Assembly: GCA_029975275.1 (NCBI GenBank)
Contig: JARKPN010000166.1
Span: forward strand, 40,509 to 104,508
Length of the DNA stretch: 64,000 bases
Direction of reading: 5' to 3'
From: Geobacteraceae bacterium
Lineage (GTDB): Bacteria; Desulfobacterota; Desulfuromonadia; Geobacterales; Geobacteraceae
Shown here: positions 1 to 64,000 of the stretch, piece by piece
How the letters are laid out: every line of letters starts with the position of its first letter
Numbering within the stretch: the first letter of the stretch is position 1
Notes under the pieces: generated by a model
Seen by the model: only the letters and a program-made list of their open reading frames with translations
Databases searched by the model: none
What the model was told of the DNA's origin: nothing
Translations under genes and position numbers: made by a program

Positions 1-215
1 ATCAACTGGATCTGCCGGATGAGGCTTTCCATGGCAAGGGTGGCGTTGCTGGCCAGCCTGATCTTCTCGTTGTTGATCGTCACTATCTGATCCAGTGATG
101 TGTTTATCCCGGCCATGCCCTTGACACCAAGGACAGTCAGGATCGTCAGCAGGAGCAGGATCGTGCCGAAGCCCAGTCCAAGGCGGATACCCACTTTCAG
201 GTTGGTCATTTTCAT
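1..215 (-). CDS. Methyl-accepting chemotaxis protein, N-terminal fragment (gene runs off the window start)
   Basis: Reverse translation from ATG ending at 215 gives MKMTNLKVGIRLGLGFGTILLLLTILTVLGVKGMAGINTSLDQIVTINNEKIRLASNATLAMESL. That is a TM helix followed by a helical-sensor-like start typical of MCPs. An AGGAGG-type RBS (cctcct, 223-228) lies upstream, and the gene is adjacent to cheW/cheA. Confidence 0.6.
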   Translation of the reverse strand, partial: MKMTNLKVGIRLGLGFGTILLLLTILTVLGVKGMAGINTSLDQIVTINNEKIRLASNATLAMESLIRQIQL

Positions 216-239
216 AGTCGAACCTCCTCTAGAGAGCTA

Positions 240-420
240 AGGGACTCGGAAAATACCGACATACCATCTTGCATCCCGTCTTCGGGCCGTCTTTCGTCGA
301 GCCTCAATCGCAAAATCCTCGACATAGCGCTGCTATGCCTGCGGTTTTGCTCAATCGGTTCGCCAAAATCCGACCCAAATCCGGGCGCGATCTCGGTACG
401 CCGGTATTTTCCGAGTCCCT
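240..420. repeat. 19-bp perfect inverted repeat (agggactcggaaaataccg / cggtattttccgagtccct) bracketing 143 bp
   Basis: Arm 240-258 is the exact reverse complement of arm 402-420. The element lies wholly in the mcp-cheW intergenic spacer. Confidence 0.85.
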
Positions 421-431
421 AATGGTTGGAA

Positions 432-938
432 TCATTCGTTTTTCCCGGACCCGGCTTCGTCCTCCAGCCGGAGCACGGACATGTCGTCGAAGCTGAATAT
501 CCTGTCGATATCGAGAATGATCAGGAACCTGTCGCTGTGTTTTCCTATCCCCCTGATGAATGCGGCATCGATCCCGGTGCCGATCCTGGGCGGGGGCTCG
601 ATTCTGTCCGGTTCCAGCTCAAGGACCTCCTGGACCGCATCGGCCAGGGAGCCGATAACGACCGTTTCCCCGCCGATGTGGAGCTCCATGACGATGATGC
701 AGGTGTTTGCGGTCTTTTCGGTGAACGACATGCCGAACCTCTGCTTCAGGTCTATGACCGGAACCACGCTTCCGCGCAGGTTGAACACGCCCCTCATGAA
801 GTCCGGAGTCCTGGGGACTTTGGTTATGTTCGTGAAATCCAGGATCTCCCGGATGTTGGCCACATCCACCGCATAGGTCTCGTCCTGCAGCCTGAAGGTC
901 AGGTACTGGACAGCATCGGCCATGTTCGAGGTGCTCAT
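432..938 (-). CDS. cheW: Chemotaxis coupling protein CheW
   Basis: 168-aa ORF with a CheW-like fold signature (YLTFRLQDETYAVDVANIREI..., VFNLRGSVVPVIDLKQRFG). It sits immediately downstream of cheA. Confidence 0.9.
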   Translation of the reverse strand: MSTSNMADAVQYLTFRLQDETYAVDVANIREILDFTNITKVPRTPDFMRGVFNLRGSVVPVIDLKQRFGMSFTEKTANTCIIVMELHIGGETVVIGSLADAVQEVLELEPDRIEPPPRIGTGIDAAFIRGIGKHSDRFLIILDIDRIFSFDDMSVLRLEDEAGSGKNE

Positions 939-962
939 CGGTTTGCTCCTTTGTCGGAAATG

Positions 963-3059
963 TCATTGCGGCCCGGTGCCGCCCATAAGTGCCGGAATAT
1001 CCAGGATCAGAGCGATGTCGCCGTCTCCGAGGATGGTGGCGCCCGATATCCCCTCCACGTTCCGGTACACCCTCCCCAGGGTCTTGATCACGGTCTGGTG
1101 TTCGCCCACCACCGAGTCGACCACGATGCCGAACCGATTGCCGGAGAGGTTCGTTATCACGATCTGCTCTATGTCCGGCGCCGCGCCGCCCAGGTTGAAC
1201 GAGTCGCGCAGCGATACGTAAGGGACGATGCCCCCCCTGACGTTCACCAGGCGGTTGCCGCTCGACGGGACGGCATCGACCCTGTTCAGCTCGATGCACT
1301 CCTCCACCAGGGAGAGAGGCATGACGTAGCTTTCGCCGGCCGCCTTGACCAGCAGGGTCTCGATTATGGCCAGGGTGAGCGGCAGCCTTATGGTGATGAC
1401 GGTGCCGATACCGCGCCGGCTTGATATGTCGATGCTTCCGCGCAGCGAGTCTATGGCCCGCTTCACCACGTCCATCCCGACCCCCCGGCCCGACACGCCG
1501 GTGACGGTTTTGGCGGTGGAAAACCCCGGAGCGAAAATCAGGGAGAACAGCTCTTTGTCGCAAGACGCAGCCGAAGGGTTCAGGAGTCCCCGGTCGACGG
1601 CCTTTGCCCGGATGGCGTCCCCGTCCAGCCCGGCGCCGTCGTCTTCTATGGTTATGGTGACGCTGTCGCCGGAGTGTTCGGCGGTCAGGCGAACCGTTCC
1701 CTGCGCCGGTTTGCCGCCAGCCAGCCGGACGTCCGGGGTCTCGATGCCGTGGTCGATGCTGTTGCGGATGATATGCACCAGGGGGTCGTTGAGCCGCTCG
1801 AGCACCGTCTTGTCCAGCTCTGTTTCACCCCCACAGGTGACCAGCTCCACGTTCTTGCCCAACTCTCCGGAGAGGTCCCGAACCAGGCGCGTGAACCTGC
1901 TGAAGCATCCGCCGATGGGCATCATCCGCAGTGTGAGGGTGCTGTCGCGCAACTCCGCGGTCAGGCGCTCAACCTCCTCGGCCAGCAGGGTCAACTGCGG
2001 GTCGCAGCGGTGGTCGGCCGTCATACTGAGACGGGCCTGGACAGTCACCAGTTCGCCCACCAGGTTCACCAGCTTGTCCAGCCGCTCCGAGGAGACCCGG
2101 ATGCTGGCCGCCGCCTCGTTGCTCTGTCTGCGCTGCTGCACCTCGCGCACGTGCCGCTGCTCGACCAAGGCCGATTCGACCTGGGCCGGGCTGGCCATGC
2201 CTTTCTCGACCAGCAACTCCCCAAGGCGTCGCTGAAAGGAAAGGGCCTTGTGTATGTCTTCCGAAGAGAGGTCGCCCCTCTCAACCAGGATTTCGCCGAG
2301 CTTTTTCCCTGTGGAGCCTTCGGAGAGGGAGACGTGGGTATCGAGGACGTCGATGTGCAGCTCGCCGTCGTCCTCGACGAAGATGAATACGTCCCGGATT
2401 GCGTTGATGCCCCGGTTTGTGGTCAGGAGAACGTCCCAGAAGGTATGGCAGTCCTCCGGCTCCAACTCGTCCAGCCTGGGGATCCGTTCCGGATGGGCGA
2501 TCACCGTGCAGCTGCCGAGCTGGCGAAGCTCGTCCAGCAGCAGGGCAGGGTCGGTGCCGGTCTTGAGAATGTCCCGGGAGGGGATGAACCGTATGCGGTA
2601 AACCCTCTCGACATCTCCTCCGGCAGCGGAGCCGCCTTCTGTCGCGGGCGCGGAGTCCTCTGACGGAAGGGACGCGGGTTCACCCGGACGGGCAATGTCC
2701 CTGAATAGGGCCGTTAGCTTCCGCCTGGTTTCGGCGTCCGCGGAGCCGTCACCTTCGAGCATGGCACGGATCAGGTCGCACGACCTCAGGGTGAGATCGA
2801 TCAGTTCCTTGTCGACGGCAACGGCGCCGCTCCTTACCAGGTCGAACACGGTTTCCACCTCGTGGGTGAAGTCCGAGATTTCGGTGAAGCCGAACATCCC
2901 GCCGGAACCCTTGATGGTGTGCATGGCCCGGAAGGTTCTCCCTATGAGCTCCTGCTCGTCGGGCCGGTACTCCAGTTCCAGGAGCGCGGATTCGAGCTCT
3001 GACAGCAATTCGAGCGCCTCATCCCTGAATGCTTCTCTGTGTGTTTCCGCCATTCCCAT
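963..3059 (-). CDS. cheA: Chemotaxis histidine kinase CheA with an internal MshEN/T2SSE_N-like tandem motif
   Basis: 698-aa ORF. It has an HPt site (AMHTIKGSGGMFG), a dimerisation/HATPase core (DPLVHIIRNSIDHG, EDDGAGLD, GRGVGMDVV) and a C-terminal CheW-like domain. The extra segment is at aa 252-301 (KLGEILVERGDL...Q, RLGELLVEKGMA...Q). Confidence 0.92.
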   Translation of the reverse strand: MGMAETHREAFRDEALELLSELESALLELEYRPDEQELIGRTFRAMHTIKGSGGMFGFTEISDFTHEVETVFDLVRSGAVAVDKELIDLTLRSCDLIRAMLEGDGSADAETRRKLTALFRDIARPGEPASLPSEDSAPATEGGSAAGGDVERVYRIRFIPSRDILKTGTDPALLLDELRQLGSCTVIAHPERIPRLDELEPEDCHTFWDVLLTTNRGINAIRDVFIFVEDDGELHIDVLDTHVSLSEGSTGKKLGEILVERGDLSSEDIHKALSFQRRLGELLVEKGMASPAQVESALVEQRHVREVQQRRQSNEAAASIRVSSERLDKLVNLVGELVTVQARLSMTADHRCDPQLTLLAEEVERLTAELRDSTLTLRMMPIGGCFSRFTRLVRDLSGELGKNVELVTCGGETELDKTVLERLNDPLVHIIRNSIDHGIETPDVRLAGGKPAQGTVRLTAEHSGDSVTITIEDDGAGLDGDAIRAKAVDRGLLNPSAASCDKELFSLIFAPGFSTAKTVTGVSGRGVGMDVVKRAIDSLRGSIDISSRRGIGTVITIRLPLTLAIIETLLVKAAGESYVMPLSLVEECIELNRVDAVPSSGNRLVNVRGGIVPYVSLRDSFNLGGAAPDIEQIVITNLSGNRFGIVVDSVVGEHQTVIKTLGRVYRNVEGISGATILGDGDIALILDIPALMGGTGPQ

Positions 3060-3077
3060 ACGACTTTCCCGTCCCGT

Positions 3078-3425
3078 CTACAGGTCTGTTGTCCGCTCAA
3101 GCCAGAGGCATTGGCCGTCCATGGTGCGCCGGCAACCGGTGTTGCGCAGGAAACCGTACCTTGTCGCGTCATCGTGCGGCCCACGGTCCGTATCGATCAG
3201 CGACATCTCCATGCCGGAGCCGGTCGCGGTCAGGTGGGCGGAGCAGAGGAGCTGCACGCAGCTGAGGTGAATCGAGGAGACGCCCGTCATGTCCAACAGG
3301 AGCCTGTCTACGCCTGCGAGAGATTCGAGCAGGACCGTCTTCAGCTCCTGCGCGGATTCGATGTCCATGTCTCCGGTGATGCGGAGTGTCCCGACGTTTC
3401 CGTCCCGTATGAACTCATGGTGCAT
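3078..3425 (-). CDS. STAS-domain protein (anti-sigma-factor-antagonist-like)
   Basis: The start is taken at MHHEFIRDG (ATG ending at 3425, with GAGG 7 nt upstream). The pattern TLRITGDMDIESAQELKTVL...DMTGVSSIHLSCVQLL resembles SpoIIAA/STAS. The gene lies between cheY and cheA. Confidence 0.7.
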   Translation of the reverse strand: MHHEFIRDGNVGTLRITGDMDIESAQELKTVLLESLAGVDRLLLDMTGVSSIHLSCVQLLCSAHLTATGSGMEMSLIDTDRGPHDDATRYGFLRNTGCRRTMDGQCLWLERTTDL

Positions 3426-3509
3426 GCTGACCTCACTTGCGGATTTACACGACGCCACGGCGGAGCTTTTCCCGCGTAGGAAAAGGCAGGGCGGTGCGGC
3501 AATAGCGTG

Positions 3510-3875
3510 TCATTTTACGAATTTCCTGACCGTTTCGACCAACTGATCCGGGTTGAAGGGCTTTACGATCCAGCCGCTTGCCCCTGCCTGTCTGCCGGCC
3601 TGCTTTTTGGCCTCCTGGGATTCGGTGGTGAGCATCACGATGGGGATGAACCTGCATCCCGGCCTGCTCCTGAGTTGCCTGATGAGCTCTATCCCGTCCA
3701 TTTCCGGCATGTTCAGGTCGGTAATCACCATGGATACCCTGGTACCGTCCAGCTTGGCCAATGCCTCCTTGCCGTGTGCCGCGGCAATTACCTCGTATCC
3801 CGCATCCTTGAGGGTGAAAGTGACCATCTGCCGCATTGATGCGGAATCGTCCACAACTAAGAGGGTATGTGCCAT
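3510..3875 (-). CDS. cheY: CheY-like single-domain response regulator
   Basis: MAHTLLVVDDSASMRQMV...VITDLNMPEMDGIELI...KPF has the REC-domain acidic pocket and conserved Lys. An RBS (ggagga) precedes the ATG at 3875. The longer 174-aa ORF start was rejected. Confidence 0.9.
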   Translation of the reverse strand: MAHTLLVVDDSASMRQMVTFTLKDAGYEVIAAAHGKEALAKLDGTRVSMVITDLNMPEMDGIELIRQLRSRPGCRFIPIVMLTTESQEAKKQAGRQAGASGWIVKPFNPDQLVETVRKFVK

Positions 3876-4017
3876 GCCTCGTGCTCCTCCGGGAAAAATA
3901 TGTTGTTGATCGGGTCCGGTCTTCCGCTTCTCCATCATCCGCGCCCTACGGGGCCCCTTTTCCCTCACAGAGAAGGGGCGGCTTGAAATGCCTCCGGGCG
4001 AAGGGGATGGGATGATG

Positions 4018-5190
4018 TCAGGCCGTCCCGACACTGCCGGTCAGGGTGTCCCGCATGACCCGACGCTCCGATTCCATGGTGTAGATGTCTTCGAGGCGTT
4101 CCACGCCCCGCCCGGCATCGCCGTCCGGGTTTCCGGCCCGCGCAGGATTCGGTTCCGCGGCGCACCGTTGCCACCGGGTGTGAAGATCCTGCAGCGGCCC
4201 GATCACGTGTTCGATGCGTTGCCTGGTTATGTCCTGGAACTGCATCGAAACCACTATGGAGCCGATGTCCCTGGCCAGCTCCCCGGTTCCCGCAGAGATG
4301 GCGTCCAACTCGCTCCCGGCCTGTGCCATGACCTGGTCGAGCCTCGCCAGCGTGGCTTCCATGATCCTTTCCGATTCCAGGGAACGCTGCTCGCTCCTGG
4401 ACGAGTAGCGTTCGGTTTCGCTGCAGATCCCGGCGATCTCCTCTTCCACGTGTCTGCTGAGCTTGCCGATACTGTCCGCCGCTGAGGTGGACCTTGTCGA
4501 AAGTCTGCGCACCTCATCCGCCACGACCGCGAACCCGCGACCGTGCTCGCCGGCCCGGGCGGCCTCGATTGAGGCGTTGAGGGCCAGGAGGTTGGTCTGG
4601 TCGGCTATGTAGTCTATCTCCGAAACCACTTCGCGGATGTTTGTCATGCTTTCGCTTATCTTTCCTATGTTGGCGAGGGTACGTCGGGCCACATCGCTTA
4701 CGCTGCGCAGGTTGTCCATCACTGCCGCAAATGCCTGCTTGCTGACCTTGATGAGAGCCTTGCCGTCATCTCCGCCGCTTCCGGCGAATTCTCCCAGGGA
4801 TTCGGCCGCCCGGGCGGCCTGTGCCCTGGCACGCGACACGATATCCATGAAACGCCCGCCGATTTCCAGGGCAGCGGTTTCCGTGTCGTTGATAACGCTC
4901 TGAAGCTGGTTGACCAGCACCGGGATCAGCTCGACCTCCGGGCGAGGGGACGTGTCGACAGGTTCGGCATTCTGCTCCGGGACGGATGAAACAGGTCCGT
5001 GCTGCGGAGTTTCCGGTACATTGCGTCTGACCCTCTGTCTGAGGCAGAGCTGCGCCGCAATAATCGCCGGGACGATCAGTGCGGCAGTGGCGATGAGCCG
5101 CGCAGGCCGGCTGCCGATCAATACCGGCGACGCCGTCACCAGCAGCAGTAGAGAGACGAATACGGTGGGCTTGTCAATCATCTTCATCAT
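4018..5190 (-). CDS. Methyl-accepting chemotaxis protein with two closely spaced TM helices and no obvious periplasmic sensor
   Basis: The signalling hairpin is [36 protein letters not shown]. The N-terminus has two TM helices separated by about 5 aa. The start was chosen at MMKMIDK (5190) and is uncertain by a few codons. Confidence 0.85.
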
Positions 5191-5299
5191 AGGGGAAGAA
5201 CCTTGGTGGGCGGGACCGGGCCGCATTTGAGAAGGCCAGGCAGAATCGAGTCGATATGCCTGATTTCCTGAGATTGCACAAATTTGAGTTATGTATGAT

Positions 5300-5326
5300 T
5301 TATCGGACATAACAAAAAAAACTTGA
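5300..5326 (-). promoter_or_regulatory. Candidate sigma-28 (FliA) promoter upstream of the MCP gene
   Basis: The minus strand reads TCAAGTTT-N11-TCCGATAA, against the consensus TAAAGTTT-N11-GCCGATAA. It lies about 110 nt upstream of the start at 5190. Confidence 0.5.
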
Positions 5327-5597
5327 ATTATTTTTGTATCAGCGTGACAGGCCTGCATTTCAGCGGTTCGGGAGCGGTTGCGGATGAAATCCGGCCGGTT
5401 CCGGGACCCCGGCGGTTCTGCCCGCTTGATATCTGCATGCGGACAAGAACGGGCCGTTATCATTGACTTTTACTTAGGTGGTTTGATAGAATGCCACCTC
5501 TTTCGGTGTGTGGAAGTCCGGACGATCTACATAATCTGGTCCCGGCGGCGGCGGTTGCTCTCGGCCGGCGGCCTTTGTTCGATAATAGGATACGGCA

Positions 5598-6413
5598 ATG
5601 ACTAACCGGTTTTTTTTCCTCCTCTCCTGCGCGGTGCTGCTCGGCCAGTTCGGCTGCGTAGGCAAGAGCGCCTATCAGAAGAAGGTGGAGGAGACATCCT
5701 GTCTGACCAGGGAACTGACCGAGCTGCAGCTGAGAAATACGGAGCTTGCCCGGGAAACCGAGGGGATGCTGACGGAGCAGAGCCGGCTGCGTGCGAGGGT
5801 GGCCGAGCTGGAGGCCGGCAACAGGAGCCTGGAGCAGATGCTGAACGCGAAAACCGAGCCATCCTACGGCATGGTGGCCGAACTGGAGCGGGAAAAGGCC
5901 AGGCTGACCGATGATCTGGCCAGGCTGTTGAGCGCCCGGGAAGGCAAGGTGCGCGACGTCAGCAGGATCTACGAGACTCTGCTGGAAGGCATGAAAGACG
6001 AGATTGCCTCCGGTCGGGTGACCGTCTCGGAGCTGCGCGGCAGGGTCACCATCGCCGTGCGCGACGAGGCGCTGTTCAACGGAGATAAGGACGAGATCAA
6101 TCCGACAGGGATCCCCCTGCTCCGGAAGATCGCAGCCAATCTGAAAGGGGTGGGCGAGAATGAGGTCGGCATCGCGCTCCCCTTCGTGATACCCGAGAAT
6201 GTTCCCGTGACAGCGCCAAGAAACGGCAATCCGGCGGTGCTTCCGGCTGCCCGCGCCGTGGCGATCGCGCGATTCTTCAGGCAGGAGGGCATCGGACCGG
6301 AGAACCTGATCGCAATGGCCCGCGGAGAATTCGCTCCTGTCCGCGATGCAGACCGGCCGACTACACTGGGAAAGGCATCCCGTGTCGAGATAACCGTTTC
6401 GGCAGGGGATTAA
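5598..6413 (+). CDS. Lipoprotein with a coiled-coil region and an OmpA/MotB-like C-terminal domain
   Basis: A signal peptide plus lipobox (LLGQFGC) is followed by heptad-like Leu/Glu/Arg-rich helices. The C-terminus (AARAVAIARFFRQEGIGPENLIAMARGEFAPV...SRVEITV) resembles the OmpA_C peptidoglycan-binding domain. Confidence 0.65.
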   Translation: MTNRFFFLLSCAVLLGQFGCVGKSAYQKKVEETSCLTRELTELQLRNTELARETEGMLTEQSRLRARVAELEAGNRSLEQMLNAKTEPSYGMVAELEREKARLTDDLARLLSAREGKVRDVSRIYETLLEGMKDEIASGRVTVSELRGRVTIAVRDEALFNGDKDEINPTGIPLLRKIAANLKGVGENEVGIALPFVIPENVPVTAPRNGNPAVLPAARAVAIARFFRQEGIGPENLIAMARGEFAPVRDADRPTTLGKASRVEITVSAGD

Positions 6414-6417
6414 CGTC

Positions 6418-7119
6418 ATGAAGAAGAAAACGAAACAGCAGGACAAGCCAAAGGAGTTCAGCAATGCCCCGTTCAAGGGACTGACGGGGTTTGCCGCCGC
6501 CGAGTCCGTGCCTCCGGCACCCGCAAGCGGAGGAAAGGCCCCTGCGCCGACTCAGCCGCCCGCGCCTGGTGAGGGGGGTGAGGACCGGGAAGTGTTTCTC
6601 CGCTACATGGAGGGCGTAAGGAAGCTCGACGGCGAAAAACCGGAGAAACGGCCGACAAAGGGTCCCTCCGCGACACCGGCCCGGTCCGGGGAAGAGGAGG
6701 AGCGGCGCACCTTTCTGTCCGCCCTGTCGGGGATGGATGTCACCTTCAGCGATGAGCTTCCCGATGTGGAGCCGCTCCGGCCGCTCGCCGCAAACCGCAT
6801 GCGGCAGTTGAAATCAGGGGCGATCCGGATCGATCTGGAGCTGGATCTGCACGGCCTCACCAGGGACGAGGCCCTGGCGAGCCTGGGCAGCTTCGTTACC
6901 GGGGCCTATAACCGCGGACAGAAGGCCATCCTGGTCATTACAGGCAAGGGAAACAACTCGCCCGCCGAGCCGGTGCTTCAAGGCGCGGTCGCATCCTGGC
7001 TGAGGGACGCCGGCAGGAAGATGGTGGCCGAATTCGCGCCGGCTCCCCGTCGCATGGGGGGGAGCGGGGCGTTCGTGGTGTTCCTGAAGGACAGGAGCAA
7101 AGCGGATGCAGCCGGGTAG
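6418..7119 (+). CDS. Smr-domain protein
   Basis: The C-terminus LDLHGLTRDEALASLGSFV...AILVITGKGNNS...GAVASWL matches the Smr/MutS2 C-terminal nuclease domain pattern. Confidence 0.8.
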   Translation: MKKKTKQQDKPKEFSNAPFKGLTGFAAAESVPPAPASGGKAPAPTQPPAPGEGGEDREVFLRYMEGVRKLDGEKPEKRPTKGPSATPARSGEEEERRTFLSALSGMDVTFSDELPDVEPLRPLAANRMRQLKSGAIRIDLELDLHGLTRDEALASLGSFVTGAYNRGQKAILVITGKGNNSPAEPVLQGAVASWLRDAGRKMVAEFAPAPRRMGGSGAFVVFLKDRSKADAAG

Positions 7120-7158
7120 CTGTTCGCTGAATGAGGGATAACCAGAGGAGGGAGCAAG

Positions 7159-8397
7159 ATGGCGAAACGGAGAAGCAACCTTACAATCAATGTGGTTCTG
7201 GCGGCTTTCCTGATCCTGTGGGGATTCGTTCTCCTGTGCGCTGAAGCGGTGCATGCCGCGGACAAGGGGGCCAAACCTCCCGTGGCGCGCTACTGGATGA
7301 GCATAGCCACCGAGAAGAACACCATCCCGGGGATGCCCGAGGGGATGCCTGGGATGGGAGGGTTCTTCGGGGGCGGCGGTTCGGGAAAGAAGCTTCTGCT
7401 GCAATTGAATTCATCCAGGCCCGTTCCAGCCGACCCCTCGGCCGGCCACGACATTCCTCCCGGCCAGAATATGGGTAAGACGCTTCCCCTGCTGATACCG
7501 GAGCGGAAGCGGTCGGAGCCCGGCGAGCCCGGTATGCCGGGCGGGATGGAAAAGCCGAAGGCCCGCATGCTCATCTACTGGGGGTGCGGCGAGACGGTCC
7601 GCAAGGGTCAGCCGCGGGTCCTGGATACGGAAAAGATGAGCTTGGCCGAATTCGGCAAGGCCATGGCCGGGAGGGTCTCCCCCTCGCGCCAATCCCCCCC
7701 TTCACCGCAGTCCGGGCGGATTTACTCCGAGTGGCCGAACAGAGAAGACGGGACTCCGGTCCCAGGGAACAGCTCCCTGGTCGGAGGTCACCTGGTCCAG
7801 GGCAACTACCTTCCCGACATCCGTTTCTCCATCGACTCGGGCCATGATTTCATGGCGCCGGTGGAATTCACCTCGGTTCAGGGTGGGCCGGCTGAGGGCG
7901 TGAAGTTCCAGTGGCGCTCCATCCCGACCGCCACCGGGTACTTCGCCACGGCCATGGGGTACGACCAGAAGAGCGGCACCATGATACTCTGGAGCTCCAG
8001 CGAGCTTCCGGAACCCGGATACGCGCTCATGGACTACCTGTCCGAAGAAGACGTGCGGCGGCTCATCAGGGAGAAGGTGGTCATGCCCCCGTCCGTGAAC
8101 CGGTGCTCCGTACCCAGGGGGATCTTCGGGGAGTCCGAAGGGGCCATGCTTCAGTTCATCGCCTATGGCGACGAATTGAACATCGTCTACCCTCCGCGCG
8201 ATCCGAAAAAAACCCAGGACCCCATCTGGACCGTCAAGGCCAGGCGCAAATCCACCGGCATGCTCCCCCTTATGGCCATGGAGGGGCGGGAAGCCGGGGG
8301 TGAAGAGCGGGAGCGCGGGCGTGACAGGGACTCCTCCGAGGGTGGGTCGGAAGGAATGTCCCCAGGAAAGGTGCTGCGGGGGCTGTTTGGCTTCTGA
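7159..8397 (+). CDS. Hypothetical secreted protein with Gly/Met/Pro-rich segments
   Basis: 412-aa ORF with an N-terminal signal-like helix (VVLAAFLILWGFVLLCAEAVHA) and low-complexity GMPEGMPGMGGFFGGGGSG. I recognised no family. Confidence 0.55.
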   Translation: MAKRRSNLTINVVLAAFLILWGFVLLCAEAVHAADKGAKPPVARYWMSIATEKNTIPGMPEGMPGMGGFFGGGGSGKKLLLQLNSSRPVPADPSAGHDIPPGQNMGKTLPLLIPERKRSEPGEPGMPGGMEKPKARMLIYWGCGETVRKGQPRVLDTEKMSLAEFGKAMAGRVSPSRQSPPSPQSGRIYSEWPNREDGTPVPGNSSLVGGHLVQGNYLPDIRFSIDSGHDFMAPVEFTSVQGGPAEGVKFQWRSIPTATGYFATAMGYDQKSGTMILWSSSELPEPGYALMDYLSEEDVRRLIREKVVMPPSVNRCSVPRGIFGESEGAMLQFIAYGDELNIVYPPRDPKKTQDPIWTVKARRKSTGMLPLMAMEGREAGGEERERGRDRDSSEGGSEGMSPGKVLRGLFGF

Positions 8398-8428
8398 AAT
8401 CCCAAACACTGCCTGCCGAGGTTGTTCC

Positions 8429-8454
8429 ACAAGGCCCGCGAGAGCGGGCCTTGT
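8429..8454. terminator. Hairpin between convergent genes (likely bidirectional terminator)
   Basis: acaaggcccgc-gaga-gcgggccttgt forms an 11-bp perfect stem and is followed by gcgtttc. It lies between the stops at 8397 (+) and 8525 (-). Confidence 0.55.
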
Positions 8455-8524
8455 GCGTTTCGGCAATTATCAGCGTCTGTCGGGATGAAGCACGCGATTG
8501 GGTGTCAGAAGCTCGATCGCGGCA

Positions 8525-10522
8525 TTAGACGCACTCAACCGCCGACTCCCGTACATTGATATTCTGAATCGTATTTTCCCCGCCAATCGGAGTTGTCGCA
8601 GGGGGGCTCCCTTTCTCCGTGTCAAGCCAGGGTGGGACCGGGCAGCCCACGGCATCGGCTATGGCCCTGAACAACTCTATTTCCGACGCAGTCACCTTGC
8701 CGTCCTGGATCAGGCATTCCAGGCAGGCGGCCAGGAGCCTTCGCTTGATCGGTAGGCTGGCGCTATCCAGCACACGCAATGCCTGTTCAAGAGGGGCAGG
8801 CCCGCATTCGGTTGCCGGAACAAAGGTTATCTCCGTCTTTTGCTCGTTGAGCAGCCTGGCGCCCCGGTCGAACGCCTGTCGGGCCGTGTCCTCGTCGCGC
8901 TGTCCCACCCGGGCCATGGCGGTCAGGACGATGGAGCACTGTTGCTGCACGCCGCGTACGGCATAGATCTGCGCCGGACGCGGCTGCCGCGGATTGAAGT
9001 GGGGCTCCAGGTGGCGTGTGAGCAGGTAGCGGAGCATGAATTCGAACAGGCTGATCCTGTTGTCGGCGGCGCTCAGGCGGGCTACGGTGTCCCTGAGCCG
9101 CAGGAACTGCTCGCGGCTCAGTGCCCGGAGCGCCGGGAGGGACAGGTCAAGCAGCGGAAGGTACGCCGCCGTCGCGAGCGACTCGATGGCGGGGTAAAGC
9201 CCCCGGACCTCGGCGGCAACCGCTGGAATCCAGAGAGATTCCACGGTTTCCAGCTGCCTTGCCCGGATTGCGGGGTCACGATCCAGCAGCAGGCCGCATA
9301 CCAGGGCACAGGCGCCCAGCGGGCAGCCCGTCGCGGAACGGAGTGGTCCGGGCAGGCCCGACATGAGGCGCCGGGCGTGGTCGATATGTTCCTGTACCGG
9401 CTCCCCCACCTGCTCCAGCAGCGCGATGGCGGCAGCTCCCGAAAGGGGCGCCGCCTGCCCGGGACGGACCGGCTCAGGTCTCGCGGTGGTGTCAAGGCCG
9501 GAGGGCGGAGGTTCGGGCAGGGGGAGAACTACCGGAAATATCCCGTTGAAACGCGGTTCGAGGCGGCGGACGCGCTCGGTCAACGGAGGATGGGTGTCGA
9601 GGGCGTGGAGCCACGCCTCCTCAAGGCCGTTGCAGAAATAGAGGTGGCTCAGCTCGTCGGCCCTGGGATGGTCCAGCCGGGAGCCGGACACCAGTCCGCC
9701 GATCTTCTTCAGAGCGCCGGCGAGACCGCCGGGGTTACGGGTGAACTGGACCGCCAAGGCGTCCCCAAGGTACTCTCGCTGGCGGGAGACCGCACACTTG
9801 ATCAACCGGCCGAAAAAGTAGCCGATGTAACCGATCACATAGAGTCCGAAGGCGGCCAGGATCGCGAGGCCGGCGCTTCTTCCCCTGACCCCGCGCATTC
9901 CCTTGAGCACCGCCTTCCCGGCCAGACCCAGCAGCAGGATACCGTGCAGCCAGCCAAGGAGGCGCAGGTTGAGCGCCATGTCGCCGTTCAGGATGTGGCT
10001 GAACTCGTGGGCCACCACCCCCTGCAGCTCGTCGCGGTCCAGGAGCTCCAGCGCACCGCGGGTCACGCAGATCACGGCATCGTCCACCCCGTGGCCGGCG
10101 GCGAAGGCGTTGATGCCGCGTTCCCGGGCCAGGAGGTAGATATCCGGCACCGGCATCCCCGAGGCGATGGCCATCTCCTCCACCACGTTGCGCAGCAGCT
10201 TCTCGCGCGGGTCGCCGGTCTGGGGCGCCACCGGCCGTCCTCCCAGCAGGACCGCTATTTTGCCTCCACCTGCGCGCAGCTCGTTGATCTTCCAGAACGA
10301 GCCGGCAAGGATAGCCAGGGACGTGCCGCCGAAGGTCCAGAGAAACAGGCGGGGATGCCAGAGCTCCGGTTGCACGGCCGTCCGGTTGAAAAACAGGAGA
10401 TAGGAGAGCAGCGCCGCTCCATAGACCGCCAGGGCCACCCCGATCACGGCAAGGGTGAACAGCACCAGCAGCCGGAAGCTCTGGCGGCGGGCATGCTCCT
10501 GATGGACAAAAAAGTTGTTCAT
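8525..10522 (-). CDS. M48-family (HtpX-like) zinc metalloprotease with a long C-terminal extension
   Basis: HEFSHILNGD is an HExxH motif and N-terminal TM helices are present. The start is taken at MNNFFVHQEH (10522), just downstream of lemA. The C-terminal end (GKVTASEIELFRAIADAVG) looks TerB/DjlA-N-like. Confidence 0.8.
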   Translation of the reverse strand: MNNFFVHQEHARRQSFRLLVLFTLAVIGVALAVYGAALLSYLLFFNRTAVQPELWHPRLFLWTFGGTSLAILAGSFWKINELRAGGGKIAVLLGGRPVAPQTGDPREKLLRNVVEEMAIASGMPVPDIYLLARERGINAFAAGHGVDDAVICVTRGALELLDRDELQGVVAHEFSHILNGDMALNLRLLGWLHGILLLGLAGKAVLKGMRGVRGRSAGLAILAAFGLYVIGYIGYFFGRLIKCAVSRQREYLGDALAVQFTRNPGGLAGALKKIGGLVSGSRLDHPRADELSHLYFCNGLEEAWLHALDTHPPLTERVRRLEPRFNGIFPVVLPLPEPPPSGLDTTARPEPVRPGQAAPLSGAAAIALLEQVGEPVQEHIDHARRLMSGLPGPLRSATGCPLGACALVCGLLLDRDPAIRARQLETVESLWIPAVAAEVRGLYPAIESLATAAYLPLLDLSLPALRALSREQFLRLRDTVARLSAADNRISLFEFMLRYLLTRHLEPHFNPRQPRPAQIYAVRGVQQQCSIVLTAMARVGQRDEDTARQAFDRGARLLNEQKTEITFVPATECGPAPLEQALRVLDSASLPIKRRLLAACLECLIQDGKVTASEIELFRAIADAVGCPVPPWLDTEKGSPPATTPIGGENTIQNINVRESAVECV

Positions 10523-10536
10523 GGGGCGGACGGGGG

Positions 10537-11136
10537 TCAGGAGAAGGAGACGCGGGGAGCGGTACGCTCGGCGTTCTCTATCTCCAGCAGGGTCGCGGGG
10601 GTGAAGGCGAACGCGCCGGCGACCAACACCCCAGGGAAGACCTCGCATGCGGTGTTGTAGGACATGACCGCGTCGTTGAATGCCTGGCGGGCAAAGGCCA
10701 CCCGGTTCTCGGTGGAGGTGAGCTCTTCACTGAGCTGCATCATGTTCTGGTTGGCCTTCAGGTCCGGGTATGCCTCGGCCAGGGCGAACAGCCTGCCGAG
10801 CGCCCCGGTCAGGGCGCCTTCCGCCCCGGAGAGGGCCGTGATTGCCTGGGCGTTGCCCGGCTCGACCGCGGCCAGCCTGGCTGCGCCGGCCGCCTGGTTG
10901 CGTGCCGCGATAACCGCCTCCAGCGCCTCGCGCTCATGCTTCATGTAGGCCTTGGCGGTTTCCACCAGGTTGGGGATCAGGTCGTAGCGCCGCTTGAGCT
11001 GGACGTCGATCTGGGCAAACGCGTTCTTGAACTGGTTGCGCAACGCCACCAGGCGGTTGTAGATGCCGATCAGATACAGAACGATCAGAACCGCGCCGAC
11101 CACCATCACTAACAGAAATACAGCTGCGATGCCCAT
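10537..11136 (-). CDS. lemA: LemA-family membrane protein
   Basis: MGIAAVFLLVMVVGAVLIVLYLIGIYNRLVALRNQFKNAFAQIDVQLKRRYDLIPNLVETAK is the canonical LemA N-terminus. A strong RBS (aaggaggga) precedes the ATG at 11136. Confidence 0.88.
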   Translation of the reverse strand: MGIAAVFLLVMVVGAVLIVLYLIGIYNRLVALRNQFKNAFAQIDVQLKRRYDLIPNLVETAKAYMKHEREALEAVIAARNQAAGAARLAAVEPGNAQAITALSGAEGALTGALGRLFALAEAYPDLKANQNMMQLSEELTSTENRVAFARQAFNDAVMSYNTACEVFPGVLVAGAFAFTPATLLEIENAERTAPRVSFS

Positions 11137-11297
11137 TTCATTCCCTCCTTGAAACACCCGGCGAGGTCTCCCATGCCGGGGAGTTTGGTGTTTGGGGCAG
11201 ATGCCGCCAGCTAAAGAAGCTGTTTGGGTTGAATGGGATACTATAATAGAAGATTAATTGAGGCAACCACTTTTAGTTTCCGTCCGGAAAGTGCCTT

Positions 11298-11327
11298 TTG
11301 ACAAAAATGCCCATATTGTCATATCAT
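11298..11327 (+). promoter_or_regulatory. Candidate sigma-70 promoter for the ALDH gene
   Basis: TTGACA (11298-11303), an 18-nt spacer, then TATCAT (11322-11327). It lies about 45 nt upstream of the ATG at 11372. Confidence 0.4.
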
Positions 11328-11371
11328 TACACGCTTACCACCCACGAATGACACAATCCAGGAGAACCGAG

Positions 11372-12991
11372 ATGAGAGACACCATCGAAAGCCTCTTTCC
11401 CCGCGAAGGAGAGATACCCGCCAACGACCGTATTGCTTCCCTGATCCGCCAGGACTGTTACCTGGTCAACGGCGAGATGCGGCGCTGGAACGGCCCGATG
11501 AGGGAGGTGTTGTCGCCGGTCTGGGTGAAGAACGGTTCGGGTCCCGCCAGGAAGGTGATCGGCGAATTCCCGCTCCTGACCGGGGAGGCGGCCCTGGAGG
11601 CCCTTTCGGTGGCGGTGCGGGCCTACGACAACGGCCGCGGCCCGTGGCCGACCATGTCGGTGGGTGAGCGGATCCGCTGCGTGCAAGATTTCACCGGGTC
11701 CCTGCTGGCACAGCGGGAGCCCATCGTCAGGCTGCTCATGTGGGAGATAGGAAAGTCCCGCCGGGAGGCGGAGCGGGAGTTCGACCGGGCAGTCGCCTAC
11801 ATACGGGAGACCGTGGAGGCCCTCAAGGAGCTGGACCGGGTCTCGTCCAGGTTCGTGATCCAGCAGGGTATCATCGGTCAGATACGCCGTGCCCCCCTCG
11901 GGGTGGTCCTCTGCATGGGGCCGTACAACTTTCCCCTTTACGAGACCTTCACCACCCTGATCCCGGCCCTGGTCATGGGAAACACCCTGGTCCTGAAACC
12001 TCCCCGCTTCGGGGTCCTGCTGTTCCGGCCGTTGCTGAAAGCGTTCCGCGAATCCTTTCCGGCCGGTGTGGTCAATACGGTCTACGGGGACGGTAAGACG
12101 GTGATAGCGCCGCTCATGGCCTCGGGAAAGGTGGACGTTCTGGCCTTCATCGGCACCAACCGGGTGGCCGACGCCCTGCGCAGGACCCATCCCCGGCCCC
12201 ACCGGCTGCGCTGCGTCATGGGACTGGACGCAAAAAACCCGGCAATCATCCTGCCGGACGCGGACCTGGACCTGGCCGCGGCCGAGTGCATCCGCGGCAG
12301 CCTTGCCTACAACGGCCAGCGCTGCACCGCCCTGAAGGTCCTGTTCGTGCACCGGAAGGTGGCTGACGCCTTCCTGGAGAGGATGGCGCAGGGGATAGCC
12401 GCTTTGAAGTGCGGCATGCCGTGGGAGGAGGGGGTCACCATCACTCCCTTGCCGGAGCCGGAGAAACCGGACTACCTGTCCGGCCTGGTGGGGGACGCCC
12501 TGGAGCAGGGCGCCAGGGTCGTCAACCAGGGGGGAGGGACCGCGGTCAACTCGTTCTTCTACCCGGCCCTGGTCTACCCGGTTACCCCGGAGATGCGCCT
12601 CTACAGCGAGGAGCAGTTCGGGCCCGTCATTCCTGTGGTCCCATACGACGACATCAGCGTTCCGGTAAACTACGTGGTCAACTCCAACTACGGTCAGCAG
12701 GCGAGCATTTTCGGGCGCGATTCGGACCTGATGGCACAGCTGGTCGATTCCCTGGTCAACCAGGTGTGCCGCATCAACATCAACAGCCAGTGCCAGCGCA
12801 GCCCTGACACGTTTCCCTTCAACGGCAGGAAGGATTCGGCCGAAGGTACCCAGTCGGTTTCCGACGCGCTCCGGATCTTCTCGATCCGTATCGTGGTCTC
12901 GGCCCGGGAAACCGAGGAGAACCGGGAAATCATCACCAATATCGTCAGGGAGAGGAAATCCCACTTCCTGTCCACGGATTTCATCCTGTAG
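11372..12991 (+). CDS. Aldehyde dehydrogenase superfamily protein, GapN-like (non-phosphorylating GAPDH clade)
   Basis: The start is at MRDTIESLFP, preceded by an AGGAGA RBS. The catalytic Cys motif YNGQRCTALK and the C-terminal QRSPDTFPFNGRKDSAEG resemble GapN. The ELGGK general-base motif reads GLDAK here. Confidence 0.75.
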   Translation: MRDTIESLFPREGEIPANDRIASLIRQDCYLVNGEMRRWNGPMREVLSPVWVKNGSGPARKVIGEFPLLTGEAALEALSVAVRAYDNGRGPWPTMSVGERIRCVQDFTGSLLAQREPIVRLLMWEIGKSRREAEREFDRAVAYIRETVEALKELDRVSSRFVIQQGIIGQIRRAPLGVVLCMGPYNFPLYETFTTLIPALVMGNTLVLKPPRFGVLLFRPLLKAFRESFPAGVVNTVYGDGKTVIAPLMASGKVDVLAFIGTNRVADALRRTHPRPHRLRCVMGLDAKNPAIILPDADLDLAAAECIRGSLAYNGQRCTALKVLFVHRKVADAFLERMAQGIAALKCGMPWEEGVTITPLPEPEKPDYLSGLVGDALEQGARVVNQGGGTAVNSFFYPALVYPVTPEMRLYSEEQFGPVIPVVPYDDISVPVNYVVNSNYGQQASIFGRDSDLMAQLVDSLVNQVCRININSQCQRSPDTFPFNGRKDSAEGTQSVSDALRIFSIRIVVSARETEENREIITNIVRERKSHFLSTDFIL

Positions 12992-13231
12992 CAAAGGCTG
13001 CCGAGCAGCACCCTTTGTTATCGACTCAAGGCCCTTTTCCTGGATACGTTGATGACCTGCCGGTCCTTGCGCGACCTGGACGATCCGGAAACAAATTTCG
13101 AATTTTTTCTCAATGAGTTTCAGGTAATCGGCGGTGGTGCCGCTGCAGCCGCCTGCTTTTCCTTGAATTCCTGCCTCCATGCCGCTATACTGGCACCCGT
13201 TTTACATGAGCGTCCACAATATGGGGTTATC

Positions 13232-14389
13232 ATGAATATCCACGAATACCAGGCCAAGGAAATCCTCCGTTCCTTCGGCATACCGGTGCCGCAGGGGCGA
13301 GTCGCCTTCAGGGAGGCACAGGTGGAACGTGCGGCCAGGGAGCTGGGCGGACGGTGCGTGGTCAAGGCCCAGATATACGCAGGCGGTCGGGGCAAGGCGG
13401 GCGGGGTGCGTCTCGTCGCCACTCCCGAGGAGGCCGTCCAGACGGCGAAAAACCTGTTCGGCAAGACCCTGGTGACCCCCCAGACCGGTCCCGAGGGGCT
13501 GATCGTGCGCCGCATCCTGGTGGAGGAGGCGGTGGAGGTTTCCCGGGAATTCTACCTCTCCCTCACCCTGGACCGCCAGACCTCCCGCTACTGCATCATC
13601 GCTTCGGCCGAGGGGGGTATGGAGATAGAGGCCATTGCCGAGAAATCGCCCGAGAAGATCCATCTGCTGACCATCGATCCGTTCGTCGGCCTGCGCACCT
13701 ACCAGGCTCGGAAGCTGGCCTTGGCTTTGGGGATGCGGGGGAACGTCTGCGAAGAATGCGTGACGCTCATCATGAATCTCTACCGCTGCTGCCTGGAAAA
13801 GGACTGTTCCCTGGTGGAGATCAATCCGCTGGTGGTCACCGGCTCCGATTGGCTGCTGGCCATGGACGCCAAGATGAATCTCGACGACAATGCCCTGTTC
13901 CGTCACCCCGAGTACCAGGAGATGACCGACCTGTCCCAGATCGACCCGCTGGAGATAACTGCGGGCGAGTTCGATCTCTCCTACATCAAGCTGAAGGGGA
14001 GCATCGGCTGTATGGTGAACGGTGCGGGGCTTGCCATGGCAACACTGGACATGCTCTCGGAATACGGGGGGGAGCCGGCCAACTTTCTGGACGTGGGGGG
14101 CGGCGCCGGCAGGGACCGGGTGGCCGCGGCCTTCAGGATCATTTTGGATGATCCGGCCGTGAAAGGGGTGTTCGTCAACATTTTCGGAGGCATCATGCGC
14201 TGTGACGTGATCGCCGAGGGGATCATTCAGGCCGCGTCCGATACCGGCTGTCACCTCCCCATCGTGGTCAGGATGGACGGCACCCTGGTTGAGGAGGGAA
14301 AGCGTCTGCTCCATGAATCGGGTCTGAATGTGAGGTTCACCCATGATTTGACGGAAGGGGTACAGGCAATCGTGGGGATGGTTCGCTAA
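13232..14389 (+). CDS. sucC: Succinyl-CoA synthetase beta subunit
   Basis: [22 protein letters not shown]...[17 protein letters not shown] is the canonical ATP-grasp SucC N-terminus, and sucD follows. Confidence 0.93.
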
Positions 14390-14432
14390 GAGGTACTAAC
14401 AGCACTATGAATGCATGGAGCATAATTGAACA

Positions 14433-15317
14433 ATGTCCATTCTTGTTAATAGAAACTCCAAGGTAGTCGTCCAGGGGATCACCGGCAGAGCCGGTCTGTT
14501 CCACACCCGGCAGTGCCGCGACTACGGCACGAACATCGTGGCCGGCGTCACCCCCGGCAAGGGTGGCGGCGTGATCGAGGGGATCCCGGTGTTCGATACG
14601 GTGGAGGAGGCGGTCCGCGCGACCGGCGCCGACGTCTCCATGATCTTCGTGCCGCCGGCAGGGGCTGCGGATGCGCTGCTGGAGGCGGCTGCGGCCGGGG
14701 TGGGACTGGCCGTCTGCATCACCGAGGGGATCCCGGTGCGGGACATGGTTCTGGCCAAACGGGCGCTCCAGGAGAGTGCCACGATCATGATCGGACCAAA
14801 CTGTCCGGGCATTATCACCCCGGGCGAGTGCAAGGTCGGTATCATGCCGGGAGACATACACCTGAAGGGAAGGATAGGGGTGGTCTCCCGCAGCGGCACC
14901 CTCACCTACGAGGCGGTCAAGCAGCTGACCGTCATGGGACTCGGCCAGTCTACCTGCATCGGCATCGGCGGCGACCCCATCATCGGGCTGAACTTCATCG
15001 ACGCCCTCAGGATGTTCAACGAGGACCCTGAGACCGAAGGGGTCTGCCTCATCGGAGAGATCGGCGGCGGAGCGGAAGAGGAGGCGGCCCTCTGGATCCG
15101 GAACAATATGAACAAGCCGGTGACCGCCTTCATAGCCGGCCGCACGGCGCCTCCGGGGAAGCGCATGGGGCACGCCGGCGCCATCGTCAGCGGCGGCAAG
15201 GGGCGGGCCGAGGACAAGATCCGTGCCCTCCAGGAATGCGGAATCCCGGTGGCCGCGAGCCCGGCGCGCATGGGAGAGACCATGGCGGGGGCCATAAAAA
15301 AAGTAGCGCGACGATGA
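14433..15317 (+). CDS. sucD: Succinyl-CoA synthetase alpha subunit
   Basis: [17 protein letters not shown]..., SRSGTLTYE and the phosphohistidine loop [13 protein letters not shown] are all present. Confidence 0.95.
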
Positions 15318-15405
15318 AAATACCTTGCTTTTGTCGCTATCGGTTTTTATACTTCAACCTGAACTGGGTGGTGCCCCAGGGCAGCGCCGGAAGGGAGGCG
15401 ACATA

Positions 15406-15795
15406 ATGGAGTTTGTTGTTTTCTTGTGGGGCGTGATTGCGGCGACACTGCTGGTTGTGGCTGTTTTTCATATCCGTACCATGATAGAGATACGCAGGAC
15501 GGTCACAACCGCCAGAGAATGCCTGATCAGGCTCGATGCCGAGTTGTCGCCGACCATCAGGGAGGCGCGGGAGGTCGTGGAAGGCCTGAAGGTCACGGTC
15601 GGGGGGGTGGCCTCCCGGGTGGAAGACCTCAAGTCGGCCATGGAGTCCGTTGGCGATACCGGGAGAAGCATAAGCAGGATCAATTGCGCGGTCGGTGAGG
15701 TGGCTGATTTCATTTCACGTGTGTCGCTGTTCTCCACCGGCATCAAGGCCGCGGCGAGCTACGTGGTAAGCAGAATCTCTAGGAGAAGGGGGTAA
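15406..15795 (+). CDS. DUF948-like membrane-anchored coiled-coil protein
   Basis: The start is at MEFVVFLWGV, preceded by a GGGAGG RBS. A single N-terminal TM helix is followed by long helices, and the gene is paired with a YtxH-like gene as in many genomes. Confidence 0.6.
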   Translation: MEFVVFLWGVIAATLLVVAVFHIRTMIEIRRTVTTARECLIRLDAELSPTIREAREVVEGLKVTVGGVASRVEDLKSAMESVGDTGRSISRINCAVGEVADFISRVSLFSTGIKAAASYVVSRISRRRG

Positions 15796-16125
15796 TTGTA
15801 TATGGCGAACGATGATAGAGGAACGAGTTTGGCGGCGGTGGTGGTCTCATTTCTGGCAGGGGCGGCCATCGGCTCCGGTCTGGCCCTTCTTTTCGCGCCC
15901 AAGACCGGCAGGGAGGTGCGCGAGCAGATAAAGGACCTTACCGAGGACGCGGTTGACCGTATCAAGGACTACGCGCGGGATGCCCAGGAAAAGATAAAGT
16001 CCGCCTACGAGAGCGGCAGGGAAGTGGTCATTGAGAAGAAATCCATAATCAGCTCCGCCATCGAGGCCGGCAAAGAGGCCATTGAGAAAGAGAAGGAACG
16101 CCTCAGTGAGCAGGGCAAGGCGTAG
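15796..16125 (+). CDS. YtxH-domain protein
   Basis: LAGAAIGSGLALLFAPKTGREVREQIKD is the YtxH signature. The rest is helical and Lys/Glu-rich. Confidence 0.8.
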   Translation: MYMANDDRGTSLAAVVVSFLAGAAIGSGLALLFAPKTGREVREQIKDLTEDAVDRIKDYARDAQEKIKSAYESGREVVIEKKSIISSAIEAGKEAIEKEKERLSEQGKA

Positions 16126-16135
16126 CAGTTCCAAC

Positions 16136-16165
16136 AAAAAAGCCCACCCAGCGTGGGCTTTTTTG
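16136..16165 (+). terminator. Rho-independent terminator (A-tract/stem/T-tract, potentially bidirectional)
   Basis: The sequence is aaaaaaGCCCACccagcGTGGGCtttttt, immediately after the stop at 16125. Confidence 0.8.
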
Positions 16166-16214
16166 CGTCTGTTTCCCGGTCCGCCCAAGGCGGCGCCGTA
16201 ACGCGGAAAAGCTT

Positions 16215-17600
16215 ATGGGGGAAGAACAGCAAAAACAGCAAAGACGGGGCCGGGAACCGGTCGAGATGCTGTCGGATTGGTTACTGGCGCCGGTGGCGGA
16301 AGGGTGTCGGAGCGCCAAGTGTCGCATCCGTGCCCTGCTCAGGGGCGCGGCGGTCGTGTCCATGAATTTTATGGAGCACCGGTGCCTGCTGCGCGCCTCG
16401 GCCCTTTCCTTTACCACCATACTCTCCCTGGTGCCGCTGTTCGCCCTGGCCTTTGCGGTGCTCAAGGGGCTGGGCGTTCAGAACACCCTGGAACCACTCA
16501 TCCTGGAACATCTCACCGCCGGTTCCGGCGAGTTGGTGGGGAAGATTATCTCCTATATCAACAACACCAAGATGGCCTCCCTCGGTGCCATCGGGTTGGT
16601 CGCCCTGATCATTACGGTCGTCTCACTGCTGGGGAGCGTCGAGGAGACCTTCAACGAGATTTGGGGGGTGGAGGAAAACCGTTCCCTGTATCGAAGGTTC
16701 AGCGACTACCTGAGTGTGGTGGTGAGCGGACCGCTGCTGCTGCTGGCCGCGACCAGCATCACCACCAGCCTGCAGAGCCAGAGCCTTGTCCGCTGGCTCA
16801 TCTCAACCGCCTACTTCGGCGACCTGGTGCTGTTCCTGTTCCGTATCGTACCCTACCTGAGCGTCTGGCTGGCTTTGGTCTGCCTCTACCTGTTCATCCC
16901 CAATACCAGGGTGAAAATCGGCTCCGCCCTGGTGGGCGGCATCCTGGCCGGTACCGCGTGGGAAGCGGCCCAGTGGGGATACATCCACTTCCAGATCGGC
17001 GTGGCCAAGTACAATGCGGTCTACGGCACCCTGGCGGCCCTGCCGGTGTTCATGGTCTGGATCTATACCAGTTGGGTTATCGTTCTGTTTGGCGCGGTGG
17101 TGGTGGCGGCCCACCAGAACAGGCGGGTTCTCAGGCCGGACACGGGGCAGGATGGGCTGAGCTGGGCTGCACGGGAGTCCGCCTCGCTGGTCATTCTCCT
17201 GACCGTTGCGGGCTCCTTTGTCCGCGGCGAGTCTCCCAGGACACTGGAGCGGATTGCCGCGGAGCGGCGTCTTCCGGTCGGGACCACGCGCAGGCTCCTC
17301 TCCAACCTGGTGAAGGCGGGCTATCTGGTGGCCGCGGAGGGGGGGAGGAGCTACTGCCCGGCCCGCGACCCGGGGAGCATCGACATGGCTGAGCTGCTGG
17401 CGGACCTGAAGCGTCAGGGGGCCTCGTGCCCGGTCAGCGAAACCGACCCGGTGGCGCGGGTGACGCTGGATATGATTGCCCAACTGGAGGAAGGGGGGCG
17501 CGGTGCACTGCGCGGCGTTACCCTGCGGGACCTGGCGTTGCGGCTCGGGGAGGGTGCGGATCGCCGTCACACCCCGGCTGGTCCCGGCATTTCGCGGTAG
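16215..17600 (+). CDS. YihY/BrkB-family inner membrane protein with a C-terminal wHTH-like extension
   Basis: HRCLLRASALSFTTILSLVPLFALAF, YGTLAALPVFMVWIY and multiple TM helices are present. The C-terminal soluble part is RLPVGTTRRLLSNLVKAGYLV. The exact start is uncertain. Confidence 0.75.
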   Translation: MGEEQQKQQRRGREPVEMLSDWLLAPVAEGCRSAKCRIRALLRGAAVVSMNFMEHRCLLRASALSFTTILSLVPLFALAFAVLKGLGVQNTLEPLILEHLTAGSGELVGKIISYINNTKMASLGAIGLVALIITVVSLLGSVEETFNEIWGVEENRSLYRRFSDYLSVVVSGPLLLLAATSITTSLQSQSLVRWLISTAYFGDLVLFLFRIVPYLSVWLALVCLYLFIPNTRVKIGSALVGGILAGTAWEAAQWGYIHFQIGVAKYNAVYGTLAALPVFMVWIYTSWVIVLFGAVVVAAHQNRRVLRPDTGQDGLSWAARESASLVILLTVAGSFVRGESPRTLERIAAERRLPVGTTRRLLSNLVKAGYLVAAEGGRSYCPARDPGSIDMAELLADLKRQGASCPVSETDPVARVTLDMIAQLEEGGRGALRGVTLRDLALRLGEGADRRHTPAGPGISR

Positions 17601-17770
17601 CAGCCGCTGCTTCGTCCCTCGGAGAACAGCTCTCTACATGCGGCTGTCGCCGATGACCAGGTAGAATTGATGCCATGATAGGGCAGGGGCGTGCCGCGAT
17701 ACACTACCCGGCATTTCGTCTATCAGTTCTACCGTCGGATACCCATCAGACCCATGACCATCTGACGGGA

Positions 17771-18934
17771 TCAGTGAAACTCGATGGTGACGGTTTTTCC
17801 CAGGGCGCTCAGCCGGTCGGCAATCTTTTCCATCAGGTTTTTACGAATCGATATGCTGGAGGGAAGGTCGGGGTTCTGGTAGGAAGGGTTCACGGCAAGA
17901 CCCACCAGAAGGGTGACTTCATCGGCATCGAGCAGTGCGCCGGCAACCTGGACGGCGCCGCTTCCGTCTCTGGTCGGCAACTGTCCGGCATTGCCGTGGG
18001 TGGCTTCGATCCATTCCAGTACGGATGTCAGGGTGAAAATGCCTTCGGTCATGATGTCGATGCCCGGGAGGGAGCCCATCGGTGGGACCTCGAGACGGGC
18101 GGTCTCGGGGTCGAGCGAAACCTCGTGGCCGCTCCGGGCGCCGATGATGCGTCCGGTGGTGCCGCCGCACACGATGCGGGTTCCTTGAAAATTCAGAACG
18201 CGCCGGGCAAGCGCGCCGTCTTCGGAGAGATCGAGCGGAGGCCCGGTGAACAGAACCACCGCCTGTTTTGCCCGGACCAGCAGGCCGACCATGGAAACGT
18301 CGTCCGAAGGCCTTCTGTTGTAGAGCTGATTGGTGTGCGCCACGGTTTTTTCAACGATGAGACGCACGTCCGACGGCAGGAACCGGATCATCTCCTCTAT
18401 GTACGCCGAAAGGTGTTCGAGATCCCAATTATAATTGAATACGCCGCCGAGCCCTGCGTGAAGGAGGCCGTCGCTCATGGCCACCAGGAGGTCGCCCCGT
18501 TGCAGCGTGCCCTGGCAAAACTCTATGCTCCGGTCCAGCAGCGGAACCCGCTCGAAGGGAAGCGGCTCCACTTTCTGCCCCCGGAAAAAGAGCACCGGCG
18601 GATTGTCAAAATTGTAGATTCGGTAGGCCAGGGTCGTATGGTCGATTTCAATCATCGTGTTGGTTGCATAGGCCAGATTCACTCTCCTGTCGACGGGCAA
18701 GGTGGCGATAACGGTTTCGATCACCTCGGGCAGGGGGATGTCTTCGCGCAGCATGTTGATGATGATTTCGGAAGAGAGCGAAGCCAGGATATTCGCCTTG
18801 ACGCCGCATCCGAGCCCGTCGCACAGGACCACCCTGGTTTTGTTCCCTGAACTGAGCACCCGAATCTGGTCGCCGCACAGTTCCTCGCCGACCTTGTTCA
18901 GGCTCTGATAGTGGACATCCACGAGGAATTTCAC
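17771..18934 (-). CDS. SpoIIE/PP2C-type protein phosphatase with an uncharacterised C-terminal domain
   Basis: GEELCGDQIRVL...VLCDGLGCGVKANILAS...LVAMSDGLLHAG...DDVSMVGLLV is the PP2C/SpoIIE metal-site pattern. A further ~170 aa of unknown function follows. Confidence 0.7.
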   Translation of the reverse strand: MKFLVDVHYQSLNKVGEELCGDQIRVLSSGNKTRVVLCDGLGCGVKANILASLSSEIIINMLREDIPLPEVIETVIATLPVDRRVNLAYATNTMIEIDHTTLAYRIYNFDNPPVLFFRGQKVEPLPFERVPLLDRSIEFCQGTLQRGDLLVAMSDGLLHAGLGGVFNYNWDLEHLSAYIEEMIRFLPSDVRLIVEKTVAHTNQLYNRRPSDDVSMVGLLVRAKQAVVLFTGPPLDLSEDGALARRVLNFQGTRIVCGGTTGRIIGARSGHEVSLDPETARLEVPPMGSLPGIDIMTEGIFTLTSVLEWIEATHGNAGQLPTRDGSGAVQVAGALLDADEVTLLVGLAVNPSYQNPDLPSSISIRKNLMEKIADRLSALGKTVTIEFH

Positions 18935-19435
18935 TTACTTTATCTCCTCGTTCAGCACGTTTCGGATCTTGATCAGGCTGACCTTCGCCTCGGCGGTGGT
19001 CTCTCCGAGCAGACCGGCGATTTCCTGGGCGATATGCATTTGCCTGTCGATGACCTTGTTGACGTTCTGTAAAAGCTCCTGTTTCATCCGGCGCATTTCT
19101 TCCCGCTGCAGGTGCTCGCTGGTAAGGTCCACAAGTATGCAGGCAACGATCCCCTCGTCCTTCATGGGGAAAATTATCAGCCTGAGGTAGGTGCCGTAGC
19201 GTGGGAACTTTCTTTCCTTGCGGATGACGATGTTTTCTTTCCAGGCTTTTTCAAAGTCCGCAAGGTCATCAAAGAATGCGGAAGCGTGTTTTTCAAGGGT
19301 CTGAGCCTCATCGGTCCTGAAAATCTGGCAAAAGGACGGGTTCACTACCTGAATGATCATTGATGCATGGTCCACGACAACCAGGCTGTTCGGGTCAAAT
19401 TCCCACAATCTCTTCCAGAGTGATTCGTGTATCAT
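18935..19435 (-). CDS. Small PAS-like sensor protein, translationally abutted to the phosphatase gene
   Basis: The start is at MIHESLWKRLWEFDPNSLVVVDHASMIIQVVNPSFCQIF (PAS-like), with a C-terminal coiled coil. Its stop codon directly abuts the ATG of the downstream gene (18934/18935). Confidence 0.6.
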   Translation of the reverse strand: MIHESLWKRLWEFDPNSLVVVDHASMIIQVVNPSFCQIFRTDEAQTLEKHASAFFDDLADFEKAWKENIVIRKERKFPRYGTYLRLIIFPMKDEGIVACILVDLTSEHLQREEMRRMKQELLQNVNKVIDRQMHIAQEIAGLLGETTAEAKVSLIKIRNVLNEEIK

Positions 19436-19930
19436 GGTCCACCTGTTTTTCCGGTAACGTAAGAAACGCCGAAATGAGTTATAGAGGAATAGAGTTATTT
19501 GGTCAAGCTGGTTCGGAACCCGCGGGCAATACCGGACCCCTCTGTTGACAGCATGGTTGCACGGGATTTTCTGAAGGCGTCGGTCCATGAGTATGTCAAC
19601 TCTGCTGGCGTGCACACCCATTGGTATACCCTGGAATTGAGAGGGCAGATGTCAAAAATGCGAAAAAATCCTGCTGCCGAGCGTAGTGGGCATCCTGCCG
19701 AAATTGTTGATTGGGACCACGGGAGAGGGGGGCGCTTCGGTGTGCGTGGCTCTGTCCGGTGTTGGCGGCGAGGAAGGGGGATAGATGTTCCCCGACATGC
19801 GGGACCGACGAGCGCGGAGGGGGACGTCCGTTCAGTTGTGCGATTCCTTCAGAGAAATGCGTCATTGAGCGGACGTCTCCCCCAATCATGAGTAAAAGCG
19901 GCGTATTGTGTCGGGAATGCAAACGAAACG

Positions 19931-20746
19931 CTACTGGTTATGCATCAGAACCATCTGCGCCGGCATGGGGGCCGGGAACCCGGCTGCCGTCAGAGCTTCC
20001 CGGATGGTGCGATTGCCGTCGAAATAGACCTGCCAGTAATGATCGTTGTGACAGAACGGGCGCACGGCCAGCACCGGTCCAACGAGGTTGAATTCCAGGA
20101 TTTCAACCTCAACCGCCGGTTCGGCGAGTACGTTGGGCAGGGCGGCCAGCTTTTCACGCAGGAGCAGCATGGCGGCCGTGTGGTCGGCCCCGCCGGCGAG
20201 CTGGCATTTCAATTCGACCCTGCGGTATGGGTTGTGGCTGTAGTTCTGAATCGTATCCCCGAATATCTTGGCGTTGCCTACCAGGGTCTGGACATTGTCA
20301 GGCGTATTAATCGTGGTGGCAAAGAGACCGATCTCCTTTATCGTGCCGGTAATACCGGCAACCGTCACAAAATCCCCTATCTTGAACGGACGCAATACGA
20401 TCAGGAAACCGCCGGCGGCCAGGTTTGACAACAGACCGCCCCAGGCGGCGCCGATGGCAATGCCGATACCTGCCACCAAGGCCGCGAAGGTTGTCGTCTG
20501 GACCCCGAAGTAGCCGAGTATCGCGACAACCAGGGCGATATTCAGTGCTATTGCGACAAAGCTGCCGATGTACCGGATCAGCACCGGATCCACCTTCTGT
20601 TTTTCGAAGGCCCGCTGCAGCATCCGTCCGACCAGGCCAATCAGCCAGCGGCCGACGATCCAGAAGATAAGGGCTGCGACGACCTTTGTGCCTATTGCCG
20701 TTGCATACGTCACGAAGAGTTCCTGATAATGGCTTGCCTGTTCCAT
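19931..20746 (-). CDS. Small-conductance mechanosensitive channel (MscS family)
   Basis: Three N-terminal TM helices are followed by LRPFKIGDFVTVAGITGTIKEIGLFATTINTPDN, the MscS beta-domain signature. Confidence 0.88.
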   Translation of the reverse strand: MEQASHYQELFVTYATAIGTKVVAALIFWIVGRWLIGLVGRMLQRAFEKQKVDPVLIRYIGSFVAIALNIALVVAILGYFGVQTTTFAALVAGIGIAIGAAWGGLLSNLAAGGFLIVLRPFKIGDFVTVAGITGTIKEIGLFATTINTPDNVQTLVGNAKIFGDTIQNYSHNPYRRVELKCQLAGGADHTAAMLLLREKLAALPNVLAEPAVEVEILEFNLVGPVLAVRPFCHNDHYWQVYFDGNRTIREALTAAGFPAPMPAQMVLMHNQ

Positions 20747-21064
20747 GCTCCACCTCCTTGCTGTCGTTGTTCCGGGTTACGTTCCTTTCCTTCCGTCAGA
20801 ACGACAGGCAGTCTTTCGTCCCGCCGGAAACACACTCTGTTTAGAAATTATATCGGCGTTGTTGAATGTGTCTAATAAAGTCAAGTTATGATTCTTTCTC
20901 TTTCGGTCGCGGCACCGCAAATCCGGATCCGCCGTTGGACCCGCCATTGCGCGCGGAGACGCTGAAGGCGTAGTTCCAGGCGCGAAACTACTATCCCTTT
21001 AACCCGCTCTTCGGGGCACCGTGTGAGTGGATGAGTAATGTGGGAATCAGGTGAGGTTTTGGGG

Positions 21065-21091
21065 TCTCCCTCCGCGAGGTGTGGAGGGAGA
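21065..21091 (-). terminator. Hairpin downstream of the efflux operon
   Basis: tctccctcc-N9-ggagggaga forms a 9-bp stem 39 nt past the OMF stop. There is no clear U-tract on the minus strand. Confidence 0.35.
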
Positions 21092-21129
21092 TTTGTCATG
21101 GCAGGGTACTGTCTGACGCGCGGCCGTTT

Positions 21130-22590
21130 TCATCCTCTTTCGCCGCCGGCCGCGGCACCCGCGGTTGCTCCCTGTTGCTGCCCAGTGCCGGTCAGCTTGT
21201 CCGCCTCGCTCACCCAGCCGCCTCCCAGCGCCTTGTAGATGTTCACCAGCGAGCTGAACAGCGATGCCCTGGTCTGTGCCCACTCCAGTTCGGCCGGGAA
21301 GAGCTGCTGCTGGGCCTGCAGGACCGTGAAGTAGGGGGTGTAGCCGCCGTCGTACTGCAGCCGGGCCAGCCGCTCGTACTCCTTGGCCGCGGTGACCAGC
21401 CGCCCTTGCGCCTCGATCTGGTCGGTCAGTTTCTGGCGTCCGACCAGGGCGTCCTCAACGTCGGCAAAGGCGTTCTGGATGGCGGACTGGTAGGCGAGCA
21501 GCGCGGCCTGCCGGGCGGCCTCGGCCTGTTTCACCTGGCCGGAGACGGCGCCGGCGGTGAAGATTGGCCCGGTGATGGAACCGGCATAGCTCCAGATCTC
21601 GGCCGGACCCCTGAACAGGTTGCGCAGCGCCCCGCTTGACCGGCCGTAATCGCCGGTCAGGGAGATGGTGGGGAAGTAGAGTGCCCTGGCCGCGCCGATC
21701 CGGGCATTGGCCGCGATAAGGTTCTGTTCGGCCTGCAGGATATCGGGCCGGTTTTCCAGCAGCTGGGAGGGGACCCCCGCCGGGACGGACGGCAGTACGA
21801 GTTCGTAGATGGACTTGCCGCGCGGCACCGGTTCCGGGTTGCGGCCCAGCAGTATCGAGATGGCGTTCTCGGTCTGGACTATCAGATTCTCGATCTGCGG
21901 GATGGTTGCCGCAGCGGTCTCGTACTGGGTGCGGGCCTGCTGGACGTTCATCTGTGAGATCTGGCCGTAGCTGAACTGCAGCTCGAACAGCTTGACCGAA
22001 TCCTGGTAGCTGGCCAGGTTGCGCCGGGCAATGACGAGCTGCTCGTCAAGGCCGCGCAGCAGGAAATAGTTGTCCGCAACCGAGGCCACCAGGGACAGGA
22101 CTACGCCGCGGCGCGCCTCGACCGAGGCGAGCAGCTCCGCCCGCGAGGCCTCGGAAAGCCTGCGGATGCGGCCCCAGAGGTCGATCTCCCAGCTGGCGCC
22201 GGCAAACAGCTGGAATGATTTCTGGGGATTGGGAATGCTCGAAGAGAGCGGCGTGGCATTCTTCTCGCTGAGCCGCTGGCGGGTGGCGCCCGCGCCGTAG
22301 CTGACCTGCGGGAAGAGCGCGGAGCGGACCTGAGTCATCACCCCGCTGGCCTGCTCGATGTTGGCGGCGGCGATGGCAACGCTCTTGTTCCCCGCCAGTG
22401 CCCGCGTTATCAGGTCGTCCAGTACCGGGTCGCCGAACTGCTTCCACCAGGTGGTATCGGCCGTCTCCCGTGCGTCCTTGAATCCGTACCGGTAGTTCTG
22501 CGGGACCTCCACCGCGGGTCGGCGGTAGTCGGGGCCGACCATGCAGCCGGCAAGTGATAGCGAAATCGCAAGAATGAAAAGGCGCCGCAC
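21130..22590 (-). CDS. RND efflux outer-membrane factor lipoprotein (NodT/OprM family)
   Basis: A lipobox (SLSLAGC) and two TolC-like repeats are present. It is the last gene of the MFP-RND-OMF operon. Confidence 0.9.
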   Translation of the reverse strand: MRRLFILAISLSLAGCMVGPDYRRPAVEVPQNYRYGFKDARETADTTWWKQFGDPVLDDLITRALAGNKSVAIAAANIEQASGVMTQVRSALFPQVSYGAGATRQRLSEKNATPLSSSIPNPQKSFQLFAGASWEIDLWGRIRRLSEASRAELLASVEARRGVVLSLVASVADNYFLLRGLDEQLVIARRNLASYQDSVKLFELQFSYGQISQMNVQQARTQYETAAATIPQIENLIVQTENAISILLGRNPEPVPRGKSIYELVLPSVPAGVPSQLLENRPDILQAEQNLIAANARIGAARALYFPTISLTGDYGRSSGALRNLFRGPAEIWSYAGSITGPIFTAGAVSGQVKQAEAARQAALLAYQSAIQNAFADVEDALVGRQKLTDQIEAQGRLVTAAKEYERLARLQYDGGYTPYFTVLQAQQQLFPAELEWAQTRASLFSSLVNIYKALGGGWVSEADKLTGTGQQQGATAGAAAGGERG

Positions 22591-22643
22591 GTCAATCCCT
22601 CCTGATGATTCGGTCTACTCGGCTTCCACCGCTGGTTTTTCGT

Positions 22644-25600
22644 CTATGGCTTCCGCGGGGCGGGTTTCTTTTTCCTGCCCCGCTCGGCCAGCCGGTCGAA
22701 GATATAGAAGAACAGCGGCACGTACAGCATGGCCAGGGTGGCCTCGCCGATCATCCCGCCCATGATGCCGGTGCCGATGGAGTGGCGGGCGTTGGCGCCG
22801 GCGCCGGTGGCGACGGCCAGCGGCAGCACGCCGCAGATAAACGCCAGCGAGGTCATGATGATGGGTCGCAGCCGCTCCTCGCCGGCCTTTATGGTCGCAT
22901 CCATCACCGACAGGCCCTGCTTGCGCAGGTCCACGGCAAAGGTGACCCTCAGTACGGCGTTCTTGGCCCCCAGGCCGATGAGCACCAGCAGGCCGATCTG
23001 GAAGTAGACGTCGTTGTGGAGCCCGCGCATCCAGTTGAAGGCCAGGGCGCCGAGGATGCCGAACGGCACCGCGGTCATGACCGAGCAGGGCAGGGTCCAC
23101 GACTCGAACTGGGCCGCCAGCACCAGGAAGACGATGATCAGGCCGAAGGCGAAGGCGACCGCCGAGGTCCCGCCCGACTTCTTCTCCTCGAAGGCCATGC
23201 CCGACCAGGCGTAGCCGTAGCCCTGGGGGAGCACCTGGTCGGCTACCTCCTCCATGGCCCGGATCGCCTCGCCCGAGCTGAAACCATCCGCCGCCGCGCC
23301 GGTCAGCTGGGCCGCCGGGAAGCCGTTGAAGTGCGGCACCAGGTCGGGACCGGCCACGTAGCTGGTGCTTGCCACCGCCGACAGGGGTATCATCTGGCCG
23401 GAGCTTGACCTGGTGTGGAGACGGGTGATGTCGTCGGGGCTGCGGCGATAGGGCGCCTCCGATTGCAGGATAACGTTCCAGACCCGGCTGTACTGGTTGA
23501 ACTGGCTTACCTGGATAGAGCCGAACTGGGCCTGCAGGGCGCTGTAAACGTCCTCTACCGGCACACCCAGGAGCTCCGCCTTGGAGCGGTCCACGTCGAC
23601 CTTCAACTGTTGTGAGGAGGCGCGGAAGGTGGTGTTCAGGCCGGAGAGTTCGGGCCGTTTGCGGGCCTGGTCGAGAAACTTTCCGGAGAGCTCCGCCAGG
23701 CGCGCCGGATCGCCGCCCCCCATGTCCTGGATCCAGAATTCAAAGCCGCCGGTGGTGCCGATGCCCGGAATGGCGGGCGGCGGGATGGGGAGGAGCTTTC
23801 CGTCGCTGAGCCCTTTTGAGCCGTCGTAAGCCCCCAGCAGGACGGCCCTGGCGTTCTCCTTGCGGGCACGGGCGATGCTGGAGTAACGCTCTTCGAAGTC
23901 CTTCAGCGTGACGAAGAAGGTTGCGGCATTGGACTTGTACTGGCCGTCCAGCAGGCTGAAGCCGTTCACCACGGTCCGGTTGGCGACCGCGGGGTCCGCG
24001 GCGAACAGCCGGTCGATCCGGTCCGACGCCTGCGAGGTGCGTTTCAGGCTGGCGGCGTCGGGCATCAGCAGCTGGGCCAGCACGTACCCCTGGTCCTCGT
24101 TGGGCACGAAGCTGGTCGGAATGGTCCGGAACAGCTGCACCAGCCCGATCAGGAGCACGGCCAGCAGCACGAAGGCCACCGACATACGCTTGATCATGAG
24201 CGTCACCGCGTCGCCGAAAGCCACGGTGAACCGGTCGAACTGGCGGTTGAACCAGGCGAAGAAGCCGCGCGTCGGGGGGGTGGTGTGCCTGAGCAGGACC
24301 GCGCACATAGCCGGGGTCAGGGTCAGTGCCACGAAGCCGGAAAGGGCCACGGATATGACGATGGTGATGGCGAACTGCTTGTAGAGCTGACCGGTGGTGC
24401 CCGGCAGGAAGGCCGCCGGGATGAAGACCGAGGACATGACCAGCACCACCGCCACCAGCGAGCTGCCGATCTCCCCCATGGCCTTGATGGTGGCGGCGCG
24501 TGGGGACAGGTGGAACCGGGCCATGTTACGGTCCACGTTTTCCACCACCACAATCGCATCGTCGACCACCATGCCTATAGCCAGCACGATGCCGAACAGG
24601 GTCAGCAGGTTGATGGAGAACCCCAGCGCCAGCATGCCGGTGAAGGTGCCGATCAGCGACACGAAGACGGCGACCGTGCAGATGATGGTGGCGCGGAAGC
24701 TCTGCAGGAACAGGTAGACCACCAGCACCACCAGCAGAATGGCCTCGAACAGGGTGTGGACGACCTCCTTGATGGATATCCGCACGAATTCGGTGGTGTC
24801 CATGGCGATGACGTAGTCGATGCCGTCAGGCATGGTGCGCTTCAACTCCTGCAGGGCCTTGCGCACCGCCTTGGACACTTCCAGGCCGTTGGCTCCCGGC
24901 TGCTGGTAGATGGCAATGGGGGTTGCCGGCACGCCGTTCAGCTTGTTGTCGTCCACGTACTGCCGTCGACCCACCTCGGCGCGGGCCACGTCCCCGACGC
25001 GGACGATGGCGCTGCCGTCCTGGCTGGCGCGCAGGATGATGTCCTCGTACTGGGACGGGTCTACGAACGGCGCCTGGGTCACCACCGGGAAGGTCAACTG
25101 CACTTGGTCGTCATTGGGCTGCTGCCCCACCTGACCGGCCCCGAACAGGGCGTTCTGCTTGGCGACCGCGTTCTGGATGTCGCTGGTGGTGATACAGAGG
25201 GAGGCCATCCGGTCGGGGTTCATCCAGATACGCATGGCCTGGTCCGGCACGCCGAAGATCTGGGCCTGACCGGCTCCGTTCACCCTTTTTATGGCATCCA
25301 GCACGTAGACGTTGGCGTAGTTGGTTACGTAGTCCGGGCTGTAGCGGCCGTCCTTGTTGGTCACCGCGATGATCATCAGGGTGCTGGACGACTTTTTCTG
25401 CACCGACACACCGTACTGGGTCACCGCCTCGGGGAGCTGGGGGAGGGCAAGGTTCACCCGGTTCTGCACCTGGACCTGGGCGATGTCGGGGTCGGTGTCC
25501 AGGGAGAAGTAGACGGTGATGGTCAGCTTGCCGGTGCTGGAGCTGGTCGACGTCATGTAGAGCATGTTGTCGACGCCGTTGATCTGGGCCTCGATGGGCG

Positions 25601-25790
25601 CCGCCACCGAGTCGCCCACGGTCTTGGAGTCGGCGCCGGGATAGGTGGTCATCACCTGGATCTGCACCGGCGTGATGGTTGGATACTGGGCAACCGGCAG
25701 CAGCTTCATGGACACCAGTCCGGCGATGACGATAATGAGCGAGATGACCGTGGCAAAGATCGGCCGCTCTATGAAAAATTTTGAGAACAT
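22644..25790 (-). CDS. RND multidrug efflux permease (AcrB/MexB-like, HAE1)
   Basis: 1048 aa. It starts MFSKFFIERPIFATVISLIIVIAGL and has a 12-TM architecture with two large periplasmic loops. Confidence 0.95.
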   Translation of the reverse strand: MFSKFFIERPIFATVISLIIVIAGLVSMKLLPVAQYPTITPVQIQVMTTYPGADSKTVGDSVAAPIEAQINGVDNMLYMTSTSSSTGKLTITVYFSLDTDPDIAQVQVQNRVNLALPQLPEAVTQYGVSVQKKSSSTLMIIAVTNKDGRYSPDYVTNYANVYVLDAIKRVNGAGQAQIFGVPDQAMRIWMNPDRMASLCITTSDIQNAVAKQNALFGAGQVGQQPNDDQVQLTFPVVTQAPFVDPSQYEDIILRASQDGSAIVRVGDVARAEVGRRQYVDDNKLNGVPATPIAIYQQPGANGLEVSKAVRKALQELKRTMPDGIDYVIAMDTTEFVRISIKEVVHTLFEAILLVVLVVYLFLQSFRATIICTVAVFVSLIGTFTGMLALGFSINLLTLFGIVLAIGMVVDDAIVVVENVDRNMARFHLSPRAATIKAMGEIGSSLVAVVLVMSSVFIPAAFLPGTTGQLYKQFAITIVISVALSGFVALTLTPAMCAVLLRHTTPPTRGFFAWFNRQFDRFTVAFGDAVTLMIKRMSVAFVLLAVLLIGLVQLFRTIPTSFVPNEDQGYVLAQLLMPDAASLKRTSQASDRIDRLFAADPAVANRTVVNGFSLLDGQYKSNAATFFVTLKDFEERYSSIARARKENARAVLLGAYDGSKGLSDGKLLPIPPPAIPGIGTTGGFEFWIQDMGGGDPARLAELSGKFLDQARKRPELSGLNTTFRASSQQLKVDVDRSKAELLGVPVEDVYSALQAQFGSIQVSQFNQYSRVWNVILQSEAPYRRSPDDITRLHTRSSSGQMIPLSAVASTSYVAGPDLVPHFNGFPAAQLTGAAADGFSSGEAIRAMEEVADQVLPQGYGYAWSGMAFEEKKSGGTSAVAFAFGLIIVFLVLAAQFESWTLPCSVMTAVPFGILGALAFNWMRGLHNDVYFQIGLLVLIGLGAKNAVLRVTFAVDLRKQGLSVMDATIKAGEERLRPIIMTSLAFICGVLPLAVATGAGANARHSIGTGIMGGMIGEATLAMLYVPLFFYIFDRLAERGRKKKPAPRKP

Positions 25791-25832
25791 GGAAGCACTC
25801 CCGGGACGTGCCGTCGTTGTCGTGTCAGCCTG

Positions 25833-27005
25833 CTACCGTTTCACCGTGAGCGGGGTCCCGGGCTGAAGCGTCAGGCCCCCGTCGACCACCACCCGTTCGC
25901 CGGCCCGGAGGCCGTCCGTGATAAGCCAGTCGTTGCCGTGCCATTCACCGGCCGTCACCGGCCGGTACTCGGCCTTTCCGGCCTTGTCCACCACCCAGAC
26001 ATAGTGTCCCTTGCCTCCCTGCTGGACCGCCCGCTGGGGCAGCACGACGGCCCCGGGCCTGACTGCCCCCTTCAGGAGAGCCCGGACATACTGGTTGGGA
26101 CGCAGTATCCCCTTAGGGTTGTCGACGCTGGCCCTGATAAGGAAGGTGCCGGTCTGCGGGTTATAGGAGGGGGCCGCGAAGGTGATCTGCCCCTTGTGCG
26201 GGAAGGCGTTGCCGTCCACCAGCAGGATCTCGACCTCGAATTTTCCGCCAGCCGGGGGGATCAGGGCCTTCCGGGCGATCTGGTCGCGGAAACGCTGCAT
26301 CTCGTTTTCCGAGATGCTGAAGTTCACCCAGATGGGCGAAAGGACCGCCACGGTGGTGAGCTGGCTGTTCTGCTGGTTGATGTAGGTGCCGTCCTGCTGC
26401 ATGGCGGCGCCGGTGATGCCGGAGATGGGAGAGGTGATGGTACAGTAGGAGAGGTTGAGGCGGGCCGTCTCCAGTTCGGATTTTGCCTGCTCCACCGCGG
26501 CCGCCGAAGATTCGAAGGAGCCGGTGGCGTCGTCCAGGTCCTTCTTCGATAGGGCGTTCAGGGCGGCCAGTGGCCGGGTGCGCTCCAGGTTGAGCCGGGC
26601 GGTTTCCATGGCGGCCTTCTGCCGGGCGAGCGCCGCGGCCGCGCCGTTCACCTGGGCTTGGAACGGTTTCTTGTCCATGAGGAACAGGACCTGCCCGGCC
26701 TTCACCATGGCGCCTTCGGTATAGACCCGCCGATCCAGGAAGCCGCTGACCCGCGCCTGGATGTTCACCTGGTGCGAGCTCTGTGTCTGCGCCACGAACT
26801 CGAACGTGGCCGGCAGGTCGCGGCCGGTCACGGTGACCGCGGTCACCGTGACCGGCCCGGTATCCGGTTTGTTCTCATCGTGTTTCGCGCAGGACGTCAG
26901 GGCCGGCACCAGAAGGCAACCTGACGCAAGCGAAGCAAAGGCAAACCGCCGCGCGACACTGAGCCGACTTCTAACGGCAGCCGGCCCGCAAAAAAACATT
27001 CGCAT
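25833..27005 (-). CDS. RND efflux periplasmic adaptor (membrane fusion protein)
   Basis: Lipoprotein-like N-terminus, a coiled-coil hairpin (ALARQKAAMETARLNLERT...VEQAKSELETARLNLSY) and beta-barrel domains. The start is taken at the MRMFF ATG (27005), preceded by a GGGAGG RBS. Confidence 0.9.
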   Translation of the reverse strand: MRMFFCGPAAVRSRLSVARRFAFASLASGCLLVPALTSCAKHDENKPDTGPVTVTAVTVTGRDLPATFEFVAQTQSSHQVNIQARVSGFLDRRVYTEGAMVKAGQVLFLMDKKPFQAQVNGAAAALARQKAAMETARLNLERTRPLAALNALSKKDLDDATGSFESSAAAVEQAKSELETARLNLSYCTITSPISGITGAAMQQDGTYINQQNSQLTTVAVLSPIWVNFSISENEMQRFRDQIARKALIPPAGGKFEVEILLVDGNAFPHKGQITFAAPSYNPQTGTFLIRASVDNPKGILRPNQYVRALLKGAVRPGAVVLPQRAVQQGGKGHYVWVVDKAGKAEYRPVTAGEWHGNDWLITDGLRAGERVVVDGGLTLQPGTPLTVKR

Positions 27006-27274
27006 GTTACTTCCCTCCCGCCGTTGTTTGACGCCCTGCACCGGGAGAGTATAGCGTAATGATAAAAAATTAGAAAGGTTCTAGATCATAAGGATTTGGT
27101 TTTTTTGTAACCTTAAATGCACGTAGCCCTTTGACCAGTTTTTCAGTCGATTTGCCGTATGATGTTCCCGGCTCGTCGGGTGGAAATGGCGTTGAAACCG
27201 TCTATACTGATGAATGTTGATTCGAGCGACTTTTCTTCCGGCGTGCTGCCGGGCGTCTGAGGGATGGTGACGAT

Positions 27275-28141
27275 ATGAGAAACGAGTTTTCGCCGGGCAG
27301 GCTGCTCCGTACGGCGGTTGGCACGGAAAAACCGCTGCAGGTGATGGGTGTGCCCAACGCCTACAGCGCGATCATGGCCGAAAAGACCGGTTTGCTTGCC
27401 CTCTACCTGTCCGGCGCCGGCGTGGCAAACGGCGCTTTCGGCCTGCCGGACCTGGGGATAACCACCCTGGGGGATGTGCTGGAGGAGGTGAGGCGCATCA
27501 CGGGGGCCTCCCTGCTGCCGCTGCTGGTGGATGCGGACACCGGCTTCGGCGGACCGATGATGATCGGCCGTACGGTCCGGGAGCTGATCAGGGCCGGAGC
27601 CGCCGGAATGCACATCGAAGACCAGGTCCCGGCCAAACGGTGCGGTCACCGCCCCGGAAAATCGGTGGTGAGCACGGAAGAAATGGTGGACCGGGTCAAG
27701 GCTGCGGCGGACGCCAGGAGCGATCCCGACTTCGTGATCATGGCCAGGACCGACGCCTTTGCCGTGGAGGGGCTGGATGCGGCGTTGGAGCGGGCCTGCC
27801 GCTACAGGGAGGCAGGCGCTGACATGATCTTCCCCGAGGCCCTGAGGGCACTGGACCAGTACCGTCTGTTCGCCGATACGCTCGGCATCCCGATCCTGGC
27901 AAACCAGACCGAATTCGGGGTCACCCCGCTGTTCACCCTCCTGGAGATGGCCGAGGCGGGGGTCGGTCTGGCGCTCTATCCGCTCTCCGCCTTCAGGGCA
28001 ATGAATGCCGCTGCCCTCAAGGTGTTCCGCGCTGTCAGGATGGAAGGGACCCAGAAGGGTATGCTCGATTCGATGCAGACCCGCGCTGAACTTTACGATT
28101 TTCTCGGGTATCTCGAGTACGAGCGAAAACTGGACAAGTAG
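27275..28141 (+). CDS. prpB: Methylisocitrate lyase
   Basis: The ICL/PEP-mutase fold motifs LLVDADTGFGG and HIEDQVPAKRCGHRPGK are present, and the gene is followed by prpC and prpD. Confidence 0.9.
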   Translation: MRNEFSPGRLLRTAVGTEKPLQVMGVPNAYSAIMAEKTGLLALYLSGAGVANGAFGLPDLGITTLGDVLEEVRRITGASLLPLLVDADTGFGGPMMIGRTVRELIRAGAAGMHIEDQVPAKRCGHRPGKSVVSTEEMVDRVKAAADARSDPDFVIMARTDAFAVEGLDAALERACRYREAGADMIFPEALRALDQYRLFADTLGIPILANQTEFGVTPLFTLLEMAEAGVGLALYPLSAFRAMNAAALKVFRAVRMEGTQKGMLDSMQTRAELYDFLGYLEYERKLDK

Positions 28142-28196
28142 CTGGCGTATTGAAATTTAATCAACACCTCAATTACTTTTCAAAGGAGGATGAACC

Positions 28197-29318
28197 ATGA
28201 CAGCTGAGATTGTTGCAGGTCTGGCGGGGATTGTGGCGGACAGGACCACCATCAGCACGGTGGGGAAGACCGGGTTGGGGTTGAGTTACCGGGGGTATTC
28301 CATCGAGGACCTGACCCGGGAGGCCGATTTCGAGGAAGTCGCCTACCTGCTCCTCTACGGAGAGCTCCCCACCAGGAGCGAGCTTGACGCCTTCCGCGGC
28401 CGGATAATCTCCCTGCGTGGCCTTCCCGAGCGGCTGAGGAACATACTGGAGCAGGTGCCTGCCGAGGCCCACCCCATGGACGTCCTCCGGACCGGCTGTT
28501 CGGCCCTGGGCGCCATGGAGCCGGAAGCCTCGCCAAGCGACCAGCTGAAGGCAGTCGAACGGCTCCTGGCCACGCTGCCCGGCATGCTCCTTTACTGGCA
28601 TCACTTCCACGCGAGCGGCAAGCGTATCGACACCATGAGCGACGAGCCGAGGCTGGCCTGCCACTTCCTGAACCTCCTGCACGGTAGGGCCCCCGACCGG
28701 GAGCCGTGTAACGCGGTCAACGTCTCGTTCATCATCTATGCGGAACACGAGTTCAACGCGTCAACCTTTTCCGCCCGGGTGACCACCTCCACCAGGAGCG
28801 ACTACCATTCAGCCGTCACCGCCGCCATCGGCACCCTGAAAGGGCCCCTGCACGGCGGCGCCAACGAGGAGGCCATGAAGCTGATCGAGCGCTTCGAAAC
28901 GCCGGACCAGGCGGAGCAGGAGATCCTGCGGATGCTGGAGCGGAAGGAACGGATCATGGGGTTCGGCCACCGGGTCTACAAGGACAAGCCCGACCCCCGT
29001 TCCGACATCATCAAGGAGTGGTCCAGGAGGCTCGCCGAGGCCACCGGCCACAAGCTCCTCTACCAAGTCTCGGAACGGATAGAAGAGGTGGTGGTGCGCG
29101 AGAAGGGGCTGTTTCCCAACGTGGATTTCTACAGCGCCTCCCTCTACCACATGTGCGGCATCCCGACGAACATGTTCACCCCGCTGTTCGTGTTCGCCCG
29201 CGCGGCAGGCTGGTCGGCCCACATCATCGAGCAGCGGGCAACCGGCCGACTGATCCGTCCGACCGCCGAGTATATCGGGCTTGAGCCGCGGGCGTTCGTG
29301 CCGTTGGAAAAGAGGTGA
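28197..29318 (+). CDS. prpC: 2-methylcitrate synthase (citrate synthase family)
   Basis: The citrate synthase signatures GPLHGGANE and MGFGHRVYK are present. Its position between prpB and prpD supports the PrpC call. Confidence 0.88.
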
Positions 29319-29325
29319 TTTTCCC

Positions 29326-30780
29326 GTGTCAAACCCGACCGCCGAAAGCAATATCAGACCTCCCCCGGACCGGGAACTGGTGGAAATCGCCGATTACGTG
29401 ACCGAGTACGTGGTCACCGCCGGCGAGGCCCTGGAGACGGCCCGCCTCTGCCTGCTGGACAGCCTGGGGTGCGCTCTGCTGGCCCTGAACTACCCGGAGT
29501 GCACCAGGCTGCTGGGGCCGGTGGTCCCGGGTGTCACCATCCGTCCCGGCGCCCGTGTCCCGGGAACCGACCATGAACTGGATCCGGTAACGGCGGCCTT
29601 CAACACCGGCGTTCTGATCCGCTGGCTCGACTTCAACGACGCCTGGCTGGCCGCCGAGTGGGGCCATCCGTCCGACAACCTGGGAGGAATCCTGGCGTCG
29701 GCCGACTACCTGAGCCGGAGAAACGTGTCTGAGGGAAAAGAGCCGCTCGCCATGGGGGAGGTTCTTGCCGCCATGGTCAAGGCCCACGAGATCCAGGGGG
29801 TGCTGGCATTGGAGAACAGCTTCAACCGGGTCGGCCTGGACCATGTGGTGCTGGTCAAGGCGGCGACTACGGCGGTGGTGACCCGGCTGCTGGGAGGTAG
29901 CAGGGACCACATCGCCGATGCCCTGTCCCAGGCCTGGATCGACGGCCAGAGCCTGCGTACCTACCGGCACGCGCCCAATACCGGTCCCAGGAAATCGTGG
30001 GCCGCCGGCGACGCCACCAGTCGCGGGGTCTGGCTGGCGCTCCTGACCCTGCGGGGCGAGCCCGGCTACCCGAGCGCCCTGAGCGCGAAGAAGTGGGGCT
30101 TTTACGACGTATCCTTCCGCGGCGTCCCATTCCGCCTGCAACGTTCCTACGGCTCCTATGTCATGGAGAACATCCTGTTCAAGATCTCCTTCCCGGCCGA
30201 GTACCACGCCCAGACGGCAGTGGAGTGCGCCTTCAGGCTCCACGAACAGGTGAGGGACCGGCTGGACGAGGTCGCGCGCGTCGTCATCTCCACCCAGGAG
30301 TCGGCCATTCGGATCATCAGCAAGACCGGACCCCTGTACAACCCGGCCGACCGGGACCACTGTCTCCAGTACATGACGGCCGTCGCACTGATCCGCGGCC
30401 GGCTGACCGCCGATGACTACGGCGACCAGGCTGCCGCCGATCCATGCATCGACCGGCTCAGGGAGCTGATGGAGGTGGAGGAGGACCCGCGCTACAGCCG
30501 TGACTACCTGGACCCGGACAAGCGCTCCATCGCCAACGCGGTGCAGGTCTTCTTCAGGGACGGAAGCAGCACGGAGAAGGTGGAGGTGGAGTATCCCCTG
30601 GGCCACCGCCGCCGCCGCTCGGAAGGGATCCCCCTGCTGTTGAAAAAATGCCGGGACAACCTCTCCGCCCGGCTGCCGGAGGAACGAGTGGACCTGGTGC
30701 TCGACGTTTGCTCCGACCTGGGACGGTTGCAAGCCATGCCGGTCCATGAATTCATTGGGCTGTTTCTGCCCGGGAAATAG
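29326..30780 (+). CDS. prpD: 2-methylcitrate dehydratase
   Basis: MmgE/PrpD family pattern ([10 protein letters not shown]..., [17 protein letters not shown]). A GTG start at 29326 lies 8 nt after the prpC stop, with an AGAGG RBS. Confidence 0.88.
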
Positions 30781-30827
30781 GTGCAGGTTCCGCATCTGCC
30801 ATGACGTGACTATTCTTCAAAAACCGT

Positions 30828-30856
30828 TTGACAGGAGTCATATCATCAGCTATAAA
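30828..30856 (+). promoter_or_regulatory. Near-consensus sigma-70 promoter of the Rrf2-cydAB unit
   Basis: TTGACA (30828-30833), a 17-nt spacer, then TATAAA (30851-30856). It lies about 32 nt upstream of the ATG at 30888. Confidence 0.6.
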
Positions 30857-30887
30857 AAGACAAAAAAGGTCCTTTAGGTATGTTTTT

Positions 30888-31304
30888 ATGATGGAATTGA
30901 CCCGTAAGGGTGAATATGCAATACGAGGAATTCTCTACCTGGCACGTCAACCACAGGGCAAACTCTCCCTGGTCGGTGAAATCGCCGCCGCCTCAGGGGT
31001 CCCCAAGACGTTCCTCGCCAAGATCCTCCAGGACTTCACCAAGGTCGGTCTAGTCTATTCCTTCCGAGGCACGGGCGGAGGCTTTTCCCTGGCCCGCACC
31101 CCGGACAGGATCACTCTGCGTGAAGTGGTGGAGGCGGTGGAGGGCCCCATTCTTCCCAACCGCTGCCTTATAGGCGCCGGGAGTTGTGAAAACGACTCCT
31201 CCTGCCTGGTCCACCCGGTATGGAAACGGGTAAGGGATGAAATCGTCACGATCCTGGACGGTGTGACCATCGAGGAACTGGCCGGGGAAGACCATCCGAC
31301 ATAA
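30888..31304 (+). CDS. Rrf2-family transcriptional regulator with three clustered Cys (probable Fe-S sensor)
   Basis: MMELTRKGEYAIRGILYLA is a wHTH start. RCLIGAGSCENDSSCLVH provides a Cys triad as in IscR/NsrR-type regulators. Confidence 0.85.
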   Translation: MMELTRKGEYAIRGILYLARQPQGKLSLVGEIAAASGVPKTFLAKILQDFTKVGLVYSFRGTGGGFSLARTPDRITLREVVEAVEGPILPNRCLIGAGSCENDSSCLVHPVWKRVRDEIVTILDGVTIEELAGEDHPT

Positions 31305-31354
31305 TCGCGTAAGGCGAAAATACCAGCCGAACTATCCAAAAGGAGGATGCCTGT

Positions 31355-32701
31355 ATGGATGTGGTGGCGTTGAGCAGGCTGCAGTTCGCGATTACCAGCA
31401 TGTTTCATTTCATCTTTGTGCCGCTCACTCTCGGTTTGTCGATCCTGGTTGCCTTCATGGAGACCAGGTATGTCCGCACCGGCAACGAGCTGTACAAGGA
31501 GATGACCAAGTTCTGGGGCAAGCTTTTCCTGATCAATTTCGCCCTGGGTGTGGTCACCGGCATTACCCTGGAGTTCCAGTTCGGCATGAACTGGGCCGAG
31601 TATTCCCGCTATGTGGGAGATATCTTCGGCGCGCCGCTGGCCATCGAGGCCACCCTGGCATTCTTCCTGGAATCGGTGTTCATTGGGGTATGGATCTTCG
31701 GCTGGGACAAGGTGTCGAAGACCTTCCACGCCGTCTCCATCTGGATAGTCGCGCTGGCAACCAACCTCTCGGCCCTCTGGATCCTGCTGGCCAACGGCTG
31801 GATGCAGAAGCCGGTCGGATTCGTGCTGCGCAACGGCAGGGCCGAGATGGTCGATTTCATGGCCATGGTGACTAACCCTTACGGCCTGATGAAGTTCGCC
31901 CACACCATCGTGTCCGGCTACGTGCTGGCGGGCTTCTTCGTGCTGGGGGTATCGGCCTGGCACCTCCTGAGGAAAAACCGGCCCGATTTCTTTGGCAAAT
32001 CCTTCAGGATCGGAGCGGTGTTCGCTGTGGCGGCGATTCTGATGGTGGTCCTCACGGGGGACTATTCAGCGGTACTGGTGGCCAAGCACCAGCCGGCCAA
32101 ATTCGCCGCCATGGAGTCCGTGTGGGAGACCCGGAAAGGGGCGGGGATCAACATTTTCGTCATACCCGACCCGAAAAGGGAATGCAACCTGGTGGAGGGA
32201 CCCTGTATCCCGAACCTGCTCAGTTATCTGGCCTTTCACACTCCTGACGGAGAGATCAAGGGGCTGAAGGCCTTTCCGGTTGAGGATCGTCCGCCGGTAA
32301 CCCCGACCTTTATCAGCTTCAGGATAATGGTGGGCCTGGGCTTCCTCATGCTGCTTCTTGCTGCCGTATCACTGGTAAAATCGTTGAGGGGCACGTTGGA
32401 GAGGCATCCCCTGTTCCTTCGCCTGCTGGTCTATGCCATCCCGATTCCATACATCGCCAACCAGCTCGGCTGGCTTGTGGCCGAGGTCGGGAGGCAGCCG
32501 TGGATCGTCTATGGGGTCCTGAGGACCTCGGACGCCGTCTCCAAGTCCATCAACGCCACCCAGGTTGTGATTTCACTGGCTGGCTTTACGCTGCTGTATG
32601 GGTTCCTCGGTTTCCTAGACGTCTACCTGCTGACGAAATACGCCCGCAAGGGTCCGGAGCAGACAGCTCCCGCCGTTGTTCCGGCGGCAAAGGAGGTGTG
32701 A
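31355..32701 (+). CDS. cydA: Cytochrome bd ubiquinol oxidase subunit I
   Basis: MDVVALSRLQFAITSMFHFIFVPLTLGL and GWLVAEVGRQPWIVYGVLRT are CydA hallmarks. Confidence 0.95.
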   Translation: MDVVALSRLQFAITSMFHFIFVPLTLGLSILVAFMETRYVRTGNELYKEMTKFWGKLFLINFALGVVTGITLEFQFGMNWAEYSRYVGDIFGAPLAIEATLAFFLESVFIGVWIFGWDKVSKTFHAVSIWIVALATNLSALWILLANGWMQKPVGFVLRNGRAEMVDFMAMVTNPYGLMKFAHTIVSGYVLAGFFVLGVSAWHLLRKNRPDFFGKSFRIGAVFAVAAILMVVLTGDYSAVLVAKHQPAKFAAMESVWETRKGAGINIFVIPDPKRECNLVEGPCIPNLLSYLAFHTPDGEIKGLKAFPVEDRPPVTPTFISFRIMVGLGFLMLLLAAVSLVKSLRGTLERHPLFLRLLVYAIPIPYIANQLGWLVAEVGRQPWIVYGVLRTSDAVSKSINATQVVISLAGFTLLYGFLGFLDVYLLTKYARKGPEQTAPAVVPAAKEV

Positions 32702-32702
32702 T

Positions 32703-33731
32703 ATGGAGCTTCAGGTTACCTGGTTCGTCCTCTGGGGGGTCCTCTGGGCGGTCTATTTCATGTTGGACGGATTCGTGCTGGGCGCCGGTATGCTGCACCG
32801 CTACCTGGGCTCCAATGAGGCGGAGAGGAGGGTGATCATCAACACCTTCGGACCGGTCTGGGACGGCAACGAGGTCTGGCTGATAACAGCCGGCGGCGCT
32901 ACCTTCGCGGCCTTTCCGACCACTTACGCCCTCATGTTCAGCTACCTGTACACGGCACTGCTCCTGCTCCTCTTTGCCTTGATCGTGCGGGGCGTATCCT
33001 TCGAGTTCAGGGGCAAGCTGGAGAACGACCGCTGGAAAGGGGCCTGGGATACGGCTATAATGGTCTGCAGTTTTCTTCCGGCGCTCCTGTTCGGGGTCGC
33101 CTTTGGCAACATCTTTCGCGGGCTTCCCATGGACGCCTCGGGCTACCAGGGTTCATTTTTTTTCCTGCTGAATCCATTCGGGCTCCTTACCGGAGCGCTG
33201 TTCGTGTTCCTGTTCCTGGTGCACGGCGCCTTGTACCTGTCAGCCAAGACCGACGGGGACCTGAGCGACAGGGCACTGGCCACGGCCAACCGCCTGTGGC
33301 CCTTCCTGCTGGTGATTGCCGCCGCTTTCCTGGTTGCCGCCTATCCGGCGACCGGCCTGTACGGCAACTATCTCGACACACCTGCGTTGCTGACGCTTCC
33401 GCTGCTGGCGGTCGCGGCCCTGGTCTCGATTCGCGTCTTCACGGCTCGCAATAACGTTCTTGCCTCCTTTGCCGCGTCGTGCGTTACCATCGTCCTGGTG
33501 GTTGCCACCGGGGTTACAGGCCTGTTCCCCAACCTGATCCCCTCAAGCCTCGACCCGGCATACAGCCTGACCATCTTCAACTCCTCCTCCAGCCAATACA
33601 CCCTGAGGATCATGACGGTTGTGGCGCTGATTTTCGTTCCCATCGTCATCGCCTACAAGGTATGGGTTTACCGGGTCTTCCGCGCCAAGGTCACGACTCA
33701 GGAGGTCATGGGGGACGAACACGCTTACTGA
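32703..33731 (+). CDS. cydB: Cytochrome bd ubiquinol oxidase subunit II
   Basis: The ATG lies 1 nt after the cydA stop. MELQVTWFVLWGVLWAVYFMLDGFVLGAGML is the CydB N-terminus. Confidence 0.93.
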   Translation: MELQVTWFVLWGVLWAVYFMLDGFVLGAGMLHRYLGSNEAERRVIINTFGPVWDGNEVWLITAGGATFAAFPTTYALMFSYLYTALLLLLFALIVRGVSFEFRGKLENDRWKGAWDTAIMVCSFLPALLFGVAFGNIFRGLPMDASGYQGSFFFLLNPFGLLTGALFVFLFLVHGALYLSAKTDGDLSDRALATANRLWPFLLVIAAAFLVAAYPATGLYGNYLDTPALLTLPLLAVAALVSIRVFTARNNVLASFAASCVTIVLVVATGVTGLFPNLIPSSLDPAYSLTIFNSSSSQYTLRIMTVVALIFVPIVIAYKVWVYRVFRAKVTTQEVMGDEHAY

Positions 33732-33753
33732 ATTTATGGATCCAGGAATCTAA

Positions 33754-33790
33754 ACCTCCCGTGAAGAGTGGTCCTCGGGAGGTTTTTTTA
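33754..33790 (+). terminator. Rho-independent terminator after cydB
   Basis: acctcccg-N14-cgggaggt is followed by ttttttta. Confidence 0.85.
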
Positions 33791-33906
33791 TAGAATGGGT
33801 TTTCTTGCCGGCAAATCTGTGGTAAGTATAAGAAAAAACATATTGTCAGGCTTCAAAAACAGGCATGTGAAATGCCTGCGAATATTACGTGCGGGGAACG
33901 TGCACC

Positions 33907-34152
33907 ATGGCAAAAACAAAATATTCCGAATTAACCGCGGTAGCCGCTTTTGTCGCCGGAGCGGCAATAGCGGCCGGACTTACCCTCCTTTTGAGCCCCA
34001 AAACCGGTCGTGAGATCAGGGAAAACATCGGCGGCATCAAGGAAGATGCCGTCGACAAGCTGAAGGAATGCGCCCGTGAGGCCAGGTTCAAACTGAGCCC
34101 CAAGACAAAATCGGACGCCTTCCGCTACGAAGGCGGAGATTGCTGGATCTGA
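33907..34152 (+). CDS. YtxH-domain protein (second copy in the window)
   Basis: MAKTKYSELTAVAAFVAGAAIAAGLTLLLSPKTGREIRENI carries the same signature as the 15796 gene. Confidence 0.75.
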   Translation: MAKTKYSELTAVAAFVAGAAIAAGLTLLLSPKTGREIRENIGGIKEDAVDKLKECAREARFKLSPKTKSDAFRYEGGDCWI

Positions 34153-34167
34153 GCCTGTAATCCGACA

Positions 34168-34210
34168 CAGGAAGACCGGCGTGACTGAAATTGTCGTGCC
34201 GGTCTTCCTG
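34168..34210 (+). terminator. 13-bp perfect hairpin downstream of the ytxH-like gene (no T-tract)
   Basis: caggaagaccggc-N17-gccggtcttcctg, 16 nt after the stop. Confidence 0.4.
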
Positions 34211-34603
34211 CGCACTCTCTGGTGCGAACGAGTCGCCTGTGCGCATGTGCCTCAGGTCCGACAATGCCCTGTTCCGGTCTACCCATGCTTTGGCATCTCT
34301 CCGTATGTCTCCCGCGACGACACCTCCTTTTCTGTTTCGCGACACATCACTTCCTGAAAGAAAACGAGCGACGCTTCACGCCTCCAGCCGGTTGAACATG
34401 TGCCGGAATTAAGTAGTTGATCTGTCGCAGCCAAAATAGTAAACAGATTACATCCGAACAACGACTGGAGACCTGGACAGGCGTCTCAGTCGTTCTGAGG
34501 GCAACTGTCTTAACGGCATGCTCAGAAAAGTCTACCGGGACGTAACAATCCCCTCTAGGTGTTGCGTAGTGGAGAGACGGAAGAGATAGCGGGAATAAGT
34601 TTC

Positions 34604-35560
34604 ATGACAAACGTCGGCAGCGGACAGTATAAGCATCATCAGGTCCTGGTGGTCGAGGACAGCGCACTCATGCGTAGGGTCCTTGATGGGCACCTTCAGG
34701 AGATGGGATACCGGACCGTCACCGTCGAGAACGGCCGCCAGGCTTTGGACAAACTCGTCACAGGGTACTACCCCATCGTCATTACCGATCTGGTCATGCC
34801 TGAAATGGATGGAAGGGAACTGTGCATGGCCGTAAGGGAAATGTCCTTGGGGGGGTATGTCTATCTCATCATGCTTACCTCCCGGGATTCCAGGGAGGAC
34901 ATGATCCGCGGCCTGGAGGCGGGGGCCGACGAATACCTGATCAAACCGGTAAACCGGGCAGAACTGATGGTGCGCCTGAAGACCGCCGAAAGGATACTCA
35001 CCCTCGAAAGCTCGTTGAAGAAAAGCTATGAGGAGATTAAGGCCCTGTCGGTCCGGGACCCGCTTACCAGGGTCTACAACCGGGGATACCTGGACGAAAG
35101 GCTTGTCCACGAGGTCAAGCGGGCCTTTCGTTTCGAGAGACCTATCTCCCTCATAATGTTCGATATTGACCACTTCAAGCTCATCAACGATACCTTCGGA
35201 CATACGGTCGGGGATCGTGTGCTTGTTGAGTGCGCGGATCTCTTGAAGCTCTCCATCCGTCAGGAGATCGACTGGATAGCCCGCTACGGTGGTGAGGAGT
35301 TCGTCATTGTCCTTCCCGAGACCCTCTCTCCTGGGGCGTTCGTGGCTGCGGAAAGGTTGCGGAAAAATCTTGCGACCAAGGTGATGGCGGCGGACGGCGC
35401 CGAAATACGGGTCACGGCAAGCTTCGGCGTGAGCAGCTTCACGCCGGCGAGCCAGAAGGAGGACCTCTCAATGGCCGCATCACTTATTGCCGGTGCGGAC
35501 CGTGCCCTTTACAGTGCCAAGAAAGAAGGGCGGAACAGGGTCGAGTGCGTGCAACTTTGA
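34604..35560 (+). CDS. Response regulator with GGDEF output (REC-diguanylate cyclase)
   Basis: The REC domain reads VLVVEDSALMRRV...VITDLVMPEMDG...KP. The GGDEF domain has an intact RYGGEEF active site. The start is taken at the MTNVGSG ATG. Confidence 0.88.
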   Translation: MTNVGSGQYKHHQVLVVEDSALMRRVLDGHLQEMGYRTVTVENGRQALDKLVTGYYPIVITDLVMPEMDGRELCMAVREMSLGGYVYLIMLTSRDSREDMIRGLEAGADEYLIKPVNRAELMVRLKTAERILTLESSLKKSYEEIKALSVRDPLTRVYNRGYLDERLVHEVKRAFRFERPISLIMFDIDHFKLINDTFGHTVGDRVLVECADLLKLSIRQEIDWIARYGGEEFVIVLPETLSPGAFVAAERLRKNLATKVMAADGAEIRVTASFGVSSFTPASQKEDLSMAASLIAGADRALYSAKKEGRNRVECVQL

Positions 35561-35594
35561 CGTACTCTCCTGCTTCGCCCCCTCAGCGTGCCGG

Positions 35595-36005
35595 TCATCT
35601 GTTCACGCTGATCCTGCCGTCGGTGTCCACCAATGTCTCGAAATATACCTGCCGCTCTCCCTCGGTTACCAGTCGTGCCGTTATCTGGAACCGCAGGGTA
35701 AGAGAGTCGTCTTCTTCCGGGATGAACGTCACGTTTGTACCGGACAGTCTCGGCTCGTACCTCTCCATGGCTGACTTGAGGCTCGATTCTATCTCGTGCA
35801 CCGAATCGGGATAGCTCTGGAGAAAATCAAGAAAATCCGGAACCCCGTAATCGTCCGCAATGGGGACATTTCCCTGTCTGGTGTTCAGCATCTTCTGCAG
35901 ATGGTCGACAATCGAGTCGATGCAGCGTCGCATATCTTCGCTTCCCCGACGATGCGGTTCAGTTTCCCAGGAACGAAGCCGTTCCAGAAGTCGTTCTCCA
36001 ACCAT
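35595..36005 (-). CDS. tssE: T6SS baseplate subunit TssE (gp25-like)
   Basis: LLERL...SIVDHLQKMLNTRQGNVPIADDYGVPDF...RYEPRL is the GPW_gp25/TssE pattern. Confidence 0.85.
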   Translation of the reverse strand: MVGERLLERLRSWETEPHRRGSEDMRRCIDSIVDHLQKMLNTRQGNVPIADDYGVPDFLDFLQSYPDSVHEIESSLKSAMERYEPRLSGTNVTFIPEEDDSLTLRFQITARLVTEGERQVYFETLVDTDGRISVNR

Positions 36006-36066
36006 CCTCTTTTGCTCCTTTCCGCGCAGTTCACTCCCTCCCTAATGCAAGGGAAGGGTGGGTAGC

Positions 36067-36814
36067 TCAAATCGTCTTTTCCAGAACATCGGCCCTGTCG
36101 CCGGGAGCAGGATGGCTTGAGAACACGCTGCTGTCGTTGCCGTACATCTTTTCCAGTTTGCGCAGTGCGCTTACGGCGGCTTTGGGGTCGTACTTGTTGG
36201 TCTTGATGAATTTGAGGGCATACTTAATCGGCGTCCTTTTCGTTGGCCTGGGAGTATTGTGCGTGCACCAGTTGCTCGGCCAGTTCTCCCAAGGCTTCAT
36301 CTGACAGCTTGACCATGCTGCTGCCGCTTGCAACACCGGCCTTGCGGGCGGCAGATGTAACATAGGCGGTCTGAAATGCCTTCTTGCTGTGACCGAGGCT
36401 CACATGCCCGATTTCGTGGCCTATGACGTAACGCACCTCGTCATCGGTCATCTGGTCCATGAGCCCGGCGAAAACGCGGACGGTCCCGTCGGCCATGGCG
36501 AACGCATTGACATCCTTCACCAGATAGACCTTGATATCGGTTTTCACATTGCCGTCAATCTTCATCCCCTTCGTGAGCTTCGCAAGTCGTTTCGCGTAGG
36601 GACTGGAAGGGGGTGCAAGCTGATTGGACTGGTCGTAGGTCTGGCTCGCCTCCGAGGCGAGTTGCTTTACCTGTCCATCGGTCAGGGTTGCCGCAGAAGT
36701 GAGGTCTTTACCGGCTTCCAGCATGCCGCCGAGGTCGAAACCGGCATTGGCGGGGTGAGTGAGTGCTGCAGATATAAATACCGCTGTTGTGATCTTTCTG
36801 AGTTTGTTCAGCAA
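36067..36814 (-). pseudogene. Secreted M48-family zinc peptidase, split by a +1 frameshift at about 36223-36229
   Basis: ORF 36224-36880 carries a signal peptide (TTG start at 36814 with an AGGAGA RBS), HEIGHVSLGH and ...SQANEKDAD, then a stop. The next frame continues KYALKFIKTNKYDPKAAVSALRKLEK...SSHPAPGDRADVLE, which is the expected continuation of the E-x-x-AD third-ligand region and the M48 C-terminus. Confidence 0.8.
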
Positions 36815-36939
36815 AGTTCTTTCTCCTCTTTCGTGTAGGATAGGCAGGCCAGCGTAGTAAGTTTTGCATAAAGCTATCAAGGTTTTCTTCCTTGTTGTGC
36901 TTTGATGTTACTAACAGAACAACGCTTCACTATTGGAAA

Positions 36940-37230
36940 CTATTCTTGCACTCTTACAATTACCGCGGAAATCTTTTTGATTTCTATTACACTATCGAAA
37001 AATTCCCCATTGGAGAGTTCGCCTAATTGTACAAGCTCTTTGGTGACAGTACGCACTTTGCCGCTTAATTCTCCGCCACCCATCAAGCGCAGGGTAATTC
37101 GTTTCCCTTTATGAGCCTCCAGTACTTTCTGAACGCTGTCTCCGGCTTTGATCTCCAAAACGTCCGCAAAGGCTCCCTGAGTCAGACTCATGCAAACCAG
37201 AAACGTTGGAACAACAAATAGATATTTCAT
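36940..37230 (-). CDS. Hypothetical small secreted protein (96 aa) in the low-GC patch
   Basis: The signal peptide is MKYLFVVPTFLVCMSLTQGAFA. The mature ~74 aa looks like a small beta-rich domain. I recognised no family. Confidence 0.5.
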   Translation of the reverse strand: MKYLFVVPTFLVCMSLTQGAFADVLEIKAGDSVQKVLEAHKGKRITLRLMGGGELSGKVRTVTKELVQLGELSNGEFFDSVIEIKKISAVIVRVQE

Positions 37231-37375
37231 ATGTGTCTCCTATTGAATTGGATTATTTTGCACCTCAATTAGGCGCATTTGTGTCCTTATTTCTGATTTG
37301 GGTCTTGCAAAGTGCAGTTCGCGACCATCTCGACCTAAGGGAGAGATTCTGAGGTGTACCTACCATACTCGGACG

Positions 37376-37403
37376 TGGCCCTCCCCGGCAACGGGGAGGG
37401 CCA
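37376..37403 (-). terminator. GC-rich 11-bp hairpin immediately after hcp
   Basis: tggccctcccc-N6-ggggagggcca, 17 nt past the hcp stop. There is no U-tract, so it may act as an attenuator or mRNA-stabilising stem. Confidence 0.45.
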
Positions 37404-37419
37404 TAACCAACTCAGATGA

Positions 37420-37908
37420 TCAGCCTCTCGGCACAGTCCATGAATCCTCTGACTCAATACCGTTGGGCTCATACGTCCACTTAATTTTCTTGTAGGTGAA
37501 GGATACCTTTTCCATGTGTCCATAGGGATCGCTGCTGGACTCGAGGGTGATAGGCATGTAAGGCTCCATCCCGACCACGATGGCGTCCTCAAGAGTTGTG
37601 GTGAAATAGTGCTCTTCGGTTCCCTGCTTGGTGATCCGATAGTATTTAAGGTTGACGTCTTTCATGTGTTCGCCGGTGCAGAGTGCTTGGTAAAGCTTGG
37701 GTGAACTCTTGTCATACATCTTTGTAATCGTTAGAGGTCCGTGCAGGCGTTTGCCCGACCCAAGTCCGGTGTTCGGATCACGTGGGATGCTGATGGCATG
37801 GTCCAGTGCATAGACAAGGATGGTGTTTTCCCTGCCTTGCATTTCGCAAGACCCGTCGATCTTGCCTTGTTTTTCTCCGGTCAGTGTCAAATGTGCTGGC
37901 ATTGGCAT
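37420..37908 (-). CDS. hcp: T6SS tube protein Hcp (TssD)
   Basis: 162 aa. The Hcp1-family pattern is present (MPMPAHLTLTGEKQGKIDGSC..., HGPLTITKMYDKSSPKLYQAL, KIKWTYEPNGIE). A GAGGAGG RBS lies upstream. Confidence 0.92.
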   Translation of the reverse strand: MPMPAHLTLTGEKQGKIDGSCEMQGRENTILVYALDHAISIPRDPNTGLGSGKRLHGPLTITKMYDKSSPKLYQALCTGEHMKDVNLKYYRITKQGTEEHYFTTTLEDAIVVGMEPYMPITLESSSDPYGHMEKVSFTYKKIKWTYEPNGIESEDSWTVPRG

Positions 37909-38123
37909 AGTGTGCTTCCTCCTCGCTGTGGTTTAGGTGTCCTCTAAGAGGATCACCAAGTTGCTACCAAAATGCCCTCAACAGGTGTTCGTGGCCATCC
38001 CAACTGAGCCTGGAATCTGTCATTAGTCAATGGATAGGTCTTTAGGTTTGTTGTGTGTGCCATTTTCTTTGACGGCAGATTGGTATGCTTAACATGATTA
38101 CCTTAAGGTAAATAGAGCATTTA

Positions 38124-38570
38124 TTATTCGCAAACTATCGACTCAATTTGCAGAAAGGTCCCGGATTTTGTTAGTTTTAATGTTAGCCTGCAGCGTTTTG
38201 CGCCCTTAGGCAGCCGTTTTGTAAGGACCGCGTTTGTATTATGGTAAGTACAGGAAAGCCAGAACCCGTCTGGATTCTCACCGGGAAACAACCATGTTGA
38301 AACAGATTTTCCTTTTTTGTTAATTGCCTTGTCTGGCACAAGAGTAGCTAAACCTGAAGGGTGTCCGCTGCTGAACATAACATTGTCGACATAATGCTCT
38401 CTTGGCACAACATAACCTTCCCAATTCTCGGGGGACGTTACAACCTTCTCCGAAACGTTTATGCTCGGAGGGCATTGAATGTTTTCGGCATTGGCACTAA
38501 TAGGTAATGAGAAAATAACCGAAATTAATAACAATATGTATTTCGACGGAGGGTGGGTATTTGGTTTCAT
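38124..38570 (-). CDS. Periplasmic STY0301-like protein, putative cognate immunity protein
   Basis: The start is at MKPNTHPP, preceded by a GGAGA RBS. The signal peptide ends ISANA. The mature part (IQCPPSI...NWEGY...FSSGHPSGLATLVPD...WLSCTYHNTNAVLTKRLP...C) matches my recollection of the STY0301 family. It lies directly downstream of the effector-like gene. Confidence 0.6.
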   Translation of the reverse strand: MKPNTHPPSKYILLLISVIFSLPISANAENIQCPPSINVSEKVVTSPENWEGYVVPREHYVDNVMFSSGHPSGLATLVPDKAINKKGKSVSTWLFPGENPDGFWLSCTYHNTNAVLTKRLPKGAKRCRLTLKLTKSGTFLQIESIVCE

Positions 38571-38615
38571 TTTATGTCTCCATATCAGGTTTGATGCATA
38601 CAAGAATCCATCAAA

Positions 38616-39008
38616 TCATTCAATTACATAGAAACTATCCCCATCGTTGCTTCGCTTTGTTCCTTTAGGGCGATTGAAGTTTATCGTTCTAATCTGCACT
38701 TCACCCTGATTGTTCTATTGATCGAGCACCTTAATCCCTTGTTTGTCGTGTGAAAGATATATAGCCGCATGTCTCCCCTGAGCGTCGGTCGGGTAGCTTC
38801 CACTTCCGTCGAACGTAGCAATTGCTGTCCCGCGAGGAATTGCCCCATGGGAAGCGTCTTTAACCTTTATGCCCTTTCTCCACGCGAGTGTTGCAGGTGC
38901 GCCTGTAGCTTGTTGAATAAACTCAACGCACTCAGTATTTCCCTTTTTATTTACAAACTTCTTTTTCCCATATACGCTGCTTTCCGGGATACGTAATGTG
39001 TAAGCCAT
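38616..39008 (-). pseudogene. BPSL0067-like small putative T6SS effector (Cys/His hydrolase-like), interrupted by an in-frame TAG at 38715-38717
   Basis: The strong RBS reads gcaaggaggttctATG. The translation is MAYTLRIPESSVYGKKKFVNKKGNTECVEFIQQATGAPATLAWRKGIKV...GTAIATFDGSGSYPTDAQGRHAAIYLSHDKQGIKVLDQ, then TAG, then in frame NNQGEVQIRTINFNRPKGTKRSNDGDSFYVIE and TGA. There is no signal peptide. Confidence 0.7.
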
Positions 39009-39795
39009 AGAACCTCCTTGCTCATTATGCTACTATTTCAGCGATTTGTATTGGTCTTGTGACGGAGCCAAGCAACCATCCCTAAGGAGCTCAAATACTT
39101 CAGGTTGTATCTTAACAACGTATTTCTAAATATTGTCGATCGCCAATATTCTGTTGCTCTGACATACTTAGCTGAGACATGGTTATTTCTCCTTTGCTTT
39201 GATTGAAAACAATATTTGTTTGAACTTAGTTGTATCGATATTGCTTTTTATCCTAATAGCAAGTTTAACTGGGAGGTATCACTCGTTTCAGTTCCAATTA
39301 CGATAGGTGGGGCATTATTATATTTAAAGACAGTTACTGTGCTGCCAAGACTAACCCATATGACATTGGCGGGAATTGTGACCACAAATTGTTCTGATTT
39401 TACTTTAACGCCTCGTTTTTGTGATGTTTTTCCCATGACAGGGTGTCGGCTATCACAAAACATCCTCTTTTTTCACACAGTAGCAATTTCTGAACCTGTT
39501 GAACTTTTTCAACAAAAACCACGTCGTTTGCCATAAAAGCGAACAGCACAAGCACTGTAAGTAATGTTTTCACAGCTATCTATCCTCTAACCAATGACGA
39601 TATAAGTGTTAAAATATAAATATTTTATATATTAATTATAATTAAATTACATAGTTGCAAAAAAATCGTCTTACTACGAGGTGTTACGGGTATAACACTC
39701 GACTTGTCTGGTATGAACCACCACATCTCTTAAGCATACCTGAATAATTGAAATCTGAGTCGAAGCCACCTTAGACGATAGATGCGGATTTCGTA

Positions 39796-39813
39796 GGGGC
39801 AACTAATTGCCCC
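39796..39813 (-). terminator. Short hairpin just downstream of tssC
   Basis: ggggcaa-ctaa-ttgcccc forms a 7-bp stem 33 nt past the tssC stop. There is no U-tract. Confidence 0.3.
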
Positions 39814-39845
39814 CACGGTTGTCTCAGCTCGTAGGCAAAACAAGA

Positions 39846-41342
39846 TCACGCCGCATTGACCTCTTTATCCAACTTACCCACCAGCGACAGCGTAAAATAC
39901 GCTCCCATGTACTTGAAGTGCGGCCTGACCTTCAGCGACACCCGGTACCAGCCGGGTTCGCCGGGAACTTCCTCGACCGAGATCTCCGCCTGGCGAAGGG
40001 GCCTGCGGCTTCTCACGCCCGGCATGGGGTTATCCATGTCAGAGACGTACTGGCGGATCCAGTTGTTCAGTTCCAGTTCCAGGTCGCTCCGTTCCTTCCA
40101 CGTGCCGATGTTTTCCCGCTGGATGACCTTGAGATAATGGGCCAGGCGGCTGATGATGAACATGTACGGGAGCTGCAGTCCGAGTTTGTAGTTGAGCTCG
40201 GCCTCTTTCCCCTCCTTGCTGATGCCGAAGTATTTCGGCTTCTGGACCGAGTTGGCCGAGAAGAAGGCCGCGTTGTCGCTCCCCTTGCGCATGGTGAGGG
40301 CAATAAAGCCTTCCTCGGCCAGTTCGAATTCCCTTCGCTCGGAAATGAGAACTTCGGTGGGAATCTTGGTCTGAATGGCGCCCATGGCCTCGTACTGGTG
40401 CAGCGGCAGGTCCTCCACCGCTCCGCCTCCCTGGGGTCCGATGATGTTGGCGCACCAGCGATAATTGGCGAAGCTGTCGGCAATCCGAGTGGCAAAGGCA
40501 AAGGCCGCATTGCCCCAGTTGTAATGCCTGTGGCTCGCGGACACGTCTTCCTGATAGTTGAAGCTCTTGACCGGCAGGGTATCGAGGCCGTACGGCAGGC
40601 GGAGCAGGAAGCGGGGGAGGGTGAGGCCTACATAGCGGGCGTCCTCGGTCTCACGGAATGATTGCCACTTGATATACTGTGGGCCTTCCATTATGGATTT
40701 GATGTCCTTGAGAGTCGGAAGGGTATTGAAATCCTCGATGCCGAAGAACTCCGGGGCTACCGCGGCTACAAAAGGCGTATGGGACATGGCAGCCACTGCG
40801 GCGGTGTATTGAAGCAGCCTCATGTCCTGCGGTCCGGCGTCGAACTCGTAGTTTCCTATCATGCAGCCATAGGGTTTGCCCCCGAACTGGCCGTACTCGT
40901 TGGTATATACGATCTTGTAGAGCCCTGACTTGACGATCTCGGTGGCGTCCTCGAAGTCCTCCAGCAATTCGTCCTTGGTGACGTGGAGTATCTCCAGCTT
41001 GGTATTCTCCCTGAAGTCGGTCCTGTCCATGAGGAATTCCAGCGATCGCCAGGCCGATTCAATCTGTTGGAACTCAAGGTTATGGAGTATTTCATCCACC
41101 TGAAGGCTCAGCTTGCGGTCTATCTCGGCTATCATACCGTCGAGACTGGCCTTGGACACCTTTGCCGCTTCACGTCCCGGTTCCAGAAGCTGGGAGATCA
41201 GGGCTTCCACCCCCTTGCGGGTGATGGAATAGGCTTCGTCCGCCGGCCTGAGCCTGGTGGCCTGGACAATCTCCTCCAGGAGCGATTCCTGCAGTACCTC
41301 CTGCTTCTCGACGATTTGAGGATTTTCCTGGTTCGTGTTCAT
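39846..41342 (-). CDS. tssC: T6SS contractile sheath large subunit TssC
   Basis: 498 aa with VipB/TssC family-wide motifs (PYGCMIGNYEF, RLPYG, GPQGGGAVEDLP, YRVSLKVRPHFKY). Confidence 0.95.
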   Translation of the reverse strand: MNTNQENPQIVEKQEVLQESLLEEIVQATRLRPADEAYSITRKGVEALISQLLEPGREAAKVSKASLDGMIAEIDRKLSLQVDEILHNLEFQQIESAWRSLEFLMDRTDFRENTKLEILHVTKDELLEDFEDATEIVKSGLYKIVYTNEYGQFGGKPYGCMIGNYEFDAGPQDMRLLQYTAAVAAMSHTPFVAAVAPEFFGIEDFNTLPTLKDIKSIMEGPQYIKWQSFRETEDARYVGLTLPRFLLRLPYGLDTLPVKSFNYQEDVSASHRHYNWGNAAFAFATRIADSFANYRWCANIIGPQGGGAVEDLPLHQYEAMGAIQTKIPTEVLISERREFELAEEGFIALTMRKGSDNAAFFSANSVQKPKYFGISKEGKEAELNYKLGLQLPYMFIISRLAHYLKVIQRENIGTWKERSDLELELNNWIRQYVSDMDNPMPGVRSRRPLRQAEISVEEVPGEPGWYRVSLKVRPHFKYMGAYFTLSLVGKLDKEVNAA

Positions 41343-41351
41343 GTCTCCTCC

Positions 41352-41837
41352 TTATCCTTCCAGTCCGATTTCAGCCAGAAGTCTCTGGCGGGATGCGTCG
41401 TCCCTGATGAGCGCCTGGATCTTTTTCCTGAACTCGGGGACATTGGAGAGCGGTCCCTTGAGGGCGCGCAATGCCTCCCGCAGCTCGAGAAGACGCTTCA
41501 ACTCCGGCACCTGCTCCACAATCGCCTCGGGGCCGAAATCCTTCATCTTCTCGACCCGAAGACTGACGTTCAATTCGTGGTCCTTGTCCTCGGCGAGCCG
41601 GTTGGGCACCGAGAAATTCAGGGTGATATTCCGGGCCTTGAGGACTTCATTGAAGTTGTCCTTGTCAACGCTCACCGGCTCGCGCTTTTCAACCGGCAGG
41701 TCACTGTCGCTGCCGGTGAAATCCCCCAGGACCAGCATCTTGAGGGGGAGTTCGATCTCTTCTTTCGCGTCGCCGAGAGATGGGCGGTAGACGATGTTTA
41801 CGCGCTCCTTTGGAGCAATGGACGATTCTTTTGCCAT
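41352..41837 (-). CDS. tssB: T6SS contractile sheath small subunit TssB
   Basis: 161 aa. The VipA/TssB pattern is PKERVNIVYRP...ELPLKMLVLGDFTG. Confidence 0.93.
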   Translation of the reverse strand: MAKESSIAPKERVNIVYRPSLGDAKEEIELPLKMLVLGDFTGSDSDLPVEKREPVSVDKDNFNEVLKARNITLNFSVPNRLAEDKDHELNVSLRVEKMKDFGPEAIVEQVPELKRLLELREALRALKGPLSNVPEFRKKIQALIRDDASRQRLLAEIGLEG

Positions 41838-41909
41838 GATGGCCTCCTTGTCGGTACTTCGTATATGATTATCAGCTGAACTATCCGGTACGGCCTCTTG
41901 AGGCTTTGC

Positions 41910-44306
41910 TCAGTACTTCGTCAATCGAACCATTTCCGGCATGTCGAGACGCCCAATGCGGTGCAGGACATCGGTGGCCTGCTCCTTGAACCTCTGCTCC
42001 GCCTGGGCGCCCAGGGCAAGCCACGCAAGCCTCAGGCCGTCGATCGCCAGTGCCGGGTCGTATTCTTCGAGCCCGTGATTTTCGATATCCAGCAGAACCT
42101 GGTCGAGATGGGGAAGGGCAAGCCTTGATTTGCCAACCTCCACCAGCATCCTGGAAAGGGCCAATCTCCAGAGGAGTTTTTCACGTTTCGAGGATGATGA
42201 TTTCAGCTTCCGCTGCAACTCTTCCATTGCCTCGATCAGGTTTCCCTTGCGTATCAACAGCTGTATCTCTTCGATATTACGCGTTATAGCCGCCTCCATC
42301 CCGGGTTCTGGCGACGTATCAACGGGGCCGGGAAGTGCTTCACCGGACATGTTTCTCCTGAAAACCATGCCTTCCAGCCACTGCCTGGTCTCCGGGGTGG
42401 CAAACGGCGTTCCATCGGAAAAGGACAGGTTTTCGAGGCCGGGCAGACGGTGCATCAGAAAGGCGGTTTCCTGACACACGGCCTCATGGGCCTTTTCGTA
42501 TCTGCTCCCGAGTCGCGACAGGGCCTCCGCAGCCAGGCGGTTGAGGTCCAGCCAGAAAATATACTGGGAAAGCCTGGCTTCGGCCGCCTTGAGGAGCGCC
42601 TCGGCATCGCCTCGGTTGCGTAGGTCGAAGAGCAGGTTTTTTTCCGTTGTGGTCGGCGGCGGTATCCTGGTCCTGCCGTTTACCGACGGCGGGAGGTCTT
42701 CCACGGCATACCATGCGGCCTTTCTCGCCAGGCGGTAGCAGACTGGAGAGGCAGGATCCTGTTGCCATAGACAGGACGACGCCTCCATGACCTTTTTCAA
42801 ACCTTCACCCAGGGCATCGTCGGCTTCCTGCCGGTTCGTTATCGTTCTCGGGAAAGGTGAATCCTTCGGTTCGAGATCCCGCTTGACGGAGGGGAGGGGA
42901 GCAGGCTCCACCGCAGGTTCCGACACGGCATTCCCCGCAGGCTCATGCCGGGACGGTGCATCGATCGGTTCGGAGAACCTGCTGAAGAATTCCCTGATGC
43001 CGTTAAGGGAAGGGAAACTTTCCAGATGTTCCGACAGAAAGATTTCCAGCCGGCTGAGGTTTTCATTGATGAGCTCGAGCTGGAGAGTGGAAAAGGATGG
43101 GTTTGCGAGCTGTTTAAGGGCTATCCCTGCCTTCTCCACCCACCATTCAATGGCCCGGACGCGCCCTCTCATGCGGTGCTTGGATGGATAGAGGTCTTCC
43201 CAGAAGTGTTCCAGCAGGTCGAGATACAACTTCAACCCCATGGCGAAACCGTCGTTTCGGCGGGTATAGACCAGGGCCACGCTGAGATAGCCGGCAGCGA
43301 CCATGTCCTTGGACCTGTTCATCAGGATGTCGGAGGCGAATCTGCACACCTTTTCCCAATTGACCGATCCTGCCAGCGCCGGCGATGAAAGCTTGTCAAC
43401 CTCGGTCTGCAGTTCGTCGAAGGACGGATCATACCGGATGTCGGCTCCGGCGGGCTTGTCGGCGCTGATCGGCTGCCTGGCCAGTTCGGATATGTCCATG
43501 GAGAACTCCGTTCCAATCATGTTTTTCCAGAATGCGGCCGACGAAACCGACCAGAGCTGATTGAAATCCGAGGATTTCAGCGGTCGCCGATAGACGGCCA
43601 GATATGCTTTTTCCAGCGTTCCGCCCATGAACAGGGCACTCGGCATGCCCTTCAGAGCATCTTTGAACAGCATGTGCCACAGACTGACGTGCATAATCTT
43701 GTCATTGCAGGGCCCCCGGTCCAGGCTGACAAACACCTCTCCCTTGTCGCTGTTCGAAGCCGCCAGCTTTTTCAATTCCCGGTAGTCGAGAAAAGAAGCG
43801 TAGGGGTCCATGGGGGAACCGATCTGGTACAGGCCCTTTCTCTTCGAGGTCAGTGCATCCCACTCGGGGACCGGCGGCCTGACCGTGCGGATCTCCTGTT
43901 CGAGCTTTTTGAGATCGGTGAACAGCTGCGAGGCCAGGTATTCGATCTGACGCCAGGTCTTCTCACACGCGAAAGGAAGCAGATCCCAGTTTTCCTGCCA
44001 GTTTTTGAGGGCGCCCGTTCCGGTGATTACGAGCGGGTAGGGCCTGCCGAAACTGTCGCTGCTTACCCGTACGATTCCGCAGACCAGGAAGTCCTTGCCG
44101 GACTCTTTTGCCCAGAAACGCCATGAACAGAAATCGGGTGCGCTGTTTCCGTTGGCGGTCAGAAGCTGATAGCCGTCCTCGACCCAGTTGAACAGGCCCT
44201 CGAAAAACGGTGTGTCATCCCCCAGCCTGAAATAGTCCCCGGCCGCCGGATGTTTGCCGAACGCGGCCCACTTCCAGTTGTTTTCGCTCTCTATTGTGCC
44301 CAACAC
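41910..44306 (-). CDS. tssA: TagF-TssA fusion ORF (N-terminal TagF/DUF2094 domain reading without a stop into a complete ImpA_N/VasJ-type TssA)
   Basis: aa 1-269 carry the TagF hallmarks AAFGKHPAAGDYF, SWRFWA and DSFGRPYPLVITG. aa 270 onward begins MDISELARQPISADKPAGADIRYDPSFDELQ, a canonical TssA N-terminus, with its own GGAG RBS 6 nt upstream of the ATG at 43499. The C-terminal part is VasJ-like. Confidence 0.8.
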   Translation of the reverse strand: MLGTIESENNWKWAAFGKHPAAGDYFRLGDDTPFFEGLFNWVEDGYQLLTANGNSAPDFCSWRFWAKESGKDFLVCGIVRVSSDSFGRPYPLVITGTGALKNWQENWDLLPFACEKTWRQIEYLASQLFTDLKKLEQEIRTVRPPVPEWDALTSKRKGLYQIGSPMDPYASFLDYRELKKLAASNSDKGEVFVSLDRGPCNDKIMHVSLWHMLFKDALKGMPSALFMGGTLEKAYLAVYRRPLKSSDFNQLWSVSSAAFWKNMIGTEFSMDISELARQPISADKPAGADIRYDPSFDELQTEVDKLSSPALAGSVNWEKVCRFASDILMNRSKDMVAAGYLSVALVYTRRNDGFAMGLKLYLDLLEHFWEDLYPSKHRMRGRVRAIEWWVEKAGIALKQLANPSFSTLQLELINENLSRLEIFLSEHLESFPSLNGIREFFSRFSEPIDAPSRHEPAGNAVSEPAVEPAPLPSVKRDLEPKDSPFPRTITNRQEADDALGEGLKKVMEASSCLWQQDPASPVCYRLARKAAWYAVEDLPPSVNGRTRIPPPTTTEKNLLFDLRNRGDAEALLKAAEARLSQYIFWLDLNRLAAEALSRLGSRYEKAHEAVCQETAFLMHRLPGLENLSFSDGTPFATPETRQWLEGMVFRRNMSGEALPGPVDTSPEPGMEAAITRNIEEIQLLIRKGNLIEAMEELQRKLKSSSSKREKLLWRLALSRMLVEVGKSRLALPHLDQVLLDIENHGLEEYDPALAIDGLRLAWLALGAQAEQRFKEQATDVLHRIGRLDMPEMVRLTKY

Positions 44307-47300
44307 CGTGCTATGCTCCTTGGCGCCTGACCGGACATCGTCGCGGCCTGCTTCTTTATTGCACCGCTACCCATGAATTGATAGTTGACGGTAATATGTT
44401 TAATTCCCATCCGTTCGAGGGCCGTCCTTTCACCCGGGAAATCGCGTGCCGAAAAGGTCCTTCTCCCACCCCGGAAATCCCTCAGAAAGTCAGGGAAGCC
44501 GTCCGATCCCATGTAGTGCCTGGTAAGCACCGTATCCCCCACCTCGATCTGGAAGAGCACATCTCCGCAGGTATCCGGAGACCAGGTGAAGGTCCTGCCT
44601 GCGGGATAGTTGTTGTTGACGAGAGTCTGACTAGCGTTGCCGCATTGAAGTTCCAGCCGCGTAGCGTGGGGTTTCAGTCTCGCCTCAGTATTAGCGTCGG
44701 TGGGAAGTCCCTTGATTCCTACGTTGAAGTTCTGGGGTTTTCCCATTGCGATTACCGTGGCCTGCGCCTTGGCCCCTTGTCCGAGAAAACTGAAGAGCGC
44801 GTGTTCAAGGGGTAGGGCGCCTCCCAGCGCCTCCTTGGCTCCATAACCGTACATGTTCCCCTTCAGGAAGGGCATCGCAGGGCCCTTGGCGAAACGCCAC
44901 GCCAGACCGTCGGGTCCCACCAGCATCGGCATTGCCTGTTGTGGGGTCATTCCCATGGTCGGCGCTAGCACTTGCTCTTCCCACATGGATTGAAGCTGGC
45001 AGGCGCTTTCACGTCTCAGAAAGATCCATAGGAATTCCACGGGACCGTTTATGAGTTGGGAGAAGACGGGGTCGGTCTCGCCCCCGGCCAAACCCGTCTT
45101 CAGTCGGGCACCGGACGAGAATGCAGAGAACAATGGTGATTTCCCGTTTACCGGGTCTTCAGCGAAGGTCTGCGAGGCCAGTTGAAAGGAAAGGTTCCTG
45201 GAAGCCGTTGCTTGCGCGATGGACGATAGGGTACCCCGGTATTCCGCATACGACTTTCCGGCCGCTGATTGGGCCTCGAGTATTTTTGCGTCCGCCTCGC
45301 GTCCGATATTTCTGCGCAGAGCGCTGATAAACCTCCCCCCTCCTGACGTGACCTTGACAACGGCGCCCGTCTTACGTACAGCCCCTTGCATCTTGACTGC
45401 CTGGTACTGGTAGACCTGTTGCAGCCATGGCGGCAGGGAGCCTTCTGTAACCACCGGTTGAAGCTCCAGGGCAATTCTATTCAGCAGGGCGAAATAGGGC
45501 CCCTGTTCGGTTGACATGCGGCCCGCAACCTGACGCCATTCGGCAACCCCGCGGAGGCGACTCGCCCCCCGTGGAAAACCCGCAGCAAAGCCCTGCCAGG
45601 CCGAAACCGCTGCCCCGCGGTACCACTCCAGTAACGCCGCCTTGGCAGAGGAAATTGAGGCGGGTTCCGGGTGGGCGTTATCAAGCTCTGCCATCAGTGA
45701 ATCGATGGATTCCTTTCCCTTCCTGGTAAAAGAGGGAAGGACAGACTTCTCTCCCTCTGCCTGAAGGCTGCCCCCCCAGAATTCGGCGAGCGTTACCGAA
45801 GAAAGGCCGCTCTGGGTGTCTGTCCAGGCCGTCAGCCACTGCATGCTCGGGATCTTCGCGGCGATTGTCTGTCTGAGCCATGACTGGAGCACGGTCGTCT
45901 CCTTGTTCAGGTCACCGGGTTCATCACGCCAGATCAGATAGTAGAGATAAAGTGAGCCAAAGGCTTTTCTGGTCTGCGGAGTTCCGGCCGAACCGTCGCC
46001 AAGGAGGGAGATATACGATGGCTGAGGCATCGACTTGAGGACCTCCAGGTCCTTCTCTTCCTGTCGTGCTTTGAGAATGTTGATCCTTCTCACAAGATGC
46101 ACCGCAAACTGACCGTAGAGTTCATCGGGAGTGGAAGCGGAAATGGTGAGCAACGTACCGGACAGTTGTTTGTCATAGGGCGTAAGCAGGCCCTCCCGGA
46201 ACATGCGGCAGTATCTTTTCTTCAGAAAGCCTTCCAGCTTCAGACTTTCATTGAGCCAGAACCTCGGAAACCACCAATTGCTGTTCTTCTCTTCTACGTT
46301 AAGTATTTCCTTACGGAAGTTGTCCATGGTGACGAGATCCGCTTGCATGCCCCCGCGCAGTGACTGGGAAGCGGTGAATTCCCTTGAGACATCGCGGATC
46401 GTTTTTACGTTTTTCACGAAGGAGAAACTCAACAGACCGCAGAGCGCAATACCGAGGATGACCCACGCGGTGAGGCCAAGGTTGCCCGTCAACATGCGCC
46501 ATTCCAAGGCTTTTCGGGTCGGAGCAAGAAGGTTGCGGTCCCCGGGCAGCACCTTGGCGAAGAAATCATGGAGGAAAAGGCCCTTGTTGGTGCCGGGAAG
46601 TGCCTCTACCTCGCCGGTTCTGCCGAGAGTCCTGCTGAAGTGGGAGTGAGGATTTCCTTCCTGTCGCCCGCTGCTGAAGAAGATACCCCGCAGCAGTGGG
46701 GTTTCCTGATATGGGTTTTTGCGGAAGGCACCGCTCATGAAAGAGGCCAGGCCCTGTTTCAGAGTCTCGAATTCCTCGGGAAACAGGAGCAGCGCCGGAT
46801 CGGCCCCTTTGTCGGCGGGCTGATGCAGCAGCTGGAGACGAAGGTTTCTCAGGCGTTCGTCGATGGTGGCGACCGCATGTTCGACAAAGCTCTCCACATC
46901 TCTGGAAAGGTCCTGATTGACAATCCCCATGGGTTGGTCAAGGCTCTTGTCCGGCAGGTTCTCGCAGAAACGGTTAACCCCCTGGATCAGGTCGCACTTG
47001 GTAGCCAGGACATACACCGGAAAACGTATGCCAAGGGCGCGCATGAGTTCGTCAATACGCTGCCGTATGGTGCGGCCATACTCTTCCAGATTTTCTTTCC
47101 CGGCCTCCAGGAGCCTGTCGGCGGCCACGGTCACTATCAGGCCGTTGAGCGGTTCCATGCGCCGATATTTCAGCAGCAGCGACAGAAACCTTTGCCATTC
47201 GTCCTTGTCCCTTCCCTCGTTTATCGGTATGGCGTAACGGCCGGCAGTATCGAGTACCACCGCCTGCTCAAAAAACCACCATTCGCACTGCCTGGTCCCC

Positions 47301-47767
47301 GACACCCCGGTAACCCGTCCCCTGTCACTGAACGGAGAAGCAAGCCTGGCGCTGTTCAGTGACGTGGTCTTACCGGATCCGCTTTCACCGATTACCATGT
47401 ACCAGGGGAGAACGTAGAGTGGGTTACCGAGTTTCTTCAGATGCGATTTCCTAACCGTTTCTATCGCGGCTCTCCACTTTTCCTGCAGATCCTTCATCTC
47501 GCTTTTTTCTTTTTCCGAGACGGTACGCAGACGGGCAATATCCTGATCGCTTATGTCCCTGACGAAGTTCTGTTCCCTGCGTCGCAACCAGAGCTTTCTT
47601 GCGAATATGAAACCGAAAGCCAACCCTGTCAGCAGCAGAATCAGAAAGAAACCGACCCACCACGGCCAGTTGATGACTACAACAAAACCAAAGATCAACA
47701 GAACGAGGAGGATACACGCTGCGATAAGGAGTGTTATCTTGAGAAATTTTTTTATTCTATCTTTCAT
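44291..47767 (-). CDS. tssM: T6SS membrane complex protein TssM (IcmF)
   Basis: 1158 aa with N-terminal TM helices and a Walker A motif (GESGSGKTTSL). The IcmF-related and C-terminal domains are present. It overlaps tagF by 16 nt and follows tssL by 1 nt. Confidence 0.93.
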   Translation of the reverse strand: MKDRIKKFLKITLLIAACILLVLLIFGFVVVINWPWWVGFFLILLLTGLAFGFIFARKLWLRRREQNFVRDISDQDIARLRTVSEKEKSEMKDLQEKWRAAIETVRKSHLKKLGNPLYVLPWYMVIGESGSGKTTSLNSARLASPFSDRGRVTGVSGTRQCEWWFFEQAVVLDTAGRYAIPINEGRDKDEWQRFLSLLLKYRRMEPLNGLIVTVAADRLLEAGKENLEEYGRTIRQRIDELMRALGIRFPVYVLATKCDLIQGVNRFCENLPDKSLDQPMGIVNQDLSRDVESFVEHAVATIDERLRNLRLQLLHQPADKGADPALLLFPEEFETLKQGLASFMSGAFRKNPYQETPLLRGIFFSSGRQEGNPHSHFSRTLGRTGEVEALPGTNKGLFLHDFFAKVLPGDRNLLAPTRKALEWRMLTGNLGLTAWVILGIALCGLLSFSFVKNVKTIRDVSREFTASQSLRGGMQADLVTMDNFRKEILNVEEKNSNWWFPRFWLNESLKLEGFLKKRYCRMFREGLLTPYDKQLSGTLLTISASTPDELYGQFAVHLVRRINILKARQEEKDLEVLKSMPQPSYISLLGDGSAGTPQTRKAFGSLYLYYLIWRDEPGDLNKETTVLQSWLRQTIAAKIPSMQWLTAWTDTQSGLSSVTLAEFWGGSLQAEGEKSVLPSFTRKGKESIDSLMAELDNAHPEPASISSAKAALLEWYRGAAVSAWQGFAAGFPRGASRLRGVAEWRQVAGRMSTEQGPYFALLNRIALELQPVVTEGSLPPWLQQVYQYQAVKMQGAVRKTGAVVKVTSGGGRFISALRRNIGREADAKILEAQSAAGKSYAEYRGTLSSIAQATASRNLSFQLASQTFAEDPVNGKSPLFSAFSSGARLKTGLAGGETDPVFSQLINGPVEFLWIFLRRESACQLQSMWEEQVLAPTMGMTPQQAMPMLVGPDGLAWRFAKGPAMPFLKGNMYGYGAKEALGGALPLEHALFSFLGQGAKAQATVIAMGKPQNFNVGIKGLPTDANTEARLKPHATRLELQCGNASQTLVNNNYPAGRTFTWSPDTCGDVLFQIEVGDTVLTRHYMGSDGFPDFLRDFRGGRRTFSARDFPGERTALERMGIKHITVNYQFMGSGAIKKQAATMSGQAPRSIARCWAQ

Positions 47768-47768
47768 C

Positions 47769-48449
47769 TCAGTTCGATACCGTCCTTATGAAATGTTCCC
47801 CAATGCCGCTCAGGGTGAATCTGTAGATCCCGTACAGAAGACAGAAAAAAAAGACAGGTCCGACAAGGCAAATCGCGAACACGAGTTTTGAACCGAACCT
47901 GATCCTTTGCCGTTCCCTTTCCGCGGGACCTGTCGGAAAGGCTTCCGGAAAGAGGTCGTTGCGTTCAAGGGAAGGGAGTCCGACCGAACTGCCCAGCAGC
48001 AGCTTCAGGTTTGAGGTCTTGATCTGTTCAAGCTGGTATTCGTCTCCCGGGTGGCAGTAGCGCCCGGTGAATCCGAGAGCGAGGCAAAGGTAAAAGACCT
48101 CCCGCACCTCTCTTTGGTGGAGTCCTATGGAGCTCAGACGATCAAAGAACTCTTCTCCGGCATCGGTGGTGTTGTAAAACTGCCTCTGAAGCTGGTCCTT
48201 CAGCCATATGCTACGCTCTCTCCAGGGTGCATTGAGCAGGGCTTCGTCGATCCACGCGCATACGGCGAAGCGGGCCTGTTCAAAATCCTCCCTCGGGAAG
48301 CCGCCTCGTGCCACTCCCCCCTCGCTTTCCGCGAGGAGCCTGCTTATGTCTGCCTTTACCTGCTCACAGGTCGGATGCTTGCTCTCGACGGTTTGAAGAA
48401 AAAAAGACACATATGCAAAAATGTTGATAAAACAGTCACTTAAATGCAT
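47769..48449 (-). CDS. tssL: T6SS membrane complex protein TssL (DotU family, no OmpA extension)
   Basis: ARFAVCAWIDE, FFDRL, VREVFYLCLALGFTGRY and a C-terminal TM helix are present. A GGAGG RBS lies upstream. Confidence 0.88.
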   Translation of the reverse strand: MHLSDCFINIFAYVSFFLQTVESKHPTCEQVKADISRLLAESEGGVARGGFPREDFEQARFAVCAWIDEALLNAPWRERSIWLKDQLQRQFYNTTDAGEEFFDRLSSIGLHQREVREVFYLCLALGFTGRYCHPGDEYQLEQIKTSNLKLLLGSSVGLPSLERNDLFPEAFPTGPAERERQRIRFGSKLVFAICLVGPVFFFCLLYGIYRFTLSGIGEHFIRTVSN

Positions 48450-48816
48450 TGAACCTCCATTTCCGCATCACCACTAAAAAATCATTCAATGTGAGTGATT
48501 GCAAATAATACAAATCAAATTATGTAAAATCAAGTAAATTAAGATCAAGGGTTGGAAATATTTTAATTTTCACAACCGAGCATTTCTTAAGCTTGCTGGA
48601 TAGTCTGTGAACTAACAATGGAGCACATAGCAGTGTTGTCGTAAAACTTGTAGCGAGGATATGGGGAGGGCGTCGCCTCGACGTAGTTTCCTTCCAGGGC
48701 TTAGATCCAGGCATTGACCAAATAAGACACGGCGCCCAGGCCGGGGCAGGTTATGTCCAGCAATTGAAAATAGAAAGAAACGCCGCAGAACCTTAATAAG
48801 GCTTTGCGGCGTAAAA

Positions 48817-49183
48817 TTACGCGGGTAAGTTGCTGGAGTATATAAATTTTGAAGGAAAGGTAAAGTAATCCTGAAGAAGTTGATAGCCGGAAAACACATG
48901 AGAAAATCCGGGGAGAAGCGCCTCATCCTGACCGAAACCGACCGGCATCAGGCAACCGGGAGGGAGGATCACGGCGGCTCTACCTTTGACCGGCGTGATT
49001 GTCATACGTGTGACATCATTACGGAGGAGAGTATAGAGTTCGGTGTCTAATGCATAATCGCCGGACATTGGGAGAGGGGAAGATCGTTCAGGACAAGTGA
49101 AAGCCTGAGTTCCGGAGCGCCTCTCATCGACCGGCCGAAACAAACATCCCTCAGTTCAAGCGGATGGAGTTCCACGTCGTCAT
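48817..49183 (-). pseudogene. tssF: tssF relic (about 120 codons in two frames; both ends of the gene missing)
   Basis: One frame reads FYDDVELHPLELRDV...GAPELRLSLVLNDLPLSQ. A second frame (ORF 48817-49143) reads GDYALDTELYTLLRND...LMPVGFGQDEALLPGFSHVFSGYQLLQDYFTFPSKFIY. The latter matches the TssF/ImpG signature GF..DEALLP....F.GYRLLQEYFAFPEKF. Confidence 0.7.
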
Positions 49184-49188
49184 AAAAC

Positions 49189-50577
49189 TTATCTACCCAC
49201 CACCATCAGTTCCACGTCGGTTCCCTCGGGAGCGTTGTTCCAGTGAAGCGCAAGCGAACGGTTCCTTTCCACCGAATGCCACTGTTCATCGTGATGGTTA
49301 ATGGTGAAATAGAACGTATTGGCCCGGCGGGGAAGCTCCTGGGGCGGGACCTGAAGGTACTCCAGCGCGATGCCCGGAAGCGCCTGGGTGACCAGCATGT
49401 GCAGCTGCTCCCCTGAGCTCAGTTTGGCGATGTCCTCTATGGTCGGCACCACGGCCTTTGGATCCGCGTCGGTCTTTATTGCCAGATAGTAGCGGTTGCG
49501 TCCCTCGAAGACGGCTGGCTTAAGCTCAGCGGCGAAGAAAGTTCCGTCATGCGCCAGGCGAATCACGTATTCCGGACCGGCTGTAATTTCGTCGAGGAGA
49601 TGCGAGATCATGTCCTGAAGTGCCGAAAAGCACCCCCACAAGTCACGGTGGTCGTAATCCGGAATGCTGGTTTGGCCGTCCTTCAGTTCCCCCAAGACGC
49701 TAACTTCTTCGGAAAATGTAGTGAGCTCGCCCACAAGCTGTTTTAGCGCCCCATAGAGAAACCAGGGGTGGACGTGTTCCGTCTTCGTGAAATGTACAAG
49801 AAGCGGGACATAGCGATTGATGGACCTGAGCGCCAGGAAATAGACCATGTCCCTTGAGCCGAATTCCGCCGTCTGGACTCCTCGCTTGCTCTTATGCTCT
49901 TCAAGCTGGTATGCCCTTGCGGTAACCTGTTCCCTTATCTCTTCAGCCAGCTTCCGAAGGGGCACCGAAGCGTTGCAGGCAATTGAAGGGGGGATGTAGT
50001 CTTCTGAAAGCCTGGTTTCCGTACCGAACTTTTCCAACCGGGCCAGAGGTATGAGCTGGTAGTCTCCCAGCTTGTGCATTTCCGTTTCCCAGAAGATCTT
50101 CAGCACGAAGTAAAGCCTTCTCACCTGTCCTCCCGGCCCCCCGGCGTGAAGGTCGCCGAACTCATCGGAATCGTTCGTTGCCACGAAACGCGTGTGTACC
50201 GATTCAAAACCTTCCAACGCCTGAAGAACGGTGACGTTTTCCCCCTCATCCGTCCAGTTCTTGAGGCCGAGATATACGGTTAGCGGCTTTCCGTCCTTCA
50301 CCCAGGCTTCGTCGAAGACGCGGGCCTCCACCAGGGCATTGCCCGGAAGAGACACATGGGTCCCGTCGGGAAACAGGAAATCTCCGTTCTTGAGATTGAA
50401 TGAACCCGTAGGCAGTGCCCCCTCAAGAATCTCCATCTCTCCCACCCCCCAGAAGTCCTGCATCAGGTAACGCTGATAGGGGGAGAACAGTCCCTGAACC
50501 GTTCGATCCAGGAGCTGGAAATGCTGGGGTTGAAGATAGATGCCCTGGTGCCAGAAAAGCGGTCGCTGAATGTTCAT
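49189..50577 (-). CDS. tssK: T6SS baseplate subunit TssK
   Basis: MNIQRPLFWHQGIYLQPQHFQLLDR is the canonical TssK N-terminus. The protein is 462 aa. Confidence 0.93.
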   Translation of the reverse strand: MNIQRPLFWHQGIYLQPQHFQLLDRTVQGLFSPYQRYLMQDFWGVGEMEILEGALPTGSFNLKNGDFLFPDGTHVSLPGNALVEARVFDEAWVKDGKPLTVYLGLKNWTDEGENVTVLQALEGFESVHTRFVATNDSDEFGDLHAGGPGGQVRRLYFVLKIFWETEMHKLGDYQLIPLARLEKFGTETRLSEDYIPPSIACNASVPLRKLAEEIREQVTARAYQLEEHKSKRGVQTAEFGSRDMVYFLALRSINRYVPLLVHFTKTEHVHPWFLYGALKQLVGELTTFSEEVSVLGELKDGQTSIPDYDHRDLWGCFSALQDMISHLLDEITAGPEYVIRLAHDGTFFAAELKPAVFEGRNRYYLAIKTDADPKAVVPTIEDIAKLSSGEQLHMLVTQALPGIALEYLQVPPQELPRRANTFYFTINHHDEQWHSVERNRSLALHWNNAPEGTDVELMVVGR

Positions 50578-51098
50578 TATCTTTCCTTTATCTCCTGAAT
50601 GCTCTCAGGTCCCATGTGAAGATTGATGTTCAGTTTTTGGGGGTTGTTTAGAAGGGAGACCGGGATCTCGTAAGTGCGTACGCAGTTCACCTTATGCAGA
50701 GCATAATAACCCGCGACCAATCCCACGTATTTGGCGCCCTCGGTCCGATCCAGTGCCCCCTTAATCTCCTGTTTCGGTTGGACCACCAGTCTCTTTGCAT
50801 AGGTAACGCCGCCGTCGAAGCGGTTGCACTCCAGGAGCTTCGACAGTCCTCCGTTTTCATCGCTCAACTGTTTGAAACCGTTCAGGTCCTTCAGGTGATA
50901 GACGCAGACGATGAGTGAGTGGGGTTTTCCCTGGTAGAGGTTAAGAAGTGGGTCTCCCTGGAAGCGGAGGGTTATGGCGTCCTTTTCGTGCGTCCATTCC
51001 GGCGGAGAGACGATGGCGGACTTTCCAAAACATGAGCAAAGAAGAAATGGAAGAAGAACGCAGGGAATAGCGAAAGACAGTCTGGTCATTTTGTTCAC
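50577..51098 (-). CDS. tssJ: T6SS outer-membrane lipoprotein TssJ
   Basis: The lipobox is LPFLLCSC. The TssJ-like beta-sandwich pattern is LRFQGDPLLN...HSLIVCVYHLKD...YVGLVAGYY. Its stop overlaps the tssK ATG (TAATG). Confidence 0.85.
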   Translation of the reverse strand: MNKMTRLSFAIPCVLLPFLLCSCFGKSAIVSPPEWTHEKDAITLRFQGDPLLNLYQGKPHSLIVCVYHLKDLNGFKQLSDENGGLSKLLECNRFDGGVTYAKRLVVQPKQEIKGALDRTEGAKYVGLVAGYYALHKVNCVRTYEIPVSLLNNPQKLNINLHMGPESIQEIKER

Positions 51099-51395
51099 CC
51101 CATGGCTGTTTTTTTAGGAAACCGTGTGAATCGGTGCTGGAGCGTGCGGAATATGTAACGGCGGGCCATAATAGTTTAATGAAATAAATAAAGTAGTATA
51201 ATAAAAAATTAATAAATCGATATCATTTATCCAAAGAAGTGTCAATTAATTTTATTAAAAATTAATGTGTATGCTACAAAAATGTCCCCCGGGAATAATC
51301 GTCAAAACCGTCACTTATCCTTTGACAGCAGAGGGACAAGTTGATAACTTACCTGAGTTCGATGATGTTTATTTGAATTTGCGATAGGTGTGTTC

Positions 51396-52304
51396 ATGAA
51401 CCTGAAGCAGCTTGAGGTCTTTATAGCCGTGGCTGAAAGCAGCAGCTTCTCACGCGCCGCCGAGATGACTTTTCTGACCCAATCGACGGTCAGCCAGCAT
51501 ATCTCTTCCCTGGAAACCGAGTTCGGTCTCAAGCTGTTCGACAGGACCGGCAAGGGGGCGCTCCTTACCGAGGCTGGAAAAATCCTTCTCCTGCATGCGC
51601 GACACCTGACCCTTGAAGCGCGTGAAATCCCGCTGATCCTTAACCGGTTCAAAGGCCTTGAAGATGCCGTTCTGAAGATCTGCGGCAGCAATATTCCGGC
51701 CACCTACATGCTCCCGGACTTCATACCGGTATTCCACCGGCTGCATCCGGGGGTTACCATTACGCTGCTTCAGGGGGACAGCCGCGAGACGCTGGAAAGA
51801 CTGCAACGCGAGGAGGTCGAACTGGCGGTGCTGGGAAGCCGGTTCGATGATCCGGGGATTGACTATGCACCCCTGATAATCGACACCGTTTCACTGGTCG
51901 TGAACGCGGACCACCGCTGGAGCGCGAAAGCGAAGGTCTCGGTCGAGGATCTCGTTGTAGAAACCTTCATATTCCGGGAACCCGGATCAGGAACCGACAG
52001 GACCGTGCGGGCCGCGATGGCCGGTGCCGGATTCGACACCGGGCGGCTGAACATCAAGACGTATCTCGGCAGCAACGAAGCGGTCAAGCAGGCTATTCTG
52101 AGCGGCGCCGGGGTGTCGTTCCTCTCCGAGATGTCGGTGAAAAGGGAATGCGAGATGGGCCGCCTGTCGCTGGTAAAGGTCGAGGGGCTCGAAATCTTGA
52201 GGACTATTTACCTGGCCAATAGACTCGGCAGGGAGATGTCGCCGCCGGCCGAGGCATTCGCTTCACTTGTCAAATTGATGTATCGGTCAAATGCCACGGA
52301 ATAG
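51396..52304 (+). CDS. LysR-family transcriptional regulator, divergent from the T6SS operon
   Basis: MNLKQLEVFIAVAESSSFSRAAEMTFLTQSTVSQHISSLE is the LysR HTH, followed by a LysR substrate-binding domain. Confidence 0.9.
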   Translation: MNLKQLEVFIAVAESSSFSRAAEMTFLTQSTVSQHISSLETEFGLKLFDRTGKGALLTEAGKILLLHARHLTLEAREIPLILNRFKGLEDAVLKICGSNIPATYMLPDFIPVFHRLHPGVTITLLQGDSRETLERLQREEVELAVLGSRFDDPGIDYAPLIIDTVSLVVNADHRWSAKAKVSVEDLVVETFIFREPGSGTDRTVRAAMAGAGFDTGRLNIKTYLGSNEAVKQAILSGAGVSFLSEMSVKRECEMGRLSLVKVEGLEILRTIYLANRLGREMSPPAEAFASLVKLMYRSNATE

Positions 52305-52400
52305 AGCTTCTTTTCCCCAGCATCGCCGCGCTGCTTCCATTGTCCTGACAACCGTTCAGCCCGCCTGATGTAAGAAAAATCACTTCAGCCTGGAGGATTA

Positions 52401-53402
52401 ATGCGGAAAATAGACCTGCGGGGCGTCTCGTGTCCTACAACCTTTCTGAAAGCGAAACTGGCACTGGAGATGATCGATGCCGGTGAAACGGTGGAGATTC
52501 TCATGGATGCCGGAGAACCGTCCGTGAACCTGCCTCGCAATTTGAAGCTGGAAGGGCACAGGGTGCTTGGGGTTGAGGAAAAGACGGGGTCTTTCGTCCT
52601 CACCCTGGAAGTGGTTTCTTCGGAGGTGAGGTCACTGGAGCCGGTACGGGTATACCCGTCGGTCAAGTTGACGAAAAACGGCCTCGAGCCTGCTACCGAC
52701 CCGGTGATGGTCGAGGAGACCATGGAGCTGATCATCAACGACACCAGGCTTTCCACCATCGTAACGACCCCGGAGCATCATAGAGAGCTGGCTGTGGGCT
52801 ACATGGTAACCGAGGGGGCAATCAAAGGCCGGAACGATATTGAGGAGATCAGCGAGAAAGAGGGGAGAATCTTCCTGAAGATCAAATCGTTCGATCAGTT
52901 CAACATCTGGCACGAGCTGAGGTCTTCGGGATGCGTCGGGATAAACTGGGACAAGAGGGACGAGGACACAAGTCTCCCAATCAAACGGAAATTTGGGGTC
53001 AATGTCCTGCTGGCAAGCGTCAGGCACCTGTATGACGAGACCCAGGAGCGGACCGGTGGAGCCCACTCCGCCAGCCTGGTGCATGCCGACGGCACCTTGA
53101 TGTACAAAGCGCTGGACATCGGCAGGCACAACGCCATCGACAAGGTGGTGGGGATGGCGGTCCTGAACGGTGACGACCTGTCCGACATGTTCCTGGTTTC
53201 CTCGGGGAGGCAGCCGGCGGGCATGGTCATGAAGGCCGTCAGGGCCGGGATACCGCTGATCGTTTCCAAGTCGGCGCCTGTCAGCTCGGGCATCGACAGT
53301 GCCCTCCGGGCCAACCTCACGCTCTGCTGTTACGCCACCACCCAAAAGCTCAAAGTGTTCTCCGCATCCGAACGGATTGCGGTTACCGGCGCGCTGTCAT
53401 AA
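52401..53402 (+). CDS. fdhD: TusA-like domain fused to the formate dehydrogenase accessory sulfurtransferase FdhD
   Basis: The N-terminal ~75 aa (IDLRGVSCPTTFLKAKLALEMIDAGETVEILMD) is TusA/SirA-like with a CP-x-x motif. The remainder has FdhD motifs (ELAVGYMVTEG, SSGCVG, GGAHSASL, DIGRHNAIDKV). Confidence 0.8.
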   Translation: MRKIDLRGVSCPTTFLKAKLALEMIDAGETVEILMDAGEPSVNLPRNLKLEGHRVLGVEEKTGSFVLTLEVVSSEVRSLEPVRVYPSVKLTKNGLEPATDPVMVEETMELIINDTRLSTIVTTPEHHRELAVGYMVTEGAIKGRNDIEEISEKEGRIFLKIKSFDQFNIWHELRSSGCVGINWDKRDEDTSLPIKRKFGVNVLLASVRHLYDETQERTGGAHSASLVHADGTLMYKALDIGRHNAIDKVVGMAVLNGDDLSDMFLVSSGRQPAGMVMKAVRAGIPLIVSKSAPVSSGIDSALRANLTLCCYATTQKLKVFSASERIAVTGALS

Positions 53403-53964
53403 TTCTCAGCCGGCCCGGAATATCCCATTTCTTCATGAGATCCGCGACCGAAGGGGGCACGAAATCTTCCCACGGATCGTTTTGCGTCATCCGGCGGCGG
53501 ATATCGCTGGCGCTCAACCCCTTCTGATCTACGGCTACCTCCCTGAGAACGTGGGTCTTAAGGCCGAGCGAACTGAAATACTCCAGCTTCCGCTTCCCCC
53601 AGTCGTCGTAGATGGACAGGAAAAACAGCGCATCGAGAGGAACATAGTACCTGTACAGCTCGGGCATGCTGATGGGAAAGGGGACCACTGAGAAACGCGA
53701 GGATTCGATGCCGGACTCTTCCAGGACGGTCCGTGCCATTACGTAACGTTCAAAATAGCTGAGCGGGTTTGCCGACGGGCTGCTCCGCTTCGGGTCCGCC
53801 GATTCGTCCCTTGTCAGGAGCGGATCGGGATTGGTTATACCCACGACCAGGTGCCGGCAGAGCGCCATCCCTGTCATCAGGTATGTCAGGTGGTCGTTGT
53901 GCAGGACCTGGAAGCGGCCGTGAATGACACCTGTTTCGGCATATGGTGCCGGTTCAATGGTCAT
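53383..53964 (-). CDS. Cytidylyltransferase-like (NMN/NaMN adenylyltransferase-like) nucleotidyltransferase
   Basis: GVIHGRFQVLHNDHLTYL is an H-x-G-H-type motif variant. The protein is 193 aa and its 3' end overlaps the fdhD 3' end by 20 nt. Confidence 0.6.
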   Translation of the reverse strand: MTIEPAPYAETGVIHGRFQVLHNDHLTYLMTGMALCRHLVVGITNPDPLLTRDESADPKRSSPSANPLSYFERYVMARTVLEESGIESSRFSVVPFPISMPELYRYYVPLDALFFLSIYDDWGKRKLEYFSSLGLKTHVLREVAVDQKGLSASDIRRRMTQNDPWEDFVPPSVADLMKKWDIPGRLRIMTARR

Positions 53965-54048
53965 GTGATACCCCTTGTTTCCCTTTTCCGGGCCTGCTCC
54001 GCCGAAGCAGCCGAAGGCCTGGCGCCATGCCGATTGTCATGTCTGCTC

Positions 54049-55350
54049 TCACTCGACCTTCAGCGCCGTATATCTCCCCGGTGAGAACGGCTGGTCATCG
54101 GGCGAGTCCATGAGTCCCCAGAGCTTCCCCCGGTCAAGGAAATTCAGCACCAGATACATGAGCTCCGCTCCCCTGACCAGGCTGAGCCCGCCGCGTGCGC
54201 AGCTTATCTCGTCGAATCCCGTCACATCATCCCGCCTGACGTACTTTCCGGTCATTACCAGCGGCACGCTCTCGCCTGTATGGATCATGCTGCCCGAAGC
54301 GGCCGTGGAATGGTCGGCGGTGACGATAAAGAGGACATCGTCGTCGGGCACGATCTCCTGGACGGCGTAGGCAAGCGCCGAATCAACCGACTCTATGACC
54401 TGTTTCTTGAACAGGGGATCCCGGGTGTGACCGGCTTCGTCCACGGCCTTTGTGTGAACATGAACGAAATCGTACTCCTTTGCCTGGCAGGCAATCCTGA
54501 GCCTTTCCCGCAGGTCGCCGCCTGGGTCGTCAGTGTCCACGACCTCGCGGATTTCCATCCCCAGCATCCGGCCGAGCCCGCGATACACGGAGCCCGAGGC
54601 AACCAGCAACGCCTTGAGGCCCCACTTGTCCTGAAACGAGGGGAGCCTTGCCATCGCCCCGGCCCGCTGGGTGCCCACCGCATTGATGGGAGGCAGCCCC
54701 CTTTTCATCCGTTCCTGGTTGACGGGATGCTGCGAAAGGACCTGGTGGCTCCAGCGCAGGTAGTCATTGAGAAACCTGGCCGTGCCCGGGGCACGGGAAT
54801 CGTTCCGCATGGAACGCAACGGGAGGACCTCCATCAGGGGCCGACCCTCAATGATCGGATTGGAGTCGGTCACGGCCTTCGACACCGCCCCCCTGAGGCG
54901 GAGTATGCCTCCTATGCCCTTTGTGGGAAGAAATTCGGCCTCGATACCGTCGCGGCTGAAGTTCCGAATGGTCTCATGCAGGACCCGGCAGCTTTCCCGG
55001 TCAAGCACCGGGTTCTCATGGCGGAGCACCAGGATGTCCCTTTCTCTTGATGCGGAATAGATGCGGGCAAGGAGGGCCACGTCTTCCTCACGCACGTCGA
55101 GCCCTTCTCCAATCGCTTCCAGGGCGCCCCGACCCGGGAATTCATCCATGCGGTAGCCGAACATGAGGAAGTGGGCCAGTTCGCTCGGCAGGGCGGATCC
55201 CTGGAGATGGGCGTGGAACAGCCCGTTCATGCCGGTTGACGCAATCCTGTCGAGATTGGGGGTGTGGGCGGCCTGGAGGGGGGTCTTTCCGTTGAGGACC
55301 GGGTGACTCCGGTCGCCGAGACCGTCGAGAAGAAGAAGGATGCAGCGCAT
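54049..55350 (-). CDS. Cofactor-independent phosphoglycerate mutase-like protein (archaeal ApgM / alkaline phosphatase superfamily)
   Basis: MRCILLLLDGLGDR...TPNLDRIA...DEAGH...TADHSTA are the metal-binding motifs of the iPGM/ApgM family. Confidence 0.75.
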   Translation of the reverse strand: MRCILLLLDGLGDRSHPVLNGKTPLQAAHTPNLDRIASTGMNGLFHAHLQGSALPSELAHFLMFGYRMDEFPGRGALEAIGEGLDVREEDVALLARIYSASRERDILVLRHENPVLDRESCRVLHETIRNFSRDGIEAEFLPTKGIGGILRLRGAVSKAVTDSNPIIEGRPLMEVLPLRSMRNDSRAPGTARFLNDYLRWSHQVLSQHPVNQERMKRGLPPINAVGTQRAGAMARLPSFQDKWGLKALLVASGSVYRGLGRMLGMEIREVVDTDDPGGDLRERLRIACQAKEYDFVHVHTKAVDEAGHTRDPLFKKQVIESVDSALAYAVQEIVPDDDVLFIVTADHSTAASGSMIHTGESVPLVMTGKYVRRDDVTGFDEISCARGGLSLVRGAELMYLVLNFLDRGKLWGLMDSPDDQPFSPGRYTALKVE

Positions 55351-55395
55351 GCAGGGATCCCCTGGAGTAGAGTTTTGGTTTTTGTAGAGTATATC

Positions 55396-56235
55396 CTAAG
55401 CAGCGACCAGGGGAAGCTGCTTATCGGGGAGCGACACAACCGGTTGCAGGGACAGGGTGTCGAGGTAACCTCGAAGGATGTCGCGGGTACGGAGCACCTC
55501 GGCGGGATCCATGAGCTCGATGACCCACCAGTCGCAGAACGGCGCCAGCCCGAGAAGATCCAGCCGATTGTATATGTCCGACAGGCAACGTGGCGCCACA
55601 TGCCCGAAGCCTTCCAGTTCGGTATGGTAGACATGGGCATTTAATATCCTGTCCAGGTGGGGGAGGAGGTAGGCATCGAAAGTGTCGCCTAGCGGGTGGC
55701 TGCCGCTCACTGCATGGGCATGGCCGATGTCGATGGTGACGTGGGAGCCGCTCTCCGTCACGATCCTCTGAAATTGTTGCGGGTCGTTGGTGAGCGGGGT
55801 GGTGAGGTTTTCCAGCGCCACGGTCACGCCGTTGTGCCGACCGTGCTCTACCAGCACGGCCAGGTTGTCGATGGCGCGAGACGCATCGATCCCTTCGCCT
55901 GAGGGGTTGCCGAGCCCGGAGTGCACCGTCATGTGCCGTCCCCCGGCATTCGCCACCTGGTCCGCCGTACGCATCAGGAGCGCAAGTGAATCGTCTCCTC
56001 TCCGGTCTGTGTAGGCCGGATCCACACCGTGAAAGCGGCAATGATAGCGCACCTGGAAGCCGGTCAGGGATTTCATCACTGAGAGGAACTTTCTCTCGGG
56101 GAGAGAGGGATCTATGGACCAGTCGATAGCCGAGAAGCCGTTTGCTTCGGCAAACTCCGCCAGACTGTCCGCATCGTGGTCGAATATGTTGCACATGGCA
56201 AGTGCTGGTTTCATTTTGCTAATCGACAGACTCAA
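55396..56235 (-). CDS. Sugar phosphate isomerase/epimerase (xylose-isomerase-like TIM barrel)
   Basis: The AP_endonuc_2-like pattern is present (VALENLTTP, IDIGHAHAV, HVYHTE). The start may instead be the MKPALAM ATG at 56214. Confidence 0.65.
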   Translation of the reverse strand: MSLSISKMKPALAMCNIFDHDADSLAEFAEANGFSAIDWSIDPSLPERKFLSVMKSLTGFQVRYHCRFHGVDPAYTDRRGDDSLALLMRTADQVANAGGRHMTVHSGLGNPSGEGIDASRAIDNLAVLVEHGRHNGVTVALENLTTPLTNDPQQFQRIVTESGSHVTIDIGHAHAVSGSHPLGDTFDAYLLPHLDRILNAHVYHTELEGFGHVAPRCLSDIYNRLDLLGLAPFCDWWVIELMDPAEVLRTRDILRGYLDTLSLQPVVSLPDKQLPLVAA

Positions 56236-56674
56236 GTTTCAGGCCGAATACTCTTTCCGTATCGTCAACGAGAAAAGTGAGCAGGTACCCGTTCGATCTG
56301 AAGGTGAACGGCTGCTCGTGCTCGGCAAAACCGTATTGAAGTATAATCCGGTTGCCTTCTTCGTACGTCATGCCGGGCCTGACGCCGAACAGGCTGGTGG
56401 CGGGGTTGCGGGTGGTGATTTTCCGTACCTTCCCGTCGAACCCGTAACCGATCACGACATCGAGAGCATCGAAACTCCGCTCGTAACCTTTCAGGCAGGG
56501 CTCGTCAACCCCCTTGATCCCGTTGATCTCCCGGTAGTCCGTATCGGAATGAAGCTGGACGCCGAACACATTCACCTGGTCCTTCAGCGTGTCCCGCTCC
56601 AGGTGCCGTACAGCGCATCCGGTGACAAGCGCAACCGTGATGAAGACGACTATCACAGATTTAAAGAATCCCAT
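56219..56674 (-). CDS. Hypothetical lipoprotein
   Basis: A signal peptide plus lipobox (VALVTGC) is present. I recognised no family. Confidence 0.55.
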   Translation of the reverse strand: MGFFKSVIVVFITVALVTGCAVRHLERDTLKDQVNVFGVQLHSDTDYREINGIKGVDEPCLKGYERSFDALDVVIGYGFDGKVRKITTRNPATSLFGVRPGMTYEEGNRIILQYGFAEHEQPFTFRSNGYLLTFLVDDTERVFGLKLESVD

Positions 56675-56691
56675 TGCCGTACCTGAACAGG

Positions 56692-56720
56692 ACCGGGCCG
56701 CGTTTTGTCCGCGGCCCGGT
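56692..56720 (-). terminator. 11-bp GC-rich hairpin between the rhodanese and lipoprotein genes
   Basis: accgggccgcg-ttttgtc-cgcggcccggt. The trailing T-tract on the minus strand is weak. Confidence 0.4.
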
Positions 56721-56739
56721 GGAATGGCTGTCTACAGCG

Positions 56740-57249
56740 TTACTTGGTGAGCTGGTAACCCGCATCCTGCCATGCGATAATGCCGCCGGGATAACGGTAG
56801 ACGTTGCTGAATCCGTTTTCCACGAGAATTTTCGCGCCGATGTGGCTTCTTCTGCAGGCGACGAAACCGCAATAGAGAACGATGGTTTTCCCCTTGTCCG
56901 GCCCTGCCGCCTTCAACAGGGCGTTCTTGTCGACAGGGGTAAGCTCCTTTTCGGTCTTGGGCATGAACCCGTTCACCGCCGAGGCAATGATGCCCAGAGC
57001 CTTGTCTTCATCGGCAGGGAGCGTACTGATAATGGTCATTGCTTTTCCCGCATCGATCCACTTCTTGAGCTCTTCGGTGGTAACGAGCTGATAGCCGCCG
57101 TCCTTCACATCAGCCACCAGCTTGACGGCGGCAGTCTCGATGGGAACTTCCTTGCCCTGGGGCGACGTCCCGGGAGCAGCGAATGCGTTACCTGTGAACG
57201 CAAAGCACACAAGCAGAGAAGCAACCGTCAACAGTACACGTGATTTCAT
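56740..57249 (-). CDS. Periplasmic rhodanese-domain sulfurtransferase
   Basis: The signal peptide ends AFA. The active-site loop is LYCGFVACRRSH and the C-terminus reads GGIIAWQDAGY. Confidence 0.8.
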   Translation of the reverse strand: MKSRVLLTVASLLVCFAFTGNAFAAPGTSPQGKEVPIETAAVKLVADVKDGGYQLVTTEELKKWIDAGKAMTIISTLPADEDKALGIIASAVNGFMPKTEKELTPVDKNALLKAAGPDKGKTIVLYCGFVACRRSHIGAKILVENGFSNVYRYPGGIIAWQDAGYQLTK

Positions 57250-57289
57250 ATAACCTCCTGATTATTTAAGATCTGTGTTCAGCAAAGCT

Positions 57290-57580
57290 ATCTATTTATA
57301 AGGGTAATGTCAAATCGATAATTACTATTGGAATTTTGCTTTATATCGAGTATTTCTATAAGAAAAAAGCTTATAGTGACAAAACTGACCTGACACACAT
57401 GAGCCGGACGAGTAACTTGCTCGGCTTGTTCGCGCCGGCCCATGCAACAGTTCTCCAAGATAGCTCCGTATCTTGCCGTACAATACCTTGCGCCGATATT
57501 TCGGAGCCCACACGATATGGTACTTGCACTCCCATTTTGTGTGGCATAAACTTTCTGGGTCGTCAATGAAGCCTCCTTTC
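57290..57580 (-). mobile_element. IS200/IS605-family tnpA relic (frameshifted and truncated)
   Basis: One frame reads HTKWECKYHIVWAPKYRRKVLYGKIRSYLGELL, the Y1 transposase N-terminal signature. The AGGAGG-TTG start is in a different frame. The similarity degenerates after about 45 codons and the His-hydrophobic-His / Tyr regions are absent. The patch is low-GC. Confidence 0.7.
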
Positions 57581-57782
57581 TCTGAATTTTGAGCGGTTCA
57601 CGTATGTCCAAGGCTTGGAGTGAAATTATCGATATGACGGAATGGTGGTGAAAGGTTCAGCGGGTTTCTACGGCGTGGCTGCGGTAAGGCGCGGTCTTGC
57701 CGGTCCGGACCGCAAAGCAACCTGAGTCGGCCACGTGATTCTGAAAGGTATCGGCGGATTGCAGGGTGAGGGAAATCAATAG

Positions 57783-58676
57783 TTATGCAATGTTGTCCTG
57801 TTGTTCCGCCGTAACAGGCAGTTCCACCTGTGCATCCCTGCAGGCACGCGGAATGTGATTGATGATTTCAAGTATCTGGGTGGCCGGCGTCGGTCGGGCG
57901 TAGCAGCCTGCCAGTCTGTTGACGCGCATGGCTGTGACTGCCGCCCGTCGTATGTCAAACCCGGCCTCGATGAAGACCGACACAAGGCCGGTCAGGGTGT
58001 CGCCCGTACCGCCGATGGCCTCCAACGCCTCTTCAACCGGGCTATCGACCGTTTCCAGTACCCCGCTTTCATCTGCCAGGTAATCGGCCTTTCCCTTGAC
58101 CAGCAGATAACGTGCGGCGTTGCGGTGTTGGTAGGCCCGGGCGATGAGATCCGGGACGAGGTTGTCTTCATGAAGGATAAAACCCCGGGTGTAGAAGGGG
58201 TGGGGCGCCTCTTCGTCGGCCAGAAACGCCAGCTCGCCCACATCGGGGGTGAAGAGGTCGTAGGCGGACGCCTCACCGCTCATTTTCGCCATATACATGT
58301 ATCCCGCATCGGCGATGAGACGCGGCCGCGAGTCCATGTTCCGGAGGACCGACAGCAGCCGGGCATGCCGATGGACGATGGGCTGCAGGTAGTGAAAGGT
58401 AATGGTCCGGAAGGATACGCCGGCTAGTGTTTCGGTCAAGTGTGCATACAGGCGGTGGCTCCCCTTGCCGCTTCCCGTGTCTCCCACCAGGTACGCAAAC
58501 GGCGCCGGAAGGCCCAGTGCCTCGCAGGCTTTCACTGCGGCGGCGAGAAGGGCCGGGGTTCCCCGGTTGACATCGATGTTCAACTTGCCGATGCGCAGCC
58601 GTCCACCGTCGAGCGAAACGACCCCTCCAACAAGGGGAAAATCATCGGATGGAACGGTTCCCGCTACGCAGAGCAT
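57783..58676 (-). CDS. YjeF_C / ribokinase-superfamily protein (NAD(P)HX-dehydratase-like fold)
   Basis: FTPDVGELAFL, LLVKGKADYL and AIGGTGDTLTG are the pattern of YjeF C-terminal-type kinases/dehydratases. The start was chosen at MLCVAGT. It is the last gene of the operon. Confidence 0.55.
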   Translation of the reverse strand: MLCVAGTVPSDDFPLVGGVVSLDGGRLRIGKLNIDVNRGTPALLAAAVKACEALGLPAPFAYLVGDTGSGKGSHRLYAHLTETLAGVSFRTITFHYLQPIVHRHARLLSVLRNMDSRPRLIADAGYMYMAKMSGEASAYDLFTPDVGELAFLADEEAPHPFYTRGFILHEDNLVPDLIARAYQHRNAARYLLVKGKADYLADESGVLETVDSPVEEALEAIGGTGDTLTGLVSVFIEAGFDIRRAAVTAMRVNRLAGCYARPTPATQILEIINHIPRACRDAQVELPVTAEQQDNIA

Positions 58677-59224
58677 CGGCGTTTGACCTCCTCGTAGGCG
58701 AGCTGCAGCGCGTAGCCGCACAGGGTGTGCCCGATAGAGCGCGGACTCGGCGCGTCCGTGATGGTCCGTCCCACCATGGAAGCGGCCAGGTAGGGGACGT
58801 CCGGGCAGCCGCCGCCCGAGATATTGACGAAGACGCCCGTTTTTTTGTCAATGGTCAGTTTCATGTTCGCCGCGCGCACCATGAGGTGCTCGCCGAAGTC
58901 CTTGACATGAAAGATGTCCACCGGCTGGAGAAGAGGACCGATTACAGGCACTATCCTTAGCGGCGGCAGCTTTGCCGTTTCCAGAATTCTTAGGATGTCC
59001 AGCTGTTCGATGAGGGGAAACTCGATAACCAGATCACACCCCTGCCGCACTTCCGGGGGCGGGCCCATGACCCGGATTGTCCACCCTTCCTGCTTCAGAA
59101 CCGTTTCAGCCTGGATGACCTCGCCGGTATTTTCAAACAGAAGAATCCCCCGGTCACAGTTGGACTCCGGACCGGTGGATTCTTCCTTGTTTTTGTTACT
59201 TTTCAAAAAATCTAAGATAGCCAA
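58664..59224 (-). CDS. DUF3343-like (putative Se/S carrier) domain fused to an uncharacterised Cys-containing C-terminal domain
   Basis: The N-terminal half (GILLFENTGEVIQAETVLKQEGWTIRVMGPPPEVRQGCDLVIEF) fits DUF3343. The C-terminal half contains ISGGGCPDVPYLAASMVG. Confidence 0.55.
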   Translation of the reverse strand: MAILDFLKSNKNKEESTGPESNCDRGILLFENTGEVIQAETVLKQEGWTIRVMGPPPEVRQGCDLVIEFPLIEQLDILRILETAKLPPLRIVPVIGPLLQPVDIFHVKDFGEHLMVRAANMKLTIDKKTGVFVNISGGGCPDVPYLAASMVGRTITDAPSPRSIGHTLCGYALQLAYEEVKRRCSA

Positions 59225-59453
59225 GCTCTTTATCCTTACCCTTTTTTATCGTTATAGCGCAGCCGTCCGACTCGTCGCGGATTTCCGAGAGCGTCCAGCC
59301 CCGGTCCGTGGCCGCGCGGCAAACGTTTTCCTTGGCGGTATCGTTGTCCACAACGATGCAGATTTCATCCGATTGGCCCGATTTGATGGCATTCATCGTC
59401 ATGAGGACCGGTTGGGGGCACGAAAGCCCCCGTACATCAACTTTTACAACCAT
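59196..59453 (-). CDS. yedF: YedF/TusA-like sulfur/selenium carrier protein
   Basis: MVVKVDVRGLSCPQPVLMTMNAIKSG carries the CPxP motif. An AGGAGGA RBS lies upstream and the gene sits directly downstream of yedE. Confidence 0.8.
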   Translation of the reverse strand: MVVKVDVRGLSCPQPVLMTMNAIKSGQSDEICIVVDNDTAKENVCRAATDRGWTLSEIRDESDGCAITIKKGKDKELGYLRFFEK

Positions 59454-59464
59454 GGTTTCCTCCT

Positions 59465-60559
59465 TTATGCAATTCTTTTTCTCATGGTAAATCCAATGAA
59501 CAGGCACACCAGCATGCCGATAATGACCGCCTGGATCCCGTAAGGACCGATGCCCTTCGGCGTGCTTGCCAGACCAAAGTTATGGCTGAAGGCAGCCCCG
59601 AAAACCATGCCCAGTACGAAAATGGCGGCGTCGCCGTCTCCTTCGCCCGACAGGAACAACTGGCGGCCGGGACAGCCTCCGGCAAGGCAGAAAGCCAGGC
59701 CGGACAGCATCATGCCGGCGAAGTTCCACACCTGCATGGTGTGGGCGACGGGCTGTCCCTGGAATCCGGGATGGAACTGCCCGGCCAAGAAATTGAAAAC
59801 AAAGGCGGTTACGATAAGGGCGATGAATCCCGAAAGGAGGTGCATATGCCTGAACAGAACAAAGTCGCGGATGGCGCCCATGGTGCAGAAACGGCTCCTT
59901 TGGGCGAGAAATCCGATGAGAAGCCCCACAGCTAAGGATATAAGGAGCGGCGCATGCATGGAACCGGGACCCTTCAGGCTGAAGAAAAGCACCTCGTTTT
60001 TCGCCTGGCCGGAGATCGGCGGGTAGACGAGCATCAGAAACAGCAGTCCCGCCATGATTATGGGGAGCATGAGGCCTGCCGTAAAATGAGTCTGCTGGGT
60101 TCTGCCTAGAGAGTAGCCGCTTTTCAGGAAAAGGGTGCCGACCCAGATGCCGAAGCCGAGACCGAGCAGTCCGATGATGGCGGAACCGTCACCGCCAGCA
60201 AGACGCAGTGCCGCGCGCCAGGGGCATCCGAGAAACACCAGTGCACCGATCATGGCGAAAGCGCCCAGCACGAAACGCACCACCGGCGCGGAGCCGAGGC
60301 GGGGCCGGTATTCCTTGAACATCAAGGCGGCTATCAATGATCCGAGCACGAAACCGATGATTTCAGGACGGACATACTGCACTACGTCGGCGCGGTGAAG
60401 GCCGACGGCGCCGGTTATGTCACGCAGGAAGCAGGCGACGCACACTCCCATATTGCCCGGATTCCCCAGTTTCTGCAGCAGGGGCGCAAGTATACCGATT
60501 ACGATCCCGACGGCGATGATGCCCCAGCGTCCAGCGAAAAAGTTTTTCAAACCGACCAC
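59465..60559 (-). CDS. yedE: YedE/FdhT-family selenium/sulfur-compound transport membrane protein
   Basis: 364 aa and polytopic. The paired conserved Cys motifs are GNMGVCVACFLRD and CLAGGCPGRQ. Confidence 0.8.
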   Translation of the reverse strand: MVGLKNFFAGRWGIIAVGIVIGILAPLLQKLGNPGNMGVCVACFLRDITGAVGLHRADVVQYVRPEIIGFVLGSLIAALMFKEYRPRLGSAPVVRFVLGAFAMIGALVFLGCPWRAALRLAGGDGSAIIGLLGLGFGIWVGTLFLKSGYSLGRTQQTHFTAGLMLPIIMAGLLFLMLVYPPISGQAKNEVLFFSLKGPGSMHAPLLISLAVGLLIGFLAQRSRFCTMGAIRDFVLFRHMHLLSGFIALIVTAFVFNFLAGQFHPGFQGQPVAHTMQVWNFAGMMLSGLAFCLAGGCPGRQLFLSGEGDGDAAIFVLGMVFGAAFSHNFGLASTPKGIGPYGIQAVIIGMLVCLFIGFTMRKRIA

Positions 60560-60621
60560 GCATTCCTCCTTTTTTCATGACATTTAGTTTGGACTGCCTT
60601 TGTATGAGGGAATTCACTGAC

Positions 60622-61539
60622 TCAATAAAGTGTTAACGCCCCACGCGACGACATTGGCTGTTCCTGTGAGTGATCCGGTTGCAGGAGACCGACGGCATCC
60701 GACCGGCACCGTGTGCAGTGACTCATCTGGGGGACATGGCGGGAGGCGATGATTCGTATGCGGCGCAATTCGTCGGGCGACGGCGGTATCAATCCCGCAA
60801 AGGGGGTGTCCGCGACAGGCATCACCGGAAGGCAGTTCATCACGTCGACGCCCATCTCCGCCATCGTAGCGGCAATCGTCTCGACGTGGCCGTCGTTGAT
60901 GCCGGGCAGGATTACCGTGTTCACCTTCACCGCAATCCCTTTCGTCTTCAGTACCGTGAGTGCCTCCTGCTGGCGTGCCAACAGCAATTCGGCCGCATCT
61001 CGACCACGATAGATCATCCCGTCCACGCGGACCCAGGCATAGATTCTCTCTCCCACCGACGGATCCACCGCATTCACCGTAATCGTGACATGGGTTACCC
61101 CCGATGCGGCCAGTCCGTCGATGTGGCCGATCAGGTTCAGGCCGTTGGTGGACAGACAGATGAGGAAACCCGGCCAGGCGCGGCGGATCTCCCGGATTGT
61201 TTCCAATGTGCGCTCAGGGTCGCAGAGAGCGTCGCCGGGACCGGCAATGCCGATGACCGAGATGTCGGTCCCGGCTTTGAGCAGGGTGGAGAGATAGGGG
61301 ACTGTGTCACGTGGTTGAAGAATTCTACTGGTAACACCCGGCCTGCTTTCATTGGTACAGTTGTATCGGCGGTTGCAGTAATTGCACCTGATATTGCACT
61401 CCGGCGCAACCGGAAGATGGATACGCCCCCATCGCCCCTGTGCCGAATTGTTGAAGCAGGGATGGGACGAATCGGATCCGGGCGTGCTTTTCATTACCAG
61501 AGACACGTTACACCCGCTTTCTGCCGACTTTGATGGCAT
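60622..61539 (-). CDS. Stand-alone NifB-type radical SAM protein (no NifX-like domain)
   Basis: HLPVAPECNIRCNYCNRRYNCTNESRPGVTS is nearly identical to the NifB radical-SAM signature. The SAM-core motifs GIAGPGDAL, STNGL and VTITVNAVD, and a C-terminal Cys cluster (HCTRCRSDAVG), are also present. Confidence 0.75.
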   Translation of the reverse strand: MPSKSAESGCNVSLVMKSTPGSDSSHPCFNNSAQGRWGRIHLPVAPECNIRCNYCNRRYNCTNESRPGVTSRILQPRDTVPYLSTLLKAGTDISVIGIAGPGDALCDPERTLETIREIRRAWPGFLICLSTNGLNLIGHIDGLAASGVTHVTITVNAVDPSVGERIYAWVRVDGMIYRGRDAAELLLARQQEALTVLKTKGIAVKVNTVILPGINDGHVETIAATMAEMGVDVMNCLPVMPVADTPFAGLIPPSPDELRRIRIIASRHVPQMSHCTRCRSDAVGLLQPDHSQEQPMSSRGALTLY

Positions 61540-62272
61540 CGATCGGACAGGATCCGAGACAGTCGGCGCAATTGGTGCAGTTCACCTCATCAGGGCGAGT
61601 CCCCATCTCACAGACCTTCAGACAGTCATCGCAGTCGTTGCAGGCCCCGGTCTTGAACACCCTGAACAGTGAGAACCTCCTGAACAGCTCCAGCAGACCG
61701 CCGGTGGGACAGGCGAACCGGCACCACAGGTTGGCGACAAGGAAACCGGCGGCGACCAGCCCGAGGACGACGAAAGTCCTTACAAGCCAGAATGGAGTGG
61801 CATGCTCGAAGGAGAGCCTTACGGAATTCCAGAATTCACCTGCGCGAATGGGGACCATCCAGCGCGGGTTGCCGAGATAGAGCCAAAGGACGAGGGATGC
61901 GGCGAGACCCGCGAACAGCCCCCATGCCGCAAACCCGGTGAAGCGGTTCCTGATACGCAGCTTGAACAGGGACATTTTGCCGATCAACTGGTTGACGAGA
62001 CCACCGGGACACAGCCAGCCGCAGAATGCGCGGCCGAACAGGAGGACCGAAATCGGGAGAACCAGCCAGAACCCCCAGAACAGAGAAGTAACTCTTCCCC
62101 AGCAGGTGATGACGGGACAGGCCTTGCAGTCCACGAACGGAACCGGGAAGGGGCAGCGGAAAATGCCGTAAAAAGACCATTGGCCGAGCACTGCGAGCAT
62201 GCCGGTCTGCACCGCGCGACGCAGCCAGATCAGGGGTTTCACGGCCGCGGTTTTGAGTTCATTATCAGACAT
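61508..62272 (-). CDS. NapH/MauN/NosR-like membrane-bound 4Fe-4S polyferredoxin
   Basis: Several TM helices carry CGWLCPGG and RFACPTGG motifs. The C-terminus has a 2x[4Fe-4S] ferredoxin (CNDCDDCLKVCEMG, CTNCADCLGSCP). Confidence 0.75.
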   Translation of the reverse strand: MSDNELKTAAVKPLIWLRRAVQTGMLAVLGQWSFYGIFRCPFPVPFVDCKACPVITCWGRVTSLFWGFWLVLPISVLLFGRAFCGWLCPGGLVNQLIGKMSLFKLRIRNRFTGFAAWGLFAGLAASLVLWLYLGNPRWMVPIRAGEFWNSVRLSFEHATPFWLVRTFVVLGLVAAGFLVANLWCRFACPTGGLLELFRRFSLFRVFKTGACNDCDDCLKVCEMGTRPDEVNCTNCADCLGSCPIDAIKVGRKRV

Positions 62273-63131
62273 CCTTCACCCCCAGCTTTTCGATGAGCAT
62301 CCGGCCCTTGTCCGAGTCGGCCGGAATGAACCCCTGCCTTTCAAAGATCGCCTGTGCCTCCCGCGAGCAGATGAAGTCCACGTAGTGATCGGCCAGCGCT
62401 CGGTCTGTGGCGGCGTTCATTGTCCCGATGGTAAAGGTGAGAGGGCCGGGCGGGAAAAATTTCTCCGGAATGGGGATTACCTCTACCTTGCCTTCGTGTG
62501 CCGCCATGCGGGTGAGACGCTTCTCGACGATTGAGACATCGCCTTTTCCGCCGATGATCGCGGGCATCATCTTGACGACGCAGGTTTCCCTCTCGGTCAT
62601 GTTCGCTAGCACGGTCTTCTCAATCCCGGCCTTTTTGAGGATTCCCGTCACGGCGTCGCCGCCCGGTGGGGAAGCGCCCAGCGGAAGGATGACCCGAACC
62701 CCGTGCCGCGTCAGATCTTCCAGGGTCTTTATGCCGGCGGCGTTCCCTTTCGGGGTGACCATCACGTACTCGGTGAAGCAGAGAGGTCGGAAGTATGCCA
62801 TCTTGTCCTTCTCCCGAAGCGTCTTTGCCAACTTCAAGACCCGTCCCGCGAAAACCTCTGTTGTCGCTCCGCCGAGCAGTGACTTGCCAAGCGCCGCCGC
62901 GAACGCGCCGGTGTAAGCGATCCGGACCCCGGTTTTGCTTTCAAATTGGCTGTTCGCCAGGTTAAATGCCTCCGACAGCCCGCCGCATGACCAGACCTGA
63001 AGCGTATCGGCCTTGAACTGGCCCGCAGCCAGACGTTGTGGGGCCAGGGAGGCCGTGAGAGCCGCGGCCGCAGCTGTCTTGAGAAAGGCTCTTCTGTCCA
63101 TCGAACATTTTTTGTTTCCCATCAATTTCAC
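62265..63131 (-). CDS. Tat-signal periplasmic binding protein, ModA/WtpA-like (oxyanion-binding PBP fold)
   Basis: A twin-arginine motif (DRRAFLKTAAAAALTASLAP) is present. The PBP type-II pattern (LQVWSCGGLSEAFNLANSQFESKTGVRIAYTGAFAAALGKSL) resembles the molybdate/tungstate-binding protein N-terminus. Confidence 0.6.
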   Translation of the reverse strand: MKLMGNKKCSMDRRAFLKTAAAAALTASLAPQRLAAGQFKADTLQVWSCGGLSEAFNLANSQFESKTGVRIAYTGAFAAALGKSLLGGATTEVFAGRVLKLAKTLREKDKMAYFRPLCFTEYVMVTPKGNAAGIKTLEDLTRHGVRVILPLGASPPGGDAVTGILKKAGIEKTVLANMTERETCVVKMMPAIIGGKGDVSIVEKRLTRMAAHEGKVEVIPIPEKFFPPGPLTFTIGTMNAATDRALADHYVDFICSREAQAIFERQGFIPADSDKGRMLIEKLGVKDV

Positions 63132-63313
63132 CTTTCCAAATGCCTGGGATTATTTCCATGCGGCTGTAAAGAGTAATTTTCATGAGTATATACAGGGAAG
63201 ACCAACAACAGGTCAAATGGATAATATTGATGATATTTGTGAAACATATTAATTATTTCAATGCTGGTTTGGGAAGTGAAATCTGCCTGGCAGACGAATT
63301 GATATGATGAATT

Positions 63314-63342
63314 CAATCCGGGCGCATTGCACGCCCGGATTG
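63314..63342 (-). terminator. Hairpin terminator after the FDH-like gene
   Basis: caatccgggcg-cattgca-cgcccggattg forms an 11-bp stem 14 nt past the stop at 63356. An A/T-rich tract follows on the minus strand. Confidence 0.6.
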
Positions 63343-63355
63343 TCTGTAAATAGGG

Positions 63356-64000
63356 TCAGATCAATTTTTCCAACCGTACTGCGCAGATCTTGTACTCGCC
63401 GGTCTGGCTGATGGGGTCGAAGGCGTGTACGGTGAGCTCATTGGTGGGAGTCGTGGCATGGTGGAAGCTCATCCAGATCATGCCTGGCTGTACCTTGTCG
63501 GTCACCTGTATCCCGGTGGTCACGCTGCCCCTGCGGGAGGTGACCCGCAGCCGGTCGCCGTCACCGACGGACAGGTTTTTCGCGTCCCTCGGATGGAGCA
63601 TGGCCGCCTCTTGCGGCACGTAATCCGACAGCGCCTTGGATTGACGGGTGGTGACATTGTAGTGTGACAGGATGCGGCCGGTGGAGAGGAGGAAGGGGTA
63701 TTCCTCGTCGGGAAGTTCCGCGGGAGGAATGTGCTCGATCCCCTTCAGCAGCCCAAGGCCGCGGGTGAAGGTCTTCGTGTGCAGGATGGCCGTACCCGGA
63801 TGGTCGATGGACGGGCAGGGCCATTGCAGGCCGTCATTATCGATCCGGTCGTAATTGATCCCGGTGAAGATGGGGGACAGGGCAGCCAGTTCGTCCCAGA
63901 TTTCGCCGGGCCAGGAGTAGTCCATGGGATAGCCCATGCGTTTGGCGACCTCACAGACGATCCACCAGTCGGCACGGGTGTCGGCGATGGGTTCGATGGC
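63356..64000 (-). CDS. Molybdopterin (bis-MGD) oxidoreductase, formate dehydrogenase alpha-like, C-terminal part (gene continues beyond the window end)
   Basis: LSTGRILSHYNVTTRQSKAL...MLHPRDAKNLSVGDGDRLRVTSRRGSVTTGIQVTDKVQPGMIWMSFHH...DPISQTGEYKICAVRLEK is the FdhF/FdhA-type C-terminal molybdopterin dinucleotide-binding domain. The reading frame is open upstream to 64000. Confidence 0.8.
   Translation of the reverse strand, partial: AIEPIADTRADWWIVCEVAKRMGYPMDYSWPGEIWDELAALSPIFTGINYDRIDNDGLQWPCPSIDHPGTAILHTKTFTRGLGLLKGIEHIPPAELPDEEYPFLLSTGRILSHYNVTTRQSKALSDYVPQEAAMLHPRDAKNLSVGDGDRLRVTSRRGSVTTGIQVTDKVQPGMIWMSFHHATTPTNELTVHAFDPISQTGEYKICAVRLEKLI

What the first reader, a model, noticed from the sequence alone, without database searches (positions are those of the whole stretch)
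35595..51098. T6SS locus with an incomplete core set and multiple lesions: a split, remodelled or decaying system
Intact genes are tssJ, tssK, tssL, tssM, tagF-tssA, tssB, tssC, hcp and tssE. I could not find tssG, clpV/tssH, vgrG/tssI or any PAAR gene in any frame of the 64-kb window, and tssF is only a relic. Three further genes in the locus are interrupted: the effector by a TAG, M48 by a frameshift, and a small secreted ORF by a frameshift. The long genes, such as the 1158-aa tssM, remain open. tssE is stranded at the distal end without tssF/tssG downstream. Either the missing baseplate/spike/ATPase genes are supplied from another locus, or this is an early-stage degenerating or repurposed apparatus.
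Basis: partly seen in the sequence, partly recalled or inferred. Interest (0 to 1): 0.75.

Follow-up and report, generated by a model that had tools for sequence, protein, structure and literature searches.

The report
Main half of a split T6SS
This is the main gene cluster of a type VI secretion system whose "missing" baseplate and spike genes lie intact in a second locus of the same bacterium, as is usual in Geobacter-type bacteria, so it is split and locally scarred rather than dying.

Summary
On the minus strand the window carries intact tssJ, tssK, tssL, tssM, tagF-tssA, tssB, tssC, hcp and tssE. It also carries a roughly 124-codon TssF relic between tssK and tssL and three broken cargo genes. 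No tssG, clpV, vgrG or PAAR gene is present in the 64 kb.

The incompleteness is only local. The same organism carries a second locus beside rsmG-mnmG-dnaA with intact vgrG, a Tox-PAAR-like gene, DUF2169, lipase and Tli4 genes, tssF (577 aa) and tssG (331 aa). This rests on one shared MAG, at least nine shared samples, and strain alleles of the two loci that co-vary.

Geobacter metallireducens and G. sulfurreducens also keep their 13 core genes in two loci. Close relatives of this cluster are split in several ways.

Among strains the nine core genes here have pN/pS 0.20, the same as neighbouring housekeeping genes. The relic and the cargo pseudogenes accumulate SNPs and indels faster.

Best reading: a two-locus T6SS that lost a redundant tssK-adjacent tssF/tssG copy and some cargo.

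Open points are that ClpV was not found, that a tssK frameshift allele exists in some populations, and that the trans-encoded tssF/tssG show pN/pS near 1. Nothing here is unusual for this family.

The parts
50577..51098 (-). tssJ (outer-membrane lipoprotein; gene callers use the start at 51089, giving 170 aa)
   Evidence: PF12790 at 1.9e-15. Lipobox-like LLCSC N-terminus read from the translation.
49189..50577 (-). tssK, 462 aa, intact in the window. A +1 nt allele near 50277 splits it into 110 + 342 aa in some populations.
   Evidence: PF05936 at 4.7e-110. Frameshift allele.
48817..49188 (-). TssF relic covering residues about 124-247 of about 577. It has an internal frameshift and stop, and a 28-bp indel that is polymorphic between strains.
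   Evidence: PF05947 positions 191-268 of 608; tblastn; alignment; 28-bp indel; SNP density 6/372 against 1/1911 in tssJ+tssK, p=1e-4.
48450..48816 (-). AT-rich spacer with two sigma-70-like promoter matches 55-100 nt upstream of tssL. It has no counterpart in relatives, where tssK and tssL lie 9 bp apart.
   Evidence: consensus matches only; relatives' spacing. A promoter role is inferred.
47769..48449 (-). tssL (DotU), 226 aa
   Evidence: PF09850 at 4.5e-42. The exact protein occurs in 41 contigs.
44291..47767 (-). tssM, 1158 aa
   Evidence: PF14331 at 1.8e-72. Collinear with relatives' TssM over residues 1-1158 at 57-67% identity. All three alleles seen are 1158 aa.
41910..44306 (-). tagF-tssA fusion, 798 aa
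   Evidence: TagF_N + ImpA_N + VasJ; TIGR03362 at 376 bits. The same fusion occurs in the closest relatives, while deeper relatives have two separate genes.
41352..41837 (-). tssB
   Evidence: PF05591 at 5.1e-56.
39846..41342 (-). tssC
   Evidence: PF05943 + PF18945; 83-89% identical to Geobacteraceae TssC.
39164..39573 (-). Remnant of a secreted cargo protein (probably an immunity protein). It is frameshifted, with strain-polymorphic indels at about 39430 and 39620. Relatives encode 216-248 aa.
39072..39152 (-). 27-codon remnant of another cargo ORF (70% identical to the C-terminus of a 184-aa protein of L025)
38613..39008 (-). Tae2-like (BPSL0067 family) amidase effector pseudogene with TGG changed to TAG at codon 98. 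One strain lineage has a second stop (C to T at 38780).
   Evidence: NF033857 covers profile 3-115 of 115 at 100.6 bits once the W is restored. PDB 6WIN 'Type 6 secretion amidase effector 2' at E 2.2e-10. Strain comparison.
38124..38603 (-). STY0301-family protein with a signal peptide (called as 148 aa from 38570). Presumed immunity partner of the dead Tae2; intact.
   Evidence: NF042415 at 5e-30. The exact protein occurs in 45 contigs. The immunity role is inferred from its position.
37420..37908 (-). hcp, 162 aa
   Evidence: PF05638 at 1.4e-38. The exact protein occurs in 48 contigs and is 98% identical to L139 Hcp.
36940..37230 (-). 96-aa secreted protein, intact, of unknown function. It recurs next to hcp or M48 in relatives.
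   Evidence: no family match.
36067..36880 (-). M48 metallopeptidase with a +1 nt frameshift directly after the HEIGH...EKDAD motifs. The C-terminal 52 codons (36067-36225) are out of frame yet still 85% identical to relatives.
   Evidence: PF01435. A 196-aa gene call in every strain.
35595..36005 (-). tssE (gp25-like), 136 aa, the last gene of the locus. Its stop codon lies 35 bp from the end of the convergent GGDEF gene.
   Evidence: PF04965 at 1.4e-15. Five alleles seen, all 136 aa.

Best explanation
The window holds the main cluster of a two-locus type VI secretion system of a Geobacteraceae-like bacterium. The taxon is inferred from the nearest relatives and was not tested directly.

The main cluster supplies the membrane complex (TssJ, TssL, TssM), TssK, TssE, the TagF-TssA cap and regulator, the sheath (TssB, TssC) and the Hcp tube.

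The second locus lies beside rsmG-mnmG-mnmE-yidC-dnaA. It supplies the rest of the baseplate wedge (TssF, TssG) and the spike (VgrG, a Tox-PAAR-like protein). It also carries a DUF2169 adaptor and lipase, amidase and muramidase effectors with Tli4-type immunity genes.

The host lineage once carried tssF and tssG directly downstream of tssK. That copy became dispensable and was deleted, leaving about 124 codons that are still decaying.

Some cargo of the main cluster has also died: the Tae2 amidase, an M48 peptidase and a secreted protein. The Tae2-linked immunity gene is kept.

Shown here: the gene content of both loci, their linkage to one organism, purifying selection on the main-cluster genes, and decay of the relic and cargo. 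Inferred: that the products of the two loci assemble into one working machine.
For: Second locus in the same organism:
- The TssF P0250 found is encoded on contig JAXGZM010000014.1 of MAG GCA_040771705.1. Contig 7 of the same MAG carries this locus at 99.95% identity.
- P0250 is also in JGI 3300022666, SRR7110663 and SRR30200691, which all hold the window locus too.
- The strain-variant TssF allele P0314 occurs in SRR29050537, SRR29050538, SRR29050539, SRR28527307 and GCA_046128295.1. These are exactly the samples that carry the variant main-locus strain (L008, L009, L012, L011, L003).
- Contig counts are similar: 25-42 for the second locus against 41-48 for the main locus.

Identity of the second-locus genes: TIGR03359 TssF 566 bits, TIGR03347 TssG 273 bits, TIGR03361 VgrG 630 bits, plus Tox-PAAR-like and DUF2169.

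Precedent for split systems:
- G. metallireducens and G. sulfurreducens have their 13 core genes in two loci, and these genes are expressed (PMC10580878, Table 1).
- The L017 genome has tssG-tssF, vgrG and a PAAR-like gene 395 kb from its main cluster on the same contig.
- In four Geobacter MAGs the cluster is bounded by housekeeping genes, directly after tssE in L022 and L052 and upstream of tssL in all four (L022, L023, L025, L052; the L023 and L025 contigs end before tssE).

Selection:
- 24 synonymous against 16 nonsynonymous and no nonsense SNPs in the nine core genes among strains that all share the relic. pN/pS is 0.20 against 0.19 for flanking housekeeping genes, p=7e-7 against neutrality.
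- The relic and the cargo pseudogenes carry significantly more SNPs, plus indels.

Origin of the relic:
- L125 has the same FdhD-LysR flank followed by tssJ-tssK-tssF (574 aa, intact)-tssG.
- The closest TssK relative, at 81% identity, is followed by tssF and tssG-tssF.
Against: - ClpV/TssH was not found. It is absent from the window, from the 8 kb upstream of vgrG and from the region downstream of tssG. The one database search for it was saturated by closer relatives.
- A +1 frameshift allele of tssK occurs in contigs otherwise identical to the window over 21 kb, from two JGI samples (3300022666 and 3300022177); the truncated protein pieces are also recorded from Logan contigs.
- Between the two strain lineages the trans-encoded tssF+tssG differ by 16 nonsynonymous and 4 synonymous changes, pN/pS about 1.35. 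That looks relaxed or adaptive, though only 20 changes are involved.
- This TssF is about equally distant (50-57%) from near and far relatives of the main cluster, so it may not be the original partner.
- No expression or secretion data exist for this organism.
Confidence: 0.75

Rival explanations
1. The system is already non-functional and at an early stage of decay. On this view the intact long ORFs only reflect how recently the essential parts were lost.
For: - The TssF relic and three broken cargo genes.
- A tssK frameshift allele in some populations.
- ClpV not found.
- pN/pS of about 1 for the trans-encoded tssF/tssG.
Against: - The relic, with identical truncation points, is shared by all strains, so the loss predates their divergence. 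Yet the core genes since then show pN/pS 0.20, equal to housekeeping genes.
- No truncated alleles of TssL, TssM, TagF-TssA, TssB, TssC or TssE appear across 20-48 contigs each.
- Intact tssF, tssG, vgrG and a PAAR-like gene exist in the same organism.
- TssF orthologues at 70-84% identity all keep the 577-aa length.
Confidence: 0.15
2. The second-locus tssF/tssG/vgrG serve a different, complete T6SS elsewhere in the genome. The window cluster would then be an orphan remnant with no wedge or spike of its own.
For: - This TssF is about equidistant from close and distant relatives of the main cluster.
- TssG is unfused, whereas the closest main-cluster relatives use a TssG-TssF fusion.
- Many Logan contigs break inside tssC, which may hint at a second similar tssC in those samples.
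Against: - No other core genes lie in the about 8 kb upstream of vgrG, in the roughly 9 kb between vgrG and tssF, or in the about 9 kb downstream of tssG.
- Purifying selection on the window's core genes needs a function.
- Two-locus single systems are the documented state in Geobacter.
- The whole genome could not be searched.
Confidence: 0.07
3. The partial apparatus has been repurposed for a role that needs no baseplate wedge or spike, for example a sheath-and-tube or membrane-complex function.
For: Only indirect. In G. metallireducens, deleting hcp alters extracellular electron transfer (PMC10580878), so T6SS parts do affect physiology beyond killing.
Against: No known T6SS-derived function dispenses with TssF/TssG/VgrG (own knowledge). 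These genes are present in the organism anyway.
Confidence: 0.03

Closest known systems
Two-locus T6SS of Geobacter metallireducens (Gmet_0273-0291 plus Gmet_3310-3315) and G. sulfurreducens (GSU3165-3182 plus GSU0428-0433); PMC10580878
   Same: The core genes are divided between two distant loci. One locus carries vgrG together with a PAAR-like gene, a PGAP1 phospholipase effector and a DUF2169 chaperone. The nearest sequence relatives of this cluster are Geobacteraceae.
   Different: The partition differs. In Geobacter, tssJ-K-E-F-G-H form one locus and tssL-M-A-B-C-hcp-vgrG the other. Here tssJ, tssK and tssE stay with tssL-M-A-B-C-hcp, while tssF and tssG sit at the end of the vgrG island. 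tssH was not found, and a TssF relic remains beside tssK.
Single-cluster deltaproteobacterial T6SS-i (tssJ-K-L-M-tagF-tssA-B-C-hcp-E-F-G-clpV-vgrG), as in loci L041, L043, L054 and L060-L063
   Same: The gene order tssJ-K-L-M-(tagF)tssA-B-C-hcp-E is the same, and the proteins are 45-80% identical.
   Different: Those clusters continue with tssF, tssG, clpV and vgrG, and their tagF and tssA are separate genes. Here the cluster stops at tssE and tagF-tssA is fused.
Closest main-cluster relatives (L139, L015, L019, L024 and others), which have TssF plus a TssG-TssF fusion
   Same: TssC is 83-89% identical and Hcp up to 98%. They share the TagF-TssA fusion, the cargo set Tae2 / STY0301 / 96-aa protein / M48, and cargo placed between tssC and tssE.
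   Different: They keep tssF after tssE and encode a roughly 930-aa TssG-TssF fusion. This organism has unfused tssF and tssG in another locus.
Tae2 peptidoglycan amidase effectors (PDB 6WIN; NCBIfam BPSL0067 family)
   Same: The full-length family match is restored by replacing the stop with W. A secreted partner gene lies adjacent.
   Different: A nonsense codon removes the last quarter of the protein in every strain, so the effector is dead while the neighbouring gene is kept.

Membership tests
T6SS subtype i (13 core components) | Membrane complex TssJ, TssL, TssM | tested here: met
   PF12790, PF09850 and PF14331. TssM is collinear with relatives over 1158 aa. TIGR03348 scores 340 bits, below its 388-bit cut-off, and matches only the N-terminal half; relatives show the same, so this is a clade feature.
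T6SS subtype i (13 core components) | Sheath TssB/TssC and tube Hcp | tested here: met
   PF05591, PF05943+PF18945 and PF05638.
T6SS subtype i (13 core components) | TssA | tested here: met
   TIGR03362 at 376 bits against a cut-off of 230. It is fused to an N-terminal TagF domain.
T6SS subtype i (13 core components) | Baseplate TssE and TssK | tested here: met
   PF04965 and PF05936. tssK is intact in the window but frameshifted in some populations.
T6SS subtype i (13 core components) | Baseplate wedge TssF and TssG | tested here: met
   Not in the window, where only a relic remains. Both are intact in the organism's second locus: TIGR03359 at 566 bits and TIGR03347 at 273 bits. Linkage to the same organism.
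T6SS subtype i (13 core components) | Spike VgrG (TssI) and a PAAR-type tip | tested here: met
   VgrG of 704 aa, TIGR03361 at 630 bits. The tip candidate is a 223-aa Tox-PAAR-like protein (PF13665, precomputed hit). It had no NCBIfam match, and no classical PAAR_motif protein was seen.
T6SS subtype i (13 core components) | Sheath-recycling ATPase ClpV/TssH | tested here: inconclusive
   Absent from the window and from about 30 kb around the second locus. The database search listed only proteins at least 69% identical to a relative's ClpV, and none had this organism's sample signature. The whole genome could not be searched. In relatives clpV is often unlinked, judged by matching contig lengths for L019 and L024; that was not checked by look-up.
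T6SS subtype i (13 core components) | Activity: Hcp secretion and contact-dependent killing | not testable with these tools
   Needs culture experiments. The only proxy is purifying selection on the core genes, pN/pS 0.20.
Decaying (pseudogenised) secretion-system locus | Relaxed selection and disruptions in the structural genes themselves | tested here: not met
   pN/pS is 0.20, equal to housekeeping genes, with no nonsense SNPs. There are no truncated alleles of six core genes across 20-48 contigs. Exceptions are one tssK frameshift allele and pN/pS of about 1.35 for the trans-encoded tssF/tssG on 20 changes.
Tae2 / BPSL0067 amidase effector | Full-length family match with an uninterrupted ORF | tested here: not met
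   The family match spans the whole profile only when the TAG is replaced by W. The ORF stops at codon 98 in all strains. It is therefore a pseudogene of this family.

The most novel reading that the evidence does not exclude
The machine may be a natural chimera. The main cluster's closest relatives all build the wedge from TssF plus a TssG-TssF fusion. This organism deleted its tssK-adjacent wedge genes and may now rely on an unfused TssF/TssG pair from a different T6SS sub-lineage, carried at the end of a vgrG-effector island, possibly with no dedicated ClpV. The excess of amino-acid changes in these two genes between strains (16 nonsynonymous against 4 synonymous) could then be adaptation to non-cognate TssK and TssE partners rather than decay.
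Probability: 0.2. Interest if true: 0.5.

Novelty: new member of a known kind. Interest (0 to 1): 0.25.

Why it matters
It mainly serves as a caution. A T6SS cluster that looks incomplete within a 64-kb window need not be defective. In Geobacter-type bacteria the core genes are routinely spread over two or more loci, and they are partitioned differently in different lineages.

The locus also gives a small, clean example of how such partitions change. A redundant copy of the wedge genes was lost beside tssK, and cargo genes die while the immunity gene is retained.

For people working on Geobacter-type communities, for example on direct interspecies electron transfer, it adds one more widespread organism that probably carries an active T6SS with lipase, amidase and muramidase effectors.

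Tried and rejected
1. Source genome in the GTDB representatives. The TssC scan of genome contigs returned no hit better than 88% identity, so the source is not among the species representatives. That used the only scan, so TssF, ClpV and VgrG could not be searched genome by genome.

2. Search with a relative's TssG-TssF fusion. It found no protein of this organism, because its TssG is not fused. It did reveal the second locus of the L017 genome. P0061, chosen for its 20 contigs, came from JGI samples in which the window locus was not seen, so it was set aside as probably another organism.

3. Look-up of the window's TagF-TssA, meant to identify the source assembly. It returned only short Logan contigs.

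4. Literature search for the assembly and run accessions: nothing.

5. An intact close relative of the relic was sought. The best identity among about 180 TssF proteins is 52%, including the tssK-adjacent TssF of L125 (35%) and L112 (41%) and the organism's own TssF (43%). The relic is therefore too diverged to assign to a donor. It is not a recent copy of the functional gene.

6. ClpV. The search was saturated. Candidate P0396 belongs to another organism with a canonical single cluster.

7. A sigma-54 promoter consensus is absent from the window.

8. Sequencing error as the cause of the lesions was rejected. The same TAG, the same M48 insertion and the same relic boundaries recur in independent assemblies from NCBI, JGI and Logan.

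Full report
**What is in the window.** All the genes lie on the minus strand between a convergent GGDEF response-regulator gene (34559-35560) and a divergent LysR gene (51390-52304). In transcription order the locus reads as follows:
- tssJ (50577-51098)
- tssK (49189-50577)
- a TssF fragment (48817-49188)
- a 367-bp AT-rich spacer
- tssL (47769-48449)
- tssM (44291-47767)
- a tagF-tssA fusion (41910-44306)
- tssB (41352-41837)
- tssC (39846-41342)
- a low-GC cargo stretch of about 42% GC
- hcp (37420-37908)
- a 96-aa secreted protein (36940-37230)
- an M48 peptidase (36067-36880)
- tssE (35595-36005)

The TssF fragment matches Pfam PF05947 only at profile positions 191-268 of 608. It aligns to residues about 124-247 of some 60 relatives' TssF proteins at 34-54% identity. 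tblastn of relatives' TssG-TssF, ClpV, VgrG, DUF6484 and PAAR-like proteins found nothing else in the 64 kb.

**The lesions are real and fixed.** The locus occurs in many independent assemblies at 99.4-100% identity. These are MAG GCA_040771705.1, GCA_046128295.1, four JGI metagenomes and more than 20 Logan runs.
- All of them carry the relic with the same boundaries. One strain lineage keeps 28 bp that the window has lost, and it differs at six further relic positions.
- The small ORF at 38715-39008 is the front of a Tae2-type amidase. With the TAG replaced by W it matches NCBIfam BPSL0067 over the whole profile and PDB 6WIN, 'Type 6 secretion amidase effector 2', at E 2.2e-10.
- The TGG-to-TAG change is in every strain, and one lineage has a second stop. 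The downstream STY0301-family secreted protein is intact.
- The M48 gene has a +1 nt insertion directly after its HEIGH and EKDAD motifs. Relatives have one ORF of 243-257 aa.
- A signal-peptide ORF at 39400-39573 is the broken front of a protein that is 216-248 aa in relatives, with indel polymorphism between strains.

**What relatives look like.** The nearest TssC proteins in species-representative genomes are Geobacteraceae and Desulfuromonadales MAGs at 83-88% identity.
- Deeper relatives have the canonical single cluster tssJ-K-L-M-tagF-tssA-B-C-hcp-E-F-G-clpV-vgrG.
- The close relatives share the TagF-TssA fusion. They carry cargo between tssC and tssE and follow tssE with tssF and a roughly 930-aa TssG-TssF fusion. 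Most have no clpV or vgrG nearby.
- In several the cluster is truncated. In L022 and L052 it stops at tssE next to housekeeping genes (the L023 and L025 contigs end before tssE), and all four (L022, L023, L025, L052) lack tssJ and tssK upstream. L030, L031 and L033 lack tssK between tssJ and tssL.
- In the L017 genome the main cluster has tssE-tssF-clpV. A second locus 395 kb away on the same contig has tssG-tssF, vgrG, DUF6484 and a Tox-PAAR-like gene.
- In the model species G. metallireducens and G. sulfurreducens the 13 core genes are listed in two distant gene blocks and are expressed (PMC10580878, Table 1).

Split T6SS gene sets are thus the norm in this family.

**The missing genes of this organism.** A search with the TssF that follows the closest TssK relative (L112) returned P0250, a 577-aa TssF seen in 25 contigs from NCBI, JGI and Logan. 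It is encoded on contig JAXGZM010000014.1 of the same MAG that carries the window locus. It is also in JGI 3300022666, SRR7110663 and SRR30200691, all of which hold the window locus as well.

The second locus reads, in order:
- muramidase, amidase and small ORFs
- vgrG (704 aa)
- ORFs of 396 aa and 162 aa
- PGAP1-like lipase
- Tli4_C
- Tox-PAAR-like protein (223 aa)
- Tli4_C
- PGAP1/DUF676 lipase (620 aa)
- DUF2169
- tssF (577 aa)
- tssG (331 aa)
- then rsmG, mnmG, mnmE, yidC, rnpA and rpmH, followed by dnaA and dnaN

TssF, TssG and VgrG pass the NCBIfam equivalog or subfamily cut-offs by wide margins.

The linkage does not rest on binning alone. The strain-variant TssF allele P0314 occurs in SRR29050537, SRR29050538, SRR29050539, SRR28527307 and GCA_046128295.1. 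These are exactly the samples that carry the variant strain of the window locus. With this locus the organism has 12 of the 13 core components plus a PAAR-like protein.

**Is the main cluster still under selection?** The relic's truncation points are shared by all strains, so the loss of that TssF predates their divergence.
- Among those strains the nine core genes carry 24 synonymous, 16 nonsynonymous and no nonsense SNPs. pN/pS is 0.20, p=7e-7 against neutrality.
- Nine flanking housekeeping genes give 37 synonymous against 21 nonsynonymous, pN/pS 0.19.
- SNP density is 6/372 in the relic against 1/1911 in tssJ+tssK (p=1e-4). It is 13/1242 in the cargo pseudogenes against 31/7371 in tssC-tssM (p=0.006).
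- All alleles of TssL, TssM, TagF-TssA, TssB, TssC and TssE recorded in the protein collection are full length.

This is the pattern of maintained genes beside decaying ones. It is not the pattern of a dying locus.

**Where the relic came from.**
- L125 is a contig from a related organism, 78-82% identical in DNA across the shared genes. It has the same FdhD-LysR flank followed by tssJ, tssK, an intact 574-aa tssF and the start of tssG.
- The closest TssK in JGI metagenomes (81%, L112) is likewise followed by tssF and tssG-tssF, and it is preceded by fragments of another tssF/tssG copy.
- The closest relative of the cargo-hcp-tssE part (L139; Hcp 98%, TssC 89%) keeps tssF after tssE.

Wedge genes have evidently been duplicated and moved around tssK and tssE in this clade. 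The window's lineage had a tssK-adjacent copy and lost it. The relic is no more than 52% identical to any TssF examined, including the organism's own at 43%, so it is old and is not a recent duplicate.

**Wrinkles.**
- ClpV was not found, and the whole genome could not be searched.
- Contigs from two JGI samples (3300022666 and 3300022177), otherwise identical to the window over 21 kb, carry a +1 insertion in tssK (ACCGT to ACCGGT, not in a long homopolymer). It splits the gene into 110 and 342 aa, and the truncated pieces are also recorded from Logan contigs. So loss-of-function variants do occur in this species.
- Between the two strain lineages tssF+tssG differ by 16 nonsynonymous and 4 synonymous changes (pN/pS about 1.35). 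The neighbouring mnmG gives 5 against 14. The sample is small, but the value is clearly above that of the main cluster.
- The functional TssF is about equally distant (50-57%) from near and far relatives of the main cluster, so it may derive from another sub-lineage.

**Verdict.** The 'supplied from another locus' alternative is right for TssF, TssG, VgrG and the PAAR-like protein. 'Remodelled' is right. 'Decaying' applies to cargo and to a redundant gene copy, not to the apparatus. This is a new member of a known kind, the multi-locus T6SS of Geobacteraceae, and is of low general interest.

Noticed in passing
L015:16680-19469, and proteins P0002 and P0057 (relatives, not the window): Close relatives encode a roughly 930-aa TssG-TssF fusion next to a separate TssF. 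Some metagenomic proteins of about 1450-1545 aa are TssF-TssG-TssF in one chain, which would hard-wire the TssF2:TssG1 stoichiometry of the wedge. A quick full-text search showed no paper clearly about such natural fusions.
   Followed up: partly
window 50277 (tssK): A +1 nt allele (ACCGT to ACCGGT on the coding strand) splits TssK into 110 + 342 aa. It occurs in JGI 3300022666 and 3300022177, and the truncated pieces are also recorded from Logan contigs. The two JGI contigs are otherwise identical to the window over 21 kb.
   Followed up: partly
L126:10001-12693 against L141 (second locus of the same species): Between the two strain lineages tssF shows 6 nonsynonymous and 2 synonymous changes, and tssG shows 10 and 2 (pN/pS about 1.0 and 1.65). 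The adjacent mnmG shows 5 and 14. This could be relaxed or adaptive evolution of the trans-encoded wedge genes, but the numbers are small.
   Followed up: partly
L112:7551-8555: Upstream of tssK in the closest TssK relative lies a 276-aa ORF that combines a PAAR motif with a TssF C-terminal fragment, followed by about 50 codons of a tssG start. This is debris from a second tssF/tssG copy beside the intact one.
   Followed up: partly
window 36067-37230, and relatives L139, L052, L022, L031, L019, L034, L038, L017: A signal-peptide M48 metallopeptidase recurs as cargo in this T6SS clade, often beside a conserved 96-aa secreted protein, placed between hcp and tssE or after clpV. Its role in the system is unknown.
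   Followed up: no
L139:6348-6731: The Tae2-like gene of the closest relative is also broken, by a frameshift after codon 60, while its STY0301-family neighbour is intact. The effector therefore appears to have been inactivated independently in two lineages.
   Followed up: partly
L103-L111 (Logan contigs of the same species): Many independent short-read assemblies break inside tssC at about codons 350-415. This may reflect a near-identical tssC segment elsewhere in those samples or in the genome.
   Followed up: no
window 9542-10228 (minus strand): A second M48-like peptidase lies far outside the T6SS locus, 31-32% identical to the M48 that follows clpV in L017 and L020.
   Followed up: no
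L022:15257-17070, L052:18843-21489, and L094/L096:6043-9657: The same housekeeping block (acyltransferase, 4HBT thioesterase, B12-radical SAM) borders the tssE end of the truncated main cluster in some Geobacter MAGs. In others it borders the start of the tssG-tssF/vgrG locus. This suggests a shared rearrangement hot spot.
   Followed up: no

Follow-up and report, generated by a model that had tools for sequence, protein, structure and literature searches.

A probable recent tae2 pseudogene beside a retained tai2 immunity gene in the type VI secretion cluster of a Geobacteraceae-like bacterium

Introduction

Has a small effector gene of a type VI secretion system (T6SS) that is interrupted by one in-frame amber codon lost its function, and to which known toxins do this gene and its intact neighbor belong? 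These questions arise from a locus in the window, i.e., the complete stretch of 64,000 nucleotides that was analyzed. The original prediction had described the locus as an effector/immunity pair in which a stop codon takes the place of a conserved tryptophan. According to the sequence comparisons presented here, the locus is a member of the known Tae2/Tai2 pair, with an ordinary decaying gene rather than a new family. With high confidence, it is regarded as a recent tae2 pseudogene with retained tai2; the part of the Desulfuromonadales/Geobacteraceae-like T6SS cluster in which it lies is variable, low in GC and decaying.

Gene Arrangement and Reading Frame

The tae2 pseudogene (38616..39008, minus strand) comprises 130 codons including the internal TAG and is assigned to the Tae2 family of T6SS peptidoglycan amidase effectors (NCBIfam BPSL0067_fam). 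Its ATG (39008..39006) follows a Shine-Dalgarno-like AGGAGG, read directly from the sequence, at a distance of 4 nt (39013..39018, minus strand), and these expression signals still look intact. The open reading frame 39008..38718 contains 97 sense codons and ends at codon 98, the amber TAG (38715..38717, minus strand), in the reading ...GIKVLDQ-TAG-NNQGEV..., where a single G>A transition changed the TGG of an invariant Trp to TAG. Beyond the stop, the frame is kept over 32 codons (38619..38714, minus strand; NNQGEVQIRTINFNRPKGTKRSNDGDSFYVIE), a tail recognized by sequence, profile, alignment and homolog model, which ends in ...SFYVIE and is followed by TGA (38618..38616, minus strand). Cys27 in the motif GNTECVEF and His80 in GRHAAIYL are both encoded 5' of the TAG, as are the invariant D96-Q97. 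All elements that had been quoted originally, i.e., the motifs, the TAG, the in-frame tail of 32 codons and the read-through length of 130 codons, were found on the minus strand. Apart from the TAG, the gene is undamaged, with start codon, Shine-Dalgarno sequence, catalytic residues and all invariant tail residues present.

The immunity gene tai2 (38124..38570, minus strand; NCBIfam STY0301_fam) is intact and encodes 148 aa. It runs from ATG at 38570 to TAA at 38124, is preceded by its own GGAG (38581..38578) and starts 45 nt past the original stop (TGA) of tae2. Directly 3' of it lies hcp, the gene of the T6SS tube protein (PF05638; 37420..37908, minus strand), whose product is 94% identical to the Hcp of a related locus, L014. 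Within the window, the T6SS genes of the cluster end with the gp25-like tssE (35595..36005, minus strand). The upstream part of the cluster consists of tssC, encoding the large sheath subunit (39846..41342, minus strand), tssB (41352-41837), tagF-tssA (41910-44306), tssM (44291-47767), tssL (47769-48449), tssK (49189-50577) and tssJ (50577-51098).

A scan of genome contigs, in which the species of the window was absent, yielded 60 Tae2-family loci with at best 68% identity to the window. A Tai2-like (STY0301-like) ORF is found directly 3' of tae2 on the same strand in about 48 of these 60. Together with tssC upstream and hcp downstream, this pairing bears out the original description of a small effector/immunity pair embedded in a T6SS cluster.

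Family Identity of the Effector

With Trp restored, the effector matches the NCBIfam profile NF033857 (BPSL0067_fam) at an E value of 6.4e-29 and a score of 100.6 bits versus a cut-off of 27, with residues 21-130 aligned to profile positions 3-115 of 115. The 97-aa product alone reaches 76.3 bits and covers positions 3-76 of 115. The tail is worth about 24 bits and is therefore homologous coding sequence instead of a chance ORF. A complete ORF of about 130 residues over the whole Tae2 domain is absent in the window copy due to the TAG at codon 98, and the locus thus belongs to the family as a pseudogene rather than as a working gene.

A search against solved structures identified 6WIN, annotated as "Type 6 secretion amidase effector 2" of S. 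Typhi, as a relative of the window protein (E 2.2e-10). In this alignment, Cys23 and His73 of 6WIN fall on Cys27 and His80 of the window, and ...VMDQW falls on ...VLDQ*, with Trp91 at the position of the TAG. Cys23 and His73 are the catalytic residues of S. Typhi Tae2, which has the six-stranded fold of a papain-like amidase and is active only on Gram-negative peptidoglycan (bioRxiv 10.1101/2020.04.10.036376). The papain-like Cys-His layout that had been suspected for the effector is supported by this correspondence. Moreover, a fragment of the 6WIN chain itself matches BPSL0067_fam at 6.9e-36, from which it follows that this NCBIfam family includes the characterized Tae2 and is the Tae2 family under another name.

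According to passages in two citing papers (PMC10469887, PMC13224477), Tae2 and Tai2 form a bona fide effector/immunity pair of the T6SS (Russell et al., 2012), Tae2 cuts the DD-cross-link between mDAP and D-Ala of peptidoglycan, and SPI-6 of Salmonella carries tae2/tai2 "downstream of tssC". The Tae2 of B. thailandensis is BTH_I0068 (PMC8926400). The two family assignments made in the original prediction were right, for tai2 as well (see below). Its remark that a T6SS role had been demonstrated for neither family does not hold, as BPSL0067_fam contains Tae2, a published T6SS amidase.

The Probable Immunity Protein Tai2

Tai2 matches the NCBIfam profile NF042415 (STY0301_fam) at an E value of 4e-30 and 104.5 bits versus a cut-off of 22, with residues 11-147 on profile positions 6-137 of 137, and its length is typical of the family. 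The protein of the window has retained every residue that at least 98% of 52 family sequences share, namely C33, C107, C127, C147, W50, W93 and W104. Its translation directly reveals a Sec-type leader, MKPNTHPPSKYILLLISVIFSLPISANA, followed by EN (MKPN...SANA, then EN). Leader and conserved cysteines are consistent with a periplasmic, disulfide-bonded protein. The earlier view of an intact immunity gene with a periplasmic product and, by implication, a cell-wall target agrees with the Sec leader, the conserved residues and the peptidoglycan amidase family of the effector. Compared with L014 and a second related locus, L010, tai2 shows a dN/dS of 0.21-0.24. A sequence search of solved structures returned no Tai2 structure.

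In S. Typhi, hcp bears the locus tag STY0302 (PMC3680342), the next one after STY0301. This order of tags and the conserved adjacency suggest that STY0301 is the Tai2 of S. Typhi. The location of SPI-6 tae2/tai2 downstream of tssC and of STY0301 directly before hcp fits the order tssC-tae2-tai2-hcp of the window.

A Decaying Variable Region

Whereas the core genes have a GC content of about 57%, positions 38000-39800 reach only 36-47%. The spacer between tssC and tae2 (39009..39845), recognized by its composition and by comparison with relatives, is low in GC (36-44%) and contains gene remnants. In this stretch of 840 bp, only fragments remain of a 173-aa gene that is intact in L010, e.g., a remnant at 39263..39439 (minus strand) matching only residues 7-65 of the 173-aa ORF. 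In addition, the window differs by a 1-nt indel at about 39431 from a sister strain described below, and the gene of a LoiP-like M48 peptidase located 3' of hcp is frameshifted. Between tssC and tssE, relatives carry hcp copies and small ORF cassettes in an array, of which the window holds an eroded version. The low-GC islet, the upstream remnants and the frameshifted M48/LoiP-like gene indicate that the variable region is decaying in general. Scanning 37300-39900 for promoters and terminators gave no excess of sites over shuffled sequence.

Desulfuromonas sp. CSMB_57 and a Geobacteraceae MAG are among the members of the TssC cluster at 90% identity, and the placement of the host is based on this cluster. 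A degraded tae2 beside an intact tai2 occurs in Azovibrio restrictus and in Pseudoduganella sp. as well (loci L070 and L066), and effector loss with retention of the immunity gene hence recurs in the Tae2 family.

The Conserved Tryptophan and the Effect of Truncation

The column of the TAG was inspected in several alignments, one of 18 and the others of 45-46 sequences. Trp occupies this column in 45 of 45 aligned homologs, within an invariant D-Q-W motif. This agrees with the original claim of a one-base truncation, TGG to TAG, at a conserved Trp. A family without Trp at this position, or with homology ending before the tail, had been named as findings that would speak against the claim; the Trp is there and the profile reaches residue 130. 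Among 508 database relatives, almost all of the matches listed are 130 aa long, and the aligned homologs end in ...YVIE. No homolog ending near residue 97 was found among the matches listed, and no intact allele above 88% identity was present among the 508 hits.

The closest intact homolog, P0001, which is 88% identical to the window protein, was used for structure modeling (AlphaFold; pLDDT 94.1). In comparison with the PDB, 6WIN was the sole significant match to this model (E 3e-8, TM 0.76/0.71) and was matched over the whole length. Model and 6WIN alignment both agree with a papain-like amidase fold, which has its catalytic Cys at a helix start and a His on a beta-strand. The strands of the model comprise residues 45-48, 61-65, 81-87 (just after His80), 91-97, 103-110 and 126-129. 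Projected onto this model, the stop of tae2 falls directly after the fourth strand, and the last two of six core strands (103-110 and 126-129) are lost. A 97-residue Tae2, i.e., a single compact domain lacking a third of its sheet, would be unlikely to fold. With these two strands removed, the toxin is most likely inactive and the gene a pseudogene.

Copies of the Allele and a Sister Strain

Exact copies of the 97-aa product are recorded for 44 contigs, which appear in 48 index blocks. Nine loci were fetched; their sources are several sequencing runs unrelated to one another, a JGI metagenome and the MAG GCA_040771705.1 of NCBI. In each of them, tae2 and its tail are identical to those of the window, and stretches of up to 20 kb agree with it at 99.96-100% identity. 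These copies represent one clonal population, uninformative on selection and with no population-genetic power. Furthermore, a second sequence, P0139, clusters with the immunity protein at 90% identity and led to the contigs of a sister strain (L075-L079) derived from JGI 3300044606, three SRR runs and the MAG GCA_046128295.1. These contigs are fully syntenic with the window and 99.4-99.5% identical to it. The sister strain carries the same TAG at tae2 codon 98, which is present in 14 of 14 fetched loci of the two strains. An exact pattern allowing either TAG or TGG at codon 98 matches the window and these 14 loci. Applied to metagenome contigs, it matched nothing, the TAG allele included, as the collection does not contain the organism and is uninformative on an intact allele.

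The TAG that had been suggested for resequencing is thus reproducible across separate runs and common to a second strain. Since both strains have it in common, the W98 amber is inherited and older than their split. Further decay is indicated by two substitutions in the one sister strain. C>T at 38780 turns Gln77 (CAG) into a second TAG, which shortens Tae2 to 76 residues with loss of His80, and G>C at 38706 changes Gln101 of the tail, conserved in at least 90% of 45 aligned homologs, to His (Q101H). Synonymous changes between window and sister are absent in tae2 (0). In tssC, 6 synonymous and 0 non-synonymous changes were counted, tssB and hcp are identical, and tai2 differs by 1 synonymous change and the conservative V61L. 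This pattern suggests that decay of the effector has been unconstrained since then and that sheath, tube and immunity gene stay constrained.

On a longer time scale, the head and the tail of tae2 do not differ in their constraint. Compared with the nearest intact relatives (L014 and L010; dS about 0.4-0.5), dN/dS is about 0.14 in both parts, with 0.138 for the tail and 0.143 for the head versus L014. This equality implies that the mutation is young relative to the divergence from L014 and L010. The tail seems to have been under selection for almost all of this divergence, and the nonsense mutation appears to be recent, which would also explain why tae2 is perfect apart from one base. Equal values in head and tail fit such a recent mutation and leave room for a use of the tail via read-through.

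Alternative Readings of the Locus

The strongest competitor to a recent pseudogene, albeit an improbable one, is a decoding of the TAG by near-cognate read-through, a suppressor tRNA or pyrrolysine insertion. Low doses of full-length, active Tae2 would then be made, and the stop would act as a throttle rather than a knockout. The tail which is in frame, with its invariant residues and a dN/dS equal to that of the head, would be in line with such a mechanism, as would the intact expression signals and the fact that both stops of the sister strain are amber. Nevertheless, low dN/dS can be the trace of the long history preceding the mutation. Amber is moreover the commonest outcome of nonsense transitions in tae2 (5 of 12 paths), and two ambers in the sister strain are accordingly unremarkable. 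TAG ends 13 of the 52 long ORFs of the window, including tssM and the gene of an AcrB-type pump (acrB), which speaks against strong suppression and led to the rejection of a reassigned genetic code. The window contains no tRNA gene and no Rfam family, and thus neither a local suppressor nor a known recoding RNA. For the window, the original suggestion of amber suppression or pyl genes is consequently not supported, and TAG appears there as an ordinary stop. The usual near-cognate insertions at amber codons are Gln, Tyr and Lys, and an insertion of this kind at Trp98, invariant in 45 of 45 homologs, would probably be harmful. The sister strain, finally, has gained a second stop and lost the conserved Gln101, as expected for a gene without constraint.

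Slightly less probable again is a function of the 97-residue product itself, be it as amidase, as Tai2-binding decoy or as regulator. The fragment retains Cys27, His80 and the invariant D96-Q97, and its gene has kept start codon and Shine-Dalgarno sequence. On the other hand, two of six core beta-strands of a compact single-domain fold are gone according to the homolog model, the listed homologs have nearly all about 130 aa or more with none among them ending near residue 97, and the product of the sister strain is cut to 76 residues without His80. It seems very unlikely that a low-level or conditional read-through of UAG-A supplies a trickle of Tae2 as a dose-limited toxin, or that the 97-residue fragment has a role of its own.

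The two remaining readings have hardly any probability. A new toxin class, formed by uncharacterized effector and immunity families with no demonstrated T6SS role, could be suggested by Pfam, which has no model for either protein and returned no match even at E values up to 1, and by the NCBIfam names BPSL0067_fam and STY0301_fam, which give no function, but the effector family holds the crystallized and biochemically characterized Tae2 and the pair is already on record as a T6SS pair in the citing passages mentioned above. A sequencing or assembly error in a gene that is intact in the organism, conceivable as one base separates TAG from TGG and as resequencing had been proposed originally, was rejected in view of the nine matching loci, which stem from an NCBI MAG, a JGI metagenome and different sequencing runs, the 44 contigs with the exact 97-aa product and the second strain, assembled from other samples, with the same TAG.

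Discussion

The preferred reading of a recent tae2 pseudogene can be outlined as follows. In the intact cassette, Tae2 would be a small papain-like Cys-His amidase which the T6SS delivers into the periplasm of Gram-negative neighbors. There it would cut the mDAP-D-Ala cross-links of peptidoglycan, as known for the proteins of Salmonella and Burkholderia. The small size and the adjacency of hcp suggest that export probably proceeds via Hcp. Tai2 would be exported by Sec to the periplasm of the producer and neutralize incoming Tae2. One TGG-to-TAG transition at the invariant Trp98 cut Tae2 after 97 residues before the two strains split, and one strain has acquired further damage in tae2 since. 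The immunity gene was most likely kept as a protection against Tae2 of neighbors, i.e., as "orphan immunity".

The closest known systems are the Tae2/Tai2 pairs of Salmonella enterica serovar Typhi (SPI-6 variable region 1; 6WIN) and of B. thailandensis. Their effectors belong to NF033857 like the window effector and have aligned catalytic Cys and His. S. Typhi Tae2 carries ...DQW... where the window has its stop, the P0001 model superimposes on 6WIN with a TM of 0.76, and the Salmonella pair, too, is bicistronic, its immunity gene with signal peptide lying directly 3'. Nevertheless, the identity to S. Typhi Tae2 amounts to roughly 35% over the aligned core, and the hosts are gamma- and betaproteobacteria in the case of Salmonella and Burkholderia, whereas the host of the window is Desulfuromonadales/Geobacteraceae-like. 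Unlike S. Typhi Tae2, the window effector is cut by a nonsense codon.

Orphan or retained T6SS immunity genes beside degraded effectors have been documented (e.g., PMC7400221; bioRxiv 10.1101/471110). Like the window, such systems, among them immunity islets and acquired interbacterial defense clusters, feature an intact immunity gene beside an inactivated cognate toxin. In contrast, the effector of the window is at a very early stage of decay with one nonsense codon, and its immunity gene still resides in the original cassette within the T6SS cluster, not in a dedicated immunity array. A further relative is Dae2 (domesticated amidase effector 2) of ticks and mites, which stems from bacterial tae2 and has the same fold and catalytic Cys-His (bioRxiv 10.1101/2020.04.10.036376). 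As a eukaryotic secreted immune factor with a broadened substrate range, it is unrelated to the truncation in the window.

The significance of the locus lies mainly in annotation and extends little beyond it. The "BPSL0067 family" can be connected to the characterized Tae2 and the "STY0301 family", by inference, to Tai2, and both could be annotated in this way. A Tae2/Tai2 cassette is now placed in a Desulfuromonadales/Geobacteraceae-type T6SS, within the variable region linked to hcp. Additionally, the locus gives a clean and datable view of how the loss of an effector begins while its immunity gene is kept, with one stop in two strains and a sister strain in which another stop and a damaging substitution have already appeared. 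If Tai2 is kept for defense, the locus would be an example of immunity genes outliving their toxins in natural communities, an idea which is already established.

Genes neighboring the tae2/tai2 cassette

In one relative, tae2 is intact (84% identity), and the hcp copy located 3' of the immunity gene tai2 carries an in-frame TGA, whereas the window hcp has CGG (Arg91) at this position. This TGA-bearing copy was found in the loci L010 (5362-5850), L012 (1825-2313) and L013 (1435-1923) and looks like a nonsense-mutated duplicate, since a second, intact hcp lies upstream. Directly after the window hcp follows an ORF of 96 aa with a signal peptide (36940-37230, minus strand), which could be assigned to no family; ORFs of similar size (95 aa) and placement follow hcp copies in the relatives L080-L082. 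The window ORF may be a conserved hcp-linked gene with an accessory or immunity function.

Between hcp and tssE, the window features a frameshifted M48 metallopeptidase gene (36070-36880, minus strand), whose best NCBIfam match was LoiP, with a score below the LoiP cut-off. The reading frame breaks at about 36225-36230, where the window reads GCC GAT TAAG TAT as opposed to GCC GAC CGC TAT in L010, and the frameshift places residues 1-196 and 197-248 in separate frames. The counterpart in L010 is intact and comprises 248 aa; in the sister strain (L075-L079), the gene is likewise called as 196 aa.

Upstream of tae2, the spacer at 39009-39845 is low in GC and holds no intact gene. Its segment 39263-39439 (minus strand) corresponds only to residues 7-65 of an L010 ORF with 173 aa and is followed by a short C-terminal fragment, and a 1-nt indel at about 39431 joins two frames to an ORF of 108 aa in the sister strain. 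The ORF located immediately 5' of tae2 in relatives, with 158 aa in L011/L012 and 92 aa in L014, is missing from the window.

Extent of the T6SS gene cluster

The window tssE (region 35560-36005, ending at 35595) adjoins a convergent response-regulator/GGDEF gene. In the relatives L080 (19142-21141) and L081 (17465-20641), tssE is directly followed by tssF, with an additional 346-aa gene beyond tssF in L081. Neither tssF, tssG, clpV and vgrG nor a PAAR gene was found among the larger ORFs scanned in the window; either the T6SS genes are distributed over more than one place in the genome, or the set is not complete. Besides, the window encodes a TagF-TssA fusion of 798 aa (41910-44306, minus strand) with TagF_N, ImpA_N and VasJ domains. 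Its gene shows 8 synonymous and 8 non-synonymous differences to the sister strain, and in this comparison its constraint is far below that of tssC.

Related cassettes in other genomes

L010 contains a second, divergent pair at 1246-2904, in which the tae2-like product has 121 aa and shares 48% identity with that of the window, while the tai2-like product has 156 aa and shares 34%. L010 also encodes a DPBB_1 (RlpA-like) protein of 112 aa and, directly behind it, a protein of 151 aa with a signal peptide; these two may form a further cell-wall effector/immunity pair. In L035 (3536-4912; Anaeromyxobacter sp. RBG_16_69_14), a single stop-free segment holds both the Tae2-like and the Tai2-like matches, which suggests overlapping or fused reading frames in this genome.

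Further decayed cassettes of the Tae2/Tai2 family are those of L070, L066 and L049. The tae2 remnant of L070 (3800-4700; Azovibrio restrictus DSM 23866) is frameshifted and has lost its N-terminus next to an intact tai2, the tae2 of L066 (3700-4600; Pseudoduganella sp. OTU4001) lacks the catalytic Cys region and features Tyr instead of His at the catalytic position, and in L049 (4380-4840) it is tai2 that is broken by an in-frame stop.

What the first reader, a model, noticed from the sequence alone, without database searches (positions are those of the whole stretch)
41910..44306. tagF reads without a stop codon into a complete tssA (798-aa TagF-TssA ORF with an internal RBS and start)
aa 1-269 have the TagF/DUF2094 hallmarks FGKHPAAGDYF, WRFW and DSFGRPYPLV. 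Residue 270 is the Met of MDISELARQPISADKPAGADIRYDP, which looks like a native TssA N-terminus and is preceded by GGAG 6 nt upstream. The locus could therefore make both a TagF-TssA fusion and free TssA. TagF is known as a post-translational repressor of T6SS firing, and TssA coordinates baseplate and sheath assembly. A covalent repressor-assembly-factor fusion is not something I know to be characterised.
Basis: partly seen in the sequence, partly recalled or inferred. Interest (0 to 1): 0.7.

Follow-up and report, generated by a model that had tools for sequence, protein, structure and literature searches.

The report
Conserved TagF–TssA fusion, two starts
One gene in a bacterial type VI secretion cluster joins a complete TagF (a known brake on firing) to a complete TssA (the factor that drives sheath and tube assembly), and it keeps TssA's own ribosome-binding site and start codon inside the reading frame, so it probably makes both a tethered brake-TssA protein and free TssA; the fusion is conserved across Geobacter and Smithella relatives but I found no paper describing it.

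Summary

- **Domains:** residues 1-269 are a complete TagF. Pfam TagF_N is above threshold, the AlphaFold model matches only TagF crystal structures, and the GK and SD..R motifs are invariant or nearly so. Residues 270-798 are a complete class-A TssA (ImpA_N + VasJ; TIGR03362 at 376 bits).
- **Not an artefact:** the exact protein occurs on at least 23 independent contigs. 110 cluster representatives and 44 species genomes carry the same uninterrupted fusion, including the G. metallireducens GS-15 chromosome (by gene order Gmet_0275, published simply as "tssA").
- **Origin:** sister clusters have separate tagF and tssA genes overlapping by 23 nt, with tssA's SD and ATG inside the tagF 3' end. 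A one-base indel would fuse them.
- **Internal start:** codon 270 is ATG in 43 of 47 loci. Thr266 (ACG, inside GGAACGGAG) is the most synonymously constrained of 277 codon columns. Local mRNA is unusually unstructured. The two lineages with a non-start codon also lost the SD core. One relative that lost tagF starts tssA at this site.
- **Literature:** none of the papers I searched describes the fusion.

Two products and a tethered-checkpoint mechanism are inferred, not shown. Verdict: a real, undescribed variant of known parts, moderately interesting and testable in Geobacter.

The parts
41910..44306 (-). tagF::tssA fused ORF, 798 aa plus stop codon, GTG start
   Evidence: The identical protein is on at least 23 contigs.
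44316..44321 (-). Shine-Dalgarno AAGGAG for the full-length product, inside the 3' end of tssM, 9 nt before the GTG at 44306-44304
   Evidence: anti-SD duplex -7.2 kcal/mol. AAGGAG or AGGAG is conserved 9 nt upstream of the GTG or ATG start in most of the 25 loci examined.
43500..44306 (-). TagF moiety, residues 1-269 (Pfam TagF_N covers residues 15-135 = 43902-44264)
   Evidence: AlphaFold model pLDDT 79, pTM 0.81. Foldseek hits only TagF structures: 9t0n E 5e-13, 6iz8 and 2qnu E 4e-8 to 5e-6. G17, K18, D84 and R88 are invariant and S83 is >=90% conserved (invariant in the 20-sequence TagF alignment). Standalone TagF relatives cover 92-97% of it.
43506..43514 (-). Internal Shine-Dalgarno-like element GGA-ACG-GAG (codons G265-T266-E267); GGAG core at 43506-43509, 6 nt before the ATG
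   Evidence: T266 is ACG in 24 of 25 sequences (gene-wide ACG share 29%), rank 1 of 277 columns for synonymous constraint. G265 is GGA in 23 of 29 (gene-wide 22.5%). Anti-SD duplex is -6.1 kcal/mol.
43497..43499 (-). Internal start codon ATG (Met270), the native TssA N-terminus
   Evidence: ATG in 43 of 47 loci, plus 1 TTG and 1 GTG. Standalone TssA proteins align to query 270-797 from their residue 1. Locally relaxed mRNA structure.
41913..43499 (-). Class-A TssA moiety, residues 270-798: ImpA_N/Nt1 (Pfam 278-390 = 43137-43475), disordered linker 447-486, Nt2 about 492-645, linker 651-668, CTD; Pfam VasJ 504-757 = 42036-42797
   Evidence: (6rju E 4e-27; 6riu V. cholerae TssA E 1e-15)
44291..47767 (-). 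tssM (IcmF-like); its last 16 nt overlap the start of the fused ORF
47769..48449 (-). tssL (DotU)
48838..49178 (-). Frameshifted tssF remnant (equivalent to residues about 124-246 of a 577-aa TssF)
49189..50577 (-). tssK
50577..51098 (-). tssJ
41352..41837 (-). tssB (VipA)
39846..41342 (-). tssC (VipB)
37420..37908 (-). hcp
35595..36005 (-). tssE (gp25-like); last T6SS gene of the local cluster

Best explanation
This is a conserved in-frame fusion of two formerly adjacent, overlapping T6SS genes, tagF and tssA. It has kept tssA's own ribosome-binding site and ATG inside the reading frame. Shown: the fusion is real, the family collapses to one cluster at 50% identity (consistent with a single origin), and all folded domains are about equally conserved. 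Strongly inferred: the mRNA is translated from two sites. The upstream start (AAGGAG, 9 nt, GTG, coupled to the end of tssM) gives a 90-kDa TagF-TssA. The internal start (GGAG, 6 nt, ATG at Met270) gives a 60-kDa canonical class-A TssA. Inferred mechanism: class-A TssA oligomerises through its C-terminal domain and sits where the Hcp tube and TssBC sheath polymerise. The two isoforms would therefore co-assemble, placing a sub-stoichiometric number of TagF domains at that site. TagF is a post-translational inhibitor or checkpoint that has to be recruited to the assembly site. Fha does this in Pseudomonas and Agrobacterium, and the membrane protein TagZ does it in Acinetobacter, where TagF binds Hcp and blocks tube formation until the spike is loaded. 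The clusters carrying the fusion encode no Fha, PpkA or PppA, so the covalent link to TssA would replace the recruiter. The ratio of the two isoforms would then set how readily the machine proceeds from baseplate to sheath elongation.
For: Real and conserved: 110 cluster representatives of 770-820 aa at 48-99% identity carry TagF_N + ImpA_N + VasJ. 44 species-representative genomes carry the fusion, and 40 of them hold complete ORFs without a stop. The exact protein is on at least 23 contigs. It is on the G. metallireducens GS-15 chromosome directly after tssL-tssM, where the gene published as tssA (Gmet_0275) rose 91-fold during DIET growth. One family: only one representative at 50% clustering among 1.84 billion. 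Origin: in L066, tagF and tssA are separate genes overlapping by 23 nt, with the SD and ATG of tssA inside the tagF 3' end; in L042 they are separate with a 130-nt spacer. Complete TagF; functional-loop residues invariant or nearly so. Internal initiation: ATG in 43 of 47 loci, plus TTG and GTG. T266 ACG ranks 1 of 277 columns for synonymous constraint. Mean anti-SD energy is -5.6 kcal/mol against an ORF mean of -2.4 (SD 1.6). Windows centred on codons 266-268 fold at -4.7 to -5.4 kcal/mol against a mean of -9.3 (SD 1.7), with GC 0.43-0.45 against 0.57. Junction residues 260-275 average 63% identity against 12-15% for TssA's real linkers. The only two loci with a non-start codon (GTC, GTT) are the only two lacking the SD core, 2 of 47. 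In L047 the tagF part is gone and tssA starts at this ATG behind the same GGAACGGAG. Standalone TssAs begin exactly at query residue 270. No FHA, kinase or PP2C genes appear in the window cluster or in the Pfam-annotated contexts L059-L070. Mechanistic background comes from PMC5995506, bioRxiv 10.64898/2025.12.08.692957 and PMC6745524.
Against: There is no protein-level evidence for either isoform. The internal SD is moderate: it is not the strongest SD-like site in the ORF (codons 228-229 give -8.15), it is weaker in the Smithella clade (GGAACGGAA, -3.5 to -4.8), and its z-score is only about -1.9. Two lineages lost the internal start, so free TssA is dispensable there and the fusion alone can presumably supply TssA function. 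Part of the junction's conservation could be protein-level. The TagF moiety shares only 13-15% identity with characterised TagFs, so its partner (Hcp, or something else) and even the sign of its effect are extrapolated. Co-assembly of the isoforms is assumed from class-A TssA behaviour. Absence of Fha was checked only within about 10 kb of the gene, not genome-wide. In this particular window the cluster lacks tssG, clpV and vgrG and holds only a scrap of tssF, so the system may not be functional here unless those genes lie elsewhere in the genome.
Confidence: 0.55

Rival explanations
1. Only the full-length fusion is made. The internal GGAG and ATG are not used for initiation. They are conserved because Gly-Thr-Glu...Met is needed in the protein, or because an SD-like sequence slows ribosomes between the two domains to help co-translational folding.
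For: The junction peptide is well conserved as protein and is modelled with moderate confidence, not as disordered (block pLDDT 64-79). Two lineages carry a non-start codon at position 270 and still keep the fusion. A stronger conserved SD-like site with no obvious start exists at codons 228-229. Other regions of the ORF are as unstructured as the junction (codons 127-131).
Against: Protein-level constraint cannot explain the choice of ACG among four Thr codons (24 of 25 against 29% gene-wide) or GGA among Gly codons (23 of 29 against 22.5%). Non-Met variants include TTG and GTG, both start-capable. The SD core is lost only where the start codon is lost. The same element drives a standalone tssA in L047 and derives from the functional tssA start of unfused relatives. 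A pausing role would not require a start codon 6 nt downstream.
Confidence: 0.2
2. Two products are made, but the TagF moiety is not a brake here. It acts as a positive adaptor, for example docking TssA onto the membrane complex or baseplate or handing Hcp to the growing tube. On this reading the fusion is an assembly aid, not a tethered inhibitor.
For: [quoted passage not shown] The fusion is the only tssA in clusters that are otherwise complete, and the G. metallireducens T6SS is expressed and has a phenotype. Lineages that lost the internal start rely on the fusion alone. A constitutive cis-inhibitor on every TssA subunit would seem self-defeating.
Against: Every TagF characterised so far inhibits T6SS dynamics when in excess (PMC5995506; preprint). 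The loop residues needed for inhibition (GK, SD..R) are invariant or nearly so here. No data distinguish the sign of the effect.
Confidence: 0.2
3. The fusion is an artefact or a pseudogene: an assembly or sequencing error removed the tagF stop codon, or the gene is decaying along with the rest of this locus.
For: The local cluster contains a frameshifted tssF scrap and lacks tssG, clpV and vgrG. In unfused relatives a single-base frame difference separates the two genes.
Against: The identical 798-aa protein is on at least 23 independent contigs. 40 complete loci from different species read through, and 110 cluster representatives have the same length and domains. All folded domains show similar conservation (53-63% mean pairwise identity), and motif residues are invariant or nearly so. 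Most fused loci sit in complete clusters.
Confidence: 0.03

Closest known systems
TagF-PppA fusion of Agrobacterium tumefaciens (Atu4331; Lin et al. 2018, PMC5995506)
   Same: An N-terminal full TagF (DUF2094) domain is covalently fused to another T6SS protein encoded in the same cluster. The TagF loop residues (GK, SD..R) are conserved.
   Different: There the partner is a PP2C phosphatase of the threonine-phosphorylation pathway, and TagF acts by binding Fha. Here the partner is the structural assembly factor TssA. No Fha, PpkA or PppA genes lie in the cluster. An internal start can release the partner alone.
Acinetobacter baylyi TagF (ACIAD2683, PDB 9t0n; Engelin et al. 2025 preprint)
   Same: It is the best structural match to residues 1-269 (E 5e-13, TMq 0.70, aligned over the full length). 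It also works in an Fha- and TPP-free context. It needs to be concentrated at the assembly site.
   Different: It is a standalone 327-aa protein recruited by the membrane protein TagZ. Sequence identity is only 14%. Here recruitment would come from covalent linkage to TssA.
Class-A TssA / TsaC (V. cholerae VCA0119, EAEC TssA, P. aeruginosa TssA2; Schneider et al. 2019, PMC6745524; Dix et al. 2018, PMC6232143)
   Same: Residues 270-798 have ImpA_N + VasJ, meet TIGR03362 over the full model length, and show the Nt1-linker-Nt2-linker-CTD layout.
   Different: Described TssA-like proteins have ImpA_N at the N-terminal end. The full-length product here carries a 269-residue TagF in front of it. The WEP motif of class A reads Y-D-P here.
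Standalone tagF-tssA gene pairs of sister T6SS clusters (L066 metagenome; L042 Desulfobacteraceae UBA5623; L065 Planctomycetia)
   Same: The gene order is the same, tssJ-K-L-M-tagF-tssA-B-C-hcp-tssE-F-G-clpV. TagF is 53% identical and TssA 46% identical to the two halves of the query.
   Different: They are two separate genes: overlapping by 23 nt in different frames (L066), separated by 130 nt (L042), or separated by tagJ (L065).
In-frame nested isoform genes using internal initiation (for example CheA long/short, ClpB 93/79 kDa, IF2 alpha/beta). This comparison rests on textbook knowledge and was not tested here.
   Same: One ORF holds a conserved internal SD plus start codon, giving a full-length protein and an N-terminally truncated one that can co-oligomerise.
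   Different: Here the internal start is the retained start of a formerly separate gene, and the two isoforms differ by an entire regulatory protein.

Membership tests
TagF (PF09867 / TIGR03373 / DUF2094) | Sequence match to the family profile above the curated cut-off | tested here: met
   Pfam TagF_N scores 38.4 bits against a cut-off of 27. NCBIfam TIGR03373 scores 40.4 bits against 41.2, missing by 0.8 bits.
TagF (PF09867 / TIGR03373 / DUF2094) | TagF fold over the whole protein | tested here: met
   The AlphaFold model of residues 1-269 (pLDDT 79, pTM 0.81) hits only TagF structures at E <= 1e-3: 9t0n (5e-13, TMq 0.70) and 6iz8/2qnu (4e-8 to 5e-6). The next hit is at E 0.014.
TagF (PF09867 / TIGR03373 / DUF2094) | Conserved alpha- and beta-loop residues required for function (G-K in FGKxP; S-D...R in SDSxGRP) | tested here: met
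   G17, K18, D84 and R88 are invariant in 40 homologues; S83 is at least 90% conserved there and invariant in the 20-sequence TagF alignment. They align with the same motifs in 9t0n and 2qnu.
TagF (PF09867 / TIGR03373 / DUF2094) | Encoded in a T6SS cluster | tested here: met
   It lies between tssM and tssB.
TagF (PF09867 / TIGR03373 / DUF2094) | Post-translational inhibition or checkpoint control of T6SS assembly | not testable with these tools
   This needs genetics and imaging.
TPP-type TagF (P. aeruginosa H1, A. tumefaciens) | Co-encoded Fha (and usually PpkA/PppA) as binding partner | tested here: not met
   No FHA, Pkinase or PP2C domains were found in the window cluster from tssJ to tssE, nor in the Pfam-annotated contexts L059-L070. 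Whole genomes were not searched.
Class-A TssA (TsaC) | ImpA_N domain plus C-terminal VasJ domain | tested here: met
   ImpA_N 95.5 bits; VasJ 222 bits; TIGR03362 376.5 bits against 230, covering model positions 4-476 of 476.
Class-A TssA (TsaC) | [quoted passage not shown] | tested here: not met
   In the full-length product ImpA_N starts at residue 278, behind TagF. The feature is met for the Met270-initiated isoform.
Class-A TssA (TsaC) | WEP motif in the CTD that mediates ring formation | tested here: inconclusive
   The position aligned to W-E-P of 6rju reads Y749-D750-P751. Y749 and P751 are at least 90% conserved in the family.
Class-A TssA (TsaC) | Oligomeric ring at the distal sheath end | not testable with these tools
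   Only a monomer was modelled.
TagF-PppA-type fusion | C-terminal PP2C phosphatase domain | tested here: not met
   The C-terminal part is TssA; there is no PP2C hit.
Nested in-frame gene with internal translation initiation | Conserved start-capable codon with an SD at functional spacing | tested here: met
   ATG 43, TTG 1 and GTG 1 of 47 loci. GGAG is present in 33 of the 43 ATG loci, at a 6-nt spacing where inspected, and a looser GGAG-or-CGGA core is present in all 43.
Nested in-frame gene with internal translation initiation | Nucleotide-level (synonymous) constraint and relaxed mRNA structure at the site | tested here: met
   T266 ACG ranks 1 of 277 columns. The 42-nt windows at codons 266-268 rank among the 12 least-structured of 775 positions.
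Nested in-frame gene with internal translation initiation | Two protein products detected | not testable with these tools
   No proteomic or ribosome-profiling data were available.

The most novel reading that the evidence does not exclude
A single gene encodes both the accelerator and the brake of T6SS tube and sheath polymerisation. Free TssA comes from the internal start, and TagF-TssA from the upstream start. The two co-assemble into mixed TssA rings, so the TagF checkpoint domain is delivered to the polymerisation site by covalent tethering instead of by Fha or TagZ. The translational ratio of the two starts then sets the firing threshold. This would be a third, recruiter-free mode of TagF control.
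Probability: 0.3. Interest if true: 0.7.

Novelty: new variant of a known kind. Interest (0 to 1): 0.55.

Why it matters
How TagF stops or times T6SS assembly is an active question. Fha sequestration is the model in Pseudomonas and Agrobacterium. A 2025 preprint proposes Hcp-ring disruption with TagZ-mediated recruitment in Acinetobacter.

A conserved natural fusion of TagF to the N-terminus of class-A TssA, in clusters with no Fha, PpkA or PppA, independently suggests that TagF acts where TssA acts, at the start of tube and sheath polymerisation, and that proximity is what it needs.

The fusion also contradicts the general statement that ImpA_N is N-terminal in all TssA-like proteins. It offers a simple two-isoform system for tuning a contractile machine, and it sits in organisms that can be genetically manipulated: G. 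metallireducens, where hcp has been knocked out and complemented, and probably G. sulfurreducens. In these organisms the T6SS affects direct interspecies electron transfer.

There is a practical consequence too. These genes are annotated only as TssA, and standalone TagF proteins are mislabelled "VasJ" in one source, apparently by annotation transfer from the fusion.

Tried and rejected
1. **Independent, more distant fusions.** Seven proteins of 747-812 aa (30-34% identity) in the exhaustive search looked like candidates. Pfam showed two ImpA_N domains plus VasJ and no TagF. I rejected them; the fusion is one family.
2. **Anti-SD energy as a unique marker.** The site before Met270 is strong but not the strongest in the ORF; codons 228-229 (Gly-Gly, usually GGAGG) score -8.15. 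I therefore relied on synonymous constraint, start-codon conservation, co-loss of SD and start, and the unfused and deleted relatives.
3. **Sequence-only comparison with solved TagFs.** This was weak (E 0.014 for the single sequence, 3e-4 for the profile; P. aeruginosa TagF E about 0.5). Fold comparison was needed.
4. **Full-length AlphaFold model.** It gives pTM 0.53, and I had no access to inter-domain error estimates, so it cannot say whether TagF packs against Nt1.
5. **Literature.** Searches for "TagF-TssA", DUF2094 with ImpA_N, the Geobacter locus tags, and the TssA and TagF classification papers gave no description of the fusion. The library lacks many subscription-journal papers, so absence is not proof.
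6. **Programmed frameshifting near codons 260-262 (TGG AAA AAC).** I considered this only by eye and did not pursue it. There is no canonical slippery heptamer, and no test was run.
7. **Genome-wide absence of Fha, PpkA and PppA.** This could not be tested; only about 10-kb flanks were available.
Full report
**1. Observation**

The window contains one uninterrupted ORF of 798 codons at 41910..44306. It is on the minus strand and starts with GTG. The start lies 13 nt before the TAG stop of the upstream gene tssM (44291..47767), an overlap of 16 nt.

Met270 is the ATG at 43499-43497, and GGAG lies at 43509-43506, 6 nt upstream.

Domain scores:

| Library | Model | Residues | Bits | Cut-off |
|---|---|---|---|---|
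| Pfam | TagF_N | 15-135 | 38.4 | 27 |
| Pfam | ImpA_N | 278-390 | 95.5 | 26.9 |
| Pfam | T6SS_VasJ | 504-757 | 222 | 26.2 |
| NCBIfam | TssA TIGR03362 | 275-762 (whole model) | 376.5 | 230 |
| NCBIfam | TagF TIGR03373 | 16-122 | 40.4 | 41.2 |

**2. The fusion is real and conserved**

- The identical protein is encoded on at least 23 independently assembled contigs from different sequencing runs.
- A search of 5.8 billion clustered proteins returned 110 representatives of 770-820 aa at 48-99% identity, all with the three Pfam domains.
- A scan of one genome per species found the fusion in 44 genomes: Geobacteraceae, Desulfuromonadaceae, Pelotalea chapellei, Geobacter hydrogenophilus, Smithellaceae and Syntrophaceae. 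In 40 of them the ORF is complete and has no stop.
- One homologue (P0091) lies on the G. metallireducens GS-15 chromosome directly after tssL and tssM. By gene order this is Gmet_0275. A study of that strain lists the gene simply as "tssA, baseplate complex protein", reports it 91-fold up during DIET growth, and shows a phenotype for an hcp knockout (PMC10580878).
- In an exhaustive HMMER search of 1.84 billion representatives at 50% identity, the fused family collapses to a single representative, which is consistent with one origin.

**3. Each half is a complete protein**

*TagF half.* A profile of residues 1-269 finds 374 relatives. The best 120 are standalone TagF proteins of 237-297 aa that cover 92-97% of the query at 42-55% identity. 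An AlphaFold model of residues 1-269 (pLDDT 79, pTM 0.81) matches only TagF crystal structures at E <= 1e-3. These are A. baylyi TagF 9t0n (E 5e-13, TMq 0.70, aligned over the full length) and P. aeruginosa TagF 6iz8/2qnu (E 4e-8 to 5e-6). The residues needed for TagF function in Pseudomonas and Agrobacterium are G17, K18, S83, D84 and R88 here. G17, K18, D84 and R88 are invariant in 40 homologues; S83 is at least 90% conserved there and invariant in the 20-sequence TagF alignment (PMC5995506).

*TssA half.* It matches solved long TssA proteins (6rju E 4e-27; 6riu, V. cholerae TssA, E 1e-15). The full-length model shows Nt1, a disordered linker (447-486), Nt2, a second linker (651-668) and the CTD. 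This is the class-A "cap/chaperone" TssA of Schneider et al. (PMC6745524).

*Conservation by region (mean pairwise identity).*

| Region | Identity |
|---|---|
| TagF (9-259) | 60% |
| Junction (260-275) | 63% |
| Nt1 (276-445) | 59% |
| Linker (447-486) | 15% |
| Nt2 (492-645) | 63% |
| Linker (651-668) | 12% |
| CTD (669-797) | 53% |

**4. Origin**

The closest standalone relative (L066; TagF 53% and TssA 46% identical to the two halves) has the same gene order as the window: tssJ-K-L-M-tagF-tssA-B-C-hcp-hcp-tssE-F-G-clpV. There tagF and tssA are separate genes that overlap by 23 nt in different frames, and the tssA SD (GAGGTGAAGGA) and ATG sit inside the tagF 3' end. In L042 (Desulfobacteraceae) the two genes are separated by about 130 nt. 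In a Planctomycetia genome tagJ lies between them. A one-base indel just before the tssA ATG would therefore create the fusion and leave the tssA initiation signals intact.

**5. The internal start is maintained by selection**

- **(a) Start codon.** Codon 270 is ATG in 43 of 47 loci with DNA. One locus has TTG and one has GTG, both start-capable. At the protein level, Met is present in 104 of 111 sequences.
- **(b) Synonymous constraint.** The upstream nucleotides GGA-ACG-GAG are held at synonymous positions. Thr266 is ACG in 24 of 25 non-redundant sequences, against 29% ACG among Thr codons gene-wide. It is the most constrained of 277 informative codon columns. Gly265 is GGA in 23 of 29, against 22.5% gene-wide.
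- **(c) SD strength.** The mean anti-SD hybridisation energy before Met270 is -5.6 kcal/mol, against an ORF-wide mean of -2.4 (SD 1.6). Met270 is one of only two conserved Met columns.
- **(d) mRNA structure.** The 42-nt windows centred on codons 266-268 are among the least structured and most AT-rich of 775 positions. They fold at -4.7 to -5.4 kcal/mol against a mean of -9.3 (SD 1.7), with GC 0.43-0.45 against 0.57.
- **(e) Junction versus linkers.** The junction peptide is as conserved as the folded domains, unlike TssA's own linkers.
- **(f) Co-loss.** The only two loci with a non-start codon at position 270 (GTC, GTT) are also the only two of 47 that lack the SD core. By my own calculation the chance of this is about 1 in 1081. 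The numbers are small and the core criterion is loose.
- **(g) A natural deletion.** In L047 (a Geobacter MAG, with Ns nearby) the tagF part has been replaced by two unrelated ORFs. tssA there starts at the equivalent ATG, behind the same GGAACGGAG.
- **(h) Native N-terminus.** Dozens of standalone TssA representatives align from their residue 1 to query residue 270.

The upstream start also has a conserved SD: AAGGAG or AGGAG 9 nt before GTG or ATG in most of the 25 loci examined, lying inside the tssM 3' end where the two genes overlap. In the window the anti-SD duplex is -7.2 kcal/mol at the upstream start and -6.1 kcal/mol at the internal one. Both starts therefore look functional. The predicted products are 90.4 and 59.7 kDa.

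**6. Mechanism (inferred)**

Class-A TssA forms a CTD-mediated ring. It first marks the assembly site and then rides the distal end of the growing sheath (PMC6745524).

TagF is a post-translational inhibitor. In P. aeruginosa and A. tumefaciens it binds Fha (PMC5995506). In A. baylyi, which has no Fha or TPP, it binds Hcp, breaks Hcp hexamers and blocks sheath elongation until the VgrG spike is loaded. There it needs the membrane protein TagZ to concentrate it at the assembly site (preprint 10.64898/2025.12.08.692957).

The clusters carrying the fusion encode no FHA, kinase or PP2C proteins within the regions examined. The TagF moiety is structurally closest to the A. baylyi protein.

The most economical reading is that covalent attachment to TssA replaces the recruiter. 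Free TssA and TagF-TssA would co-assemble, so a few TagF domains sit exactly where the Hcp tube is primed. The translational ratio of the two starts would set the threshold.

Steps shown: the fusion, the completeness of both halves, conservation of both initiation signals, and the absence of Fha/TPP genes locally. Steps inferred: two products, co-assembly, the partner of TagF, and the direction of its effect.

Two lineages lost the internal start, so the fusion alone can apparently serve as TssA. That keeps open a rival reading in which TagF acts as a positive adaptor.

**7. Comparison with what is known, and novelty**

The only described TagF fusion is TagF-PppA of Agrobacterium. Recent TagF phylogenomics, a 2026 review of accessory factors and the two TssA classification papers do not mention a TagF-TssA protein. 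Schneider et al. state that ImpA_N is at the N-terminal end of all TssA-like proteins. Searches for the architecture and for the Geobacter locus tags gave nothing further.

I therefore rate it a new variant of a known kind. It is common in databases, annotated as plain TssA, but undescribed in the papers I could search.

**8. Caveat specific to this window**

The local cluster runs tssJ, tssK, [tssF scrap], tssL, tssM, tagF::tssA, tssB, tssC, small ORFs, hcp, an M48-like gene, tssE. It lacks tssG, clpV and vgrG anywhere in the 64 kb. Most relatives have contiguous tssE-F-G and clpV or vgrG. Either the missing genes lie elsewhere in the genome, as in the split Geobacter loci (PMC2660368), or this copy of the system is decaying. 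This does not affect the family-level conclusion.

Noticed in passing
window 48838-49178 (-), between tssK and tssL: A frameshifted remnant of tssF, equivalent to residues about 124-246 of 577. No tssG, clpV or vgrG exists anywhere in the 64-kb window, whereas most fused relatives have contiguous tssE-F-G plus clpV or vgrG. The local T6SS is either split across the genome or decaying.
   Followed up: partly
P0245, P0356, P0362, P0366, P0377, P0379, P0386: Distant TssA-like proteins of 747-812 aa carry two tandem ImpA_N domains followed by VasJ. This is a different N-terminal elaboration of class-A TssA that I have not seen described. P0379 sits on a 3.2-Mb NCBI contig.
   Followed up: partly
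window about 43620-43625 (-), codons G228-G229 of the fused ORF; homologues: The strongest conserved anti-SD-complementary site in the ORF family (mean -8.15 kcal/mol) lies at the invariant Gly228-Gly229, usually encoded GGAGG, with no obvious start codon downstream. The query itself has GGCGGA. It could be chance from Gly-Gly codons or a pause site.
   Followed up: no
L047 6603-9853: In a Geobacter MAG the tagF moiety is replaced by two unrelated ORFs (680 aa and 413 aa) between tssM and tssA, and tssA starts at the Met270-equivalent codon. The inserted genes were not identified, and Ns occur near 9941.
   Followed up: partly
one search hit list (for example P0125, P0130, P0139): Many standalone TagF proteins of about 250 aa are named 'type VI secretion system protein VasJ' by one source. 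This is probably annotation transfer from the fused TagF-TssA proteins.
   Followed up: no
L005, L009, L027, L040, L047: Several related clusters have a second TssF-like gene immediately after tssG (tssF-tssG-tssF').
   Followed up: no
P0112 (489 aa), P0120 (540 aa): These are truncated versions of the fusion with TagF_N + ImpA_N but no VasJ C-terminal domain, found on long contigs (117 kb and 287 kb). They could be pseudogenes or a distinct short form.
   Followed up: no
window 36224-36880 (-) and small ORFs between tssC and hcp (38124-38603, 38715-39008); L068 7898-8400: An M48-peptidase-like gene and several small ORFs without family hits are interspersed among the T6SS core genes. An M48-like gene recurs in a relative's cluster. 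They may be an effector and immunity pair or accessory genes.
   Followed up: no
codons 127-136 of the fused ORF (window about 43899-43928, -): This is the least-structured, most AT-rich stretch of the ORF across homologues (mean -3.3 kcal/mol, GC 0.42), more extreme than the junction. No explanation was sought.
   Followed up: no
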